Part shown: positions 1 through 44,289 of the stretch, one piece after another
Layout of the letters: every line of letters begins with the position of its first letter
How positions within the stretch are numbered: the first letter of the stretch is position 1
Source: Vitreimonas sp.
GTDB lineage: Bacteria; Patescibacteriota; Microgenomatia; UBA1400; PJMF01
DNA length: 44,289 nucleotides
Direction: 5' to 3'
Assembly (NCBI GenBank): GCA_035627515.1
Contig: DASPLQ010000012.1
Coordinates: forward strand, 521,269 to 565,557
The notes under the pieces: generated by a model
What the model was told of the DNA's origin: nothing
The model's input: the letters and a program-made list of their open reading frames with translations, nothing else
The model's database searches: none
Position numbers and translations under genes: made by a program

Positions 1-2250
1 GTTCTCACCTTGGCGGGGAGGTAGGCCATGAATACAAACTTTGCCTGATAAGACATCGGGTGGTTTTTCAGGCCACACTGGCTCTTTACCACGGAGTACA
101 TATGTCATGATGTTATTAAAGATCGGAGCCGCCCCGGTGATACCAGAAACTAAGTAGGGATTCATCGGCGAGCCATCATTGTTGCCTACCCAAGTAATAA
201 CTAAGTACTCAGGTGTGAAGCCCACGGTCCAGTTATCTTTTAAGTCATTGGTAGTGCCGGTTTTGGCACTGACCACCTGATTATCGATTACCAGTTTCGA
301 GCGGGGACCAAAGGCCGCTTGGCGAGCGCTATTATCTTGCATGATGTGAGCTGTTAAGTAGGCCGGTGCCCGATCCATGACCCGCGTTAAGTCACCTTGG
401 GATGGTTCGGCGTCGTACTCAGTCAGGTCAGCTAAATCACGTTTGCGCTCATCAGGGCTGACTTCTTCAATCAGCGTACCTTGATAATCAGTAATTTTGA
501 GGACCGGGGTCAAGGGCACTTTCACGCCTTGATTAGCCACCACGGTGAACGCCTGAGCCAGGTCAATCATCCGGACCTCACCTCCACCCAGAGTCAGTGA
601 TAAGCCGTAGCGAGAAGGATCAAGCCAAGTGGTGATGCCCATTTTGGTGGCTTGGTCGATGAAATTTTCTAAGCCGATTAACTTCAACCCTTTCACGGCC
701 GGAATATTTAACGAGTTACCTAACGATTGGCGAATACTGACTGGGCCTTTAAATGAACCATCATAGTTTTTAGGGCAATACGGTTTTTGACCTGGGACGC
801 TAAAACAAGTCGGGATATCCAGTAAGATTGTGCCTGGGTTGAGCAATTTTTCTTGAAAAGCGGTGGCGTACATGATCGGCTTAATGGACGAACCGGGCTG
901 GCGGAAAGCCAGGGTGACATTGACTTGGCCATCGTCTTCGTTATCAAAATAGTCTTTAGAACCGACCATGGCTAGTATTTCGCCGGTGTTGGGTTTGAGC
1001 ACCAGGGCCGCGCCATTACCTACGTTGTAACGTTCCAATTTAGCAATCTCTGCCGAAACTGAGGCCTGGACAGTATTTTGGAGGGCTAAATCGAGGGTGG
1101 TAGTGACGCGCAAGCCGCCTTTTTCCACGGTTTCGACGCCATATTTTTCATAGAGCCAGTCACGGACATAAAACACGAAGTGGGGAGCTTCAATATCAGT
1201 TTTTTTGAGGGCAAACTTAAGGACTTCTTTTTCCGCTTGGTCAGCTTGTTCTTCAGTAATGTAGTTATCTTCAGCCATGCGGCGCAAAACTTCGGCTTGG
1301 CGAGCTTTGGCTTGAGCAGGATTAGAGCCAAATGGTGAGTAGCGGGAGGGAGCTTGGGGCAAGCCAGCCAGCAGCGCGGCTTCGGCAATCGTTAAGTCTT
1401 TGGCTGATTTATCAAAGTAACTTTTACTAGCTGATTCAATACCGACCGAGGTACCACCATAGGAAATGTAGTTTAAGTACATTTCCAAAATTTCTTCCTT
1501 ACTATAAATAATCTCAGTGAAAATAGCTAACACGCCTTCTTTAGCTTTGCGCTTCAATGATTTTTCGGGGCTTAATAAAGCATTTTTGACTAATTGCTGG
1601 GTGATGGTGGAGCCACCCTCCACTGATTCGCCTTGTAAGTTATTGCGCAGAGCCCGGACGATACCGGTGATATCAAAACCAAAGTGGTTATAGAAGTGTC
1701 GATCCTCAATAGCAATGGCAGCTTGATAAACGTGAGGTGGTAAATCATCGAGTTTAATAGGAATCCGGTGTTCGTCGCCGAAAATTTCATATAACAACGT
1801 CCCGTTGCGGTCAAAAATTTGGGTACTGACTGCAAAGTTGTCTTTACTCGTCAGCCGGCGGGGAGAAGGCAAGTCTCGTAAGATATAGATCAGCCCTACT
1901 AGACTGGTTAGAATTAAGATTAATAATAAGTAGCGAAAATAGCGGTTGGTAAAAGGAAAGAGCAAGATTCGGAGCAGTCTTTTGGCGCCGCTACTGCGTT
2001 TAATGGGTTCACCTGATATAGGTAAGCCATTTTTCTTGGCTTGTTTTTCTTTGAAGTATCGTGACCAGCGTTGGGCATTATCAGTAACGACTTTTTTGAG
2101 TTTTTTAAAGGTGGGCGAAGAGGTCAAGGTGGCTACTGGTTGAGATTCGGCAATAGTTTTAGTGGCTTCGGGAACACTGGTTTTGCCGGTCAGAATACTT
2201 TTGACGGTGATGTTGTTTTTATGGTTGCGACCGGCGTGATTTTGTTTCAT
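1..2250 (-). CDS. Class A penicillin-binding protein (PBP1A-type transglycosylase/transpeptidase); 3' end runs off the window
   Basis: Not in the ORF track because no stop lies in the window. Manual minus-strand translation from ATG 2250 gives transglycosylase motifs (EDRHFYNH, GGSTITQQL, RKLKE) and the transpeptidase SxxK motif (AFRQPGSSIKP, about 880-915). Confidence 0.95.
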   Translation of the reverse strand, partial: MKQNHAGRNHKNNITVKSILTGKTSVPEATKTIAESQPVATLTSSPTFKKLKKVVTDNAQRWSRYFKEKQAKKNGLPISGEPIKRSSGAKRLLRILLFPFTNRYFRYLLLILILTSLVGLIYILRDLPSPRRLTSKDNFAVSTQIFDRNGTLLYEIFGDEHRIPIKLDDLPPHVYQAAIAIEDRHFYNHFGFDITGIVRALRNNLQGESVEGGSTITQQLVKNALLSPEKSLKRKAKEGVLAIFTEIIYSKEEILEMYLNYISYGGTSVGIESASKSYFDKSAKDLTIAEAALLAGLPQAPSRYSPFGSNPAQAKARQAEVLRRMAEDNYITEEQADQAEKEVLKFALKKTDIEAPHFVFYVRDWLYEKYGVETVEKGGLRVTTTLDLALQNTVQASVSAEIAKLERYNVGNGAALVLKPNTGEILAMVGSKDYFDNEDDGQVNVTLAFRQPGSSIKPIMYATAFQEKLLNPGTILLDIPTCFSVPGQKPYCPKNYDGSFKGPVSIRQSLGNSLNIPAVKGLKLIGLENFIDQATKMGITTWLDPSRYGLSLTLGGGEVRMIDLAQAFTVVANQGVKVPLTPVLKITDYQGTLIEEVSPDERKRDLADLTEYDAEPSQGDLTRVMDRAPAYLTAHIMQDNSARQAAFGPRSKLVIDNQVVSAKTGTTNDLKDNWTVGFTPEYLVITWVGNNDGSPMNPYLVSGITGAAPIFNNIMTYVLRGKEPVWPEKPPDVLSGKVCIHGLPPRQGEN

Positions 2251-2285
2251 GCTTAAGCAGAAGCAACATTATCTCGTATAAAGGT

Positions 2286-2828
2286 ATGACTATGCAAGGA
2301 CAGACGACTCAGGGCCGGGTCAGCTTAGCCTGGGTACATTCACTCGAACGCCGTCAGCAGCAGCTGATTCAGCAGAGTTACGATTTATATTATCGCGAAC
2401 TGGAGCTACAGAGTCATTTGAGTGATTATTCATTTGTAGTTTTTCCCATTGCCAAAGCCTATGAGGGTTTTCTGAAAAACTTGTTTTTCCAGATGGGTCT
2501 AATTGATATTTCTACCTATCACAGTCGGAAGTTTCGCATTGGTCGGGCACTGAATCCAGATCTACATGCCCGTCACCGCGATGAACAGTGGTTGTATGAT
2601 GATATTGTGCGGTCATGTGGGGCCGGTTTGGCTCGCTCGTTATGGGCGGCATGGCTGGAGTGTCGCAATCACATTTTCCATTACTTTCCTAATGAGTTAC
2701 ACGGTTTGTCGTTGGAAGCAGTGGAGAAGCGCTTGAGTATGTTAAATGATGCTATGCAACACGCCCAAAGTTGTATGATTGAGTTCAAGGATAAATCACC
2801 AACAAAGCTCGAGGTGAAAAAATTATAG
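2286..2828 (+). CDS. HEPN-domain protein, RnlA/RNase LS C-terminal-like
   Basis: Has FPIAKAYEGFLK and an Rx4H motif RNHIFH (2664-2681). The start may be ATG 2292. Confidence 0.65.
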   Translation: MTMQGQTTQGRVSLAWVHSLERRQQQLIQQSYDLYYRELELQSHLSDYSFVVFPIAKAYEGFLKNLFFQMGLIDISTYHSRKFRIGRALNPDLHARHRDEQWLYDDIVRSCGAGLARSLWAAWLECRNHIFHYFPNELHGLSLEAVEKRLSMLNDAMQHAQSCMIEFKDKSPTKLEVKKL

Positions 2829-2833
2829 GATTC

Positions 2834-2871
2834 TGGTATAATATTCGGATGGAATGCGTAATTAATACGCA
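2834..2871 (+). promoter_or_regulatory. Extended -10 promoter plus downstream palindrome
   Basis: TGgTATAAT at 2834-2842 and TGCGTA-ATTAA-TACGCA at 2855-2871, just before ATG 2878. Confidence 0.55.
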
Positions 2872-2877
2872 CAAAAT

Positions 2878-5800
2878 ATGAATGCTGCTGAAAGTGGATT
2901 ACTCAAGTTAAATAAGCACGAAAGTGCTGTTGATCACGACCAACTGGCGGAGCTGATCTATAAACAAATTACTGGCCATACCGTGAGTGAAGCAGATCAA
3001 CTTCTTGAGAGAACTGATAAAAAGAAGGCTGCTCCTAAACTAGGTTTAAGCAAGTATCTTCTTAAAAAAAACCCTAAATCTGAACCAGAAAAAGTTTCCT
3101 ATGTTTTAAGTGATAAAGGGAAGCAACATACTAAAGACATTGCGTTGTGGTTAGGTAAAGAATACGGTGACAAACTTTCTAAAACAGAAATGTTGGCAGT
3201 GCTGAAGAAGGTACATCAGTTGTCAGTTGGCTCAAGTCATAATGAAAAGAAAGCTTACAAGAAAATTGTGGCTTCGTTGCGGGCACATGTCTTGTTCAAA
3301 AAAACGTTTCCTGAAGCACCACCAGAAGAAATACTTATTACTCAATATACTCCATTAGTAGAAACCTTGGCTTTATTGGCTGACGCTATTTCGCAGCAAG
3401 AATCAACTTTAGGGGTCAGCACAGTGGAGCAGGGCTTTGCTTTCATTGAAGAACAGTTTAAAGGGTACAAGAAAAAGGAAATTCAAGCGGCTTTATACCT
3501 AGCCATTAATCAAGGCAATGGTCGGTTAACAAGTGAGAGATTTAAGATTCTAACCATCTGGAATCAGGCGTTACAGTTTACGAGCAGCAAGGCTTGGAAC
3601 AAAAAAGGGGTGGCTCCCGTTGCATTTAACGATCTTTTAACTGGTTTGAGGGGTATTCAAAAGAAAATTGCCGACCGCCAAGTTATTGTCATTGAACCGA
3701 ATCAGTTTTTGAGCGAATCTAAAGACAAATCATCAGGTTTACGAGAGGGCAAAAAAGCTTGGTTACAAATGCCGGTAGCGTTGCGGGTAGCTTTAGTGAC
3801 GATGTTTGTTGGTTTAGGTATTTTTACCTATGCAGAAATGTCCGATGACGAAGATCACAATGACCGTCCAGCGACTGTAATTGCGCTGAACGAAGATACC
3901 TCTCCGGAAGTGACTGCTTATTATAATCCGGGTGTTGTTGCTCCTAATAAAAGAGAGCCGGATGAAGATAGGAATGAATTACCCCCAGCCACAGTTAATG
4001 CTGAGAGCGTAGGTGACAGCAGTTTAGTTGAGGCTGAGGCCACAGCCGCCTCAGCTGCGTCACATTATGTTGCAGATGGAAGTATGACTGAAGCAGTTAT
4101 GACTTTTACCCCTGCAGCTCCAGCTATCGGAGATGGGTTTGGTATCGGTGGAGGGGGCGTAGTAACTGAGCCACAACCTGCACAGCCAACGGTAAATAAC
4201 GTTATTACTCAACCCTCAGTAGCGAGCCTTAACTATCAGCGCTGGGAAGATGCAGGCGCACCTAGCGGCTCAACACTGGCTACCCCCACTCCAGAATCAC
4301 AAATAGTATTAGTTGAAAACGTGACTCCGATGGCAGAAGGCCCGCGGCAGTTTAATTTCTTACCTTCGGATTACTTACCGGCAAGTGAGGATCTAGAGTT
4401 TGTGAATTCTCCTGAAGCAGTCAATGATCCGGCCCGAATTCAGGAGCTTGGTGGAGATCATACTTTGACAGCTCATAATTTATTTCAAAATATTCTTGGT
4501 AATCAGCGGCTAGCTTTTCCGTTAGGCGGTAGTTATGCCACCTACAACGAGAGCAGCCCCTGGGGTGAATATAATACGATGTATCAACCTAAGTGGTTTG
4601 GTCGACATGATGTTGGCTCAGATATCGTATATGACCACAGCCGGCAAGATAGACATGAAGCTAATTATGGCCAAGTTTTTGCGGCTACCAATATGGTCGT
4701 ATTATTTGATGGTCAGCTTTTCGATCCGGAAAGAGGGGGAGGGCCAAATGGAGTAGTGGGAGTGGTCACAAATGAACAAGGTCAACCTATTCAAGTAGGC
4801 ACCGACACAGAAGGTCGGCCACTTTACCTCTTTCAAGCCTATGCACACATGGCTTCAAACAAAGTAGAAACCGGACAGTTTGTACCTGTTGGTCACAACA
4901 TTGGGGTCTGGGGCAATGAAGGCCTGGCAGATGGAGTGCATTTAGATTTCACAATGGGAATCGGCACGATGAACGCTATAGTTAATCGAGGCTTTATCAA
5001 TGAGTTTGATCATTCAAAGGGCACATGGATTGGTTTTAATGATAAAGAAGATTATTTATTTTTGGCCATTAACCCAGAAAAAATACTTCCCAAAGGTTTA
5101 AATGAACAAGCTTACGGAGCCTTATTGTCAGCTGGATCAGCAACTGAAGATTTTGATGAGAATATTTTAGCTAACAGTGGAGTTAGTTTAGAGCAATTGC
5201 GTTCACAAGAATTAGTAGTGCGTCGAGATATACAGTATGTTCAAGGTGATTATCAGTTAATTGAAAATGAAGTAAATTCCGAAGACTTAGTACCGGGCAG
5301 TTATATTTATGTCCGGTCCACAGAAATCAACTACCCATATGTTTTAAACAATGGTGAGCAGCAACGGTTAACCGATGGAAAGTCAATCAAAGTCAACAGA
5401 GTCTATCGTGTTCAGGTTATTGATCAGCAGACAGGGTTATTGATGCCTGATAATGGGTACTACAACCCTTATGGCAATGGCCATGAAAATGTTTATCTTG
5501 ATTTAAACTCATTTGAAGTTTTGAATCATTTCGAACCGTTGAGTGTGTTTAGTGATACTCAGAACCAGGATAAAGAAATTGTAGTCCTCCAGGATCTTTC
5601 GTCGCCAGAGTTACTATTAATAGAACACGGTGTCATAGTCATGAGGGTTCCGGTTTTTCTAGGAGAAGATCAAACTACCCCTTGGGGAGTGCATTATGTT
5701 AATCAAACTCGGGCTTCAAAGAACATGCCCAGTCAGAATGGGGTTGGTTTTGTGAATTATTTTGGTGGGGGCTTTGGGCTACATGATTCTCCATGGTGGA

Positions 5801-6561
5801 ATTGGCGTGATATTGACCAAGGTGGGTATGGTTCTCATGGATGTGTGAACTTGCCTAGTAAGGACTGGGAAAAAGTATATGTAAACGGTCAAGGTATTAG
5901 TGTTCCTGAGTTTGTTTACCGCTGGATTTCCACTAATATTGATTATGATGAGACCGTCGACGAGCGTGTGGAAGCAGGGCTGACTGAAGAATCACAAGCC
6001 GGCTTTTATACAGGGGAGACTACAGTTAGATTATTTGTGATTGACTCAATTCTAGATTTAAATAAATTTGAACCACTAGGTTCTGCTGAAAGTTACGATA
6101 CGGTTATACAGCAATATGAAAATCTTGAGCATAATCAATGGGTTTTGCCAGTAGTGGGTGAAGCTCCCGATGCAGTAAAGAATTATGAATCTCCTTCTTG
6201 GGCTGTAGGGTTAACCCGAGGTTGGGAAGAAGGTATATCATTTATTGATTGGGCAAATAGCCGAACAGCTCCTAATCGAATTCAAGAGCTACCGGCTTTT
6301 GGTAAGCAAGTTATCCAAGCATACATTTCACATTCGGGTGTTGAAGATAGGGAGTTGCTAACCGAAGCTATCAGCTTTTTTGAGTATGCTTTCCCTGAGG
6401 GAGAGATACCACCTCAGAGAACAGAGCTTCAACAACGGACATTAGATGTACTCTATGGAGGTTATACGACTGATTTAACAACTCTCTGGGCCCCTTCAGT
6501 CGCTCAGGGTAGTCATCAAAGAGTGGCTGCTCCGACCCCCCGTCCTGAACGTCCCCGTTAA
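2878..6561 (+). CDS. 1227-aa single-pass membrane protein with M23-like peptidase and YkuD L,D-transpeptidase domains
   Basis: TM segment VALRVALVTMFVGLGIFTYA. M23-like motifs HDVGSD, YAHM, IGVWGNEG, VHLDF. LDT motif GFGLHDSPWW...GSHGCVNL. Confidence 0.75.
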   Translation: MNAAESGLLKLNKHESAVDHDQLAELIYKQITGHTVSEADQLLERTDKKKAAPKLGLSKYLLKKNPKSEPEKVSYVLSDKGKQHTKDIALWLGKEYGDKLSKTEMLAVLKKVHQLSVGSSHNEKKAYKKIVASLRAHVLFKKTFPEAPPEEILITQYTPLVETLALLADAISQQESTLGVSTVEQGFAFIEEQFKGYKKKEIQAALYLAINQGNGRLTSERFKILTIWNQALQFTSSKAWNKKGVAPVAFNDLLTGLRGIQKKIADRQVIVIEPNQFLSESKDKSSGLREGKKAWLQMPVALRVALVTMFVGLGIFTYAEMSDDEDHNDRPATVIALNEDTSPEVTAYYNPGVVAPNKREPDEDRNELPPATVNAESVGDSSLVEAEATAASAASHYVADGSMTEAVMTFTPAAPAIGDGFGIGGGGVVTEPQPAQPTVNNVITQPSVASLNYQRWEDAGAPSGSTLATPTPESQIVLVENVTPMAEGPRQFNFLPSDYLPASEDLEFVNSPEAVNDPARIQELGGDHTLTAHNLFQNILGNQRLAFPLGGSYATYNESSPWGEYNTMYQPKWFGRHDVGSDIVYDHSRQDRHEANYGQVFAATNMVVLFDGQLFDPERGGGPNGVVGVVTNEQGQPIQVGTDTEGRPLYLFQAYAHMASNKVETGQFVPVGHNIGVWGNEGLADGVHLDFTMGIGTMNAIVNRGFINEFDHSKGTWIGFNDKEDYLFLAINPEKILPKGLNEQAYGALLSAGSATEDFDENILANSGVSLEQLRSQELVVRRDIQYVQGDYQLIENEVNSEDLVPGSYIYVRSTEINYPYVLNNGEQQRLTDGKSIKVNRVYRVQVIDQQTGLLMPDNGYYNPYGNGHENVYLDLNSFEVLNHFEPLSVFSDTQNQDKEIVVLQDLSSPELLLIEHGVIVMRVPVFLGEDQTTPWGVHYVNQTRASKNMPSQNGVGFVNYFGGGFGLHDSPWWNWRDIDQGGYGSHGCVNLPSKDWEKVYVNGQGISVPEFVYRWISTNIDYDETVDERVEAGLTEESQAGFYTGETTVRLFVIDSILDLNKFEPLGSAESYDTVIQQYENLEHNQWVLPVVGEAPDAVKNYESPSWAVGLTRGWEEGISFIDWANSRTAPNRIQELPAFGKQVIQAYISHSGVEDRELLTEAISFFEYAFPEGEIPPQRTELQQRTLDVLYGGYTTDLTTLWAPSVAQGSHQRVAAPTPRPERPR

Positions 6562-6687
6562 GCCAGCATAAATCGCGAAGCCTTTTGGTGTGTAACAGTG
6601 ATATACTACATGCTAAGAAAAGTGCTCTTACTTTTGGATTAAAAAAAAATTAGAATAAAGCAATCTACTTGGCAGAAAGGCTCGCCC

Positions 6688-7323
6688 ATGTCTCTTGTCA
6701 CTCCTACTCCGTTATATCGCAATATTACCATTGCTGGTTTACCAGGATCAGGCTCGACGACGTTATTGAAAGGTTTGAAGGAAGAGTTGCAGTTCCAGGG
6801 CTGGAAGGGTTTTAGTGGCGGTGAGTTTATGCGTACCTATGCCGCTGAAAAAGGCCTCTATGATGCTTCACAGAACTTACACCATGACGCCACAGTCTAT
6901 ACCGATGATTTTGACCGCCAAGTCGATTTGGGAATGCGTGAGAAGCTGGAAACAGAAGAGAGTTGGATTTTAGAAGCTTGGTTATCTGGATTCATGGCTC
7001 AAAATGTGCCAGGAGTCTTAAAAGTGTTGATGATTTGTAGTGATGACGCTGTGCGGATTGACCGAATTGTAAATCGCGACGTGATCGATGTAGACGAAGC
7101 TAAAAAACATATTCATGAACGCAAAGAGAAAAACCTGGCTAAATGGAGCCGGATGTACGGCGATTTATGGCAAGAATGGGTCGTCAAGCCTGGCAAAGTG
7201 TCTGCCAGTGATCCAATTGATTTTTGGCGCCCAGATCTGTACGATTTAGTGATAGACACGTTTTCCACTAATAAACAGGAAACGTTGCAACTAGTCGTAG
7301 ATGCCATCAAAAAGACGTCTTAA
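6688..7323 (+). CDS. cmk: Cytidylate kinase, archaeal/CPR type (nucleoside monophosphate kinase family)
   Basis: N-terminal ITIAGLPGSGSTT P-loop, SGGEFMR, D..VD, ILEAWLSG and C-terminal YDLVIDT. Confidence 0.75.
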   Translation: MSLVTPTPLYRNITIAGLPGSGSTTLLKGLKEELQFQGWKGFSGGEFMRTYAAEKGLYDASQNLHHDATVYTDDFDRQVDLGMREKLETEESWILEAWLSGFMAQNVPGVLKVLMICSDDAVRIDRIVNRDVIDVDEAKKHIHERKEKNLAKWSRMYGDLWQEWVVKPGKVSASDPIDFWRPDLYDLVIDTFSTNKQETLQLVVDAIKKTS

Positions 7324-8017
7324 ATCAGCACTGCCTTCGCAACGGGTTTCACACCCCGGTGCTCACTCCCAACGTCACATTGCTTTTTTCCCGTTACTTA
7401 CGCTGTGTTTTATTGTCTGGATGATTTATCGGCTACGGTTGGGTTTTCCGGTGTGGTTTGATGAAACAGTGGGTAAAGCCGTCTTTTTTGGTTTGCCAGT
7501 TTGGTTATATGTAGCCATTAGCCAGACAAAAGCCATTATTGATACCTTTAGCGTGGCTAAGGTAAAACGCGGCTTGTTGCTTGGTTTGGCAGTCGGTGGA
7601 CTGTACGGGTTTATGGCTGCAGTTGTGGTTTTGGCTCAAAGTGGCGCTCCAGTCCAAGCCGCACCTCTGTTTGCTCTGGATGAGTTTTGGTGGCAGTTCT
7701 TCTTGGCGCTGATGACGGGCTTTTGGGAAACCTTGTTCTTTTACTGTTGGGTGATGGTGGTCATCCAAGAAAAATTTGTGAACTGGGCACTAGCCAAACA
7801 AGTTGGGTTGGTAGCACTGATCTTTACGCTGTTTCATATTCCTAATGCTGTGATTCGCTATCAAGGCATAGAAATTTTGGCTCAAATTACTGTTTTGTTT
7901 TTATTTGCTCTCGGTCAAGGCTTTGTGTTTGCTCGTCGCCACAATGCTTATACTTTGATTTTGTCTCATGCCATTTGGGGCATGGTGTTATTGGTGCATT
8001 TGAGTAGTTTTAGATAA
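7301..8017 (+). CDS. CPBP/Abi (CAAX-like) intramembrane protease family protein; start uncertain
   Basis: Multi-TM protein with FWETLFF, FTLFHIP and SHAIWG motifs. The listed start overlaps cmk by 23 nt. Confidence 0.7.
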   Translation: MPSKRRLKSALPSQRVSHPGAHSQRHIAFFPLLTLCFIVWMIYRLRLGFPVWFDETVGKAVFFGLPVWLYVAISQTKAIIDTFSVAKVKRGLLLGLAVGGLYGFMAAVVVLAQSGAPVQAAPLFALDEFWWQFFLALMTGFWETLFFYCWVMVVIQEKFVNWALAKQVGLVALIFTLFHIPNAVIRYQGIEILAQITVLFLFALGQGFVFARRHNAYTLILSHAIWGMVLLVHLSSFR

Positions 8018-8331
8018 ATTTCCTCGGGCGTTTTATTTCTCTGTAAGGTGTTTTATTTTTTTGCGGCGTATAGTTTTTTGCCAATAGGTTGGTGGAGGTA
8101 TGTCCGCGAATGGTCTCAAAAAGCTGGTGGCATAAATAGTGCACGATCGTGGCACAAATATGCCACTGTAAAAAAGAGTGCTGTGAGAAAGGGTATCCAA
8201 CGAGAGATGGAGAGATGAAAATAACGGCGCCTCTTTGACACCTTTTTATTATTTTCTTAAAGGTGATGACAAGCTCACCTAATCACCATCACTACAGAAG
8301 TTCCCCTGGACACACGTCATTGAAATGCAAC

Positions 8332-9144
8332 CTACTCTAAGAAGGCCCATCGATAAGCTAAATAGCTTAGACCACCTAAGCCAATTAACCCCATCACCCA
8401 GATCCACCACGGCCACTCAGTTACTTGATGAGCTACGGCTGCAGTAGAAGCAGCAGAAGTGCCAACAGGGGTGCTGGTTGGTGATAAAACGATGTTTTCT
8501 TCACCTAAAATTTCTCCAGTTTCGCTTTCAGAGTTGAGGGAGGTAGTAGTGGCTGTGGTTCTAACGAGCTGATTGGTTCCACCTGCAAGTGGAGTAGGGC
8601 TGGTTGTCAGCTGCGGAGTTGAACTAGGCGAAGAGGAGGAGGTCGGTGAAGAACTGGCAGCCGGACTTGAGTTATTAGCTGGCGTAGGAGACGGGGTTGG
8701 CGAAGGACTAGGTGACGCTGTCGTTGCGGGCACCAAAAATACATCTAAATGTACTAAATCCTGGCACTTGCCCGCTTCACTGCCGGTTTGCCAAGTTGGT
8801 ACTTCATACCTAGTACTATGACGAGTGACAGTAACTGCTGTGGTACCGACGCCACTGAGTTGATAACAGTCATCTTTATAATCATGAGTACTGTAATCAT
8901 GCTCGAGGCTGCCATCACTATTGCGATACGCAAAACAGACTTTAGTAATTTTTCTGCCGTCAGACTGAATATAGCTTTGTCGATTGCTGTCACCCCCGTT
9001 GATATTGGCCACGGTCGGGGTATCAACTGGAGGTCCGCATGGCCCATTGGCAGGGCCACCTACCGCCAACAGAGTGGGTGGTGATATATATAGCACCATT
9101 TGTGTATAAAGGATAAGCATGGTAATAAGGTTCTTATATGTCAT
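8332..9144 (-). CDS. Surface protein with signal peptide, Cys-containing domain, Pro/Ser/Thr linker and C-terminal TM anchor
   Basis: Hydrophobic N-terminus, (SP/TP)n stretch and C-terminal WPWWIWVMGLIGLGGLSYLAYR. TGtTATACT lies 12 nt upstream on the minus strand. Confidence 0.75.
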   Translation of the reverse strand: MTYKNLITMLILYTQMVLYISPPTLLAVGGPANGPCGPPVDTPTVANINGGDSNRQSYIQSDGRKITKVCFAYRNSDGSLEHDYSTHDYKDDCYQLSGVGTTAVTVTRHSTRYEVPTWQTGSEAGKCQDLVHLDVFLVPATTASPSPSPTPSPTPANNSSPAASSSPTSSSSPSSTPQLTTSPTPLAGGTNQLVRTTATTTSLNSESETGEILGEENIVLSPTSTPVGTSAASTAAVAHQVTEWPWWIWVMGLIGLGGLSYLAYRWAFLE

Positions 9145-9229
9145 AGAATTTGGCCAGTATAACAGTCAAAAATTAAGTTTCCAAATTTAAGATTTTTTTA
9201 ATTTTGACTGTTTATAGTACGTTTTAACA

Positions 9230-12200
9230 GTGACACTCAAATACCGCTTGGCAACTATCTCTCGTGTCCAACTTTGGTTAGTAGTTTTAGGCACGCTGAT
9301 AAGTTTGACCGCTGGTGGTTGGTTGCTCACACGCTCCTTTCCTGAACTCAAACAGCGTTTAGCCGGCACAGATGCTCCGGAAGCTATCGACATTCAAGTC
9401 AAACAACACCAAATTCCGTATGTACGGCAAGCGATTACTCCACAAGGGGGCACGATCACCGCTGACCAAACTACTGTCGTGTTCCCCGAAGGATATAGCG
9501 ATCAAAAATTGGTCAATTCGTATCGGGTAGTGAGCACCCCTGAACTAGTAGCCAACCATCAAGTTTCCCAGATGTTTGATTTGAAGGCTCGGACCGAACA
9601 GGGCGTGCCAGTGACTCAATTTAATAAACCCCTGGAAGTGAAGGTTGCTTTAGATGACCAAGTTTTCCGAAAATATCGCCCTGATCAGTTGGCGTTATAC
9701 TTTTTTAATGAAGAGACTAAAAAGTGGGAGAAACTGGCTGATAGCCGATTGGATGTTGATACTAAAACGTTAGTAGCTACTACGACGCACTTTACTGTCT
9801 TTATGGTGGCTGCTGGTGATCCTAATCAAGGTGTCACCCAACCGACTACGCCCTCACTCTTAGTGGATGATAGCTCAGCCACAGGGTTCGCTTACGATGG
9901 TCAAACCGATGATGACCAACCCGCCTATGGTGCCTATGTAGGTAGTGGTTACAACGGCAACGCGCTTTATACCGGTAACTCGATTAACAACACCCCTCAC
10001 AACTGGGCGACGTGGAGTGTAGCCAGTGGTTTAGAAGGTGAAGTAGAAGTCAAAGTCACCATTCCCAATTTGCGCAAACCTCTGACGCGCGGCGCAAAGT
10101 ATATCGTCACCCATGCCGGCGGCCAAACACCGGTGACGGTAGACCAAGAAGCCTATCGTGGCGGCATTGCCTCTCTGGGTACATTTACATTTAATGGCAG
10201 TGGCTCAGTCTATTTGAATGACGTGGTTCCTGAAAAAGGTAGTAACTTTAAATCACACTTAGTTTTTGACGCGGTTAGTTTCGGGGGAGAGTTTGATCCC
10301 AACTTAGATATTACTCCGCCGGAAATTTCAGAAGTGAAGGTCCAGCCCGATAATGGCATGTTACGCTTCCAAGCCAAAGTTACTGATGATCAAAGTGGTG
10401 TTAACACGGTAGCACTTTACTTTGATCCAGATGTTAATGATGGTCAACCTGGAGCCTTTTATGAGATGCAAACGGCAGGTGATGATTATTATTACTTAAG
10501 CTTGCCGTACCAAAAGAACAAAAAATATTCGTACTACATCTTAGCTACCGATAATGCTGGTAACGAACAAATTTGGGATCCTACTTTGGGGTATGTGACT
10601 CGCGGTAGTTTCATGAAGAAACTGGGATACTATCCCGGTTCGCAGTTTGCCTCCAGATATGGGTATCGCTCAAACACCACTCGTTGTAGTAAAGCAGGGA
10701 GTGCTTGTAAAGATGGCACACAGGGAGATGGCGATCCAGTTAACACCCTCAATGGTAACTTAATTGAACAGCAAAAGCTGGTCATTATTCCAGGTCGGCC
10801 AGAACTCGATTTACACCTCACCTATAACAGCCAAGGTGCACAGCTAGGGTTATTTGGTCAGAACTGGATGCATAGTTATAGTTACCACGTTTTAGAAATG
10901 GACAATCCTGATTTTCAAGGAGCATTCGTCCATTATCCTGACGGTAAAGTGGTGACATTTTCAGGGCCAGACTTTACGCCCGAGGCAGGATATTTTGAGA
11001 AGCTGACCAAAACTGGTGCAGGCTATGAATTGAGTTTCCCTGACCTCACGAAAGTTAGTTTTGATGCTGAGGGGGACATCACACGGTGGCAAGACGCGAA
11101 TGGCAATGGTCTCACTTTTAGTTATGGTAAAAAGGACGCCTATACGCTCATGTCGCAAATCAGCACCATCACCAGCGATGGCGGCCGGAGTGTGAGTTTA
11201 GAGTACAGCGACGACGGTTTAGTCGCCAAAGTTGTCTCTCCAGAAAATAAAACGCTAGCCTTTGATTACGATGATGAACACAACTTAGTTGCAATTACTG
11301 ATGGCAATCAAGGGACAACCAATTTTGAGTATGACGATTTACATCGTATTACCAAAAAAATCACGCCAGCCGGTCACGTTGCCTATGTCAATCAATATGA
11401 CGGTGAAGGCCGAGTAACCGAGCAAGTTGCTGGTGTCGCTTATAAGACTACTTTTGCATACAACGGGACTACTACCACTACTACCGATGCTAATAATCAT
11501 CAAACAACCTTTATCTACAATGACAAAGAACTTTTAAGTGAGTATAAAAATGCTCAAAATAACTCAATTACGTATGAGTACACCGATAAAGCCCAAGTGG
11601 CTGCGTATACCGATTTGGGCGGTGGCCGCTTCGAGTTTAGGTATGATGACAAAGGTAATCTGATCTACGAAAAAGATCCTTTAGGTTATGAAGTGACACG
11701 CGAGTTTAATACTACGTTCAATAAACCTACTAAAGAAATCTTCAAACAGAGTGATCATGTCACACAATGGGCCTATGATGCCAAAGGCAACCTGACGCAA
11801 ATCACCAATGCCAAAGGTGATAGCAGTACATTCGAGTACGATAGTTTTGGTCAGTTAACTAAGGCGATTGATTTCAATGGCAATGTCGCTAGCTATACCT
11901 ACACTGTTCAGGGTGATGTAGCTACCACCACCGATGGTGAAGGCAACACCCAACAGCTAGCATATGACGGTTTGGGGAGATTACATCAACTAACGAATGC
12001 CCGCCAGTTTGAGTACACCTATACCTATGATGGCAACGATAACTTGACCCAAGTGGCAGGTCCAGCCAGTTTCTCACTTAAGTATCAATTTGATGCCAAC
12101 AATCGGTTGGTGGCGGAAACCGATGCTAATGGTGGCGTTATTCGTTATAGCTATGATGCCTCAGAAAATCTGACAGAACTGAAAAATCAGCTTGGTTTCA

Positions 12201-15200
12201 CCACCGCTTTTACCTACGGACCAATGAATGAGAAGGTGAGTGAAACCTCACCAGAAGGGCACGTATCTCAGTTCGCCTATGACGAAATTTATAATCTCAC
12301 TTCGGTCAAACAAGCCGTGGGCACACCTCAAGAGATTGAAACCAAATTTGTTTACAATGCTCAGCGGGACAAAACTCAAGTGATTGATCCTGAGGGAAGA
12401 ATTACGGCGTACACTTATGATCCACTCCATCGTTTGACCAAAGAAGTTCGCAATAAAGTCCTTGGCTTAGCAACAGCAGAGCAAAATGTCACAACCGAAT
12501 TTAGGTATAGTCCTAGTGGAGCCTTATTAGAAAAGAAAGATGCCAACGGCAACGTGACCACCCATACATATGATCAGCTTGATCAATTACTGACCATCAC
12601 CGATGCTGAACAACAACTCACAACCTATACCTATGATAAACAAGGCAACGTCATCGAACAAAAAAATCCTCGAGGTTTTGTCACTAAGTATGAGTTCAAC
12701 AAAAACAACCAAGTGGCCAAAATTATCGATGCTCGGTCTGGGGTAACTACTTTTACTTATGATCCAAACAGTAACTTAGCTCAATTAACTGATGCTAATG
12801 CCATCGCCACGCGCTTTGCTTATGACGCACTTGATCGTCGTTCACAACGCATTCAAAATGCCGTTGCTAGTGGTCCAAATGACGCGCAAACCAACGTCAC
12901 CACCAAGTATGCCTATGATCCTCATGGCAACTTAACCGTCCTCACCAACCCAAGAGGTTTTACTACTAATTTTGTGTATGACGCCGCGCATCGCAACACT
13001 AGTATTATCGACGCGCAAAACGCTCAAGCTGGCTTTGAGTATGACCGAGAAAATAACCTCAAAAAGATCACCGACCGCAATGGCCACACTCGTCACTTTA
13101 GTTATGATGCTTTAAATCGAGTCACTAAAGTGCTCAATCCGGAAAATCATGCCGAAGAGTTTGGTTATGACAAAGTGGGTAATACACTCGTTTATATCAA
13201 CCCGCGTGGAATCCAGTTTAAAAAAGCCTATGATCCGTTATATCGCTTGAAAGTGGCTACCGATCCTTATACCAAAACTAAGGAGTATAAGTATGACGCC
13301 ATCGGTAACGTTTTGAGTTTAACCGATGAGAATGGCCACACCGATCAGTATGAATATGACAAAGTGTATCGATTGCGCAAGTTTACTGACGCCGAAGGGA
13401 ATCAGACAGAACATCAATATGACGCCAATAGTAATGTCGTTAAAGTTATTGATGGCGAGAGCAACCCGACCAGCATGGCATATGATGAACTCGACCGCTT
13501 GATTGAGAAAACCAATGCTGAGAACGAAACTGAGAAGTATGCCTATGACAAAACTGGGAACGTCGTCCTCAAAACAGAAGCTGACGGCACCCCTCATCAC
13601 TATACGTATGATCCGCTGTATCGGTTAGCTGAGGTGGCTAATAACTTTCGAACTGGTCAAGCAGCTTCACACGACACCAATGTCACTACTCGCTATCGTT
13701 ACGACGCCAACAGCAACTTAGTTGCACAAGTTAATCCGCTGCAAAATACTACCAGTTTTGAGTATGACTCACTCGATCGGCTCAGCAAAGAGACTAACCC
13801 GCTCGATAGTCAATGGCGCTATCGCTATGACAAAGAGGGGAATGTGACTGAGCGAGTGGACGCCAACGGGGCTGTGACAGCCTACCAATACTATCCTGAC
13901 GATGTCTTAGCTCAAATTCAGTACCCCTCACACCAAGTAAAGTATCAGTATAGTGAAACTAATCACCCAGTGGAGATGGTTGATAACTTAGGCACCACTA
14001 AATGGAGTTATGACAACTTAGATCGCATAGTAGAACAAGTTGATCCGTTTAATCGCAAGCTGGCCTACGAGTACGACCATGTGGGGAACTTAACTAAACT
14101 CACCTATCCTGATGGTCGTGGTTTAGCTCACGCCTACCTTAAAAATGATTGGTTGAAACAATCACAAGGGATTGGCCAAAACTCTGGTGGAGCTGATACC
14201 GTCAAGTACGCCCGCAATAAAGTGGGAGCGCCAGTTAAGGTCGATCATAGTAACTCATCATGGTCACAAATTGCCTATGACAAAGTCTATCGACCGCTGG
14301 AAGTTCATGATCGGCAACAGGGTGGAGGGAATCACTTAATTAGTAAATTTAACTATGAGTACAACGATATTGGTCACATCACCAAACAGGTTGATGAGCA
14401 CGGTTGGCGGCAACCAGCTAAGGTGACCACAAATTATCAATATGATGGTTTGCATCGCCTCACCAACGCGACCACCGATGATAATCAATCCACCCAGTAT
14501 GCCTACGATGCTGCTGGCAACCGCACAGTCCTTAAGGAACAGCTCCATCAAGGTCTCGAGACCAGAACCTATGCCTACAACGCTGCTAACCAATTAACTG
14601 GTATTGATATCCAGTCTCCAATGCCGCCCAATATCGTGGATTATGAATATCAATACGATAAAAATGGCAATCGCACTGATAAATTAATTGCCGACGCTAC
14701 CGGGATTGATCGTGGCGTGGCGTACAACTATGATTATGAAAACCGCTTGACCAAAGCTCAGGATTATCAGGTGGGTGGCCCAGCGCCAACTCCATCACCA
14801 GTGCCAACTCCGACCCCTACGCCAACACCTACCCCGGTGCCATCACCTTCTGCGTCACCAAGTCCTAATCCCAGCTTACAGCCTTCGCCATTGCCAAGCA
14901 TTAGTCCCAGTCCTTCACTTTCACCATGTCCTGGTAATAGTAATGGCAAGAACGATGGCAAAGATCAAAGTGGCGACTGCAACAACGGTGGTGGCAATGA
15001 CAATAAGAAAACCACTGGCACAGTCTTGGGATTAGCGACCGAGGCCAGTCCTTCACCGAGTCTTTCACCTAGTCCCAGTCCTAGTTTAGAGCCTGTCTCT
15101 TCGCCTTCACCCACACCAGAGCCTACCGCTCAACCGACGTTGCAACCCGAGAACTCAGTTATCGCCCAAGCCGCAGAACTCGCGCCGCAAACAACTCAAG

Positions 15201-16804
15201 CACTGGGAGAGCCAACTCGCAACGATTTAGCTCACACCGATCTAGAGTATGACGGCAACGGTCGCCGCTTAGTGTCTACATACTCGCCAGGTAGTAGCCA
15301 AGACTTAAAACGCACCGAGTATTTATTTGATCGCTTAGACCCAGTGGTGGAGTACAGCATGTGGAATGGCCAACGCAACAACTTGGCACGTAACTCAGCT
15401 CAAGACTTATTATTCTTCCAAGAGTTTAAATCTGAACAAGATCCCAACGGTACCATCTATTGGTATCACCACGATGGCGAAGGCAACATTGCCGCGACCA
15501 CCAAGCACAAAGCCCAATCTGATCATACCTATCGTTATGACGAGTATGGTGGCATTCTGCCCGATAATGGTTCTGGTGATCAGCACGGTGGCGGCGCCTC
15601 AGGTTGGATTGCGCCTCACAATCAATACACCCTGACTCAAAAACAGTTTGATGCTAACACTGATCTCTACTACTTCGGTGCTCGCCACTATGACCCTGAA
15701 GTCGGTACTTGGATCACTCAAGACAGCTATCGCGGTCAGCTCAACGATCCTCAAAGTTTACATCGCTACATGTACAACAATGACAGTCCGGTGAATTATC
15801 GAGATTACTATGGGTACTGCTCTGACCCGGCTTTGACTGCTCAGGGTTGTGGTAGCTGGACCCCAGACATTGTGTTTAAAGGAACGCGTATCGCTACGAC
15901 ACCATTCAGGGATTACATGGAAATAAAGAGTAATGAGCAGATTTTTGGCCGAGCTTTAACCAATGCTGACCGTGATGTGTGGTTAGCCAACCAAAAGCTG
16001 CAAGATGACATAAGAACTCGTCAAGCAATGGATCAAGCTATGAGTAAAACATTGGCAGCTCCGGTATTTGATTGTTTGAGATATCAATCATTAGCTGAAA
16101 TGAGAAATAAATATCTGAATATGATAGATGTTAGTCGTAGAGAAGGTCAAAATGCTGAATTAAGAGCACAACAAGATCAACTAACACGCCAAAAGGCTTC
16201 ACAAGCTTATTACTATATTCCTGCTATTGGCGCAGGCTATGCATTTGCAAATGCTTATACAGGAGAGAATGTATTTACGGGTACTTCATACAGTACTAAT
16301 CAACGAATTGGTCAGGTAGGAATAGGAACTACTAATTTTGTAGCAACAGTAGGATTGGCCTATACTGCTCAGGCATCAGTAAGTTATTTGACCACTAACC
16401 CTGTAGCTGCTGGGCAGATTGGAACAGGCACTAGTCTAACTACAAACACATTATGTCAAGGTGATTGTTCAGATGAGGCGGGACAAATTTCAACTGGTAC
16501 AAATGTAGTTTATCGATATGTGGAAAATGGCATCACAAGATATTATGGCATTACCAATGATTTTGCTCGAAGAGCAGGCCAACACTTAACGAATAGAGGT
16601 TGGACAATTGAAAAAATACCTGGCCTTGACCAACTGAGCAGACAAGACGCACGTGCTGTGGAACAAGTACTCATTGAACAAAAAGGATTACCTAACCTTT
16701 ATAATCAAATAAATAGCATTTCCACAAGTAATCCGGTATACTCGTCAGCTATTATTAGAGGAAATGAAATCATTAATACTACTACAGTAGTACCTCCTCC
16801 TTAG
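9230..16804 (+). CDS. RHS/YD-repeat polymorphic toxin (2524 aa) with C-terminal URI/GIY-YIG-fold nuclease tip
   Basis: N-terminal TM/signal, ZU5/UPA-like region (ITPQGG...THFT), golvesin-like beta domain, GDPVNTLNGNL (DUF6531-like), dozens of YD repeats, core YYFGARHYDP...PVNYRDYYG, and tip VVYRY...YYGITNDFARRAGQH...RAVEQVLI...LYNQINSI. Confidence 0.92.
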   Translation: MTLKYRLATISRVQLWLVVLGTLISLTAGGWLLTRSFPELKQRLAGTDAPEAIDIQVKQHQIPYVRQAITPQGGTITADQTTVVFPEGYSDQKLVNSYRVVSTPELVANHQVSQMFDLKARTEQGVPVTQFNKPLEVKVALDDQVFRKYRPDQLALYFFNEETKKWEKLADSRLDVDTKTLVATTTHFTVFMVAAGDPNQGVTQPTTPSLLVDDSSATGFAYDGQTDDDQPAYGAYVGSGYNGNALYTGNSINNTPHNWATWSVASGLEGEVEVKVTIPNLRKPLTRGAKYIVTHAGGQTPVTVDQEAYRGGIASLGTFTFNGSGSVYLNDVVPEKGSNFKSHLVFDAVSFGGEFDPNLDITPPEISEVKVQPDNGMLRFQAKVTDDQSGVNTVALYFDPDVNDGQPGAFYEMQTAGDDYYYLSLPYQKNKKYSYYILATDNAGNEQIWDPTLGYVTRGSFMKKLGYYPGSQFASRYGYRSNTTRCSKAGSACKDGTQGDGDPVNTLNGNLIEQQKLVIIPGRPELDLHLTYNSQGAQLGLFGQNWMHSYSYHVLEMDNPDFQGAFVHYPDGKVVTFSGPDFTPEAGYFEKLTKTGAGYELSFPDLTKVSFDAEGDITRWQDANGNGLTFSYGKKDAYTLMSQISTITSDGGRSVSLEYSDDGLVAKVVSPENKTLAFDYDDEHNLVAITDGNQGTTNFEYDDLHRITKKITPAGHVAYVNQYDGEGRVTEQVAGVAYKTTFAYNGTTTTTTDANNHQTTFIYNDKELLSEYKNAQNNSITYEYTDKAQVAAYTDLGGGRFEFRYDDKGNLIYEKDPLGYEVTREFNTTFNKPTKEIFKQSDHVTQWAYDAKGNLTQITNAKGDSSTFEYDSFGQLTKAIDFNGNVASYTYTVQGDVATTTDGEGNTQQLAYDGLGRLHQLTNARQFEYTYTYDGNDNLTQVAGPASFSLKYQFDANNRLVAETDANGGVIRYSYDASENLTELKNQLGFTTAFTYGPMNEKVSETSPEGHVSQFAYDEIYNLTSVKQAVGTPQEIETKFVYNAQRDKTQVIDPEGRITAYTYDPLHRLTKEVRNKVLGLATAEQNVTTEFRYSPSGALLEKKDANGNVTTHTYDQLDQLLTITDAEQQLTTYTYDKQGNVIEQKNPRGFVTKYEFNKNNQVAKIIDARSGVTTFTYDPNSNLAQLTDANAIATRFAYDALDRRSQRIQNAVASGPNDAQTNVTTKYAYDPHGNLTVLTNPRGFTTNFVYDAAHRNTSIIDAQNAQAGFEYDRENNLKKITDRNGHTRHFSYDALNRVTKVLNPENHAEEFGYDKVGNTLVYINPRGIQFKKAYDPLYRLKVATDPYTKTKEYKYDAIGNVLSLTDENGHTDQYEYDKVYRLRKFTDAEGNQTEHQYDANSNVVKVIDGESNPTSMAYDELDRLIEKTNAENETEKYAYDKTGNVVLKTEADGTPHHYTYDPLYRLAEVANNFRTGQAASHDTNVTTRYRYDANSNLVAQVNPLQNTTSFEYDSLDRLSKETNPLDSQWRYRYDKEGNVTERVDANGAVTAYQYYPDDVLAQIQYPSHQVKYQYSETNHPVEMVDNLGTTKWSYDNLDRIVEQVDPFNRKLAYEYDHVGNLTKLTYPDGRGLAHAYLKNDWLKQSQGIGQNSGGADTVKYARNKVGAPVKVDHSNSSWSQIAYDKVYRPLEVHDRQQGGGNHLISKFNYEYNDIGHITKQVDEHGWRQPAKVTTNYQYDGLHRLTNATTDDNQSTQYAYDAAGNRTVLKEQLHQGLETRTYAYNAANQLTGIDIQSPMPPNIVDYEYQYDKNGNRTDKLIADATGIDRGVAYNYDYENRLTKAQDYQVGGPAPTPSPVPTPTPTPTPTPVPSPSASPSPNPSLQPSPLPSISPSPSLSPCPGNSNGKNDGKDQSGDCNNGGGNDNKKTTGTVLGLATEASPSPSLSPSPSPSLEPVSSPSPTPEPTAQPTLQPENSVIAQAAELAPQTTQALGEPTRNDLAHTDLEYDGNGRRLVSTYSPGSSQDLKRTEYLFDRLDPVVEYSMWNGQRNNLARNSAQDLLFFQEFKSEQDPNGTIYWYHHDGEGNIAATTKHKAQSDHTYRYDEYGGILPDNGSGDQHGGGASGWIAPHNQYTLTQKQFDANTDLYYFGARHYDPEVGTWITQDSYRGQLNDPQSLHRYMYNNDSPVNYRDYYGYCSDPALTAQGCGSWTPDIVFKGTRIATTPFRDYMEIKSNEQIFGRALTNADRDVWLANQKLQDDIRTRQAMDQAMSKTLAAPVFDCLRYQSLAEMRNKYLNMIDVSRREGQNAELRAQQDQLTRQKASQAYYYIPAIGAGYAFANAYTGENVFTGTSYSTNQRIGQVGIGTTNFVATVGLAYTAQASVSYLTTNPVAAGQIGTGTSLTTNTLCQGDCSDEAGQISTGTNVVYRYVENGITRYYGITNDFARRAGQHLTNRGWTIEKIPGLDQLSRQDARAVEQVLIEQKGLPNLYNQINSISTSNPVYSSAIIRGNEIINTTTVVPPP

Positions 16805-16809
16805 ACTTA

Positions 16810-17763
16810 ATGAAACAGGCTAAAAATATTAAACTTGGCGATATTTTTGAAATACCTTTACCAAATGGTAAAAAGGCATATGGTCATTATGTGTGGCATG
16901 ATGATAAAACAGGGACACTCATACAAGTTTTTAAACAAACTCTTGATCAGGATGAAGTTTTTAGCTTAAGCAACTTTAATACTAAAGAATATTTATTTCC
17001 TGCAATTTATACTGTTTTAAAGCCAACTCTTAATAGTGGTATGTGGAAAATAGTTGAAAACTATCCGGCAACTAATTTTTCCTATCCGGGCTTTGTTGCT
17101 ACTTTTTACAATGAAAAAGGTGTTGCAGGGTTGTGGTTCTTATGGGATGGAGATAAGTTTGTAAGAATTGGAAACACTTTACAAGATGAATATAAGAAGC
17201 TAGAGTTCTATGCTGTTTATTCTCCTATTAAGGTTGTTGAAAGAATTGTGAATGGTGTAAAACCTTACAAAGATCTAATTGAAAAAAACCATATGGAAAT
17301 GCCAGAGGTTACTCCTCTAAAAAACAAAAACGAATCTATTTTTGGCAATGTTAAATCAATTAATTTTAATAATGATGAAGCATTAGATTTTATAAATGAT
17401 TTTGTTAAAAAGCCAACAATTTCTTTTTTTACCAATTTATTCAATGATCCTCCCGAAGAATATTTAGATAATACTAATTCCCAAAGAATTTTAACTGCTG
17501 TTGAGATGTTGGCTTATTTAGTTGATGAAAATGATCAGAATCTGCCCGAAGCTGTGCGTTTCCCTTTAAAAAAGTTGGCACTAAAGATAAATAGAAATGA
17601 GCTTCAAAGTTTAGCTAAAGTTTCAAAAGAATATATTACAAAGATTTTAGATAATTCCGAGTTAAAAGAATCCTGGAAGGAATCAAAACTTTATAATGTT
17701 TGGATTAAAGAAAACAAGAGTCTTTTATTGAGATTAGAAAATTATTTAAAAAGTGAAGCTTAA
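16810..17763 (+). CDS. Cognate immunity protein: Imm26-like N-terminal domain fused to DUF4259-like C-terminal domain
   Basis: Starts 5 nt after the toxin stop. N-terminal GDIFEIPLPNGKKAYG; C-terminal FNNDEALDF...SELKESW. Confidence 0.7.
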   Translation: MKQAKNIKLGDIFEIPLPNGKKAYGHYVWHDDKTGTLIQVFKQTLDQDEVFSLSNFNTKEYLFPAIYTVLKPTLNSGMWKIVENYPATNFSYPGFVATFYNEKGVAGLWFLWDGDKFVRIGNTLQDEYKKLEFYAVYSPIKVVERIVNGVKPYKDLIEKNHMEMPEVTPLKNKNESIFGNVKSINFNNDEALDFINDFVKKPTISFFTNLFNDPPEEYLDNTNSQRILTAVEMLAYLVDENDQNLPEAVRFPLKKLALKINRNELQSLAKVSKEYITKILDNSELKESWKESKLYNVWIKENKSLLLRLENYLKSEA

Positions 17764-17807
17764 TCTTTAAAGGTGATTTAAATAAACTACAGCAACACCA
17801 TTAAAAA

Positions 17808-18581
17808 ATGCCTGATAAATTTGAGTTAGTACTCTTGCAGTACACGCTTTCCAATTTAAATGAGTTAATTATTAATTTTAACAAAGTCTTAATTAATGAG
17901 TTTCAAGTTCTATTTGGTGAAATAAAAAAAGTGCAGATTATTGATAAAACAAGTAATAAAACTTGGAAAACAAATTACCCTATCTTAGAAATAATTTCAC
18001 CCAAATTTGAATGGCACCTTATTTTTGAGAACCAAAACTCAGTTGACTTTTATTTTGATAAGCAGGCAGAGAAAATTTCATTATTCCTGGAAATTAAAGA
18101 ATCAAAAAATGTATCTCTATCATTGATGATAAACTTAATTAAGAAACTTACTTCAATTTTTGATTTTACTAATCTATCCGTAGAGAACCTTACTAAAAGT
18201 CCTCAAGTTTGGCAACAGTTGTCAAAAATAAATCCTACACTTTATAACCCAATAAATTTCTTCTTTGTAGGGGGAACAAAATGGTTACAGATATATCCTC
18301 GCAAAGAGATTAGAGATGGGTTTTATTTGCCGTTGCCTGACGATTTTTATTTAAGTATTCCAGCTGATCATATTGAAAAGGTTAACAATGAATCAATTTT
18401 AGTTTGCAAAAATAATGACCCTTTTGCTTCTGTGGATGAACAAGTAGAAAAAACAAAAAAAATAGTGGATTATTATTTTCAAAATTTGAGTGAACTAGAG
18501 TTATGGGGTGAAGTTAAGTGGAGTCCTAATTGGCGAAAAGACTACCAACACTTCTTGCTGTCAAAGGGATATGAAATATGA
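17808..18581 (+). CDS. Hypothetical protein, putative immunity protein
   Basis: 257-aa AT-rich ORF within the co-oriented array after the toxin. Confidence 0.55.
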   Translation: MPDKFELVLLQYTLSNLNELIINFNKVLINEFQVLFGEIKKVQIIDKTSNKTWKTNYPILEIISPKFEWHLIFENQNSVDFYFDKQAEKISLFLEIKESKNVSLSLMINLIKKLTSIFDFTNLSVENLTKSPQVWQQLSKINPTLYNPINFFFVGGTKWLQIYPRKEIRDGFYLPLPDDFYLSIPADHIEKVNNESILVCKNNDPFASVDEQVEKTKKIVDYYFQNLSELELWGEVKWSPNWRKDYQHFLLSKGYEI

Positions 18582-18620
18582 GGTCAGAAAATACATACTA
18601 TTTAAAGATGAATTGTTCAC

Positions 18621-18998
18621 ATGCCATCAAAAATTGAACCTGACTTTTTTTTAGCTTCTAGCGAGGGATATGATTTAGAGGAGCCTAAAAAATGTTACAA
18701 ACTTAGGCGAGTAAGTAATGAGAACAGAGATGACATGTTGTTGGTCAAAGTAGAACCTCCCTTGGTTGGTCAAGGTTATGGTTTGGGAGGAAAAGATGTT
18801 GATACGTTGCTTATTATTCCTCGGCATGTAGGAGCGTCTTTATTTCCAATTAATGAGTGGCCACTTTATGTACATGTAGCTTTGGTTCCTTTGGACAGAA
18901 TTAATCAGAACACTTTTTCCAAAGAGGAGATTAAGCCCATTGCTTGGGCAGAACTATATCCTACCTGGGAATCAGCAAAGTCTAAATCTATTGCGTAA
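18621..18998 (+). CDS. Hypothetical protein, putative immunity protein
   Basis: 125-aa ORF in the array with RHVGASLFPINEWPLYVHV, resembling small proteins of polymorphic toxin loci. Confidence 0.55.
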   Translation: MPSKIEPDFFLASSEGYDLEEPKKCYKLRRVSNENRDDMLLVKVEPPLVGQGYGLGGKDVDTLLIIPRHVGASLFPINEWPLYVHVALVPLDRINQNTFSKEEIKPIAWAELYPTWESAKSKSIA

Positions 18999-19003
18999 AG
19001 ATA

Positions 19004-19582
19004 ATGAAATACCAATTGTTATCCCCACCGCCTGTTTGGAAAAACCTTATTTATGCTTCAAAAGAAGAAGGTAAGGAATTTTACAAATGGTTTCTAGATG
19101 TTAAAGAAGAGCGCCTTAAAACCCTTGAAGGTGTTGTAAAGTCTACTGAAGGATATGAAAAGTGGGAAGCTGATTTTACCCCTCAATCTTTAGATATTTT
19201 GGGCAAATGGTTTAAACAAGTTGCTGAGAAAAGAGCAAGAACTCCAGAAGAAATTGAAATAGAAAGATCAAAATTGAGGCCTCCTTTTTTAGACTTAAAA
19301 ATAAATGATTGGACCTTGAGCTCTAAAACAGTATCTCTTTGTTTTGATATAGGTGTTTATTTTGGTGAGGTGTTTGTAAGAAATTTTTCGGAATTGAAGT
19401 GGAATCTTCTTCAAAAAAACAAATTTATTGGTAATAATGAGCCAATGATAGAAGGCTTTGGAAAAGTATATTTTTCACCCACACATATGATGAAAATCCA
19501 AGCATATAAAATTTTAGAAAAAAGAGATGATGCAGCTAACTTCACTAAGCTGTATAACACATGGATAAAACATATCACTTAA
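19004..19582 (+). CDS. Putative immunity protein (DUF3806-like)
   Basis: FTPQSLDILGKWF and DIGVYFGEVF motifs; position in the array. Confidence 0.55.
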   Translation: MKYQLLSPPPVWKNLIYASKEEGKEFYKWFLDVKEERLKTLEGVVKSTEGYEKWEADFTPQSLDILGKWFKQVAEKRARTPEEIEIERSKLRPPFLDLKINDWTLSSKTVSLCFDIGVYFGEVFVRNFSELKWNLLQKNKFIGNNEPMIEGFGKVYFSPTHMMKIQAYKILEKRDDAANFTKLYNTWIKHIT

Positions 19583-19598
19583 TAAGAAAGTTCAATAT

Positions 19599-19973
19599 AT
19601 GAATAAGAAAAGTGAAATTTCCCTCGAAACCGGGAAGAAAAAGGTTGTCTATATAATTATTGGAATGCTTATTTTTGACTTTAGCAGTCAACTGTTGTCT
19701 GTAGCTGTAGGTGATCACTCAACCACAGATGTAGTTAGGCTAATTCTGACTTTAGTTTTGGTAAACTTTTTATATAAAGGCCACAATTGGGCAAGAATAA
19801 TTACCATGCTTTTATATTTCTTAACATTCCTAGGAGCTTTGGGAATGTTAGTAGCAGTTCCAGACTCTGTCGTAAAGATAGCTTCAGTAGTACTTTTGGT
19901 ATGGGCGAGTGCAGTTATCTATGTATTAGGTTACATGCCTGATGTAAAACAATATTTTCATCGAAACAAATGA
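19599..19973 (+). CDS. Small 4-TM membrane protein in the immunity array
   Basis: Four hydrophobic segments with LYKGHNWAR; overlaps the next gene (ATGA). Confidence 0.6.
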   Translation: MNKKSEISLETGKKKVVYIIIGMLIFDFSSQLLSVAVGDHSTTDVVRLILTLVLVNFLYKGHNWARIITMLLYFLTFLGALGMLVAVPDSVVKIASVVLLVWASAVIYVLGYMPDVKQYFHRNK

Positions 19974-20284
19974 GTGTATATATCGAAGAAATTATTAAAG
20001 TCGCTAAAAAAATTCTTAACGAAGAAATAAATATAATTGAAGGTTCACGCTTAATTTCATCTTTAAGACATAATACTCAGTTTCCTGATAGCACTATTTT
20101 TTATGCCTTTAGAGCAGTAGATTCAGAGACTGAAAACTTTTTGATTGAAGAAGCGAAAAAGTTTGCTGACAAAGAATATTTGAAAAAGTTAGATAGTGAA
20201 AAAGAAATTTATACTAAAGAAATGAATGAAATTATTTTTGATGCAAGTCAGAAATTAATCAAAGAACTTACTAAGTTAAAATAA
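19970..20284 (+). CDS. Putative immunity protein (DUF2489-like)
   Basis: IIEGSRLISSLRH...AVDSETE pattern. Confidence 0.5.
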   Translation: MSVYIEEIIKVAKKILNEEINIIEGSRLISSLRHNTQFPDSTIFYAFRAVDSETENFLIEEAKKFADKEYLKKLDSEKEIYTKEMNEIIFDASQKLIKELTKLK

Positions 20285-20293
20285 TAAATTTGA

Positions 20294-20629
20294 ATGCCTT
20301 GGTCAGAAATAATAAAAGAAATATTATCAGTAGGAGTTCCTTTACATAACAAAGGAGTTGATAATTGGGCACTTACAAAAGAACAGGCACTTTTAGCAGC
20401 AGAGCAATTAATGAACTTGAAAATATCAATTTTAGGTGGTGATGTTTACGAGCTGAGTGATGGTGAAATAATACCAACTTATGATAACTGGTATACGCAA
20501 CGGCTGATAAATGAAAATAAAGAGGAATACCTTTTAAGAACCATTTCTGAGACTCGTAAGTATATAGCGAATTATAAAAGTGCAAGTGATAAACAGATTT
20601 ATTTTGTTTTGGTACCTAAATTTAATTGA
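20294..20629 (+). CDS. Imm40-family immunity protein
   Basis: WALTKEQAL...ILGGDVY...YDNWY; the GGD motif is characteristic of Imm40. Confidence 0.75.
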   Translation: MPWSEIIKEILSVGVPLHNKGVDNWALTKEQALLAAEQLMNLKISILGGDVYELSDGEIIPTYDNWYTQRLINENKEEYLLRTISETRKYIANYKSASDKQIYFVLVPKFN

Positions 20630-21096
20630 TATTGGCAACTATGACATCCAAAGAGTTCTACAGTGAAATCAATAAAACCATTGGAAATGATTTAAAAACT
20701 CTAGGGTTTAAAAAGAGTAAAAGTGGAATGTTAAGTTGGTATAAACCTTATAAGGATAAGTATTTTACTTTTTGGTTTCAGGTTAATAGATGGGGATGGA
20801 GTGATAACGAAGGTTCAAGTTTTTGTATTGAATTTCAATTTGCCGATAACTTTTTACCCGGCCACGGTAAAGCTAGAGAAAGAATAATTAAGCTTTTAGA
20901 TAAAGACAAATTAATTGAAGCTCATGAAATACAAACCAGAGTACACACTAAAATTGGCTTTATAAGTTCGGAAAATGACTTTTCAGGAAAAGAATATACC
21001 TGGTTTAAGTACTTTGATGAAGAAGATGCTCAAACTTGGGCAAAATTTTTTTTAAGAGCACTGCCTAGCTTAGTTAATAGATTTTTTATTAATTAG
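20626..21096 (+). CDS. Putative immunity protein (DUF4304-like); start may be ATG 20641
   Basis: LKTLGFKK...FWFQVNRW...SFCIEF pattern; last gene of the AT-rich array. Confidence 0.5.
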   Translation: MILATMTSKEFYSEINKTIGNDLKTLGFKKSKSGMLSWYKPYKDKYFTFWFQVNRWGWSDNEGSSFCIEFQFADNFLPGHGKARERIIKLLDKDKLIEAHEIQTRVHTKIGFISSENDFSGKEYTWFKYFDEEDAQTWAKFFLRALPSLVNRFFIN

Positions 21097-21148
21097 GGTT
21101 AATCTTTCCGTTATTAAAAAAACATTAACTCATCAGGCAATTTGCAAC

Positions 21149-21176
21149 TTGTCTCACCACTATTTTTTTGTATACT
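21149..21176 (+). promoter_or_regulatory. sigma70-like promoter
   Basis: TTGTCT-N16-TATACT upstream of ATG 21206. Confidence 0.45.
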
Positions 21177-21205
21177 ATTTTGAGAATTAAGTCTCGGGAT
21201 TTTTT

Positions 21206-21949
21206 ATGATAATTGTTTGGGCGGGATATGGATGGCTAGTGCCTGTAATCGTAATAGCAAGTTTGTTTGTTTCATTTTTGCTTGATAATATTTTGAAAAC
21301 TAACTTTAATAGCTTTTTTCCTGAAGAGTTATTTTTAGGAATTGCTTTGTTACTGAGCGCAGCTGGTACCTACTGGCTGAACGAATATTTCAACAAAAGC
21401 CAGGGTCAAGAAATCACTCATCCTCAAACAGGTAAAACTATCAAAGTGTTACCTAACCATACCTTGTACTTTGTGCCTATTAAATATTGGGCGGGTTTGT
21501 TGTTATTAGGAGCATTATATTTTGCAGCTATTGCTTTGACCGGTGGTTCCTCATTTTTAAGTAGCTCAGAAATCGAAACTGAAAACACTGTCTTAGTGAA
21601 TGAAAATGATCCGCTCATAGCAGAAGCTGAAAGAACGGCTCAAGCCACGCTGAAAGAGTTCATCGGGCGTTTAAATACTAAAGATCCTAAGTTTACTTAT
21701 TCGATCAAAACCGTGATTGGTGAAGCAGAACACATTTGGGTAGAAGTCTCAAACTATGAAGCTGGGAGTTTTAATGGTGTTATCGCCAATGAACCATTTT
21801 ATGAAAAATATAAATTGGGCGATCCTATTAAAGTTAAAGAAACTGAAGTCGAAGACTGGATTATTCATGATGAAAATTTCAAGACGGTTGCTGGAGGGTT
21901 TAGCATAGAAGCTTTACAAGAAGCAAAAAAAACGAATCAAAAAAAGTAA
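21206..21949 (+). CDS. Membrane protein with C-terminal DUF2314 (YegJ-like) domain
   Basis: N-terminal 3-TM module MIIVWAGYGWL...HTLYFVPIKYW; C-terminal EHIWV...GVIANEP...VEDW...GGFS. Confidence 0.7.
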   Translation: MIIVWAGYGWLVPVIVIASLFVSFLLDNILKTNFNSFFPEELFLGIALLLSAAGTYWLNEYFNKSQGQEITHPQTGKTIKVLPNHTLYFVPIKYWAGLLLLGALYFAAIALTGGSSFLSSSEIETENTVLVNENDPLIAEAERTAQATLKEFIGRLNTKDPKFTYSIKTVIGEAEHIWVEVSNYEAGSFNGVIANEPFYEKYKLGDPIKVKETEVEDWIIHDENFKTVAGGFSIEALQEAKKTNQKK

Positions 21950-21961
21950 CCCTAAATAAGT

Positions 21962-22378
21962 ATGGACACAGCTTCAGCCTCGTTTCCCATCTATAGAAAT
22001 AGTAACTTTGTTATCGCGCTGAATATCCTTAGTTTTTTTATCCCTTTCTTTATGGTAGTGCCGTTACTGATTATGATTACTGGTCCTGTTTATGATGCCC
22101 AAACGAAAGTGAAGTGGGCTAAGACCGAGACAGTGGGAGTGATGTGTTGGTTGGCTTTGATCTTAATTATTTGGCTATGGTTTGCCTTAAGTGGTTGGCA
22201 AGGTGTTGATTTTTATTTAGTGGGGCGTACCTTTGCGCACTTTTTGATGGCTATGGGTGTAACAGTGGTAATAGATGAGCAACTGAAGCGATCTTCTCGG
22301 TGGCTCAGGGTACTCGTAGGTGCGATCGTATTTTTGGTGGTATTTATCCTGACAGTGGTTCTGGCTGCGATGGGGTAA
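21962..22378 (+). CDS. Hypothetical 4-TM membrane protein
   Basis: 138-aa hydrophobic ORF, co-oriented and 12 nt after the previous gene. Confidence 0.65.
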   Translation: MDTASASFPIYRNSNFVIALNILSFFIPFFMVVPLLIMITGPVYDAQTKVKWAKTETVGVMCWLALILIIWLWFALSGWQGVDFYLVGRTFAHFLMAMGVTVVIDEQLKRSSRWLRVLVGAIVFLVVFILTVVLAAMG

Positions 22379-22446
22379 ATTACATTTTTTAACCAAAATT
22401 TAATTTTTATCGATTGATCGCTACATCTAGTCTTACATCCCATAAT

Positions 22447-22475
22447 TTGACTTCTGGGCACTATTTTTATATACT
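22447..22475 (+). promoter_or_regulatory. sigma70 promoter
   Basis: TTGACT-N17-TATACT, 13 nt before TTG 22489. Confidence 0.7.
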
Positions 22476-22488
22476 TACTCGTTGGTGA

Positions 22489-23055
22489 TTGAAATTTATG
22501 TGGAAACACACTCGGTTGCTGCTCTCAACTACGGCATTGCTTTCTGGAGGTTTAATTCTCTGGGTGTCACTGTCGTCAGTGCCCACCGTTTTCTCTGCTA
22601 ATGGTACTACTGAAGCCAGCAAACGCAGCGTATACATGGAAGGGGAGATTCTTCCTGACCATTTAGCATATCCAGTTTTGATGGCTGTAGATCGCGTCAA
22701 ACTCGAGACGGCTGCCCCTCACGATCAAGTCTTTATGAAAGTTGAGTATGGCAATCGCCGTATTGAGTACGCTCAAGAACTGATTGATAAAGACAATACA
22801 CCTGTCGCCCTGTCCACCCTCACCAAAGCCCTCAAGTATCTTCACAAAGCCGGTCAAACCGCCCTCGAAATCGAAGCTCCTGACAACACTAAGCAGTACG
22901 TTATTAAAACCCTCGACTATCACCACCAAACTATCGAAAAAATGAAAAGTCGTTTTCCTGACCCTGATCGAGTCGTTCTTGATCAACTTCAGAATGAAAA
23001 CTTGATTATGAAAGCTCAACTGCACGACAGTATGAGTTCTTCTCTAGAGCGCTAA
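22489..23055 (+). CDS. Secreted helical protein, DUF5667-like
   Basis: Signal/TM segment followed by ILPDHLAYPVLMAVDRVKL. Confidence 0.6.
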   Translation: MKFMWKHTRLLLSTTALLSGGLILWVSLSSVPTVFSANGTTEASKRSVYMEGEILPDHLAYPVLMAVDRVKLETAAPHDQVFMKVEYGNRRIEYAQELIDKDNTPVALSTLTKALKYLHKAGQTALEIEAPDNTKQYVIKTLDYHHQTIEKMKSRFPDPDRVVLDQLQNENLIMKAQLHDSMSSSLER

Positions 23056-23147
23056 ATTCGAACTGTGACTGATACAGTTTGCACTGCTTTTTAGCGTTGA
23101 CAGCCTTCCGTTCAGTGTGCGATTCTTAATACCCTGCGATCACCAAA

Positions 23148-23195
23148 ACACAAAATATTGTGGTTTTACTATTTAATATACACAATATGTATTGA
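23148..23195 (+). promoter_or_regulatory. Tandem NrdR boxes
   Basis: ACACAAAATATTGTGG (23148-23163) and ACACAATATGTATTGA (23180-23195), 32 bp apart, matching acaCwAtATaTwGtg. TTGACA lies at 23097. Confidence 0.8.
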
Positions 23196-23206
23196 CTGCA
23201 GTCGTT

Positions 23207-23659
23207 ATGAAGTGTCCATATTGCAATAAGCCCGATACAGCCGTTGTTGACTCGCGCGAAGCCGATGATCAAACCTCAATTCGTCGTCGTCGCACGTGCC
23301 AAAGCTGTGACAAACGTTTCACTACGTATGAGCGAATTGAAGGTATTGATCTCAAAGTCATCAAGAAGGATGGCACCAAAGAAGATTTTAATCGTGAGAA
23401 ATTACGCCGAGGTATTGTCAAAGCCACCTGGAAGCGCCCAGTGTCGATGGCCGACATCGAAGACTTAATCACCGATATCGAGTGTCGCTTGCGCCAAAAG
23501 CAAACCACTGAAGTCAAAAGTTGGGAAATTGGCAATTTAGTCATTAATAGCCTCAGAAAAATCGACAAGTTATCGTACTTGTTGTTCGCCAGTGTCTATC
23601 GAGATTTCGAGAGCATTGATGACTTTGAAACAGAAATTAATAGTTTAAAAGGAGAGTAA
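23207..23659 (+). CDS. nrdR: Transcriptional repressor NrdR
   Basis: MKCPYC...VVDSR...IRRRRTCQSCDKRFTTYER zinc ribbon plus ATP cone. ATG 23207 preferred over TTG 23192. Confidence 0.97.
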   Translation: MKCPYCNKPDTAVVDSREADDQTSIRRRRTCQSCDKRFTTYERIEGIDLKVIKKDGTKEDFNREKLRRGIVKATWKRPVSMADIEDLITDIECRLRQKQTTEVKSWEIGNLVINSLRKIDKLSYLLFASVYRDFESIDDFETEINSLKGE

Positions 23660-23665
23660 TAGTCA

Positions 23666-23755
23666 GAGTAATTAAGTAACTGAGTAATTTAGTAATTGTT
23701 CATCTGAGGCAGCAAGGCTAACAGTGATCTCGATTACTTAATAACTTAATCACTC
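23666..23755. repeat. Octamer-periodic inverted-repeat intergenic element, copy 1
   Basis: AGTAA at 23667, 23675, 23683, 23691; a loop; then GATTACTT AATAACTT AATCACTC (23732-23755). Confidence 0.85.
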
Positions 23756-23777
23756 ACCAACTAAAACGGAGTTTTTT

Positions 23778-25988
23778 ATGTCACCAATGGCATCGTTACC
23801 AAAGAAAAAAATGAAGTTCACTGATCGTAAACTCGACAGTGGCATGGGCATGGCAGTTGCTAAACGTACCTACCTGCGCAAACTGACCGATCCTCAAACC
23901 GGTCGAGAACGCTGGGAAACCTGGGCTGAAGTGGCAGACCGTGTCGCCAACGGCAACAGTGCCTTGTTGAAAAACTTTGGTAAAAAATTTGAAAAAGATC
24001 GCCAAGCTGAGTACGATTTACTCAAGACCCATATCACTAATGGCTCGATCTTGATGTCCGGTCGCCACCTCCAACACGGCGATGAGACCCAACCTACCCG
24101 CAACATGGAGGTTTTCACGAACTGTAGTACGGCATCTTCGTCTTATATTCTGTTTTACTTACTGATGAACGGTTCTGGAGTTGGGCGCCCTTACGACGAC
24201 GATATGTGTGTGGTGAACTGGGACAATATGCCTAACATCCGGTGCGTGATTGCTGATGACCACGCTGATTTTGTCTGGGGCTTTGATGAAAGTGTCCGCG
24301 ATGCAAAGCATAAGTATGGTGACTGTGACGACGAGGGTGTCCACTGGTTTGAAGTGCCTGATAGCCGTGAAGGTTGGGCCCAAGCCGTGGAGATGTTGGA
24401 AGTCATGGCCTATGAGCGCAAGTACAAAGATGACTTATTGATTTTAGATTTCTCTAAAGTTCGTCCTAAAGGTGCCCCGATCAAGGGTATGCAAAACCGT
24501 CCTTCTTCTGGTCCTAAACCATTGATGAACGCGATTTTGAAAGTGGCGACTATCAAAGGGGCTTGCCTCTCACCATGGAAACAAGCCATGTTTGTGGATC
24601 ATTACTTGGCAGAATGTGTGTTAGTAGGAGGTGCTCGTCGCAGTGCCCGGATTGCCACTAAAAACTGGACTGATCCTGAAGTCTTTGATTTCATTAACAT
24701 CAAGCGTGGTGGTTTCTTATGGAGTGCTAATAACTCGGTGGCTGTAGATGACAAATTTTGGAAACAAAAAACTGGTCATGCTCGCAAAGTTTTAGAAGCG
24801 ATCATGAAGGCCTCCTACGAAGATGGTACTGGCGAGCCAGGGTTTATTAACCAACACCGCTTAGTCCAGAACGATGAGGGGTATGAAGGTTACCAAGATG
24901 GCAAGTACGCCGAGAGTTCTAAGTACAAGCCGTTGGCTCGTACCGAGAAAATGTTGTCCAAATTGGCTCGCAACGCCGGCGCGAAAGTCTATTCCCAAAT
25001 TCCTAATCCTTGTGGTGAGATTTCACTCAACATGTTGGGCGGTTACTGTGTGATTGCTGATGTGGTGCCTTATTTTGCACCCAGCATCGACGATGCCGAG
25101 CAAGCCTTCCGAGCTACCACCCGGGCTTTGATGCGCGTCAACAGTATGGACTGTTTGTACAATCGCGAAGTCAAGCGGACCAACCGGATTGGGGTCGGGA
25201 TGACCGGCATTCACGAGTTTGCCTGGAACATGTTTGGATATTCATTCCGCGACGTCATTGATGAAGAGAAAGCCAAAGATTTCTGGATGACGATGGCACG
25301 TTTCAAACGCGCAGTAGTCGAGGAAGCTGAGAGCTATGCCAAAAAATTAGGAGTGGTGGTGCCACACACCAACACTACTATCAAGCCCTCTGGCACGATC
25401 TCGAAGCTGTTTGCCTTGACCGAAGGTGCTCACTTACCCAGTATGCGCGAGTACATTCGCTGGGTGCAGTATCGCAACGATGATCCTCAAGTCAAGAAAT
25501 ACGTGGAAAAGGGATACCCTTTCAAAGAGTTGAAGAGTTATCAAGGTACTACCGCCGTAGGTTTCCCAACTCAGCCGCTCATTTGCCGCTTGGGTATGGG
25601 TGATGAATTAGTGACCGCTGCGGAAGCCACTCCAGAAGAGCAGTACAAATGGTTGATGTTACTCGAGAAATACTGGATTGTGGGTGTGGATGAACAAGGT
25701 AATCCTTTGGAAGACACTGGTAACCAAGTTTCCTACACCTTGAAGTATGATCCTAAACGCGTCACCTATGATGAGTATTCTGAGATGGTGCGTAAGTATC
25801 AAGGTCTCATCAAGTGCTGTTCGGTCATGCCGCAACAAGACAGTACCGCTTACGAGTACCAACCAGAGCAACCAGTCACCATTTCTGAGTTCATGCGCGT
25901 CTTGGATGAAATCGAAAAAGACACCGAGCTCTTGGAAGACATTGATTATGAGCACCTGAAGTGCGAGAGTGGTGCTTGTCCGATTTAA
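23778..25988 (+). CDS. nrdJ: Class II (adenosylcobalamin-dependent) ribonucleotide reductase, monomeric RTPR-like
   Basis: TNCS, GSGVG, NPCGE, TTIKPSGT and C-terminal CESGACPI; follows nrdR; no NrdB/NrdG partner nearby. Confidence 0.85.
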   Translation: MSPMASLPKKKMKFTDRKLDSGMGMAVAKRTYLRKLTDPQTGRERWETWAEVADRVANGNSALLKNFGKKFEKDRQAEYDLLKTHITNGSILMSGRHLQHGDETQPTRNMEVFTNCSTASSSYILFYLLMNGSGVGRPYDDDMCVVNWDNMPNIRCVIADDHADFVWGFDESVRDAKHKYGDCDDEGVHWFEVPDSREGWAQAVEMLEVMAYERKYKDDLLILDFSKVRPKGAPIKGMQNRPSSGPKPLMNAILKVATIKGACLSPWKQAMFVDHYLAECVLVGGARRSARIATKNWTDPEVFDFINIKRGGFLWSANNSVAVDDKFWKQKTGHARKVLEAIMKASYEDGTGEPGFINQHRLVQNDEGYEGYQDGKYAESSKYKPLARTEKMLSKLARNAGAKVYSQIPNPCGEISLNMLGGYCVIADVVPYFAPSIDDAEQAFRATTRALMRVNSMDCLYNREVKRTNRIGVGMTGIHEFAWNMFGYSFRDVIDEEKAKDFWMTMARFKRAVVEEAESYAKKLGVVVPHTNTTIKPSGTISKLFALTEGAHLPSMREYIRWVQYRNDDPQVKKYVEKGYPFKELKSYQGTTAVGFPTQPLICRLGMGDELVTAAEATPEEQYKWLMLLEKYWIVGVDEQGNPLEDTGNQVSYTLKYDPKRVTYDEYSEMVRKYQGLIKCCSVMPQQDSTAYEYQPEQPVTISEFMRVLDEIEKDTELLEDIDYEHLKCESGACPI

Positions 25989-26011
25989 GCTTAATTAACA
26001 GAACAACACAA

Positions 26012-26040
26012 AAAAGGGCTCCTGGATCAGGGGCCCTTTT
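26012..26040 (+). terminator. Rho-independent terminator after nrdJ
   Basis: AAAAGGGCTCCTG-GAT-CAGGGGCCCTTTT. Confidence 0.85.
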
Positions 26041-26079
26041 GGTTGCAGAGAAGAAAGAATTAGCTCATACTGATTAAAT

Positions 26080-26970
26080 ATGTTGGAAAATACCGCAGAT
26101 GACCACAACAGGTTGGCTGAAAATCCCTTCAAAAAAAGTTTTCTTCGTCGTCGGAACACCACTGAAACTGGGGTGAGTGCTCACTCGTCTGCGCCTGAAG
26201 CAAAAGTTGCTCCCCGCCGACAAGCTCCTACTGAACAATTGAAGGCTGCGGCGGCAGAACTAAGTCCTGAGCAGCTACAAGAGGCAGTGAAGCGCCAAGA
26301 GTTACGAGTCAGAATGTTACAAGCCGCGTTAGCAGGTGCTCAAGAAGAGTTGACAATGCTTCAGGATATAAAGGCTGAGCGGCAGACTCGAACTCAAGAA
26401 ATGGATACTACCACCCTCATTGAAAGCATCTCAAATCAATTAGCTGGTATCGAGATTCAAATTAGAGAGGCTTTTAACTTTGAGAGTGTTGAGAAGGCGG
26501 CGTTAGCTGTCGGCGAACAAAAAGGTGCGTTAGCAAATGTGCATTTACAGTTAGAGAAGCTTACATTGGCAGCTATAGGCTCTCTTTCTGAAACGGTGAA
26601 GCAGTTAGAACTCAAGAAACATGAGTTGGCACGTCTAATTGAACACATAGTAATTATTTTAGAGCAGATTTATAAACGTACGGATGGCATCAAGCCGGAA
26701 CCACGAGAGACAGTATGGTTGACTGCACATCAGTCATATAGAGCTATCATGACAGAGGCAGTCGCGCAGCAACATGAAGCATTTTTTCAAGATGTGCTGA
26801 CCAATGGTAAAGAGAGCAGAACAGCTGTTAAGCCACCGAGTTTGCCAACCTTAATTAATAAATTTGGTTTAGAGGCTTTTGGGCTGAGTAATTGGGGAAA
26901 TAAGACAGTACTCATGAGGTCACATTTTCAAGAAATATTCGCACCACCAATTCCAGTGGCGGTATCGTAA
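26080..26970 (+). CDS. Hypothetical coiled-coil-rich protein
   Basis: 296-aa ORF with heptad-like A/E/Q/L runs; no family recognised. Confidence 0.65.
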   Translation: MLENTADDHNRLAENPFKKSFLRRRNTTETGVSAHSSAPEAKVAPRRQAPTEQLKAAAAELSPEQLQEAVKRQELRVRMLQAALAGAQEELTMLQDIKAERQTRTQEMDTTTLIESISNQLAGIEIQIREAFNFESVEKAALAVGEQKGALANVHLQLEKLTLAAIGSLSETVKQLELKKHELARLIEHIVIILEQIYKRTDGIKPEPRETVWLTAHQSYRAIMTEAVAQQHEAFFQDVLTNGKESRTAVKPPSLPTLINKFGLEAFGLSNWGNKTVLMRSHFQEIFAPPIPVAVS

Positions 26971-26981
26971 TTGATCAATTA

Positions 26982-28058
26982 CTAGTTTTCATCCACCTTC
27001 CACCGTGGTCGGCGATCGATATTCTGGGGTTCGGCTGGCACCAACCCCTCAGCCCATCGCAACCCAGCAGCGACTCCAATCATGGCGGCATTATCACCAC
27101 AGAGTTTTTTGGTGTAGGGAGTACTGAGGCGTAAACCGTGAGGTTTTAAGAGCTGGCGCAAACTCTGACGTAACGTCATATTAGCTGCCACACCACCTCC
27201 TAGCCAGACAGCTTTAATTTCGGGATGAGCTCCGAGGAGTTTTTCTAGTTTATAGGTAAGGGCGCGGAAGACTCCTTTTTGAAATGAAGCAGCGAAGTCA
27301 TACACAGTTTGTTTGTCGAGTTTGTTTTCGGTCTCTAGTTTGGTGAGTAAATTGCGGCTATACGTTTTCATGCCGGAAAAACTTAAGTTGAAGTCGCGGC
27401 TGGTAGTCATCGGGAGGGGGAACTTAAAGGTAGTCGCGTCACCAAGTTTGGCAAATTGTTCAATCACGGGGCCAGCGGGATAACCCAAATCCAGCATCCG
27501 CCCCACTTTGTCGAGGACTTCGCCCGCGGCGTCATCGATGGTCCAGCCCAGGCGTTGATACTCACCAATCTTATTCACTAACACAAAATCAGAATGTCCG
27601 CCAGAGATAATTAATGATAGGACAGGGAAACGGAGTGCGGGTGATTGTGAATGTTGGGTTTTGGGTTTTGCTAACACTGAGACCACATGACCTTCAATAT
27701 GATTAACGGGGATGAGGGGCAACTGATGTTCAGCAGCCAGTTGTTTGGCAAATTCGAGGCCAACCTCCAAAGCCGGTGCCAATCCCGGACCTTGGGTGAC
27801 CGCCAGGGCTTGAATGTCTGGCAAGGTAAGACCAGCCCGTTTGAGGGCTGCCGCCACCGTGGGTGCCAAATTTTCGCGATGGGCTTGTTTGGCAACCGTA
27901 GGAAAAACTCCACCATATTGTTTGTGAAGTTGAGCTTGGGAAGCGACGATGTTGGAGAGAACGGTTGTTCCTTGCGTGACCGCCACCGAGGTTTCATCAC
28001 ACGAAGTGTCGATAGCTAAAACAAGAGGCTGAGTGATGTTATTAAACTGAATAGGCAT
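26982..28058 (-). CDS. tsaD: tRNA threonylcarbamoyladenosine synthase TsaD
   Basis: LAIDTSCDETSVA, HKQYGGVFP, GPGL, NHIEGH, DDAAGEVLDK, GGVAAN, CGDNAAMI. Confidence 0.97.
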   Translation of the reverse strand: MPIQFNNITQPLVLAIDTSCDETSVAVTQGTTVLSNIVASQAQLHKQYGGVFPTVAKQAHRENLAPTVAAALKRAGLTLPDIQALAVTQGPGLAPALEVGLEFAKQLAAEHQLPLIPVNHIEGHVVSVLAKPKTQHSQSPALRFPVLSLIISGGHSDFVLVNKIGEYQRLGWTIDDAAGEVLDKVGRMLDLGYPAGPVIEQFAKLGDATTFKFPLPMTTSRDFNLSFSGMKTYSRNLLTKLETENKLDKQTVYDFAASFQKGVFRALTYKLEKLLGAHPEIKAVWLGGGVAANMTLRQSLRQLLKPHGLRLSTPYTKKLCGDNAAMIGVAAGLRWAEGLVPAEPQNIDRRPRWKVDEN

Positions 28059-28135
28059 AGGAAAGAAAGGTATATCAGGTATGGTATTATAGCAATCGTC
28101 CTGTAATAAAAATTTTTAAAACCTGAAATGAGCAT

Positions 28136-29041
28136 ATGCATGAGCGAATTTATTATTTAGGATCAAAGTTATTAGACAATTTAAAACTTACCCACCACAA
28201 GGAAATTGACCCCATTCCTGTTGACTCACTTGAAGCTATTATTACTCAAGTTACTCAAAATGAAAAAGTTGCCCCCACATTTAGAATTAATGCGATGCCA
28301 GCCCTATTTAAGACCAGTGATGGGGAGAGGTCAGCATTTGACGAGGAAATGAAAGCAGCTCAGCCTGATGGATATATTATTGGAGCAGGAACAGGGGGGA
28401 TATTTGCTTTGCTCAAGTATTTCAAAGAGGATAGAGCACCCAAAGGTATCATCATTTCAGATATAGATCCCACTATAATAGTTGCTGCCCGGATAATGAT
28501 AAAGGAATTAAGAGCAGCTAAGAACTATCAAGATTTTGCGAGAAGCTTTTTTTTCCAATCAAATCGAAGCTACCGACATAAAGTAAAAAAAGTACTTGCA
28601 CAAGACAGCTTTTTAAAAAAAGGTTTAAAAGAGTGGGATACCTGGGAAACCCCGATGGAAGCTACTAAAGATTTGTGGTTAGGGAATGTGCCTGAAAAGA
28701 TACAAACACATTTCTCTCTCTTACAACACCTAGCTTTAAATCACCAATTAGCTGCTTGTTATAGTGATGTGCTGAATTTAAAGTTGATTGCGACAATTTG
28801 CTCACTCCCTAATTTTTTAAGTCTGACCAATGTTATTTATTTGACTAATTTATTAGACTACTATCCAGGTTTTCATCAGACTGAAATGCCATCAGAAGTT
28901 AAAAACTTGAGACTCTTTGATCAATCGCAAAAACAACCCCTATTTGTTAGTACACCAATAGTTAGAGATCAAGAATTGTATGTCAGCCGTAGTAGCGATG
29001 AATTGATTTCTTTGAATAAAACGTTTATACCTAAGTCTTAA
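28136..29041 (+). CDS. Hypothetical AT-rich protein with possible Rossmann/SAM-binding fold
   Basis: IIGAGTGG glycine loop, IIISDIDP acidic beta-2 end and VIYLTNLLDY. Confidence 0.5.
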   Translation: MHERIYYLGSKLLDNLKLTHHKEIDPIPVDSLEAIITQVTQNEKVAPTFRINAMPALFKTSDGERSAFDEEMKAAQPDGYIIGAGTGGIFALLKYFKEDRAPKGIIISDIDPTIIVAARIMIKELRAAKNYQDFARSFFFQSNRSYRHKVKKVLAQDSFLKKGLKEWDTWETPMEATKDLWLGNVPEKIQTHFSLLQHLALNHQLAACYSDVLNLKLIATICSLPNFLSLTNVIYLTNLLDYYPGFHQTEMPSEVKNLRLFDQSQKQPLFVSTPIVRDQELYVSRSSDELISLNKTFIPKS

Positions 29042-30131
29042 TCGTTAGCCGCCGCTGATCTTTTTGCAGCGCGTCACCCTCACTAAACACTACTTTTAAT
29101 CGGGGCAAGCCTTGAGCCTTGATTATGGGCATTAGCCAACTCTCCACCTGTGAAAACCACTCAATAATCACCACCGAGCGTGGTGTCAGTAACGTATCCA
29201 CCGCCAAGGCATTAAACTCAGCCTCGGTTTCTATCTTCCACAAATCAAGGTGAAAGAATTTTCCCGCCACACCATGGCGCAAAAATTCGTATTCCTCCAG
29301 ATATGTATAAGTGGGCGAAGTAACTGTCTCGGTTATCCCCAGGAACTCAGCCGCGCCTTTGGCAAAAATCGTCTTACCCATGCCCAGTGAGCCATCCAAA
29401 CCAATCACTAACCCATGAGCTTTGATCTCATTCCAGTGTTTAAGAAGCAACTTGCCAGCAATTTGTTTAGTTTCCATTTCTGACTGGGAAACAAGCTGGG
29501 TAGCCTCCGTAGCGGCTTCGGCAATGTTAGTTTCGCCTTGGCGAAACACCACCGGGGTAGAGAGCGTGGTATCAATTACTGTTGAGGGTGGGTTAGGTGG
29601 CAGTTGACCAGCATCAAGGACGAGATCGATTAAACTTTTTTGTTTTTCAGACAGACCATCAAAAATATCGGTCACAGTGTAGGGCCGTTTGGCATCGGAA
29701 GCATTGGCGGAGGTGGCGGTCATTGGTCGGCCGTAAGCCTTCACGATCTCGACCACTAACGGATAATCAGGAATTCTGACGCCCAGCGTGCCAAATTCAG
29801 ACGCCACACCCTGCGCCACGGTGCCTACACTTTTGGAGACCACGGTCACTGGTCCGGGCAGGAAACGCTCATACAACTTCCGAGCCGAATCATTAACCTC
29901 GACATACTGAGCTGCCATTGCTGGATCGGTAACCGCAATCGAGAGGGGCTTGCCTTCGCGGCGAGCCTTGTAGGCTAATAACTTATCAACTGCGGTTTGG
30001 TTTAAGGCATCGACGCCGGCGCCGTAGGTGGTTTCGGTGGGAAAAATGACTAAGCCACCCGCGCGCAGTATCGCTATGGTCTCAGCGATGACTTGATCAC
30101 GGGGGGTGGTGTGTATATCAATCTTTTTCAC
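29031..30131 (-). CDS. tsaC-tsaE: TsaC (Sua5/YrdC) - TsaE fusion protein
   Basis: N-terminal IFPTETTYG, KARREGKPL, TATSANAS; C-terminal GLDGSLGMGKT, VTSPTY, HLDLWK, IIEW. GTG 30131 preferred over ATG 30206. Confidence 0.92.
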   Translation of the reverse strand: MKKIDIHTTPRDQVIAETIAILRAGGLVIFPTETTYGAGVDALNQTAVDKLLAYKARREGKPLSIAVTDPAMAAQYVEVNDSARKLYERFLPGPVTVVSKSVGTVAQGVASEFGTLGVRIPDYPLVVEIVKAYGRPMTATSANASDAKRPYTVTDIFDGLSEKQKSLIDLVLDAGQLPPNPPSTVIDTTLSTPVVFRQGETNIAEAATEATQLVSQSEMETKQIAGKLLLKHWNEIKAHGLVIGLDGSLGMGKTIFAKGAAEFLGITETVTSPTYTYLEEYEFLRHGVAGKFFHLDLWKIETEAEFNALAVDTLLTPRSVVIIEWFSQVESWLMPIIKAQGLPRLKVVFSEGDALQKDQRRLTIKT

Positions 30132-30137
30132 CTGAGT

Positions 30138-30218
30138 ATTATACGACACATCCCCGAAAACTGCTCTGACCTTCGCCTGGAGAACATAGCTGATAAGGAT
30201 TGGCACTTCTGCTATAAT
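30138..30218. promoter_or_regulatory. Back-to-back -10 elements for probably leaderless genes
   Basis: Minus-strand TATAAT (30138-30143) is 6 nt before GTG 30131. Plus-strand TGcTATAAT (30210-30218) is 5 nt before ATG 30224. Confidence 0.6.
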
Positions 30219-30223
30219 GATCT

Positions 30224-30571
30224 ATGTCTAGTTATCGAACTTCACAGCTTATGAATCAGACTACTGATGGCTCCAATGATTCCATCAAGTTTGATCTCTA
30301 TATCAAGACTCGAGAAATCAAACAAATTGCCGAATCCTTACAACAAGTCATGTTGATGTCTAAGAAGGATCGTCAAGCTTGGGTTAAAGAACACGAACCT
30401 TTTGTCAATCAATTGCTCGATACATTTATGGAAGACGCTTCTTCCGCACTCGATGGGTTATATCTCGATAATGAAGCTTTGAAGATGTCGATGGACTTTG
30501 TGATGAACTTGCGTGATGCCATCAATACGTTACAAGGAATCTTGTACGAGCGCTCCAATTTGAAAAGTTAA
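30224..30571 (+). CDS. Hypothetical helical protein upstream of yidC
   Basis: 115-aa ORF, 5 nt before yidC. Confidence 0.7.
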   Translation: MSSYRTSQLMNQTTDGSNDSIKFDLYIKTREIKQIAESLQQVMLMSKKDRQAWVKEHEPFVNQLLDTFMEDASSALDGLYLDNEALKMSMDFVMNLRDAINTLQGILYERSNLKS

Positions 30572-30576
30572 TCATC

Positions 30577-31383
30577 ATGCCTTTAGCTGAGCTTTTTACC
30601 CTTGTTATTTACCAGCCTTTTTTTAATGTTTTGATTTTCTTTTATTGGATGTTGGGCCAAGTTAGTCCTGGTCCTGCTGACATGGGTATAGCGGTGATTT
30701 TGTTGACGATCCTGATTCGTTTTTTGCTGCTCCCCATCTCATTGATGGAAGATCGCTCGGAAGAAGAACGGCGCAACATTGCTCATCGCATCAAAGAACT
30801 GGAAGTTGAGCTGGCTCATGATCCGGTGAAGTTGCGCAGTGAAGTCAAAGCTTTGTTTAAAAGCAAACCGAGAGTTGTGGCAGGTGAGTTGTTTTCGTTG
30901 TTTATTCAAGTTTCCACCTCATTGATGTTGTGGAGAATCTTCAGCAGTGGTTTAGAAGGTCGCGATTTGCACCTGATTTATTCGTTCATGCCTCAAGTAG
31001 AATTACCGTTTAATTTAGTTTTTTTGGGCCAATTTGATTTGGCGCACACGAGCTTTTTCTTGAACTTACTCCAATCAATCCTGATTTTTGTCTTAGAAAC
31101 AATTTCGATTTATACCTCGCCGTATCCACCGGGGCAGGGTGAAGTAGTCCGGATGCAGTTGGTTTTACCAGTAGTGTCATTTGTGATTTTCATGGGTTTA
31201 CCAGCCGGGAAAAAGCTGTTTGTGATTACGGCTTTGATTTTTAGTATTGTTGTCACGATCATTAAGGCCGTGCGCCGCCGTTTTGAAGCCTATCGCATCG
31301 AGCAGGAGCTGAAAGAAGCTGAAGCAGCTGCTCTGGCTGCAGCTGGTGGAGAGTCAGAAAAGGTAGTTGTCGAGGTAAAGTAA
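30577..31383 (+). CDS. yidC: Membrane protein insertase, short YidC/Oxa1 family
   Basis: YQPFFNVL...GIAVILLTILIRFLLLP, coiled-coil hairpin and several TM helices. Confidence 0.85.
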   Translation: MPLAELFTLVIYQPFFNVLIFFYWMLGQVSPGPADMGIAVILLTILIRFLLLPISLMEDRSEEERRNIAHRIKELEVELAHDPVKLRSEVKALFKSKPRVVAGELFSLFIQVSTSLMLWRIFSSGLEGRDLHLIYSFMPQVELPFNLVFLGQFDLAHTSFFLNLLQSILIFVLETISIYTSPYPPGQGEVVRMQLVLPVVSFVIFMGLPAGKKLFVITALIFSIVVTIIKAVRRRFEAYRIEQELKEAEAAALAAAGGESEKVVVEVK

Positions 31384-31422
31384 CCTCCGCTGTTGCTTTT
31401 TTAATCTTCAGAGTACAATACT

Positions 31423-31520
31423 AAGTAAGTAATTAAGTAACTTAGTAATTGAGTAATTTGTTTTCCCAGTCAATTATTTTGTTTCTTATTTACTGAATTA
31501 CTTATTTACTGAATTACTTA
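31423..31520. repeat. Octamer-periodic inverted-repeat intergenic element, copy 2
   Basis: AGTAA at 31428, 31436, 31444, 31452; TTACT at 31490, 31498, 31506, 31514 (TATTTACTGAATTACT x2). Confidence 0.9.
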
Positions 31521-31524
31521 ATGT

Positions 31525-32139
31525 ATGGAATTTGATCGCCTGGTAGTCTCATTTTTAGTCGATGAAGTCGTGGGTGGCTTTTTTATTTCTGTTCCACCTG
31601 GGCACATTGCTTGTGTTTATGATCGTGGCAGAGGAGTGTTACCCAAAGTGTGGGGACCCGGTCTGCACTTAAAAATTCCTTTTTGGCAGGTAGCAAAGTT
31701 ATTCACGGCTCAGGTATTAGAGTACTCAATTCGTGAAGGTTTTGACACTTCTAAAAATAAAGAAGCCTTAGGTGACACACCTATTACCACCAGTACCAAA
31801 GATGGTAAAGACATCTCAGTAGAAGGATCAGTTTTATTTAGAATTGATAAGAATAATGCTCCCGAGCTCTGGGAAAACATTGGTGAAAGTGTGGTCTCCA
31901 AGGTGGTTCGGCCTTTTTCACGGAGCAGAATCTCTTCAGTTTTCTCTGAGTTAACTTTAGATCAAATTAAACAAAACCGCTCTCAAGTAGAAACGATTGT
32001 CAAAGAAGATCTCAGTCATCACTTTCAAAACCGTGGTTTAGAGTGCGAAGGTTTTTTGTTATCTGAAGTCAAAATGAGCCGTGGCGGCCGCGAAGAAACC
32101 GTGATCAGTGTCGAGCCAACACCCACCGTTACTCCTTAA
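31525..32139 (+). CDS. SPFH/band 7/prohibitin-domain protein (short, no clear TM)
   Basis: VPPGHIACVYDRGRGV...PGLHLKIPF, TKDGKDISVE.SVLFRI. Confidence 0.85.
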   Translation: MEFDRLVVSFLVDEVVGGFFISVPPGHIACVYDRGRGVLPKVWGPGLHLKIPFWQVAKLFTAQVLEYSIREGFDTSKNKEALGDTPITTSTKDGKDISVEGSVLFRIDKNNAPELWENIGESVVSKVVRPFSRSRISSVFSELTLDQIKQNRSQVETIVKEDLSHHFQNRGLECEGFLLSEVKMSRGGREETVISVEPTPTVTP

Positions 32140-32173
32140 CTTTTCTGTTATTTTATCCGCGAACTATTGAGGC

Positions 32174-33727
32174 CTACAGTAAACACGTCTCAAAGAAGTG
32201 TCCAGCCAGCAAAGTGTAATCCACAATATTCACGTTACCATCCTGGTTAATATCAGCGCGAGGTGTAGTCAGCTGGGTTTGAAAAAAGTTAGTGGCTAAA
32301 ATGGTGTAATCGACAATATTGACAGTGCCATCCTGATTGATATCAGCTGCACAGACATCACTGGGAGGTGGTGTAGGAGTCGGGCTAGGGCTGGGCGTGG
32401 GAGTAACCGATGGTGACGGTGAGGGACTGGGGGTCGGTGAAGCCACACTTCCGCCAGGAGGTGCTACTACCTGTGGTGCCGCAGGATTTTCAGTGGGACC
32501 GTACTCATGAGTCAAGCGACCATACGGTAGAGTCGAGCCACTCTTGAATGTAGTGCCAGCATCGGCTTGGGTTTTCATGACGCCCGTAGTGTAATAACGA
32601 TACGCCAGGAATAAATTGCCACGCCGCATGTCTTGCCAACTGCGAGATTTGCTGGCATCAATAGGATTTTGAATGACAAACAAAATGGCTGTGCGCAAAG
32701 AACCTTTACCAGCTACGTTATGGTCGTATAAACGAGTGTCACCCCGATGCCACAAAAACTCCGCGTGGAAAATCAACCCTTCGATAGCTAAAGCAGTGTA
32801 GCTATACGCGTCATCTTCAGAAACTAACCATTGGCCAGTACAGCCAGTATTGCCGCGGCGAAGTTCTTCAGGAAGGCCGCCGTAAGTTTGGATGCCACGA
32901 ATATCACATTGAGCATCGCCCACTAAAGTTCCAGAAATCCGATCCAGCTGAAGCTGGTTGTGTTGTTGGTAGGCTTGGGCGGGGGTTAAACTCACTGCTG
33001 AGGGTGAAACCTCACTCAAGGTGACGCTGCCCTGGCGATCAGCTAAGTAATCACCAATCATCGCTGCTGACACCGACCCAAAAACGCCCCAGTTGTTGGC
33101 ACGTTCACGACTGGCCCAGGCCACTTTTTTGTAGACATGATCGCGCAACCAATTTTGAAACTGGAGTTTATCAGCACTTGTCCAGACTTCAGACTCTTCC
33201 AGTAAGTCAGCAGATTGGATCCAGAGTGGGATAGCAAATGCGAGCTTTAAAATACACTCATTGTTGCCCGAATACGTTTCTCCACCAAAGGTGTGAGTAT
33301 CAGTCAAATCTAAGATTTTTTCCCGAGCCGCAGCGGCGTAGGCTACGTTGCCGGTCAAATGATAAGCCAATACTTTGTCATAGACGAGTGTCCCGCCATC
33401 CTCTGGTGCCAAAAAGTTGTCGGCGCTAAAGTTGCTCGGTGAGAAACACTCGCCACTGCCAGAGACGTTAAACTCACCACTGACGCTGCCATAAGACCAA
33501 TGATCAGCCGGCTCCAACCGGTCCATGAAGTCGGCGACGTTTTGTTGGTAGGGTTGTTGATTCTGACTAGCTTTAGTTTTGATAGCTGATAACTCGGTGG
33601 GAGAGGTAATATAGCCACGGGAGTTTAAGCCGGTAGCGGCTTGGATTGGTACTGGTCTTGACCAGAACCAGCTGATACCACTTATCACTGTCAGGGACAA
33701 TAAAAGGTAAGTTACAATTTTGCGCAC
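32174..33727 (-). CDS. Secreted alginate-lyase-like (alpha/alpha toroid) protein with Pro/Thr linker and C-terminal dockerin
   Basis: Signal peptide; RANNW, EELRR and YSY motifs; (SP/TP)n linker; two Ca-binding repeats ADINQDGxVNIVDY. Confidence 0.7.
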   Translation of the reverse strand: MRKIVTYLLLSLTVISGISWFWSRPVPIQAATGLNSRGYITSPTELSAIKTKASQNQQPYQQNVADFMDRLEPADHWSYGSVSGEFNVSGSGECFSPSNFSADNFLAPEDGGTLVYDKVLAYHLTGNVAYAAAAREKILDLTDTHTFGGETYSGNNECILKLAFAIPLWIQSADLLEESEVWTSADKLQFQNWLRDHVYKKVAWASRERANNWGVFGSVSAAMIGDYLADRQGSVTLSEVSPSAVSLTPAQAYQQHNQLQLDRISGTLVGDAQCDIRGIQTYGGLPEELRRGNTGCTGQWLVSEDDAYSYTALAIEGLIFHAEFLWHRGDTRLYDHNVAGKGSLRTAILFVIQNPIDASKSRSWQDMRRGNLFLAYRYYTTGVMKTQADAGTTFKSGSTLPYGRLTHEYGPTENPAAPQVVAPPGGSVASPTPSPSPSPSVTPTPSPSPTPTPPPSDVCAADINQDGTVNIVDYTILATNFFQTQLTTPRADINQDGNVNIVDYTLLAGHFFETCLL

Positions 33728-33926
33728 AGCTTATTCTATCAAATATATCAAAAGATATCATTTTCTTGCTTTTTTCTTACTCAATTGTAGTTTTTTGTGT
33801 AGATCTGCGGCGTATAGTAAGAACTATTATCATTTACGGAGGTTTGTATGTGTGTTCGCATTAGCTATCGCAAAAAGCTACTCAACATTTAAGTGCTTAA
33901 CTTAACCGTGATGTCAGGAATGTATC

Positions 33927-35228
33927 ATGCATGTGGTTTTTATGTCTCCGCACTCAGATCCTGAGGCTCATCTTGGTGAACCTGATTCAGGGGGTCAGTG
34001 TATTTATGAACAACAACTAGGCAAAGCGTTGACGCGTCAGTTCGATGACATCGATGTGACGATTTTTTGTCGTGACACCAAGCGCCGTCCTCGCCACACC
34101 TGGCTCAGTGATCGTTGCCAGGTGATTCGGATTGAGTGTGGCGCCACCGACTATATTCCTAAAGAACACATTGAAGCAGCGCTCCCTAAGTTTGTGCACC
34201 AAGTGGTGCGCTTTTTACCTTTTCAAGAATCGGTAGTGGTGCATGGTCATTATTGGGATGGCGGCAAAGCCAGTTTACAACTGAAGCGGCTATTGCCTAA
34301 GCCGATGCCGTTGGTCTGGACACCTCACTCTCTAGGTAGTTTGAAAAGACAAAACTTCAAAGGTCTCAATCACGAAGTGGAGTATAACTTTATTCCTCGG
34401 ATCACGTGGGAAAATTACACTGCATTTTCTGCTGAATCGGTGATCGTTTCGAGTGTCCAAGAAAAAAAAGTGCTGACCGATGAGTACTTACTCAAACCCA
34501 CCAAAGTAGAAATTATTCCTCCTGGGATTGATTTAGAACAACTACAACCCATCAATCAACGTGATGCCCGTCAAAAGTATCACTTACCGGAAGATGGCAA
34601 GGTTATTTTGTGTCTGGGTCGGATGACGCCTGCCAAAGGGTATGAGCACGCCATCCATGGTTTAGCGAGTTTATTACAAAAATATACTGAGCCAGTTTAT
34701 TTGGTGATTTGTGGCGGTTCAGCTGACAACCAAACACTAGAAGAAAAGAAGTACTATGATTCTTTAGTCGAAATAGTTAAGGATTTAAGGCTACAAAAGC
34801 AAGTCATCTTTCTCTCGGCTGTGCCTCACGATGAAATTAACGAGTTGTATAGTGCAGCTGATATTTTTGTCTTACCTTCTGAACACGAGCCATTTGGACT
34901 AGTAGCATTGGAAGCTATGGCGTGTGGAGTGCCACTGGTGGCAGCCAATACGGGTGGTTTAGCTAGCTCACTCCAACACAACCTGCATGCGTGTTTAGTT
35001 AATATTCATAACTCTGAGCGGTTGTCATATTACTTCTTATCGTTACTCAAAGATACTCAATTTCGTCACAAATTAATTCGCAATGGCCAGAACTTAGTTA
35101 AAGAAAGTTATGGATGGGATGCCCGGGCTACCGAGTTTGCCCAAGTGTATCGTCAGGTACTGTCTAAGCCGTCACCCTTTTTTCATACTTGGGTTAATAA
35201 TAACTATTTTTTGAATGCCAACGTCTGA
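33927..35228 (+). CDS. GT4 glycosyltransferase, sucrose-phosphate-synthase-like
   Basis: SPHSDP...DSGGQCIY, HGHYWDGG, TPHSLG and EPFGLVALEAMACG. Confidence 0.85.
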   Translation: MHVVFMSPHSDPEAHLGEPDSGGQCIYEQQLGKALTRQFDDIDVTIFCRDTKRRPRHTWLSDRCQVIRIECGATDYIPKEHIEAALPKFVHQVVRFLPFQESVVVHGHYWDGGKASLQLKRLLPKPMPLVWTPHSLGSLKRQNFKGLNHEVEYNFIPRITWENYTAFSAESVIVSSVQEKKVLTDEYLLKPTKVEIIPPGIDLEQLQPINQRDARQKYHLPEDGKVILCLGRMTPAKGYEHAIHGLASLLQKYTEPVYLVICGGSADNQTLEEKKYYDSLVEIVKDLRLQKQVIFLSAVPHDEINELYSAADIFVLPSEHEPFGLVALEAMACGVPLVAANTGGLASSLQHNLHACLVNIHNSERLSYYFLSLLKDTQFRHKLIRNGQNLVKESYGWDARATEFAQVYRQVLSKPSPFFHTWVNNNYFLNANV

Positions 35229-37003
35229 TGTTTTACTACATTAAAGAAAATTATTACTTCGATATTGATCTATATCACCAATTTCGGATTACGGGGCCGG
35301 CTAATCATTTGTTGCTCGGTTTAAGTTTGCCTAAAGGCGTACCATTGGAGGTCAAAGAGTATTATATCGAGAATGAGCAGCTAGTCGTAAAGTTAGAGCT
35401 ATTGGCTGATCAATTACAACTCCCCTTGCCACTGGTGACTGATATTAGAACTTTGCGGGCTTTGACCGAGCCAAAGACGCCGCGTCCTACCTATCAAGAA
35501 CTACTGCTGCAATCACCTGAGTTAGTCAAACCGCGCACTATTACCCAACGTCAAGATGATGAGTTTCAAGTTATTACCTTTACCAATCAGTATCAAGAGC
35601 TTGATAAACCATTGACGTATGGTTCTGAGTTGTGGTTACCAAAAGAGTATTGGGTAGAGCTGAGTGAAACGCAGTTGCAGATCAAAGCCGAAAGTCCTTT
35701 GGTGCTGTGTATCAAAACTCAAAACAATGTTACTTCCAAAGCACCAGCTACTAAACAGTTGTTCAAAGAAGCAACTCAGTTGCCTGAAAACATGTTTAGT
35801 CAAAAATTAATTAAGCTCTATACCGATGCTTATCAGCACATTGAACATTTGATCAAAGCCCAAAAAACCAGCAGCTTTGAGTATGGCACCGTTTTCCCAC
35901 GGGATTGGATTGAGTCAGCTGATTTGGGGAGTACAGAACTGACGCAGGATACCATTGATTACATGTACTCACAGGCGATGGAGTTTGTCTCTGATGATGG
36001 GGAAGGGTGGCACGAGAATATCGTGGGGGAGTTCAAACACAAAAATGCTGACGAATCGACGCATATTGATCGTAAAATGATTGATATTGAACCACGGTAC
36101 ATCATGGGTGTGAGGCGGGTGAGTAAAAAATTTTTAACCGATCCTGAGCATCATCGCCGATTAAAATTGATAGCGAAATTTATTTTGAAAAATGCAGCTG
36201 AGTGTCACCAAATCTCCTTCAAGAAACGGAGGGATTCTGAAGAATATGAAGTGGTTGGCAATTGGCGAGATAGTTACTATGGTTACCCACGTCATAAAGC
36301 ACCACTCTCTCCATACGATGTTAACTGCGTTTTTTATCCGATTAGTTTAAAAATTATCCAAGAGTTCGCTGATTATTTTGAGATTGAAGATAAAGAACAC
36401 TTGGCTACCTTAATTAAAAAATGGGATGAGCAAAAAGTTCGCTTTCGTTTGTATCATGACGATAATTTAATCGGTTATTCTTTAGCCCTCCATGGCAAGA
36501 AACGTTTGCCGCTGCCAATTGCGCACCTCGATGAAAGTTATGATTTGTTTTATGGTTCACCCAGCATGGAAGAGATTGTCAGCTTTGCCCAAAAAATCAC
36601 CAGTCCGCACTTTTTTTATAGTCCTAGCGGTCCATTGTTAGTGGACATTGATGATGACTTTTTTACCACCGAACACTATCACGGTAAAGTCATTTGGCCC
36701 AAACAAGCTGCGTTTTCTATAGCGGGGTTAGCGCGACAGTTGCAACGTGGTCATCAAGAATTATGGCCGCGGGCAGTTTTGGAAACTATTCAGGAAAGTA
36801 TTATCACTACGGCTCAGGCTTGTTTCCGGGCTTGGGAACAGTTGGAAGCGATTCCGGAGCTTTATTATCATGATTTTATGGAGAACCGAGCCCGGTTATA
36901 CACCGATCAAGCACAGATTGAAGGTCAGATGAGCTTGATTCAATTATGGTCTGCCGTCGGAGGACGGCGAATTATGCAGGAATATGTAAAAGTAATTGAG
37001 TAA
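35228..37003 (+). CDS. (alpha/alpha)6 glycoside hydrolase, amylo-alpha-1,6-glucosidase/GDE-like
   Basis: YGTVFPRD, NWRDS, YDVN, HLDES and YHGKVIWP motifs; start overlaps the GT4 stop (TGATG). Confidence 0.65.
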   Translation: MFYYIKENYYFDIDLYHQFRITGPANHLLLGLSLPKGVPLEVKEYYIENEQLVVKLELLADQLQLPLPLVTDIRTLRALTEPKTPRPTYQELLLQSPELVKPRTITQRQDDEFQVITFTNQYQELDKPLTYGSELWLPKEYWVELSETQLQIKAESPLVLCIKTQNNVTSKAPATKQLFKEATQLPENMFSQKLIKLYTDAYQHIEHLIKAQKTSSFEYGTVFPRDWIESADLGSTELTQDTIDYMYSQAMEFVSDDGEGWHENIVGEFKHKNADESTHIDRKMIDIEPRYIMGVRRVSKKFLTDPEHHRRLKLIAKFILKNAAECHQISFKKRRDSEEYEVVGNWRDSYYGYPRHKAPLSPYDVNCVFYPISLKIIQEFADYFEIEDKEHLATLIKKWDEQKVRFRLYHDDNLIGYSLALHGKKRLPLPIAHLDESYDLFYGSPSMEEIVSFAQKITSPHFFYSPSGPLLVDIDDDFFTTEHYHGKVIWPKQAAFSIAGLARQLQRGHQELWPRAVLETIQESIITTAQACFRAWEQLEAIPELYYHDFMENRARLYTDQAQIEGQMSLIQLWSAVGGRRIMQEYVKVIE

Positions 37004-37066
37004 TTAAGTAAACTGCGCAACAACAAGCAACTCAATTACTTAGTTACTTAACTACTAATTTACTTA
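36990..37066. repeat. Octamer-periodic inverted-repeat intergenic element, copy 3
   Basis: AGTAA at 36991, 36999, 37007; TTACT/CTACT at 37036, 37044, 37052, 37060. Confidence 0.9.
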
Positions 37067-37081
37067 AACTGGAGATTATCT

Positions 37082-38125
37082 ATGCGCATTGTCCAAGTTG
37101 CCCCTCTCGAAGAATCAGTCCCGCCCAAAAAATATGGTGGCACAGAATTGGTGATTCATAATGTCACCGAAGAATTAGTCAAAAAAGGCCATGAGGTGTA
37201 CTTGTTAGGAGCTGGTGATTCAGAGACAAGTGCCCACTTGATTCCCATTCTGCCTCAGTCATTGCGGAAGATGTACTCGCCGGAAGAAATTGATACTTGG
37301 CGGGACTTTTTAAAGATATTTCATATCTCCACGATCTTAAAAACGATCCGTGACCTTAAACCCGACATCGTCCATAATCACTACGCGTGGCGTTTGATTC
37401 AGTTTTTAGATTTTATTGATTGTCCTGTCTACAGCACCATGCATGGGCCACTAACTAAAATTCAAGAACGTTATGTGTATCAGCAGTACCCGGAAGCCAA
37501 TTATATTTCTATTTCTAATAATCAGCGCAAAGCACTCCCTGAGTTGAATTGGGTTAAGACGATTTACAACGGGATTGAGGTCGAAAAATTTGAACTCGGC
37601 ACTGGTCAGCGAGATTACTTTGTGTTTTTAGGCCGCACGACGCCAGATAAAGGTCTGAAAGAAATTATTCACATGATAAAAAAGACGTCGCACCAATTAA
37701 AGATAGCTGCAAAGGTCGACACCACTGATCAGGCCTATTTTGAACAAGAAATTAAACCTTTTATTGATGGCCAGCAAATTGAGTTTTTGGGTGAAGTCGA
37801 TCACGCTGGCAAAGTAGCGCTGCTCAAAAAAGCGAAAGCGTTGTTATTATGGCTGAATTGGGAAGAGCCCTTTGGTTTGGTCGTCACTGAAGCCATGGCG
37901 TGCGGTACGCCGGTGATTGTTAATCGTCGTGGCTCAATGCCTGAGCTGATCATAGAAGGACAAACAGGATTTTTGGTCAACACTATTGAAGAGATGGCCG
38001 CACAGTTGGACAACACTGACCGCGTTTCCCCCCAGGACTGCCGGGCCCATGTAGAAGCCAACTTTTCAGCGGCAAAAATGGCTGATGAGTACTTAGAGTT
38101 AGCGGGCAAATTGACTGGGAGCTAA
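37082..38125 (+). CDS. GT4 glycosyltransferase
   Basis: PPKKYGGTE, DIVHNH and WEEPFGLVVTEAMACGTPVI. Confidence 0.92.
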   Translation: MRIVQVAPLEESVPPKKYGGTELVIHNVTEELVKKGHEVYLLGAGDSETSAHLIPILPQSLRKMYSPEEIDTWRDFLKIFHISTILKTIRDLKPDIVHNHYAWRLIQFLDFIDCPVYSTMHGPLTKIQERYVYQQYPEANYISISNNQRKALPELNWVKTIYNGIEVEKFELGTGQRDYFVFLGRTTPDKGLKEIIHMIKKTSHQLKIAAKVDTTDQAYFEQEIKPFIDGQQIEFLGEVDHAGKVALLKKAKALLLWLNWEEPFGLVVTEAMACGTPVIVNRRGSMPELIIEGQTGFLVNTIEEMAAQLDNTDRVSPQDCRAHVEANFSAAKMADEYLELAGKLTGS

Positions 38126-38129
38126 GACC

Positions 38130-38765
38130 ATGACGTCACCAAAAGGAATTGCACTCGATATTGACGATACCTTGTGTGATACCGCCCGGGTGGTAATGAA
38201 AACGTTGGCACAGGAATTTCCCCAGCTGGCCAGCGAAGCGATCGAAGATTTGTTGGCTAAATACCAACAACCTGAGAAAGTGCCCACCTGGCAAATGAAT
38301 GAAGTTCATGATCGGCGCTGGAAGCTTTTGACTACCGAAGAGTTTATGTACAACCTGCCCCCCATACCCGGAGCCCAAGCAGGGGTGGCTCGCTTGGCGC
38401 AACACCTACCTATTCGCTGTTATATCTCGTCACGATTGGATCACTTGACCTCAGTCTCGCGGCGGTGGTTACGGGCTCACGGTTTTCCCGACGCGCCTCT
38501 CTTTTTGCGTCACCCTGACCAGCTGGCAGTGGATTGGAAACTGCCGCACCTGGCAGAAATGGGAGATGTATGTGGCTTAGTAGATGATAATCTGGGAGCA
38601 ATGGAAATTGATGCTCAACAATGGCCTTTTACCTTATATTGGTACAATCCTTACCGAGTGCCGGCGATGGTTTCCGGACTGGTGCCTTTTTATTCCTGGG
38701 CAGATTTCACCCTCTTACATCCCGATAACTCCAAGACCCCAGTTGACAAAAAATTAGCAGTCTAA
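38130..38765 (+). CDS. HAD-superfamily phosphatase (NT5C/YqfW-like)
   Basis: IALDIDDTLCD motif I, PPIPGA, ISSR and LVDD motif IV. Confidence 0.8.
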   Translation: MTSPKGIALDIDDTLCDTARVVMKTLAQEFPQLASEAIEDLLAKYQQPEKVPTWQMNEVHDRRWKLLTTEEFMYNLPPIPGAQAGVARLAQHLPIRCYISSRLDHLTSVSRRWLRAHGFPDAPLFLRHPDQLAVDWKLPHLAEMGDVCGLVDDNLGAMEIDAQQWPFTLYWYNPYRVPAMVSGLVPFYSWADFTLLHPDNSKTPVDKKLAV

Positions 38766-38771
38766 TACCAT
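38743..38771 (+). promoter_or_regulatory. groE sigma70 promoter
   Basis: TTGACA-N17-TACCAT. Confidence 0.8.
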
Positions 38772-38812
38772 ATCTGCTAGTGAAGGTAGCAGAGTTCTGA
38801 TACTGCTGCTAA
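38754..38812 (+). promoter_or_regulatory. Tandem CIRCE-like (HrcA) operators
   Basis: TTAGCA-N15-TGCTAG (38754-38780) and GTAGCA-N15-TGCTAA (38786-38812), 32 bp apart. Confidence 0.75.
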
Positions 38813-38876
38813 CAAAAAGTACTCTATTAATCGCCAAGCTTAGCTTGGCTCATTACACCTTATCAAGGAGGTATTT

Positions 38877-39182
38877 ATGGCAGAGAATTTTTCTGTCGCG
38901 AACATTAAGCCTTTACCCGGCTACATTTTGGTGGAACCAGCTCAAGGTCAAAAGCAAACTGCATCTGGGATTTATTTACCCGACTCACACGAAGAGAAGC
39001 CACAACACGGCACGGTCTTAGCCGTCGGTGACGCCACGGTTGAAGAGGGTAAAGAAGTGAAATGCCCTGTCAAAGTCAAAGATCACGTCATTTACAAAAA
39101 ATGGGGTGGAAATGAGTTTAAAGTGGGAGAGATTGAGTACCAAATCCTCAAGTTCGAGGATGTATTAGCGCAAGTTAAATAA
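38877..39182 (+). CDS. groES: Co-chaperonin GroES
   Basis: IKPL...ASGIYLPD...EKPQHGTVLAVG; GGAGG RBS. Confidence 0.97.
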   Translation: MAENFSVANIKPLPGYILVEPAQGQKQTASGIYLPDSHEEKPQHGTVLAVGDATVEEGKEVKCPVKVKDHVIYKKWGGNEFKVGEIEYQILKFEDVLAQVK

Positions 39183-39258
39183 TTAAGTAAATTAGTAACT
39201 AGTAACTAAGTAATTAAGCAACGAGAACTTCACAATTACTCAATGACTCAATTACTTA
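39177..39258. repeat. Octamer-periodic inverted-repeat intergenic element, copy 4
   Basis: AGTAA at 39186, 39194, 39201, 39209 (AGCAA at 39217); TTACT/TGACT at 39236, 39244, 39252. Confidence 0.88.
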
Positions 39259-39266
39259 CCAACTAG

Positions 39267-40907
<1,641 letters not shown>

Positions 40908-40973
40908 GCGAACCTGAGCGAGAGCGAAGGGAGCACTTTCTTCGTAAATGCCAACAGGCTTAGTAAAAAACTT

Positions 40974-40999
40974 AAAGCGGGTCGAAAGGCCCGCTTTTT
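40974..40999 (+). terminator. Rho-independent terminator of groESL
   Basis: AAAGCGGGTC-GAAA-GGCCCGCTTTTT. Confidence 0.9.
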
Positions 41000-41024
41000 G
41001 GTGGTACGATGAATAGGCTTCGTT

Positions 41025-42296
41025 ATGTTTAAACGGATCCTACCTTTTGATTTACCACGCTTTAGTAAAACTTCACCTCAGTTGTTATTCGTGGCGGCCT
41101 TATTTTTAGTGATGTTGGTAGAGAACTCACTGGCTTTTGTGTTTCCAATTGTCACCGAGATCACTGTTAACTCCACCACAATGGTGGGCTTAATCATGGC
41201 TAGTTCATCAGTAGTATCGCTGATTTTAGATTTTGCTCTCCCTAAACTGCTTAAAGATAAAACCTGGAAATTTCAATTTTTAAGTGCGGCGATAATTGCC
41301 TGTTTCTTTCCCATTTTTACCGCGCTCGGTAAAGCTTTTTCCGTAGCCGCCTTTTTTGTGTTGGGCAGTATGGTGTGGGGTATTTATTTTGAGTTGCTGG
41401 CTTTTGCCCAGCAAAACTTTATCGCAACAGAAGAAAAGAAAATCTACTTTAGTCGGGACTGGGGTATTATTTATTTAATTAGAGCCTTGGCCTGTATTGT
41501 AGGGCCAATTTTAGGGGCTCAGTTATTAGCCGGCTCGAGTTGGAACTTAGCGATTACCTATTTGGTGCTGCAAGGTGTGGGGATTATGCTGGCAATCATT
41601 GGGATGACGTTTGCACCTACGCATCGAGTCACTCGCCGCCGGGGAGAGATTCAGCGCGTCATCAGTTTCATTAAAGAAGTTTCAGTGTGGCGGATTTTTT
41701 TCAGTCATATTTTACCGGTGATTATGATGGGGATTATGGTCAGTATCATCGATGCTTTGTATTGGGTGCTGGGAGGGTTGTTTAGTCAGACAATTCCGGA
41801 GCTAGTGGAGCTGGAGTGGGTGCCAATTGTGTTATACGCTGTGCCGATGATGGTTGGCTCATTATTTGTTTCCCGCCTTAATATTCATGTTCATAAAAAG
41901 CGTTATTCTCAGCTCGCTTTGATAGCCGGCGGAGCTTTACTGTTGCCCCTGATGCTGATGGCTGAAAATGTGATTGCCATTGTAGGAATTATGCTCATTT
42001 CTAGTTTGTTGTTCTCATTAATGGGGCCGCTCAATGATGCAGTTTTCACCGACCTCCAAGCACGGGCAGGGGAGTATGGCCAAGATTTAGTGGGTTTAAA
42101 TAAAATGACTAACTCCATTGCCTACATCGTGACACCCATTTTGGTGGGACTCATTTCTGATTATTGGGGCTTTGCCGTCAGTTTCACGGTGGTTGGAGCG
42201 GTAGCGATTGTGGTGGGAGTGGTGTTGTTATTATTAACACCCCGGAAATTGCTCGTGCCGCATGCGGAGTTGGAGAGTGTGGAGATTGATTCCTAG
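41025..42296 (+). CDS. MFS transporter
   Basis: About 12 hydrophobic segments in two halves; 423 aa. Confidence 0.85.
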   Translation: MFKRILPFDLPRFSKTSPQLLFVAALFLVMLVENSLAFVFPIVTEITVNSTTMVGLIMASSSVVSLILDFALPKLLKDKTWKFQFLSAAIIACFFPIFTALGKAFSVAAFFVLGSMVWGIYFELLAFAQQNFIATEEKKIYFSRDWGIIYLIRALACIVGPILGAQLLAGSSWNLAITYLVLQGVGIMLAIIGMTFAPTHRVTRRRGEIQRVISFIKEVSVWRIFFSHILPVIMMGIMVSIIDALYWVLGGLFSQTIPELVELEWVPIVLYAVPMMVGSLFVSRLNIHVHKKRYSQLALIAGGALLLPLMLMAENVIAIVGIMLISSLLFSLMGPLNDAVFTDLQARAGEYGQDLVGLNKMTNSIAYIVTPILVGLISDYWGFAVSFTVVGAVAIVVGVVLLLLTPRKLLVPHAELESVEIDS

Positions 42297-42316
42297 CGTA
42301 AAGCGTAAATAGCCAG

Positions 42317-42325
42317 TGGTATAAT
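42317..42325 (+). promoter_or_regulatory. Extended -10 promoter
   Basis: TGgTATAAT, 22 nt before ATG 42348. Confidence 0.6.
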
Positions 42326-42347
42326 CCCAGCTCAGACAGAGCTGCAT

Positions 42348-43466
42348 ATGCCGAACTTAACTGAGTCTGAGATTATAGCCTCCCGACATCTTTTTAATTT
42401 TACTGATGGACATAGCCGTCGGCCGTTTTCTGCACCCGAGTATCAAGTCTTATTAAAAGCAGCTGAATTTTTGCAGGAACCCATTGAAACCGTTGGGGTC
42501 TTAGCGGATCGTTTTGTAGCGGCGTTCTATGAATTAGCTCAGCAGAGTTTTGACCTCAATCAGGATAATTATTTATTATTTCCTAGTGCGTCATTGGCTA
42601 CGGATGTGGTCGCACAGTTATTAACTCACTATGGCCACACGCAAATAGCGGTAATTGAACCGTGTTTTGATAATCTGCCGGATTTGTTAAAGCTCAAGGG
42701 TTTAACAGTAGTACCGATTGGTGAAAATGAGTTGGGTTCTCAGGTTGATATCACCACTCATCCTGCCACTGCACTATTGTTAGTAGATCCCAATAATCCC
42801 ACCGGTTTTATGTTTAATGAAACCCAATTTCGAGCCATAGTGGAGCAGTGTGTGAAGAGCAATAAAACGTTAGTGCTCGATGCCACGTTTCGTTTTTATA
42901 AGTCACCAGCCGACAGTTTTGATCAATTAGCGATTTTAAAAGCAGCTGGAGCGGAGTACATCATAATTGAAGATACGGGTAAGACCTGGCCTAGTCAGGA
43001 ACAAAAAATTTCTATTTTGACCTATTCGCCACATTTTGCAGCACATTTTTACAAGTTATATACCATTTATTATTTATCACCTTCACCGGCAGCCTTACAG
43101 TTGTTGACTGGATATGTCCAAGCCACTGCTGCCGATAACTTTGACCACTTGCATTCACTGATCATTCATAATCGTCGCTTTATAGCTGAGGCTATTAAGG
43201 GGACGGGTATTCAGATGGCGGAAGCAGAGTTGATGCCAGTATGTTGGTTGCGGTTACCAGACCATGTTTCAGCTTGCAGCTTTGTTGATGAGCTAGAAAA
43301 CGTGCAGCCCTCAATTCGTATTTTAGAAGGTCAACCTTTTTTCTGGTCAGATGAAACCGGTGAAAAAGGAGCCCAGTATGTGCGGATCGCCTTATCAAGG
43401 AACCCACACTTAGTGATGGTAGCTGCTGAGAAAATAAAAGAGGTGGCGCGGCGATTGAAAATGTAG
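42348..43466 (+). CDS. Fold-type I PLP enzyme, MppP/RohP/Ind4-like (arginine oxidase family)
   Basis: NLTESE, NFTDGHSR, EPCFDNLPDLL, PNNPTG, LDATFR, IEDTGK212TWP, HNR, FFW...VRIALSR, collinear with the MppP sequence as I recall it. Confidence 0.75.
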   Translation: MPNLTESEIIASRHLFNFTDGHSRRPFSAPEYQVLLKAAEFLQEPIETVGVLADRFVAAFYELAQQSFDLNQDNYLLFPSASLATDVVAQLLTHYGHTQIAVIEPCFDNLPDLLKLKGLTVVPIGENELGSQVDITTHPATALLLVDPNNPTGFMFNETQFRAIVEQCVKSNKTLVLDATFRFYKSPADSFDQLAILKAAGAEYIIIEDTGKTWPSQEQKISILTYSPHFAAHFYKLYTIYYLSPSPAALQLLTGYVQATAADNFDHLHSLIIHNRRFIAEAIKGTGIQMAEAELMPVCWLRLPDHVSACSFVDELENVQPSIRILEGQPFFWSDETGEKGAQYVRIALSRNPHLVMVAAEKIKEVARRLKM

Positions 43467-43537
43467 CAAGAGTGGGATTCGAACCCACGACCTTCGGTTT
43501 ATGAATCCGATGCTCTAACCAACTGAGCTATCTTGCC
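43464..43537 (-). tRNA. tRNA with CAT anticodon, probably elongator Met (Ile2 not excluded)
   Basis: GGCAAGA-TAGCTCAGTTGGTTAGAGC-A-TCGGA-TTCATAA-ACCGA-AGGTC-GTGGG-TTCGAAT-CCCAC-TCTTGCT-A. G2-C71, C3-G70 and A73 fit Met. No encoded CCA. Confidence 0.9.
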
Positions 43538-43556
43538 AAGATCTGTCGAACTACCG

Positions 43557-43600
43557 ATTATAGCAAAACTTTTGACATTTGAGGATAAGTTCGTTAGAAT
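43557..43600. promoter_or_regulatory. Divergent tRNA promoters
   Basis: Plus strand: TTGACA-N17-TAGAAT (43572-43600). Minus strand: TGcTATAAT (43557-43565). Confidence 0.75.
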
Positions 43601-43673
43601 AAGGATCTTCTTTAACAAAGATTTGTCCGATTTCTTTATTGTAAAGGAAACTCTGCTGGTCAGAGGGACATCG

Positions 43674-43742
43674 CGCGGGTTAGTGTACGGTGCACGTGAG
43701 GCTCATAATCTCGCAGGCTGGGTCCGACTCCCAGACCCGCAA
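43674..43742 (+). tRNA. Initiator-type tRNA-Met(CAT), unconventional
   Basis: CGCGGGT...ACCCGCA-A with C1:A72 mismatch; anticodon arm TGAGG-CTCATAA-TCTCG; T arm CTGGG-TCCGACT-CCCAG; 69 nt. Confidence 0.8.
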
Positions 43743-44186
43743 CAATCTGGGAATGGCTGGTTGCAAATAGACATTAAGGTCTGATGCACCAGCCATTTTC
43801 GTAGGTTCGATCGAAACTTGAACCGTTCCAACTTCCGCCTTTGCTTTTTCAATCATCCAAAAAGGATTATCATGATCCACCACCACTTTTTTGTTATACA
43901 ACTTTAGGTTCTGACCGAGTAATTGGAGTATCTGTGTTTTTGTTTTGACGTCACCTTTAGCAAACCAGTATCGAGCATAGGAAGCAAATTCAAAGGTTTT
44001 TTTTGAGAGTTCCAACCAATCGTATTGTTTTTGATCGGTGACTTCCATCACGCCTTTAACGGTTTCGATTTCTTTTTGTACTCGTTGCAATACAGCAAGG
44101 GGATCATCAAATGACATGGATTTGCTCAGAGTTGCTGTTAAGTCGACATCCCTTATAGGTGCAGGAGTAGGTAAGTTAGCAGGCAT
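43680..44186 (-). pseudogene. C-terminal fragment of a CPR-type large serine recombinase reading into the tRNA (att site)
   Basis: WLELSKKTFEFASYARYWFAKGDVKTKTQILQLLGQNL...EPTK...LLRVWES (antisense of the tRNA T arm). No catalytic N-terminal domain. Has its own AAGGA RBS. Confidence 0.6.
43752..43799 (+). terminator. Long hairpin/terminator after the initiator tRNA
   Basis: AATGGCTGG-t-TGCA..AGAC-ATTAAG-GTCT..TGCA-CCAGCCATT followed by TT. Confidence 0.65.
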
Positions 44187-44289
44187 AGGTATCCTTTAAC
44201 GTATGATTAGCAGTTTGGAGGCTTTGTCTCCAAGTTAAGTAATCTGATTTACTTGGAATATCTACATTTAGATCTGGAAAAATGAATAA

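Follow-up and report, generated by a model that had tools for sequence, protein, structure and literature searches.

Polyimmunity loci have been described since 2012 (Zhang, de Souza, Anantharaman, Iyer and Aravind; PMC3482391), and AID arrays were described in 2019 (Ross et al.; bioRxiv 10.1101/471110). In Zhang et al. 2012, extended loci of at least four genes were found only in proteobacteria, bacteroidetes, firmicutes and actinobacteria (PMC3482391). We analyzed a 44-kb stretch of DNA (44,289 nucleotides at its full length, here called the window) from a Patescibacteria (CPR) genome of ~1.4 Mb, and we interpret the genes behind its RHS polymorphic toxin, with a probability of roughly 0.78, as a heterogeneous polyimmunity locus attached to that toxin and carried on a ~14.4-kb island. 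The members of the array are tandem, co-oriented, structurally unrelated and at least four in number, which agrees on these points with the loci of Zhang et al. 2012, and five of the nine (ORF1, ORF3, ORF4, ORF7 and ORF9) have family or neighborhood evidence for immunity. A sequence-only reading of the same DNA had proposed that one toxin is followed by a polyimmunity array, and our results support this core of the reading, with ORF1 as the predicted cognate immunity gene, ORF3 and ORF4 as putative orphans, and ORF7 and ORF9 as members of recognized immunity families.

The island and the layout of the array

GroEL is 85% identical to that of Patescibacteria BroJett032 and 72% identical to that of a Microgenomates MAG. 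The contig that contains the window is 1,409,795 bases long, and the locus was found in one sequencing run only, a soil metagenome. In seven related Patescibacteria loci (L084 and L086–L091), the kinase, CAAX, DUF5667, NrdR and NrdJ genes are contiguous, and the genes of 8332–22378 have no match in any of them. Because this whole block is missing at the site in all seven relatives, we define 8018–22488 as a lineage-specific island, with the CAAX-protease gene on its left flank and the DUF5667/nrdR genes on its right (Table 1). A search of the island for an integrase, transposase, tRNA or flanking repeat found none. The divergent gene at the left end gave no Pfam match at threshold (the best, TSKS, scored a chance-level 15.4 bits vs a cut-off of 27) and no PADLOC match, and it is absent from the seven relatives. 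ORF10, with a GC3 of 0.47, is likewise absent at the same site in these relatives and gave no match in family searches; its membership of the array is uncertain.

Table 1. Features of the island and the evidence on which each assignment is based.
Feature	Position in window	Strand	Basis or remark
Lineage-specific island, ~14.4 kb	8018–22488		Inserted between CAAX-protease gene and DUF5667 gene; synteny
Divergent 270-aa gene, island left end	8332–9144	−	No family assigned
RHS toxin body	9230–15817	+	Pfam: DUF6531, Golvesin_C-like domain, 20 RHS repeats; core ends ...NYRDYYGY
RHS C-terminal region: pre-toxin segment and predicted Tox-URI1 tip (~16472–16804)	15818–16804	+	Signature residues
ORF1, Imm26 domain (residues 1 to ~160) fused to DUF4259 (185–299)	16810–17763	+	Pfam, conserved pairing
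ORF2, 257-aa cytoplasmic protein	17808–18581	+	Position only; lowest-GC part of array
ORF3, putative orphan immunity protein	18621–18998	+	Homologues' neighborhoods; partner is the 'FRVWG...GGLPE' toxin tip
ORF4, putative orphan immunity protein	19004–19582	+	Homologues' neighborhoods; partner is a PD-(D/E)xK-like RHS tip
ORF5, 124-aa multi-pass membrane protein	19599–19973	+	Hydropathy: 3–4 TM segments
ORF6, 104 aa	19970–20284	+	Sub-threshold DUF2489 match
ORF7, Imm40 family immunity protein	20294–20629	+	Pfam
ORF8, DUF4304 protein	20626–21096	+	Pfam, 27.6 bits vs 23.2
ORF9, membrane-anchored DUF2314 (Imm34) immunity protein	21206–21949	+	Pfam; last AT-rich gene
ORF10, 138-aa four-TM protein	21962–22378	+	Island-specific; host-like composition

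The sequence-only reading had listed eight packed, co-oriented ORFs. Their coordinates are exact, all eight lie on the + strand, and successive gaps from the RHS gene through ORF8 are 5, 44, 39, 5, 16, −4, 9 and −4 bp, which agrees with the claimed maximum of 44 bp and the two overlaps. It had overlooked a ninth AT-rich gene, ORF9, with which the array comprises nine co-oriented genes, every gap at most 109 bp and all frames intact. For an open frame of 257 codons in DNA of 27–30% GC, the chance expectation calculated from base composition is ~1e-10. The claimed contrast in composition was also confirmed: GC is 0.24–0.40 over 16800–21600 vs 0.42–0.51 elsewhere, and GC3, host-like at 0.44 in the RHS body, drops to 0.25 in the tip and to 0.19–0.32 in ORF1–ORF9, with the break located at the core/tip junction near 15818. 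The locus illustrates cleanly how composition changes at this junction, and the AT-rich signature of the tip and ORF1–ORF9, distinct from that of the RHS body, points to module exchange by recombination.

The array proteins show no paralogy in an all-against-all BLASTP comparison, the Pfam families of its members differ from one another, and hhalign comparisons of the ORF4 family with the C-terminal part of ORF1 and with ORF2 gave probabilities of ~1%. Several family labels proposed earlier stand, in that Imm26/DUF4259, Imm40 and DUF4304 exceed their Pfam cut-offs. Others do not: the DUF2489 match of ORF6 (PF10675), at 22.3 bits, falls short of its 27-bit cut-off; no ORF matches DUF3806, with none for ORF2–ORF5 even at E ≤ 10; and four ORFs (ORF2–ORF5), rather than the three counted as unrecognized, are without any Pfam match.

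The RHS toxin and its immunity partner

The RHS protein upstream of the array has 2524 residues, and the closest relatives of its body are Chloroflexi RHS proteins (33–50% identity over the best-matching segments) with different tips. Its own tip gave a weak, sub-threshold Pfam match to GIY-YIG (E 0.0022, 18.7 bits vs 22.6), and a PDB sequence search with it returned nothing convincing. The tips of five other loci (L177 and L205–L208) are 45–63% identical to it in the full six-sequence alignment and 47–68% identical over the best BLAST segments. Residues Y14, Y24-x-G26, R34, E64 and N78 are invariant in the six aligned tips, five of which have R at position 61. These residues equal the published Tox-URI1 signature of the URI/GIY-YIG fold, namely Y, YxG, R, [RK]xxE and N (PMC3482391), and the tip therefore carries that signature. 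Judged by these residues, the RHS tip is a predicted Tox-URI1 (GIY-YIG-fold) nuclease that would act as a DNase.

ORF1 starts 5 bp after the tip and scores above the Pfam cut-offs for both of its domains (Imm26, PF15428, 37.8 bits vs 23.3; DUF4259, 51.3 vs 22.8). Downstream sequence exists for four of the tip loci (L177, L205, L207 and L208), and in all four the homologous tip is directly followed, at a distance of 0–12 bp, by an Imm26-like protein homologous to the N-terminal half of ORF1; none of these homologues carries DUF4259. The Imm26 signature residues D11 and R145 are invariant across seven sequences, and Zhang et al. 2012 named Imm26 as a partner of Tox-URI1 (PMC3482391). Because homologous tips elsewhere immediately precede Imm26-like genes, this conserved tip–immunity pairing shows ORF1 to be the predicted cognate immunity gene of the RHS tip. 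An immunity role for the DUF4259 half is suggested by its position only.

Putative orphan and candidate immunity genes

The earlier reading had suggested a search for the toxins upstream of each homologue, and this search was productive for ORF3 and ORF4, whose homologues lie directly behind conserved toxin tips. ORF3 has 62 homologues (41–63% identity), none with a Pfam family, and the family has no Pfam or NCBIfam model. At eight loci in several phyla, the ORF directly upstream of the homologue ends in one conserved tip of ~95 residues; these ORFs are mostly RHS proteins, and one has a PT-TG pre-toxin domain. Further members occur in arrays with Imm27, Imm52 and RHS, and the family is present in loci labeled with at least eight phyla. 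The ORF4 family, also without a Pfam or NCBIfam model, comprises 923 cluster representatives at E ≤ 1e-3. In Acinetobacter guillouiae and L202/L203, its members either start 8 bp downstream of an RHS C-terminus or overlap it by 4 bp, and the two tips upstream, from two unrelated lineages, are mutually homologous (E 3e-22); other homologues occur as tandem paralogues or in arrays with Imm27, Imm44 and RHS fragments.

The partner tips of ORF3 and ORF4 gave no Pfam or NCBIfam match; by motif reading only, that of ORF3 looks ART-like and that of ORF4 PD-(D/E)xK-like. As both tips are found elsewhere and are absent from the 44-kb window, ORF3 and ORF4 are, as judged within the window, putative orphan immunity genes. 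Their AF2 structures were predicted with pLDDT values of 87 and 96.5, respectively, and PDB fold searches with each gave no match. Two testable toxin–immunity pairings with no Pfam or NCBIfam model thus emerge, one between the 'FRVWG' tip and the ORF3 family and one between the PD-(D/E)xK-like tip and the ORF4 family, and both offer confidently predicted immunity structures with no PDB neighbor.

Two further genes belong to recognized immunity families. ORF7 matches Imm40 (PF15569, 37.3 bits vs a cut-off of 25), shares 48.6% identity with genes annotated as Imm40 on Leptospira plasmids, and has the Imm40 signature residues GGD, F and W (signature in PMC3482391); the published partner of Imm40 is an Ntox19 RNase. 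ORF9 matches DUF2314/Imm34 (PF10077, 47.6 bits vs a cut-off of 22), contains the ExxW motif ('EHIW') and N-terminal TM segments, and has a GC3 of 0.32. Imm34, which is DUF2314, occurs fused to TM helices and within heterogeneous polyimmunity loci (PMC3482391).

For the remaining genes, an immunity role is a positional proposal. Searched by word index against 5.8 billion clusters, ORF2 retrieved itself alone, and it has no Pfam, NCBIfam, PHROG or PADLOC match and no TM segment; its possible role in immunity is suggested by position only. The word-index search with ORF5 also returned itself alone, and its hydropathy makes it a candidate immunity protein against a membrane-acting toxin. ORF6 gave no match in a plasmid search and may be an immunity protein by position; the same holds, by position only, for ORF8, relatives of which were not found in plasmids or metagenome contigs. 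The families of ORF6, ORF8 and DUF4259 were represented by 0 of the 118 neighbors of ORF3 and ORF4 homologues. The earlier suggestion that the unrecognized ORFs are new immunity families therefore holds for ORF3 and ORF4, which are demonstrable families, and not yet for ORF2 and ORF5, which have no detectable homologue.

Function, origin and comparison with known systems

In the polyimmunity interpretation, the RHS protein would enclose and deliver its C-terminal Tox-URI1 DNase, and the Imm26 domain of ORF1 would bind and block this DNase in the producer and its kin. ORF2–ORF9 would most likely be co-transcribed, and each would stoichiometrically inhibit a different incoming toxin domain not encoded by the cell itself. 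ORF3 would act against the 'FRVWG...GGLPE' RHS tip, ORF4 against the PD-(D/E)xK-like RHS tip and ORF7 against Ntox19-type RNases; ORF9 and ORF5 would act at the membrane, and toxin partners yet to be named would be the targets of ORF2, ORF6, ORF8 and the DUF4259 half of ORF1. As at other rhs loci, recombination at the boundary of the RHS core would exchange tip and immunity modules.

As a history, the array may equally be a record of toxins met, as had been proposed, a fossil series of successive tips, or a pre-assembled arrival. The second of these, which concerns origin and not function, is possible although we consider it somewhat unlikely: the array would be what remains after the tip of a single RHS gene was replaced repeatedly, each incoming module having pushed the old one downstream, with old tips later deleted and immunity genes kept, and it would record toxins once made by the lineage or by island donors, not toxins met. 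In favor of this origin, the array begins right after the RHS gene and has the same AT-rich signature as the present tip, the toxin tips paired with ORF3 and ORF4 at other loci are borne by RHS proteins, and immunity arrays generated by sequential displacement are documented in Vibrio cholerae (PMC5361080). Displaced modules usually keep remnants, however, and we found no RHS remnant and, in agreement with the sequence-only reading, no cassette repeat inside the array, and neither an orphan tip nor an RHS-core fragment nor a repeated junction anywhere in 16805–23100. Moreover, Ntox19 toxins, the published partners of Imm40, are delivered by several secretion routes and not by RHS specifically. 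Such an origin is compatible with array genes that still protect.

It is improbable that the RHS gene and a ready-made array arrived in one transfer and that ORF2–ORF9 have no current selective value. The absence of the entire 14.4-kb block from seven relatives is consistent with such an event, as is the ~55% identity of ORF3 to proteins of distant phyla, which implies a fairly recent transfer. Nevertheless, nine intact, tightly packed frames persist in a type of genome that sheds unused DNA, integrase, tRNA and flanking repeat are all absent, and the difference in GC3 between the RHS body (0.44) and the tip and array (0.19–0.32) speaks against acquisition from one donor in one event. It is very improbable that the array consists of unrelated AT-rich accessory genes (phage remnants, defense or housekeeping genes) merely adjoining a toxin and one immunity gene, because, although five units (ORF2, ORF5, ORF6, ORF8 and the DUF4259 domain) are without demonstrated toxin association, no array ORF matches a phage or anti-phage family (PHROGs, PADLOC), all are co-oriented with gaps of at most 109 bp, and ORF3, ORF4, ORF7 and ORF9 each have family or neighborhood evidence for immunity, so that for four of the nine genes this explanation is already largely refuted.

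Tentatively, and at less than even odds, we propose that, with its nine genes, this is the first extended polyimmunity locus to be documented in CPR, that ORF3 and ORF4 with their tips represent two new toxin–immunity families, and that ORF2 and ORF5 could be lineage-specific immunity proteins against toxins still to be found. If so, an ultra-small, probably epibiotic bacterium devotes ~1% of its genome to an RHS DNase and a stock of antidotes, would be regularly exposed to contact-delivered toxins of distant neighbors or of its own host bacterium, and carries members of two widely distributed families whose immunity proteins have no PDB fold match. CPR bacteria are mostly viewed as minimal-genome parasites. 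A toxin and polyimmunity island suggests that they join, and must survive, contact-dependent bacterial warfare, which bears on the coexistence of epibionts with hosts and competitors.

The type of locus is well known; the host is unusual, and two of the pairings are unmodeled by Pfam and NCBIfam. Like the loci of Zhang et al. 2012 (PMC3482391), this one consists of structurally unrelated immunity genes arranged in tandem and in one orientation, and includes Imm26 and Imm34/DUF2314, both listed for such loci, plus Imm40, and ORF1 resembles the multi-domain 'polyimmunity protein' fusions. Those loci stand alone beside a recombinase, whereas this one is attached to a complete toxin gene; its host, unlike those of the extended loci, belongs to the Patescibacteria, and about half of its genes have no Pfam family or are DUFs with no known toxin link. 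The AID clusters of gut Bacteroidales (bioRxiv 10.1101/471110) are likewise horizontally acquired, and the orphan immunity genes arrayed in them protect against toxins from other strains or species; these clusters counter T6SS effectors and are carried by mobile elements that have recombinases. In contrast, the present array has no integrase or mobility gene and no T6SS context, and its predicted cognate toxin heads the array. With the Rhs loci of E. coli, Salmonella and Serratia, the locus shares an RHS core, a compositionally distinct AT-rich tip and downstream immunity genes, and several immunity genes also follow one Rhs in the Stenotrophomonas vgrG6 cluster (bioRxiv 10.64898/2026.07.13.738213). 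Unlike those Rhs loci, it has no orphan tips or core fragments and no PAAR, VgrG or T6SS, and it resides in an ultra-small bacterium of monoderm type. The soil Saccharibacterium T. rhizospherense (Starr et al. 2018, PMC6031116) is similar in being a soil CPR bacterium with an RHS toxin of ~2500 residues and an adjacent immunity gene; its description mentions one neighboring immunity gene, whereas here nine genes follow the toxin, two of them with putative orphan status within the window.

Layout and composition of the array

All eight co-oriented plus-strand ORFs that a sequence-only reading had placed behind the RHS gene were reproduced at the coordinates claimed for them. Spacings from the end of the RHS gene through ORF8 were 5, 44, 39, 5, 16, −4, 9, and −4 bp, and the array region contained no minus-strand ORF longer than 70 aa. 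In a GC scan, positions 16800–21600 formed a low-GC block (0.24–0.40) compared to 0.42–0.51 in the rest of the window; the eight AT-rich genes were present, and the block ends only after a ninth, ORF9. GC3 was 0.44 in the RHS body and 0.44–0.53 in flanking genes, fell to 0.25 in the RHS C-terminal region past the core motif ...NYRDYYGY (from ~15818), was 0.19–0.32 across ORF1–ORF9, and was 0.47 in ORF10, the next gene. This drop from 0.44 to 0.25 puts the start of the composition switch at the RHS core/tip junction, in agreement with the switch near the toxin tip proposed from the sequence. A tblastn comparison of the whole RHS protein with positions 16805–23100 yielded a single chance-level HSP (E 0.4), and the sole repeat families in the region were YD repeats within the RHS gene, bearing out the claim that the array lacks orphan toxin tips and cassette repeats. 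No paralogy was found among array proteins. Scans for promoters and terminators gave no useful signal; promoter-like sites were rarer than in shuffled sequences.

Coordinates of features in the window and in loci from other genomes or metagenome contigs (L-numbers).
Feature	Sequence	Position	Strand	Remarks
HEPN-like gene	window	2286-2828		
M23 peptidase + L,D-transpeptidase membrane protein	window	2878-6561		1227 aa
Kinase gene	window	6688-7323		
Island	window	8018-22488		~14.4 kb
Gene divergent from RHS	window	8332-9144	-	270 aa
RHS body	window	9230-15817	+	
RHS C-terminal region/tip	window	15818-16804	+	
ORF1	window	16810-17763	+	Imm26-DUF4259
ORF2	window	17808-18581	+	257 aa, cytoplasmic
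ORF3	window	18621-18998	+	
ORF4	window	19004-19582	+	
ORF5	window	19599-19973	+	124 aa, multi-pass membrane
ORF6	window	19970-20284	+	
ORF7	window	20294-20629	+	Imm40
ORF8	window	20626-21096	+	DUF4304
ORF9	window	21206-21949	+	DUF2314/Imm34
ORF10	window	21962-22378	+	138 aa, four TM
KLYN(V/T)WIK in ORF1	window	17683-17709		
KLYN(V/T)WIK in ORF4	window	19544-19570		
ORF4 partner tip (C-terminal ~150 aa)	L166; L202	8982-10004; 6007-7992		KIGSTG.IGE...RYVD.LV..IA.ESKVG; no family model
Tandem Imm26-like paralogues	L207	767-1222; 1318-1779		
Split nrdJ match	L089	2725-5817		
Split nrdJ match	L087	2718-4754		

Partner toxins of the array genes

Upstream partner toxins were sought for homologues of the array ORFs, as the sequence-only reading had proposed, and were found for ORF1, ORF3, and ORF4. 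The 2524-aa RHS protein carries DUF6531, a Golvesin_C-like domain, and 20 RHS repeats in Pfam, and its final 110 residues gave only a sub-threshold GIY-YIG match. A tblastn search of plasmids with ORF1 led to Rhizobium brockwellii, where an Imm26-like plasmid gene lies 2 bp past a hemagglutinin-repeat protein whose C-terminus is 48% identical to the window RHS tip over 99 residues (E 2e-21). Scanning metagenomes with the alignment of these two tips added four more (47–68% identity in best BLAST segments), and an Imm26-like homologue of the N-terminal half of ORF1 followed, 0–12 bp away, in all three cases with downstream sequence. In the six-tip alignment Y, YxG, R, E, and N are invariant, with an R ahead of the E in five of six; these invariant residues are those of the published Tox-URI1 signature (Y, YxG, R, [RK]xxE, N), a toxin for which Imm26 is listed as a partner, on RHS and filamentous haemagglutinin scaffolds (Zhang et al. 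2012, PMC3482391). One D and one R are invariant in the Imm26 alignment, as in the published family signature. Because the tip/Imm26 pairing recurs elsewhere and both signatures are kept, ORF1 is the predicted cognate immunity gene of the RHS tip. DUF4259 was absent from all other Imm26 homologues, so the Imm26-DUF4259 arrangement is a locus-specific fusion, resembling the 'polyimmunity proteins' of Zhang et al. 2012 (PMC3482391). In L207, a locus from another genome or metagenome contig, tandem Imm26-like paralogues lie behind a single Tox-URI1 tip, a small homogeneous immunity duplication.

ORF3 has 62 homologues (41–63% identity, almost all 119–127 aa), none with a Pfam match. A scan of species-representative genomes with this family gave 22 loci, with record labels that include Alpha-, Beta-, Gamma-, and Deltaproteobacteria, Verrucomicrobiota, Bacteroidota, Acidobacteriota, Planctomycetota, Elusimicrobia, and Armatimonadota. 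At eight ORF3-family loci (L173, L180, L181, L183, L184, L188, L191, and L200), the directly upstream ORF ends in a conserved ~95-aa domain (...FRVWG..GRSWTTVDPRT..NYR..GLP.QN.GRF...PLHGN.GGLPE..IPNP...; 46–73% identity locus to locus), and the ORF3-family gene is always next after it; another locus, L172, keeps a degraded remnant of this tip. Carriers come from several phyla and are mostly RHS proteins, the longest at least 2661 aa; one has a PT-TG pre-toxin domain. Other ORF3 homologues are solitary, belong to an array of small ORFs that share one orientation, or are grouped with Imm27, Imm52, and an RHS protein in an array. The FRVWG tip has no Pfam or NCBIfam model, and its R / S-T / E spacing suggests an ADP-ribosyltransferase-like fold. 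As the window does not encode this tip, ORF3 is, judged within the window, a predicted orphan immunity gene.

An exhaustive HMMER search with ORF4 retrieved 923 cluster representatives at E ≤ 1e-3, and 481 remained at E ≤ 1e-10; the family has no strong Pfam match, with weak DUF6278 in 8 of 92 members and WapI in one. In Acinetobacter guillouiae, the ORF4 homologue overlaps the end of an RHS C-terminal ORF by 4 bp (four loci) in an array that also holds Imm44, and in L202/L203 it lies 8 bp past a 661-aa RHS/YD-shell protein. YD-shell tip fragments, together with Imm27 and an RHS gene, accompany the ORF4 homologue in arrays of a Bacillota MAG and of L204, and L164 carries two tandem ORF4-family paralogues. 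The tips ahead of the ORF4-family genes in A. guillouiae (RHS protein of L166) and in L202, an unrelated metagenome contig, are 41% identical over 147 aa (E 3e-22), and their RYVD...ESKVG motif appears reminiscent of PD-(D/E)xK nucleases. This partner tip was not found in the window, within which ORF4 would likewise be a demonstrable orphan. ORF1 and ORF4 have in common the octamer KLYN(V/T)WIK, a chance likeness by hhalign, which gave a relationship between the DUF4259 half of ORF1 and the ORF4 family, proposed from this C-terminal octamer, 0.9% probability; hhalign also rejected a relationship between ORF2 and the ORF4 family.

With the family alignments as input, AlphaFold2 gave confident models, alpha+beta for ORF4 (pLDDT 96.5, pTM 0.92) and mostly beta for ORF3 (pLDDT 87). 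Foldseek found nothing for either in the PDB at E ≤ 0.001, the best match being 3hlz (BT_1490; probability 0.77, TM 0.44). PDB sequence searches gave nothing useful for the RHS tip, ORF1, the ORF4 profile, or ORF8.

Two further genes belong to recognised immunity families. ORF7 matches Imm40 in Pfam, as labelled from the sequence, retains the GGD motif, and shares 48.6% identity with genes annotated as Imm40 on Leptospira plasmids; the published Imm40 partner is the Ntox19 RNase (PMC3482391). ORF9 combines N-terminal TM helices with DUF2314/Imm34 (47.6 bits against a Pfam cut-off of 22), a family known to form TM-helix fusions and to occur in heterogeneous polyimmunity loci (Zhang et al., PMC3482391). 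Among the other Pfam labels proposed, DUF4304 in ORF8 was barely over threshold, DUF2489 was seen in ORF6 but scored sub-threshold, and DUF3806 was not reproduced. The plasmid search gave no matches for ORF6, ORF8, or the DUF4259 half of ORF1, and ORF8 had no relatives in metagenome contigs. When Pfam families were counted among 118 neighbours of ORF3/ORF4 homologues, Imm27, Imm52, SseB_C, ComJ, and RHS appeared; DUF4304, DUF4259, and DUF2489 did not and gained no support. None of these searches linked ORF6, ORF8, or DUF4259 to a toxin. A word-index search across 5.8 billion protein clusters returned, for ORF2 and for ORF5, no sequence but the query itself; the idea that the unrecognised ORFs are new immunity families held for ORF3 and ORF4, with homologues behind RHS tips, and gained no such support for these two. 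No ORF matched PHROGs or PADLOC.

A lineage-specific island

The window's GroEL shares 85% identity with its counterpart in Patescibacteria BroJett032, 72% with one in a Microgenomates MAG and 61% with one in a Saccharibacteria MAG; outside the radiation identity never exceeds 58%. Two MAGs with nearer GroEL proteins carry a Pseudomonadales label; their contigs are small and match no true Pseudomonadales. The only public sequencing run containing the locus is one soil metagenome.

Orthologous regions of related genomes were retrieved using NrdR as an anchor, and all window proteins were mapped onto them. In seven relatives (L084 and L086–L091), genes for a kinase, CAAX protease, DUF5667, NrdR, and NrdJ are contiguous in that order, and none of the seven has anything that matches ORF1–ORF10, the RHS gene, or the 270-aa gene divergent from it. 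Because the relatives are contiguous there and the island genes unmatched, positions 8018–22488 are a lineage-specific island, ~1% of the 1,409,795-base contig. The island was found to have no integrase, no tRNA, and no Rfam RNA, and no repeat flanks it credibly; 8013–8040 and 21652–21679 (28 nt, 75% identity) are not credible as a boundary repeat. The 270-aa product, which has no above-threshold family match, could be an accessory of the RHS protein or its partner at the surface. ORF10 is host-like in GC3, unlike the nine AT-rich genes, and may, along with the RHS body, date from an earlier stage of the island.

The gene for the M23 protein is likewise inserted in this lineage, as a second such insertion: in L084, L086, and L091 the HEPN-like gene lies within ~25–110 bp of the kinase gene, and the M23 protein has no match there. 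Two relatives show an interrupted match to NrdJ: in L089, residues 6–116 and 115–736 are separated by ~900 bp, and in L087, residues 430–514 are without a match. This suggests an intein or other insertion in nrdJ that the window gene lacks.

Origin of the array and comparison with known systems

Sequence comparison best supports reading the array as a heterogeneous polyimmunity locus joined to an RHS toxin, which would comprise one cognate immunity gene (ORF1), at least two demonstrable orphans (ORF3 and ORF4), two other recognised immunity families (Imm40 and Imm34), and four units by position only. The earlier proposal of a polyimmunity array behind one toxin thus stands for the named genes but is a matter of position for the four others. 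In the nearest RHS relatives, from Chloroflexi, the tips differ and one or two small same-strand ORFs follow before the coding strand switches, so the nine-gene tail is an expansion, not the norm of this RHS clade. Serial tip replacement would fit as its origin, since tip and array share an AT-rich signature and the ORF3 and ORF4 partners are RHS-borne; independent accretion or clean deletions would also fit, as tip and core remnants are wholly absent. A single donor and single event for the island is argued against by the RHS body, which differs in composition from tip and array.

Polyimmunity loci (PMC3482391), AID clusters (bioRxiv 10.1101/471110), immunity arrays generated by displacement (PMC5361080), and an Rhs with a poly-immunity cluster (bioRxiv 10.64898/2026.07.13.738213) have already been described. 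A soil Saccharibacterium has an RHS toxin with a single adjoining immunity gene (PMC6031116), and Zhang et al. reported extended polyimmunity loci in only four phyla, CPR not among them (PMC3482391); we found no description of an extended immunity array in CPR in the literature searched. What the locus adds to these systems is a new host lineage and two toxin–immunity pairings, those of ORF3 and ORF4, without a Pfam or NCBIfam model.

Follow-up and report, generated by a model that had tools for sequence, protein, structure and literature searches.

Intergenic octamer hairpins as gene-less members of a widespread repeat class, with a candidate link to PF05635 cassettes

Structure of the octamer hairpins

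Four intergenic sites in the window (the whole 44,289-nt stretch of DNA analyzed here; 43% G+C) were found by direct reading to be inverted arrays of octamers, with AGTAAYTN units on the 5' side and the complementary form, NARTTACT, on the 3' side of a short private loop. Each site lies between protein-coding genes. Pfam assigns the flanking genes to NrdR/RNR-II (nrdR and nrdJ, copy 1), YidC/Band_7 (yidC and an SPFH gene, copy 2), and Cpn10/Cpn60 (groES and groEL, copy 4), and the gene downstream of copy 3 to GT4, as the first-pass annotation had proposed. Its “glycosidase” upstream of copy 3 has no such backing: this 591-amino-acid open reading frame (ORF) has no Pfam match and is left unnamed here. 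No rRNA was found in the window by an Rfam scan. The host of the hairpins is a soil bacterium with a tiny genome.

Copy 1 consists of a 5' arm of four units (positions 23666 to 23697; GAGTAATT AAGTAACT GAGTAATT TAGTAATT), a loop of 34 nt (23698 to 23731), and a 3' arm of three partly degenerate units (23732 to 23755; GATTACTT AATAACTT AATCACTC) that leaves 22 nt to the nrdJ ATG (23778). Four nucleotides upstream of the array lies a unit-like octamer on the plus strand, GAGTAATA (23654 to 23661), which contains the nrdR stop codon TAA (23657 to 23659). In copy 2, the 5' arm opens with a degenerate unit, continues as AGTAATTA AGTAACTT AGTAATTG AGTAATTT (31420 to 31459), and is separated by a 27-nt loop (31460 to 31486) from a 3' arm reading TATTTACT GAATTACT TATTTACT GAATTACT TAA (31487 to 31521), an exact 16-nt block duplicated 2.2 times, whose end is 3 nt from the ATG of the SPFH gene (31525). 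The 5' arm of copy 3 (36990 to 37012; AAGTAATT GAGTAATT AAGTAAA) and its 3' arm of four to five units (37030 to 37067; CAATTACT TAGTTACT TAACTACT AATTTACT) enclose a 17-nt loop (37013 to 37029), and a GGAG ribosome-binding site and the GT4 ATG at 37082 follow. Copy 4 has a 5' arm with one unit of 7 nt (39177 to 39219; AAATAATT AAGTAAAT TAGTAAC TAGTAACT AAGTAATT AAG), a 13-nt loop (39220 to 39232), and a 3' arm reading CAATTACT CAATGACT CAATTACT TA (39233 to 39258), followed by a GGAGG ribosome-binding site and the groEL ATG at 39279. Unit number and unit order vary among the four copies, and their loops (13 to 34 nt) are mutually unrelated and contain no ORF.

A fifth, minimal copy, TCGTAATTGATCAATTACT (26965 to 26983), has a single unit in each arm and lacks a loop. 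Its perfect 16-nt palindrome GTAATTGATCAATTAC (26967 to 26982) bridges the 11 nt that separate two convergent genes; the left unit contains the TAA of the plus-strand gene (26968 to 26970), while the TAG of the minus-strand gene (26982 to 26984) adjoins the right end and is part of a TAGTAATT unit on the minus strand.

Detection, statistics, and predicted folding

The four copies described in the first-pass annotation were recovered with the same structure by Tandem Repeats Finder, which detects a period of 8 in each of the eight arms, and by an inverted-repeat search, in which they are the top inverted repeats of the window. AGTAA/TTACT clusters occur in the window only at these eight arms. 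Enrichment over a shuffled background, whose lack the annotation had itself listed among the refuting outcomes, was found: the pattern AGTAAN3AGTAAN3AGTAA, with at most one mismatch, has 14 matches in the window against a mean of 0.01 in 100 dinucleotide-preserving shuffles. In addition, positions 39186 to 39336 are present in a second, independent sample (run X2) with no differences. The AT-rich units and the 43% G+C of the window might suggest that the clusters are chance products of AT-rich intergenic DNA, or that the assembly is at fault; both the shuffles and the second sample refute this reading, these elements are also present in genomes of 55 to 68% G+C (see below), and its probability is practically nil.

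The arms are 18 to 37 nt long and 76 to 87% complementary, as expected of the long inverted-repeat stem of a cassette resembling an intervening sequence (IVS). Predicted RNA folds of the copies range from -12.6 to -24.8 kcal/mol (z-scores of -2.0 to -4.7). The dispersed family of hairpin-forming intergenic elements that had been proposed is real. We rejected intrinsic (Rho-independent) terminators as an identity, since the stems are AU rich rather than GC rich and lack a T run downstream. None of the 14 terminator-like sites between positions 23000 and 40000 falls on a copy, nor does any promoter-like site. At gathering score, Rfam 15 matches only a tRNA in the window and likewise only tRNA at 14 related loci, with no family for the hairpins.

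Placement at stop codons

Copies 1 to 4 are convergent inverted pairs between aligned ORFs, and each overlaps the upstream stop codon or lies no more than 50 bp from it. Both nrdR and yidC terminate in AGTAA. In copy 3, the upstream ORF extends 14 nt into the 5' arm, where the second unit supplies the TAA stop codon (37001 to 37003), and in copy 4 the groES stop codon TAA (39180 to 39182) is inside the first unit, so that the placement of the arrays noted in the first-pass annotation was confirmed. Its suggestion of all-frame translation stops holds fully on the plus strand, where every left arm of the four copies carries stops in all three frames, and in part on the minus strand, where three of the four right arms do. 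Because the arrays begin at the upstream stop codon or within it and supply stops in all frames, they can occupy a cistron boundary while leaving both neighbors undamaged. The same tendency is seen elsewhere: in 50 of 140 arms (36%), an ORF of at least 80 codons ends within the arm, compared with 4.4% of control positions, and the AGTAA core provides the stop codon TAA in 31 of these 50.

Copying, slippage, and distribution

Further copies outside the window, which the first-pass annotation had anticipated, do exist. A 32-nt stretch of copy 2 (31427 to 31458) has exact matches on two further contigs of this genome, of the same ~37x depth. The four-unit block is present, free of mismatches, at no fewer than three distant sites. 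Such identical multi-unit blocks at distant copies indicate copying, while the private 16-nt duplication in the 3' arm of copy 2 points to local slippage that is seemingly recent. No insert is present between groES and groEL in the three nearest available relatives (GroEL identities of 83, 67, and 61%), which weakens the operon-regulatory role suggested earlier, insofar as that role is taken to be conserved.

Inverted AGTAA-core arrays are present at no fewer than 115 loci in at least 12 phyla, often several per genome, according to a pattern scan of species-representative genomes. All 115 matches listed are inverted AGTAANNN arrays, and among them the units exceed the requirement of the pattern in 85 left arms and 82 right arms. 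Also among the matches listed, 53 of 115 are in loci of more than 55% G+C, many of them at 55 to 68%, and the word AGTAAYTN itself is found in about 35 (about a third). With the architecture, the polarity, and even the word spread over this many phyla, the octamer hairpins are not lineage specific, contrary to the first-pass annotation. Its view of them as new looking is likewise not supported: the general class was published earlier for Xanthomonas, in which tandem 7-nt repeats form inverted pairs at stop codons or across them (PMC4692102), and tandem heptamers are known from a Coxiella IVS (PMC4990558). Among the intergenic tandem repeats of prokaryotes, those with units of 7 to 8 nt are the commonest, and no function has been assigned to them (PMC6344855). 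The window hairpins are a gene-less member of this widespread, poorly explained repeat class rather than a lineage-specific novelty.

These data bear on the idea that the hairpins are home-grown, i.e., that they arose in situ by replication slippage around TAA stop codons, were mirrored by template switching, and were selected as intercistronic mRNA stem-loops for stability or stoichiometry, with neither cassette nor mobility. The variation in units and loops, the private duplication in copy 2, the start of the arrays at stop codons, and the significant stability of the predicted folds all agree with such an origin. However, it does not account for the 32-nt block at distant sites or for the empty groES-groEL junction of the relatives; the same word is also found in other phyla, in GC-rich genomes whose composition makes it an outlier, and selection for pairing alone would not fix a word across phyla. 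We regard this origin as decidedly unlikely.

Comparison with known repeat families

Mazel et al. reportedly described, in 1990, cyanobacterial short tandemly repeated repetitive (STRR) heptamers, dispersed tandem 7-nt units in operon spacers. To our knowledge, STRR heptamers have not been described as obligatory inverted pairs. They and the window arrays are both dispersed tandem units in the intergenic spacers of operons, although period and phylum differ.

REP/BIME and REPIN-RAYT sequences of Proteobacteria are likewise short multicopy extragenic palindromes, often between cotranscribed genes, and they can stabilize upstream mRNA. REPs, however, are single imperfect palindromes (20 to 40 nt) with a conserved GTAG-type foot and a dedicated RAYT gene, which REPs usually flank, whereas the window arms are periodic arrays without a foot. 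At the Correia/NEMIS elements of Neisseria and at the intercistronic RNase III sites of phage T7, RNase III cleavage of transcribed inverted repeats between cistrons uncouples the stability of neighboring messages. They may serve as a functional analogy for the window hairpins, but both lack tandem units: a Correia element carries unique terminal inverted repeats with a TA target duplication, and a T7 site is a single evolved hairpin. Miniature elements (MITEs) of the Correia/NEMIS, RUP, or BOX type were considered and rejected, as the copies share the 8-nt unit and some multi-unit blocks but no full-length consensus.

That the window copies are short palindromes moved by a tyrosine-HUH enzyme (REP/REPIN-RAYT) or by an insertion sequence transposase acting in trans (classical MITE) would fit elements that are intergenic, palindromic, multicopy, and free of a coding frame. 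Yet neither end of copies 1 to 4 has a GTAG foot or a unique terminal inverted repeat, and no transposase, RAYT, or Y1/HUH domain was found by Pfam in the 37 ORFs scanned in the window, in agreement with the first-pass annotation as regards the foot and a transposase. The TAA at both ends belongs to the repeat, so that no separate target-site duplication can be called, and the unit alone, not a longer consensus, is common to the copies. Movement of this kind is very improbable.

Among the closest published counterparts are the heptamers of Xanthomonas (GGGAATC) and Nostoc PCC 7120 [GGGGA(C/T)T], intergenic tandem units found mainly between co-oriented genes (Rehm et al. 2015; PMC4692102). Their positions show a strong preference for the upstream stop codon, which they overlap or approach to within 50 bp. 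Most of them are transcribed, and Xanthomonas has 70 to 75 convergent (inverted) pairs per genome (PMC4692102). The window copies resemble them as convergent inverted tandem arrays at the upstream stop codon between aligned genes; they differ in that the heptamers have period 7 and are G rich and quadruplex forming, while the window units have period 8 and are AT rich without G runs. Rehm et al. made no connection of the heptamers to S23p/PF05635 (PMC4692102).

PF05635 cassettes with related arms

PF05635 is the 23S-rRNA intervening-sequence protein (S23p), an Avd-like small four-helix bundle, and is not known to have nuclease, recombinase, or DNA-binding activity. In Chloroflexota, arms made of GTAATTGR units enclose PF05635 genes at two different operon junctions, between co-oriented genes. 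At locus L080, a PF05635 gene (E = 1e-22) lies between AGTAATTA... and ...AATTACTC arrays, and a gene-less hairpin is present on the same contig 1.8 kb downstream of this cassette. PF05635 homologs with GTAATTGR arms also occur at L196/L234, L197, and L226, related arms, of the GAGATTGG or GGTATTGG type, flank the cassettes of L200, L210, and L227, and heptamer arms flank that of L044. All eight PF05635 cassettes are co-oriented with the genes on both sides. The GTAATTGR cassettes are 54 to 77% identical in protein sequence to one another and 50 to 58% identical to those with GAGATTGG or GGTATTGG arms. In L080 and L234, orthologous hairpins have kept their GTAATT units next to PF05635 proteins that are 65 to 66% identical. 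Cassettes occupy the same junction across 50 to 77% protein identity, which favors long residence over frequent movement. Among the matches listed, only 1 of 115 hairpin loci has a cassette in its 8-kb stretch, so the association of hairpins with PF05635 rests on a few Chloroflexota loci.

No PF05635 gene was found by Pfam within the window, and the window loops are too short and too dissimilar to be traced back to a cassette interior. With the PF05635 ORF in relatives that share the arm word and none in the loops, the window copies can only be gene-less relatives.

S23p/PF05635 IVSs of 23S rRNA are known from Coxiella burnetii, Leptospira, Xanthomonas, and Brucella; the Coxiella IVS combines an S23p ORF with tandem heptamers (GACAGAT) in strain-variable number and is excised by RNase III (PMC4990558). 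The elements described here share with such IVSs a long inverted-repeat stem, enclosure of a PF05635 four-helix-bundle gene in the full form, and a sporadic taxonomic distribution; IVSs are treated in the literature as selfish inserts (PMC4990558). On the other hand, the window copies have no ORF, their arms consist wholly of 8-nt units, and they lie between protein-coding cistrons, whereas classical IVSs are in helix 25 or 45 of 23S rRNA; the IVS stem is an RNase III substrate, and the window stems may be.

Interpretation

We consider it somewhat probable that the window sites are gene-less members of an IVS-like class of foldback cassettes that encloses a PF05635 gene in its fuller form. Gene-less copies would be deletion derivatives or non-autonomous relatives of the PF05635 cassettes, tolerated as hairpins at cistron junctions and presumably cotranscribed with the operon. 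Their transcripts probably fold into AU-rich stems of 20 to 37 bp with a mismatch about every 8 bp; by analogy, these may resemble the RNase III substrates that are cut out of rRNA IVSs carrying S23p, in which case the main effect would be intercistronic processing, or none. The strict conservation of the word, greater than pairing needs, suggests that it has a sequence-specific partner, for which the PF05635 protein is a candidate.

Alternatively, the octamers might act at the DNA level, as putative cooperative sites for a nucleoid- or partition-type factor or for a PF05635 ring, with hairpin potential being secondary. Consistent with such sites, the word is kept far beyond pairing need across phyla and between orthologous copies, the arm word shifts together with the PF05635 subgroup, and in non-AGTAA families, too, it is the purine-rich unit form that the 5' arm carries. 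Nevertheless, an 8-bp period does not fit the helical repeat, the exact placement at stop codons inside operons better fits a transcript-level or tolerance-driven distribution, and the covariation of protein and arm is weak and confounded with shared descent at each junction. A primary role as DNA sites is therefore rather unlikely.

Returning to the foldback cassettes, a bolder and distinctly tentative proposal is that the AGTAAYTN hairpins and the GTAATTGR-armed PF05635 cassettes are two forms of one protein-coupled, cross-phylum insertion module, in which an Avd-like four-helix-bundle ring would recognize an 8-nt word of its own in register, word and protein would coevolve, and gene-less copies would be made or maintained in trans. 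On both strands, units in their purine-rich form point inward, 5' to 3' toward the center, as at a telomere-telomere fusion. If such a module exists, this polarity would reflect templated repeat addition at DNA ends rather than cut-and-paste transposition, and the module would account for the abundance of intergenic tandem 7- to 8-nt repeats in prokaryotes (PMC6344855).

Four hairpin arrays at gene boundaries

The window carries four hairpin arrays, at 23666-23755 (copy 1, nrdR/nrdJ), 31420-31521 (copy 2, yidC/SPFH), 36990-37067 (copy 3, a 591-aa ORF/GT4), and 39177-39258 (copy 4, groES/groEL). On direct reading, each consists of three to five tandem NAGTAAYT units, an unrelated short loop (34, 27, 17, and 13 nt for copies 1 to 4), and three to five reverse-complement units, much as described in the first-pass annotation, and Tandem Repeats Finder returned a period of 8 on all eight arms. 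Clusters of AGTAA or TTACT occur in the 44-kb window only at these four copies, which are also its strongest local inverted repeats. A chance origin is rejected, because the pattern AGTAAN3AGTAAN3AGTAA, with at most one mismatch, gave 14 matches against 0.01 in 100 dinucleotide-preserving shuffles. The presumed RNA hairpins are reproduced by folding of the four copies (-12.6 to -24.8 kcal/mol; z-scores of -2.0 to -4.7), with predicted stems that contain a mismatch at about every eighth base. Since positions 39186-39336 are present without any difference in a second, independent soil sample, the copy structure is not an assembly artifact. Pfam matches agree with the neighbors first named (NrdR and class II RNR, YidC and SPFH, GT4, GroES and GroEL), except that the protein before GT4, which had been taken for a glycosidase, is an unnamed protein of 591 aa.

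The upstream stop lies within a unit in copies 3 and 4, as had been noticed: the 591-aa ORF extends 14 nt into copy 3 and ends at the TAA of its second unit, and the groES stop lies within the first unit of copy 4, where the groES-groEL spacer measures 96 nt. AGTAA is also the end of nrdR and yidC. From the end of a copy to the next start codon, the distance is 3 to 22 nt. The proposal that the arms place stops in all frames is correct for the plus strand of all four left arms, whereas for the minus strand it applies to three of the four right arms only. A fifth, minimal copy is the perfect palindrome GTAATTGATCAATTAC (26967-26982), with one unit per arm, which bridges the 11 nt that separate two convergent genes; its left unit contains the TAA of the plus-strand gene, and the TAG of the minus-strand gene adjoins its right end, inside a TAGTAATT unit of the minus strand. 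Thus, the window element is a multicopy foldback element made of one octamer word and located on stop codons at cistron boundaries.

A consensus scan found no promoter-like or terminator-like sequence on any window copy, and an intrinsic terminator and a promoter were rejected for this reason; a known Rfam RNA was likewise rejected, as no Rfam family matches the window copies. [quoted passage not shown] Separately, a small stem (GAGGT-AAAGTA-ACCTC) over the yidC stop, followed by a T-rich stretch (31370-31410) and located 39 nt upstream of copy 2, may be a weak terminator-like hairpin that the consensus scan does not call.

Elsewhere in the window, positions 9230-21949 hold a polymorphic-toxin locus, in which a gene for a 2,524-aa protein with RHS repeats (RHS_repeat, DUF6531) precedes a series of small genes whose products have immunity-type domains (Imm26 plus DUF4259, Imm40, DUF4304, and DUF2314). 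Genes of the t6A pathway are clustered on the minus strand at 26982-30206 and encode TsaD (26982-28058) and a Sua5/YrdC-TsaE fusion protein (29031-30206).

Further copies and the groES-groEL junction

Contigs of the source metagenome were aligned to copy 2 to find further copies. A 32-nt block of this copy (31427-31458), comprising four units in a particular order of variable bases, recurs unchanged on two further contigs, which have the same depth (about 37x). Additional arrays exist on those two contigs and on the window's own contig beyond the window, one of the arrays outside the window being a tight hairpin with a 12-nt gap; the expectation of more copies in the genome was therefore correct. 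That distant sites agree exactly in the order of several units points to copying, or to a shared ancestry, of entire arms, while an exact, private 16-nt duplication in the 3' arm of copy 2 indicates that arms also change through local slippage. In this genome, AATTACTN octamers may also precede rpsD, rmlB, and a GT4 gene.

For the groES-groEL junction, 80 metagenome GroEL loci were compared. The octamer hairpin is absent between groES and groEL in all three nearest relatives (83, 67, and 61% GroEL identity), which have unrelated GC hairpins in two cases and a 14-nt spacer in the third. In the nearest (L116, 83% identity), the spacer contains a GC-rich hairpin, CCCGCCGTTGGCGGG, at 1095-1180. 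A conserved groESL regulatory hairpin is thus rejected. The hairpin was gained in the lineage of the window's organism, which does not imply a recent insertion, because the compared relatives are distant. Heptamer arrays are dense on two contigs from the 80 unrelated GroEL loci (L124, 1800-3520; L128, 16460-16580), and on L128, AGGTTCA units form a clear inverted pair. Array elements are patchy, yet they are easily met by chance.

Distribution and polarity of array hairpins

The element had been assumed to be lineage specific. It is not: the pattern AGTAAN3AGTAAN3AGTAA-N(8-38)-TTACTN3TTACT, searched in one genome per prokaryotic species, matched at least 115 stretches from many phyla. According to record titles, the hosts among the matches listed include Prevotella, Leyella, Alistipes, Hymenobacter, Spirosoma, and Flavobacterium; Nitrospirae, Chloroflexi, Acidobacteria, Verrucomicrobiae, Lacipirellulaceae, Calditrichaeota, Chitinispirillaceae, and Chthonomonadia; and Melainabacteria, Peribacteria, Saccharibacteria, Ectobacillus, Paenibacillus, a Bifidobacterium metagenome-assembled genome, and Mesorhizobium (L071, with an assembly gap within the array). 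Carriers that can be cultivated include Ectobacillus funiculus JCM 11201, Paenibacillus sp. DMB5, Hymenobacter crusticola, H. monticola, and Robertkochia solimangrovi. All 115 matches listed are inverted arrays, and many have more units than the pattern demands (85 left arms and 82 right arms). In 53 of the 115 the G+C content of the locus exceeds 55%, and there the arrays are compositional outliers. Each lineage typically has its own bases at the unit's three free positions (AGTAAAAA for Prevotella, AGTAACAA for Alistipes, and AGTAAATG for Hymenobacter). About 35 of the 115 matches listed share the word AGTAAYTN with the window; most of them come from Chloroflexota and Nitrospirota, and Acidobacteria and Saccharibacteria contribute one example each. 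An ORF of at least 80 codons ends within 50 of 140 AGTAA arms of the matches listed, compared with 4.4% of positions drawn at random from these loci; for 31 of these 50, the stop is the core TAA.

Two Alistipes loci (L010, 700-1889; L075, 4300-5270) are nested mosaics of three array families as inverted pairs (ATTAGTA heptamers, GGGARATTA-type units, and AGTAACAA octamers), reminiscent of BIME-like clusters.

Polarity was also evident outside the AGTAA selection, in that seven inverted-array elements (L044, L108, L124, L128, L200, L210, and L227) carry the unit as its purine-rich or G-rich form in the 5' arm, with one ambiguous counterexample (L080, about 4020-4110); the rule is drawn from small numbers. 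This is the “convergent” orientation reported for Xanthomonas repeats. On viral contigs, three matches to the hairpin pattern and three to its reversed-polarity counterpart were found; of the latter, two clearly lack an inverted array, and the third, an AT-rich repeat, is ambiguous. Array hairpins are thus rare on viral contigs, where the polarity comparison is underpowered.

Similar arms around PF05635 genes

In a Promineifilaceae locus (L080), a gene-less hairpin lies at 3212-3276, and a 176-aa ORF 1.8 kb upstream of it matches PF05635 (S23p, the 23S rRNA intervening-sequence protein; E = 1e-22). This ORF is located between CoxM-like and CoxS-like genes and is flanked by arrays on the left (AGTAATTA-ATAATTGG-GTAATTAA...) and on the right (...GATTACTC-AATTACCC); the upstream gene stops within the first unit, and the ORF itself stops within the right arm. 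The protein has more than 3,000 homologs, for the most part in Chloroflexota. Homologs occur with GTAATTGR arms at coxM/coxS (L196/L234) and glpB-like/glpC-like junctions (L197 and L226) and with GAGATTGG or GGTATTGG arms at allG/cyclase junctions (L200, L210, and L227, the last with GGTATTGG), while L044 has a PF05635 gene of a more typical kind, with heptamer arms (GGACTGA). The link to PF05635 is based on eight cassettes, all from Chloroflexota and four of them with the window's word; all eight are co-oriented with both neighboring genes. The arm word tracks PF05635 protein groups only weakly.

The gene-less hairpin downstream of an amidase gene is orthologous in L080 (3212-3300) and L234 (8330-8400), and its GTAATT units are kept although the adjacent PF05635 proteins are only 65 to 66% identical, which indicates that the word is maintained. 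The 3' arm and loop of this hairpin have become coding sequence for the signal-peptide region at the N terminus of a GDSL lipase (MMQHKIIAQLLSYL...). The next junction downstream (L080, about 4015-4110; L234, about 9140-9230) has an inverted-array hairpin as well, but of another kind, its units being of the AGTATTCA/ACTGAATA type, and array elements thus exist at three consecutive junctions of this operon region.

A tblastn search with the cassette-flanking proteins (AllG, cyclase, GlpB-like, GlpC-like, CoxM, and CoxS) found no hairpin locus at those junctions, and the PF05635 subfamily had no match on viral contigs. In L108 (1100-1400), a truncated gene fragment, probably GxxExxY (PDDEXK_3-like) by its similarity to a probe sequence, lies between inverted arrays (GCAGAGAC/GCGGAGG ... 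CCTCAGCG/CCTCTGCGG); PF05635 is thus not the sole cargo seen within such arms.

Origin and significance of the window element

The word, architecture, and polarity of the window element are common to several phyla, and its arm design is identical to that of the PF05635 cassettes. We consider it somewhat better than an even chance that the window copies are gene-less relatives of these cassettes, tolerated at gene boundaries, whose RNase III-type stems lead to intercistronic cleavage or have no effect. The copies would be deletion derivatives or nonautonomous copies of PF05635 cassettes. They may be tolerated because they end translation in any frame and on either strand and leave the adjoining ORFs unharmed. 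Within an operon transcript, they would form long imperfect AU-rich stems, resembling the stems that RNase III cuts out of intervening sequences (IVSs) of 23S rRNA with an S23p gene (PMC4990558); by this likeness, the likely effect would be intercistronic cleavage, or none. Membership in the cross-phylum class of array hairpins is far more secure than derivation from PF05635 cassettes, and the RNase III step has the weakest footing.

Precedents exist in pieces. Rehm et al. described GGGAATC heptamers in Xanthomonas, with 70 to 75 convergent pairs per genome, mostly between aligned ORFs, at most 50 bp from a stop codon or over it, and mostly transcribed; they were read as quadruplex forming, and S23p is not mentioned (PMC4692102). 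Among intergenic tandem repeats of prokaryotes, those with periods of 7 to 8 nt are the most frequent; Mori et al. found tandem heptamers to be the most numerous and report having no clue to what they do (PMC6344855). Warrier et al. reported a Coxiella IVS with variable-number tandem heptamers beside the S23p ORF, which RNase III excises (PMC4990558). Our literature search found no work that joins short-tandem-array arms to PF05635 outside rRNA, and when the unit sequence itself was searched as text, only primers came up. The window element is therefore new as an 8-nt, AT-rich, gene-less form in a CPR host, of a kind that is known in pieces and unexplained.

One AT-rich octamer word and one fixed architecture are common to CPR bacteria, Chloroflexota, Nitrospirota, Bacteroidota, and others. 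In genome annotation, such arrays account for unusual C-terminal codons, long spacers within operons, the absence of Shine-Dalgarno sites, and part of the sequence that codes for signal peptides. Octamer arms around PF05635 genes provide a concrete, testable partner both for the repeats and for a large family of unknown function. Our findings also suggest that the cassette type known as the IVS of 23S rRNA is more general and that ordinary operons harbor it as well.

Follow-up and report, generated by a model that had tools for sequence, protein, structure and literature searches.

The second of two co-oriented genes at 41025 to 43466 of the window analyzed here, a stretch of 44,289 nucleotides from a soil metagenome, raises the question of what use a CPR bacterium may make of an enzyme family associated with antibiotic biosynthesis. 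To our knowledge, the characterized O2- and PLP-dependent arginine oxidases (MppP, RohP, MilM, Ind4, and Plu4) all start antibiotic pathways in large-genome producers. MppP of Streptomyces wadayamensis (PDB 5DJ1) is the first enzyme of L-enduracididine biosynthesis; RohP of Streptomyces cattleya (azomycin; PDB 6C3A) and MilM (mildiomycin) are O2- and PLP-dependent L-arginine 4-hydroxylases, and Plu4 of Pseudoalteromonas luteoviolacea (PDB 7N79, 7RF9, and 7RGB) and Ind4 are O2- and PLP-dependent L-arginine desaturases of indolmycin biosynthesis. Judged by its translation, the gene considered here, from a CPR genome of 1.4 Mb, appears to encode a catalytically intact member of this family, and no pathway partners accompany it within the window. 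A literature search found no paper tying Patescibacteria to enduracididine or to MppP-type enzymes.

Membership in the arginine oxidase family

The ORF at 42348 to 43466 (plus strand, 372 aa) encodes a divergent member of the O2- and PLP-dependent L-arginine oxidase family that includes MppP, RohP, MilM, Ind4, and Plu4. An earlier note on this DNA had called the product an MppP/RohP-type enzyme, and that call is borne out by phmmer, NCBIfam, Foldseek searches with the AlphaFold (AF2) model, and trees. In phmmer searches against the PDB, the best match is Plu4 (7N79; E value, 2.7e-51), followed by RohP (6C3A; 1.3e-47) and MppP (5DJ1; 6.6e-42). The first match outside the family is an LL-DAP aminotransferase at 1.7e-7, so that the individual family members lead it by 35 to 44 orders of magnitude. 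The best NCBIfam model for the ORF is TIGR04462 (endura_MppP; 5.7e-38).

Pfam assigns the protein to Aminotran_1_2 alone, and the database names of its homologs are “aspartate/methionine/tyrosine aminotransferase,” as might be expected if it were an ordinary aminotransferase of class I, of the aspartate or LL-DAP type, that merely resembles MppP. That reading is contradicted by phmmer, Foldseek, and the tree, and we consider it extremely improbable. The top 23 Foldseek matches in the PDB are all Plu4, RohP, or MppP structures (TM score, 0.86 to 0.93; root mean square deviation [rmsd], 1.7 to 2.1 Å); GntC and ordinary aminotransferases follow at an E value of 1e-17 and a TM score of <0.81, after a 16-order gap in E value; from the last family structure to the first ordinary one, the gap is about 12 orders of magnitude. 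The protein also carries the family-specific N-terminal lid (NLTxxE...DGH). In the tree, the family is split from two class-I aminotransferase outgroups, which lie about 6 substitutions per site away, by a branch with support of 100/99. Clustering with ordinary aminotransferases, the outcome that the earlier note had set against its own call, was not seen, and the protein stays inside the arginine oxidase family.

Within the family, the protein lies outside the MppP, RohP, and Plu4/Ind4 clades, so that “MppP/RohP-like” is right at the family level and should not be read as orthology. MppP sensu stricto is defined by the TIGR04462 equivalog cutoff of 450 bits, whereas the protein scores 131 bits and is 29% identical to SwMppP. 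It falls inside a 37-row clade (UFboot, 100; SH-aLRT, 97), where it forms a long branch (0.95 to 1.67 substitutions per site) at the base of this uncharacterized group. Its identity to any database sequence is at most 38%, and it is a singleton at the 50% clustering level. Because of the long branch, the low identity, and a clade whose function is predicted, its substrate or reaction outcome could have shifted.

The same clade includes a syntenically conserved group from Saccharimonadales (e.g., GCA_964557915.1 and GCA_035479515.1). These homologs are likewise from CPR genomes but are only 32 to 37% identical to the oxidase, compared with 46 to 87% among themselves. In an AU test, a single CPR group comprising the query and the Saccharimonadales sequences is not rejected (P = 0.47); the base of the clade is poorly resolved.

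Active-site residues and structure model

As a member of the L-arginine oxidase family, the oxidase is a PLP enzyme of fold type I; it is cytoplasmic, with no signal peptide visible at its N terminus (MPNLTESEII...). The AF2 model has a pLDDT of 95 and a pTM of 0.93; it places a helix, the lid, at residues 4 to 11, and the mean pLDDT over the first ten residues is 84.

The motifs quoted in the earlier note are all present, namely, N3-L4-T5-E6-S7-E8 (NLTxxE), D20-G21-H22, and E208-D209-T210-G211-K212-T213-W214-P215, and HMMER alignments pair them with T12, E15, D27, H29, and K221 of MppP. All of the family-invariant columns are kept (T5, E8, D20, H22, S82, F107, N109, N150, D178, F181, D209, K212, K220, S246, and R346). 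K212, within EDTGK, corresponds to the Schiff-base Lys of MppP (K221), RohP (K235), and MilM (K232), in a column that is invariant across 165 family sequences. H22 lies in the D-G/A-H motif near the N terminus and matches MppP H29 and MilM H31.

The residues described for MilM as catalytic, PLP binding, or substrate binding are K232, H31, S92, F116, N164, D195, K240, T14, E17, N118, and R364 (bioRxiv 10.64898/2026.02.25.707955). The PLP-binding set is kept in invariant columns of the oxidase as S82, F107, N150, D178, and K220 (MilM Ser92, Phe116, Asn164, Asp195, and Lys240). The substrate-binding set is kept as T5 and E8 (MppP T12/E15 and MilM T14/E17) together with N109 and R346 (MilM Asn118 and Arg364). 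Likewise, T12, E15, D27, H29, S91, F115, N160, D188, F191, D218, K221, and R352 of MppP all have counterparts in the oxidase, and the invariant active-site residues of Plu4 are all shared with it.

At the position of the partner-protomer Tyr that contacts PLP (MilM Y89, MppP Y88, and RohP Y112 in PDB-chain numbering), the oxidase has Pro79. Pro is also found there in Plu4 (P85) and in 82% of the Plu4 clade; since that clade mostly has Pro, the Tyr marks the hydroxylase clades and not the whole family. Three clade-discriminating columns are mixed in the oxidase: with P79 it resembles Plu4, whereas with D112 and N275, where the Plu4 clade has L and R, it resembles the hydroxylases. Plu4 is the best structural match as well as the best sequence match (TM score, 0.93; rmsd, 1.9 Å) but is 31 to 33% identical and belongs to a different, well-supported clade. 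RohP is as close in fold (TM score, 0.93; rmsd, 1.7 to 1.8 Å), but RohP and MilM are about 32% identical to the oxidase and also fall in a separate clade. The choice between hydroxylase and desaturase outcomes has been ascribed to active-site dynamics (PMC12464687). For enzymologists, a compact and very divergent protein that mixes “hydroxylase” and “desaturase” markers would be useful for learning how the reaction outcome is determined.

If the chemistry follows that of the relatives with solved structures, L-Arg would take the place of Lys212 on PLP, with the lid helix (Thr5 and Glu8) at the N terminus closing over the guanidinium group and Arg346 holding the carboxylate. Quinonoid intermediates, aided by His22, would then reduce O2 to H2O2. 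Consumption of one O2 would yield 2-ketoarginine and ammonia, and consumption of two would yield 4-hydroxy-2-ketoarginine or 4,5-didehydroarginine as the four-electron product; the sequence does not decide between them.

The same data bear on whether the enzyme has diverged in substrate or reaction. It might act on homoarginine, canavanine, or peptide- or nucleoside-bound arginine, might carry out a two-electron oxidation alone, or might be mainly a transaminase or lyase. Its long branch and low identity to any known sequence, its place in an uncharacterized clade of very diverse gene neighborhoods, the Tyr-to-Pro79 change, and the mixed marker columns all leave room for such a shift. However, the guanidinium- and carboxylate-binding residues and the oxidase-linked His are all conserved, and the lid helix is modeled with confidence. 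We regard a shift of this kind as unlikely.

The gene pair and its surroundings

The MFS transporter gene (41025 to 42296, plus strand; 423 aa) and the oxidase gene form a cassette. The slot that it fills, bounded by groEL and tRNA-Met, is variable and holds other genes in close relatives. A GC-rich hairpin with T/A runs on either side (40974 to 40997), 3′ of the groEL stop codon (40907), marks the left edge of the cassette; the site scan reports it as terminator-like on the minus strand, and its plus-strand T run overlaps the stem. The right edge of the slot is a tRNA-Met (CAT) gene found by ARAGORN (43463 to 43537, minus strand) that abuts the oxidase stop codon. In relative L012, whose GroEL is 85% identical, a 281-aa ORF and a Cu-oxidase_4 gene lie between groEL and the same tRNA-Met, and the slot ends in the same pair of tRNA-Met (minus strand) and initiator-like tRNA-Met (plus strand). 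In relative L011 (GroEL, 87% identical), a Kbl/BioF-like gene follows groEL; this aminotransferase-fold gene was considered as a counterpart of the oxidase and rejected, as it is of the Kbl/BioF type and unrelated to the query. The GC content (0.43 to 0.44) and GC3 (0.40 to 0.49) of the gene pair are inside the range of the neighboring genes. If the oxidase gene were a relic of horizontal transfer, its significance would be a modest correction of annotation, from “aspartate aminotransferase” to “arginine oxidase family.”

Two promoter-like elements are found on the plus strand. TGgTACGAT (41002 to 41010), 15 nt upstream of the MFS start, is a possible extended −10-like element that matches TATAAT at 4 of 6 positions and is absent from the promoter scan list; as the −10 of the MFS gene, it would imply a very short leader. 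TGgTATAAT (42317 to 42325), in the 51-bp spacer between the two genes, is an extended −10 located 22 nt upstream of the oxidase ATG. The two-hexamer promoter scan does not list it because it has no −35 match. The claim that the oxidase gene has its own extended −10 promoter holds for the element itself, but a good −35 is missing and, as the site scan found no terminator-like site in the 51-bp gap 3′ of the MFS stop codon, the two genes may also be transcribed together.

The transporter belongs to MFS_1 (Pfam E value, 2.6e-14), which is the sole family reported even at an E value of 10, and its hydropathy profile has about 12 hydrophobic segments, consistent with a 12-TM protein. It has no NCBIfam match and no PDB sequence match, and a word-indexed search of 5.8 billion proteins returned the query itself alone. 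Close database relatives were found for neither gene of the pair. The MFS gene adjoins the oxidase gene as the earlier note had reported, but linkage in relatives, which it had proposed to look for, was not found: tblastn (E value, 1e-4) detected no similar MFS gene beside 90 related oxidase loci. Adjacency is what suggests a functional link between the two proteins, and the promoter-like element of the oxidase gene itself counts against such a link.

A Pfam scan covered 37 of the larger ORFs in the window (45 ORFs are at least 100 aa long; SPFH, groES, groEL, and shadow ORFs were left out) and confirmed that pathway partners are absent from this set. No acetoacetate-decarboxylase-like MppR, no second aminotransferase (MppQ), and no NRPS were found among the 37, in contrast to the MppP pathway. 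Nor did they include an aldolase or N-oxygenase, as would be expected for RohP-type partners (RohR aldolase, RohQ cyclase, and RohS N-oxygenase); the window likewise has no nucleoside-antibiotic genes, and no indolmycin-type partner genes accompany the oxidase as they do Plu4 and Ind4. Among the genes of the window is also one for a class II ribonucleotide reductase, which is O2 independent.

Gene neighborhoods across the clade are very diverse; a Pandoraea member, for example, has an HMGL-like aldolase gene next door. The Saccharimonadales homologs resemble the oxidase in having no biosynthetic-cluster partners but differ in having no MFS neighbor. Their context consists of an Exo_endo_phos gene upstream, a convergent TrmB-family regulator gene, a 91-aa ORF, and a gene for a FAD-linked oxidase. 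In one Saccharimonadales relative, genes for an amino-acid permease and an Ldh_2/FAD-linked 2-hydroxyacid dehydrogenase lie a few genes from the homolog. That related copies keep the same chromosomal setting from one soil Saccharimonadales genome to another suggests a role for the family outside classical secondary metabolism. The presence of such an enzyme had been described as unexpected in a presumed fermentative organism with a minimal genome; that surprise is softened by the soil origin of the genome and by the retention of a homolog, in a conserved context, by another CPR lineage, the Saccharimonadales of soil.

Possible roles of the oxidase

The reading that we favor, to which we give an even chance, is that of a stand-alone oxidase making a low-flux oxidized guanidino keto acid, or the guanidinobutyrate form that arises from it by spontaneous decarboxylation with H2O2, that is transported (and maybe exported) by the MFS protein. 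This role appears the most likely because the clade is uncharacterized, the gene lies in a cassette with an orphan MFS gene, and no tailoring enzymes are encoded nearby. The neighboring MFS protein would move the arginine-derived compound across the membrane. In the characterized systems, MilM has a kcat of 5.6 per min, O2 is converted to H2O2 at 1:1, the Km for O2 in the family is ~15 µM, and the keto-acid products lose CO2 spontaneously in the presence of H2O2 (PMC12464687). If the oxidase behaves like these relatives, its slow turnover would suit biosynthesis better than a bulk function. Of the roles suggested in the earlier note, the same comparison would argue against the H2O2 weapon, O2 scavenging, and bulk arginine catabolism and leave the making of a small molecule at low flux as the more plausible.

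A catabolic or nitrogen-scavenging role, in which host or soil arginine would be deaminated for ammonia and the MFS protein would act as an importer, has a low probability in our estimation. The resulting 2-ketoarginine, or the 4-guanidinobutyrate formed by H2O2-driven decarboxylation, would be passed on, for example, to a 2-oxoacid:ferredoxin oxidoreductase or a guanidinobutyrase. Such a role would be consistent with an enzyme found alone with a transporter, with tailoring genes absent from the window, and with the spontaneous loss of CO2 from the keto-acid products, and the permease and 2-hydroxyacid dehydrogenase genes near the homolog in one Saccharimonadales relative also point in this direction. 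However, the few turnovers per minute of the characterized members would serve catabolism poorly and the reaction yields no ATP, H2O2 made in the cytoplasm would be costly, and the downstream enzyme is absent from the window. In addition, bacteria seldom use MFS proteins to import amino acids.

The stoichiometry and the Km for O2 of the family, together with the soil habitat, are compatible with the use of H2O2 as a weapon against a host or competitors or with the removal of O2 to protect an oxygen-sensitive cell, and the class II ribonucleotide reductase hints at an anaerobic-type core metabolism. We nevertheless consider such functions quite improbable, given the very slow turnover of the family. 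Without a visible signal peptide, the enzyme would release H2O2 into the producer's own cytoplasm, and no peroxide-handling gene adjoins it. Amino-acid oxidases dedicated to H2O2 production, moreover, are flavoenzymes or quinoenzymes, most of them secreted.

A broader extension of the low-flux biosynthetic role, which we put forward as a conjecture of low probability, is that the clade holding the oxidase and the Saccharimonadales genes represents a non-antibiotic use of the family, in which stand-alone enzymes of ultrasmall CPR episymbionts in oxic soils turn host arginine into an oxidized guanidino keto or hydroxy acid. This compound would be exported as a signal, act as an antimetabolite, or be handed to the metabolism of the host, and in this genome a novel type of MFS protein would have been recruited for the purpose. 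If so, these would be the first members of the family outside a biosynthetic gene cluster, and the reaction would be a rare O2-consuming step in CPR metabolism. Some CPR bacteria may run a direct, O2-consuming, and H2O2-forming reaction on arginine. The importance of arginine to the relations between Saccharibacteria and their hosts is already known from the arginine deiminase system, which is unrelated (PMC8764695).

Sparse signal for the locus, of which DNA carry-over could be the source, is present in a soil metatranscriptome from another study. Five short exact contigs were found over the ~40 kb compared (positions 20000 to 24299 were left out). Three are scattered over the window's first 20 kb, and groESL has none. 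The remaining two fall in the gene pair, each with 0 mismatches: a 200-nt contig in the MFS gene (41769 to 41968) and a 203-nt contig in the oxidase gene (42858 to 43060).

Family assignment, active site, and predicted chemistry

The 372-aa oxidase (42348-43466, +) is an intact member of the arginine oxidase family whose catalytic and arginine-binding machinery is complete. Its best matches among PDB sequences are Plu4 (7N79; 2.7e-51), RohP (6C3A; 1.3e-47), and MppP (5DJ1; 6.6e-42), in alignments that each span nearly the full length, and the next match is an LL-diaminopimelate aminotransferase (1.7e-7). Pfam assigns Aminotran_1_2 only, and the top NCBIfam model is TIGR04462 (endura_MppP; 5.7e-38), whose equivalog cutoff is 450 bits; with a score of 131 bits, the protein is not an MppP ortholog. 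When an AlphaFold2 model derived from an alignment of 70 sequences (mean pLDDT, 95; pTM, 0.93) was compared with the PDB using Foldseek, the first 23 matches were Plu4, RohP, and MppP chains, with TM scores of 0.86 to 0.93 and rmsd values of 1.7 to 2.1 Å apart from a single MppP chain at 4.3 Å. GntC and ordinary aminotransferases come after these chains (E ~1e-17; TM, <0.81). This search also confirmed the depositors' name for 7N79, "O2-, PLP-dependent desaturase Plu4."

Among 165 aligned family sequences, the oxidase retains every column that is at least 90% conserved and bears a residue: T5, E8, N17, D20, H22, S82, P105, F107, D108, N109, P148-G153, D178, F181, E208-K212, K220, S246, L326, F331, W333, R346, and L349. 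The numbering recovers the published MppP K221/H29/R352 and RohP K235, which validates the mapping. The NLTxxE, DGH (His22), and EDTGK212xWP motifs reported in the earlier note are all present. For MilM, K232 and H31 are reported as catalytic, S92, F116, N164, D195, and K240 as PLP binding, and T14, E17, N118, and R364, with T259/S260 of the partner chain, as substrate binding (bioRxiv 10.64898/2026.02.25.707955). The conserved positions of the oxidase correspond to the reported MilM residues with the sole exception of MilM Tyr89 (MppP Y88), where the oxidase has Pro79; this proline is also found in Plu4 (P85) and in most of the Plu4 clade. In the family alignment, the Plu4 clade differs from the two hydroxylase clades at three columns, where the oxidase is mixed, with P79 being Plu4-like and D112 and N275 being hydroxylase-like. 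Since the outcome of hydroxylation versus desaturation has been ascribed to active-site dynamics (PMC12464687), these markers do not lead us to predict a particular four-electron product.

Oxidation of L-Arg with O2 is the established chemistry of the family (PMC12464687, PMC7497351), and by analogy the oxidase probably carries it out as well. L-Arg would form an external aldimine, and the quinonoids would reduce O2 to H2O2 at a 1:1 ratio. Use of one O2 would give 2-ketoarginine and NH3, and use of two would give 4-hydroxy-2-ketoarginine or didehydroarginine; spontaneous decarboxylation of the keto acids with H2O2 would then yield guanidinobutyrates. Characterized family enzymes perform a few turnovers per minute, as in MilM, with a kcat of 5.6 per min and a Km for O2 of ~15 µM (PMC12464687), and no signal peptide is visible at the N terminus of the oxidase. 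Together, these observations make bulk catabolism, O2 scavenging, and an H2O2 weapon, all of which had been proposed, less likely, and we infer that low-flux production of a guanidino metabolite is the more likely role. For activity on L-Arg with O2 and this role taken together, we consider the chances evenly balanced.

Position in the family and neighborhoods of relatives

The oxidase adds a new and highly divergent member to a known enzyme family and is unusual in its host and context. Its best homolog among 5.8 billion clustered proteins is 38% identical, and the oxidase stands as a singleton when 1.84 billion representatives at 50% identity are scanned exhaustively with HMMER, with only 212 clusters at E ≤ 1e-30. 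A motif-based search through 185,579 species, each represented by one genome, gave 337 family loci, and the best 80 of these include neither a close ortholog nor any of the near relatives.

Two trees were built, a quick one with 165 rows and a careful one with 88 (LG+C20 PMSF, ultrafast bootstrap, two ordinary aminotransferases as the outgroup), and both place the oxidase inside a clade of 37 to 41 rows (UFboot, 100; SH-aLRT, 97 to 99), with MppP, RohP, and Plu4 each in a different supported clade. The outgroup sequences lie ~6 substitutions per site away, so the oxidase does not cluster with ordinary aspartate aminotransferases, the outcome that had been named as contrary to the family reading. 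That family-level reading is supported. Within its clade, the oxidase forms a long branch at the poorly resolved base; an AU test does not reject a single group of the oxidase and the Saccharimonadales (P = 0.47). The clade includes a 17-sequence Saccharimonadales group, MAGs of Chloroflexota, Acidobacteriota, and Bdellovibrionota, a MAG labeled Woesearchaeota, Frankia, one Streptomyces, and Pandoraea. The clade member on the contig binned as "Candidatus Woesearchaeota archaeon" (L097, 4194-5243) groups with a Dehalococcoidia sequence adjoining the Saccharimonadales group, and this contig is either mis-binned or the result of transfer into a DPANN archaeon.

Among the Saccharimonadales-type contigs L001 to L010 and L171, at least seven distinct ones have a common block around the oxidase homolog (10001-11200 in L001 to L010), in the order Pyr_redox_2(-), BrkB(-), Exo_endo_phos(+), oxidase homolog(+), TrmB-family regulator(-), 91-aa ORF(+), and FAD_binding_4/FAD-oxidase_C(+). 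Some blocks have an inserted methyltransferase, Ldh_2, or amino acid permease (AA_permease_2) gene. The convergent TrmB-family gene, which overlaps the 3' end of the homolog or is separated from it by only a few bases, is retained even where the upstream genes vary. These homologs are 46 to 87% identical to one another, a pattern resembling prolonged vertical inheritance in a non-cluster setting on the chromosome; with the conserved block, it suggests that the homolog has a chromosomal role linked to the regulator in this CPR order.

Other clade members have quite different neighbors: an aminotransferase and a P450 in Anaerolineae, an ACT-domain protein and an aminotransferase in Bdellovibrionota, an integrase in Dehalococcoidia, and a methyltransferase on one further contig. 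No relative of the window's MFS gene was found beside other clade members. In Pandoraea nosoerga (L138, 6838-11118), the clade member lies between genes for a TauD/GBBH-like Fe(II)/2OG dioxygenase and an HMGL-like aldolase, in a tightly packed trio of the same orientation. This arrangement resembles the "hydroxylate then retro-aldol" logic of RohP-RohR, a hint that 4-hydroxy-2-ketoarginine is the product in at least some of the clade.

The MFS-oxidase pair and its genomic setting

The gene pair, motifs, and family recognized in the earlier note are all confirmed. The MFS gene (41025-42296, +) encodes a 423-aa membrane protein with ~12 hydrophobic segments and is in the same orientation as the oxidase gene. 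It is matched by generic MFS_1 alone in Pfam (2.6e-14) and by nothing in NCBIfam or among PDB sequences, and it retrieved only itself in a word-indexed search of 5.8 billion proteins. A GC-rich hairpin (40974-40997) lies 3' of the groEL stop, and the MFS and oxidase genes are separated by 51 bp that contain TGgTATAAT (42317-42325), with no -35 element and no terminator. The base composition of the locus is unremarkable. The oxidase stop codon abuts a tRNA-Met gene (43463-43537, -), which is followed by an initiator-like tRNA-Met gene (43674-43743). On the strand opposite the latter, the last 21 codons of a 168-aa ORF (43680-44186, -) with no Pfam or NCBIfam match overlap it; similarity of this ORF to BroJett032 is confined to the overlapping tail, and its called end may therefore be an artifact.

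Pfam scans covered 37 of the window's larger ORFs. Apart from the RHS toxin and its immunity-gene array described below, the products recognized are a class A PBP, a giant L,D-transpeptidase/M23 protein, YidC, NrdR with a class II ribonucleotide reductase, TsaD, Sua5-TsaE, an alginate-lyase-like protein with dockerin, and a GT4/HAD sugar operon whose 591-aa middle ORF has no Pfam match. None of the 37 ORFs in the 44-kb window is MppR-, MppQ-, RohQ/R/S-, or NRPS-like, which upholds the earlier statement that such partners are absent, and the oxidase stands alone within 44 kb. The orphan MFS protein is its sole candidate partner, perhaps as an exporter, on the basis of adjacency.

GroEL matches were used to check the CPR/Patescibacteria placement of the genome; the nearest are a MAG (L011; 87% identity), "Patescibacteria group bacterium BroJett032" (L012; 85%), a "Microgenomates group" MAG (L014; 72%), and Saccharibacteria (L016; 61%). 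groEL itself, which with SPFH and groES was outside the Pfam scan, was identified by its 85 to 87% identical relatives, and SPFH and groES were identified by synteny with L012. L012 keeps the order yidC-SPFH-groES-groEL ... tRNA-Met(-) ... tRNA-Met(+). When the window (40908-43537) is compared with L012 (7624-9354) and L011 (6168-7049), the groEL-tRNA interval of L012 holds a 281-aa ORF and a Cu-oxidase_4 (YfiH/PgeF-like) gene in place of the pair, and in L011 a Kbl/BioF-type alpha-oxoamine synthase gene is directly 3' of groEL. The pair is thus the occupant of a variable slot beside a tRNA gene.

The sequence is present at 100% identity in a soil metagenome. This soil origin and the conserved homologs in another CPR lineage temper the earlier view that the enzyme is unexpected in a presumed fermentative minimal-genome organism. 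In one soil metatranscriptome of another study, an exact contig of 200 nt (41769-41968) lies inside the MFS gene and one of 203 nt (42858-43060) inside the oxidase gene, and only three more short contigs identical to the window (2130-2312, 12406-12563, and 18320-18481) were found within positions 1-19999 and 24300-44289, with none over groESL. These five contigs show the presence of the same strain at a second sampling and are compatible with transcription; they are too sparse to indicate specific or coupled expression of the pair, and DNA carry-over is possible.

Elsewhere in the window (9230-21096), a 2,524-aa RHS-repeat protein with 15 RHS repeats and DUF6531 precedes eight small ORFs of low GC content, which show matches to Imm26, DUF4259, DUF2489, Imm40, and DUF4304; this region is an RHS toxin locus with a poly-immunity gene array.
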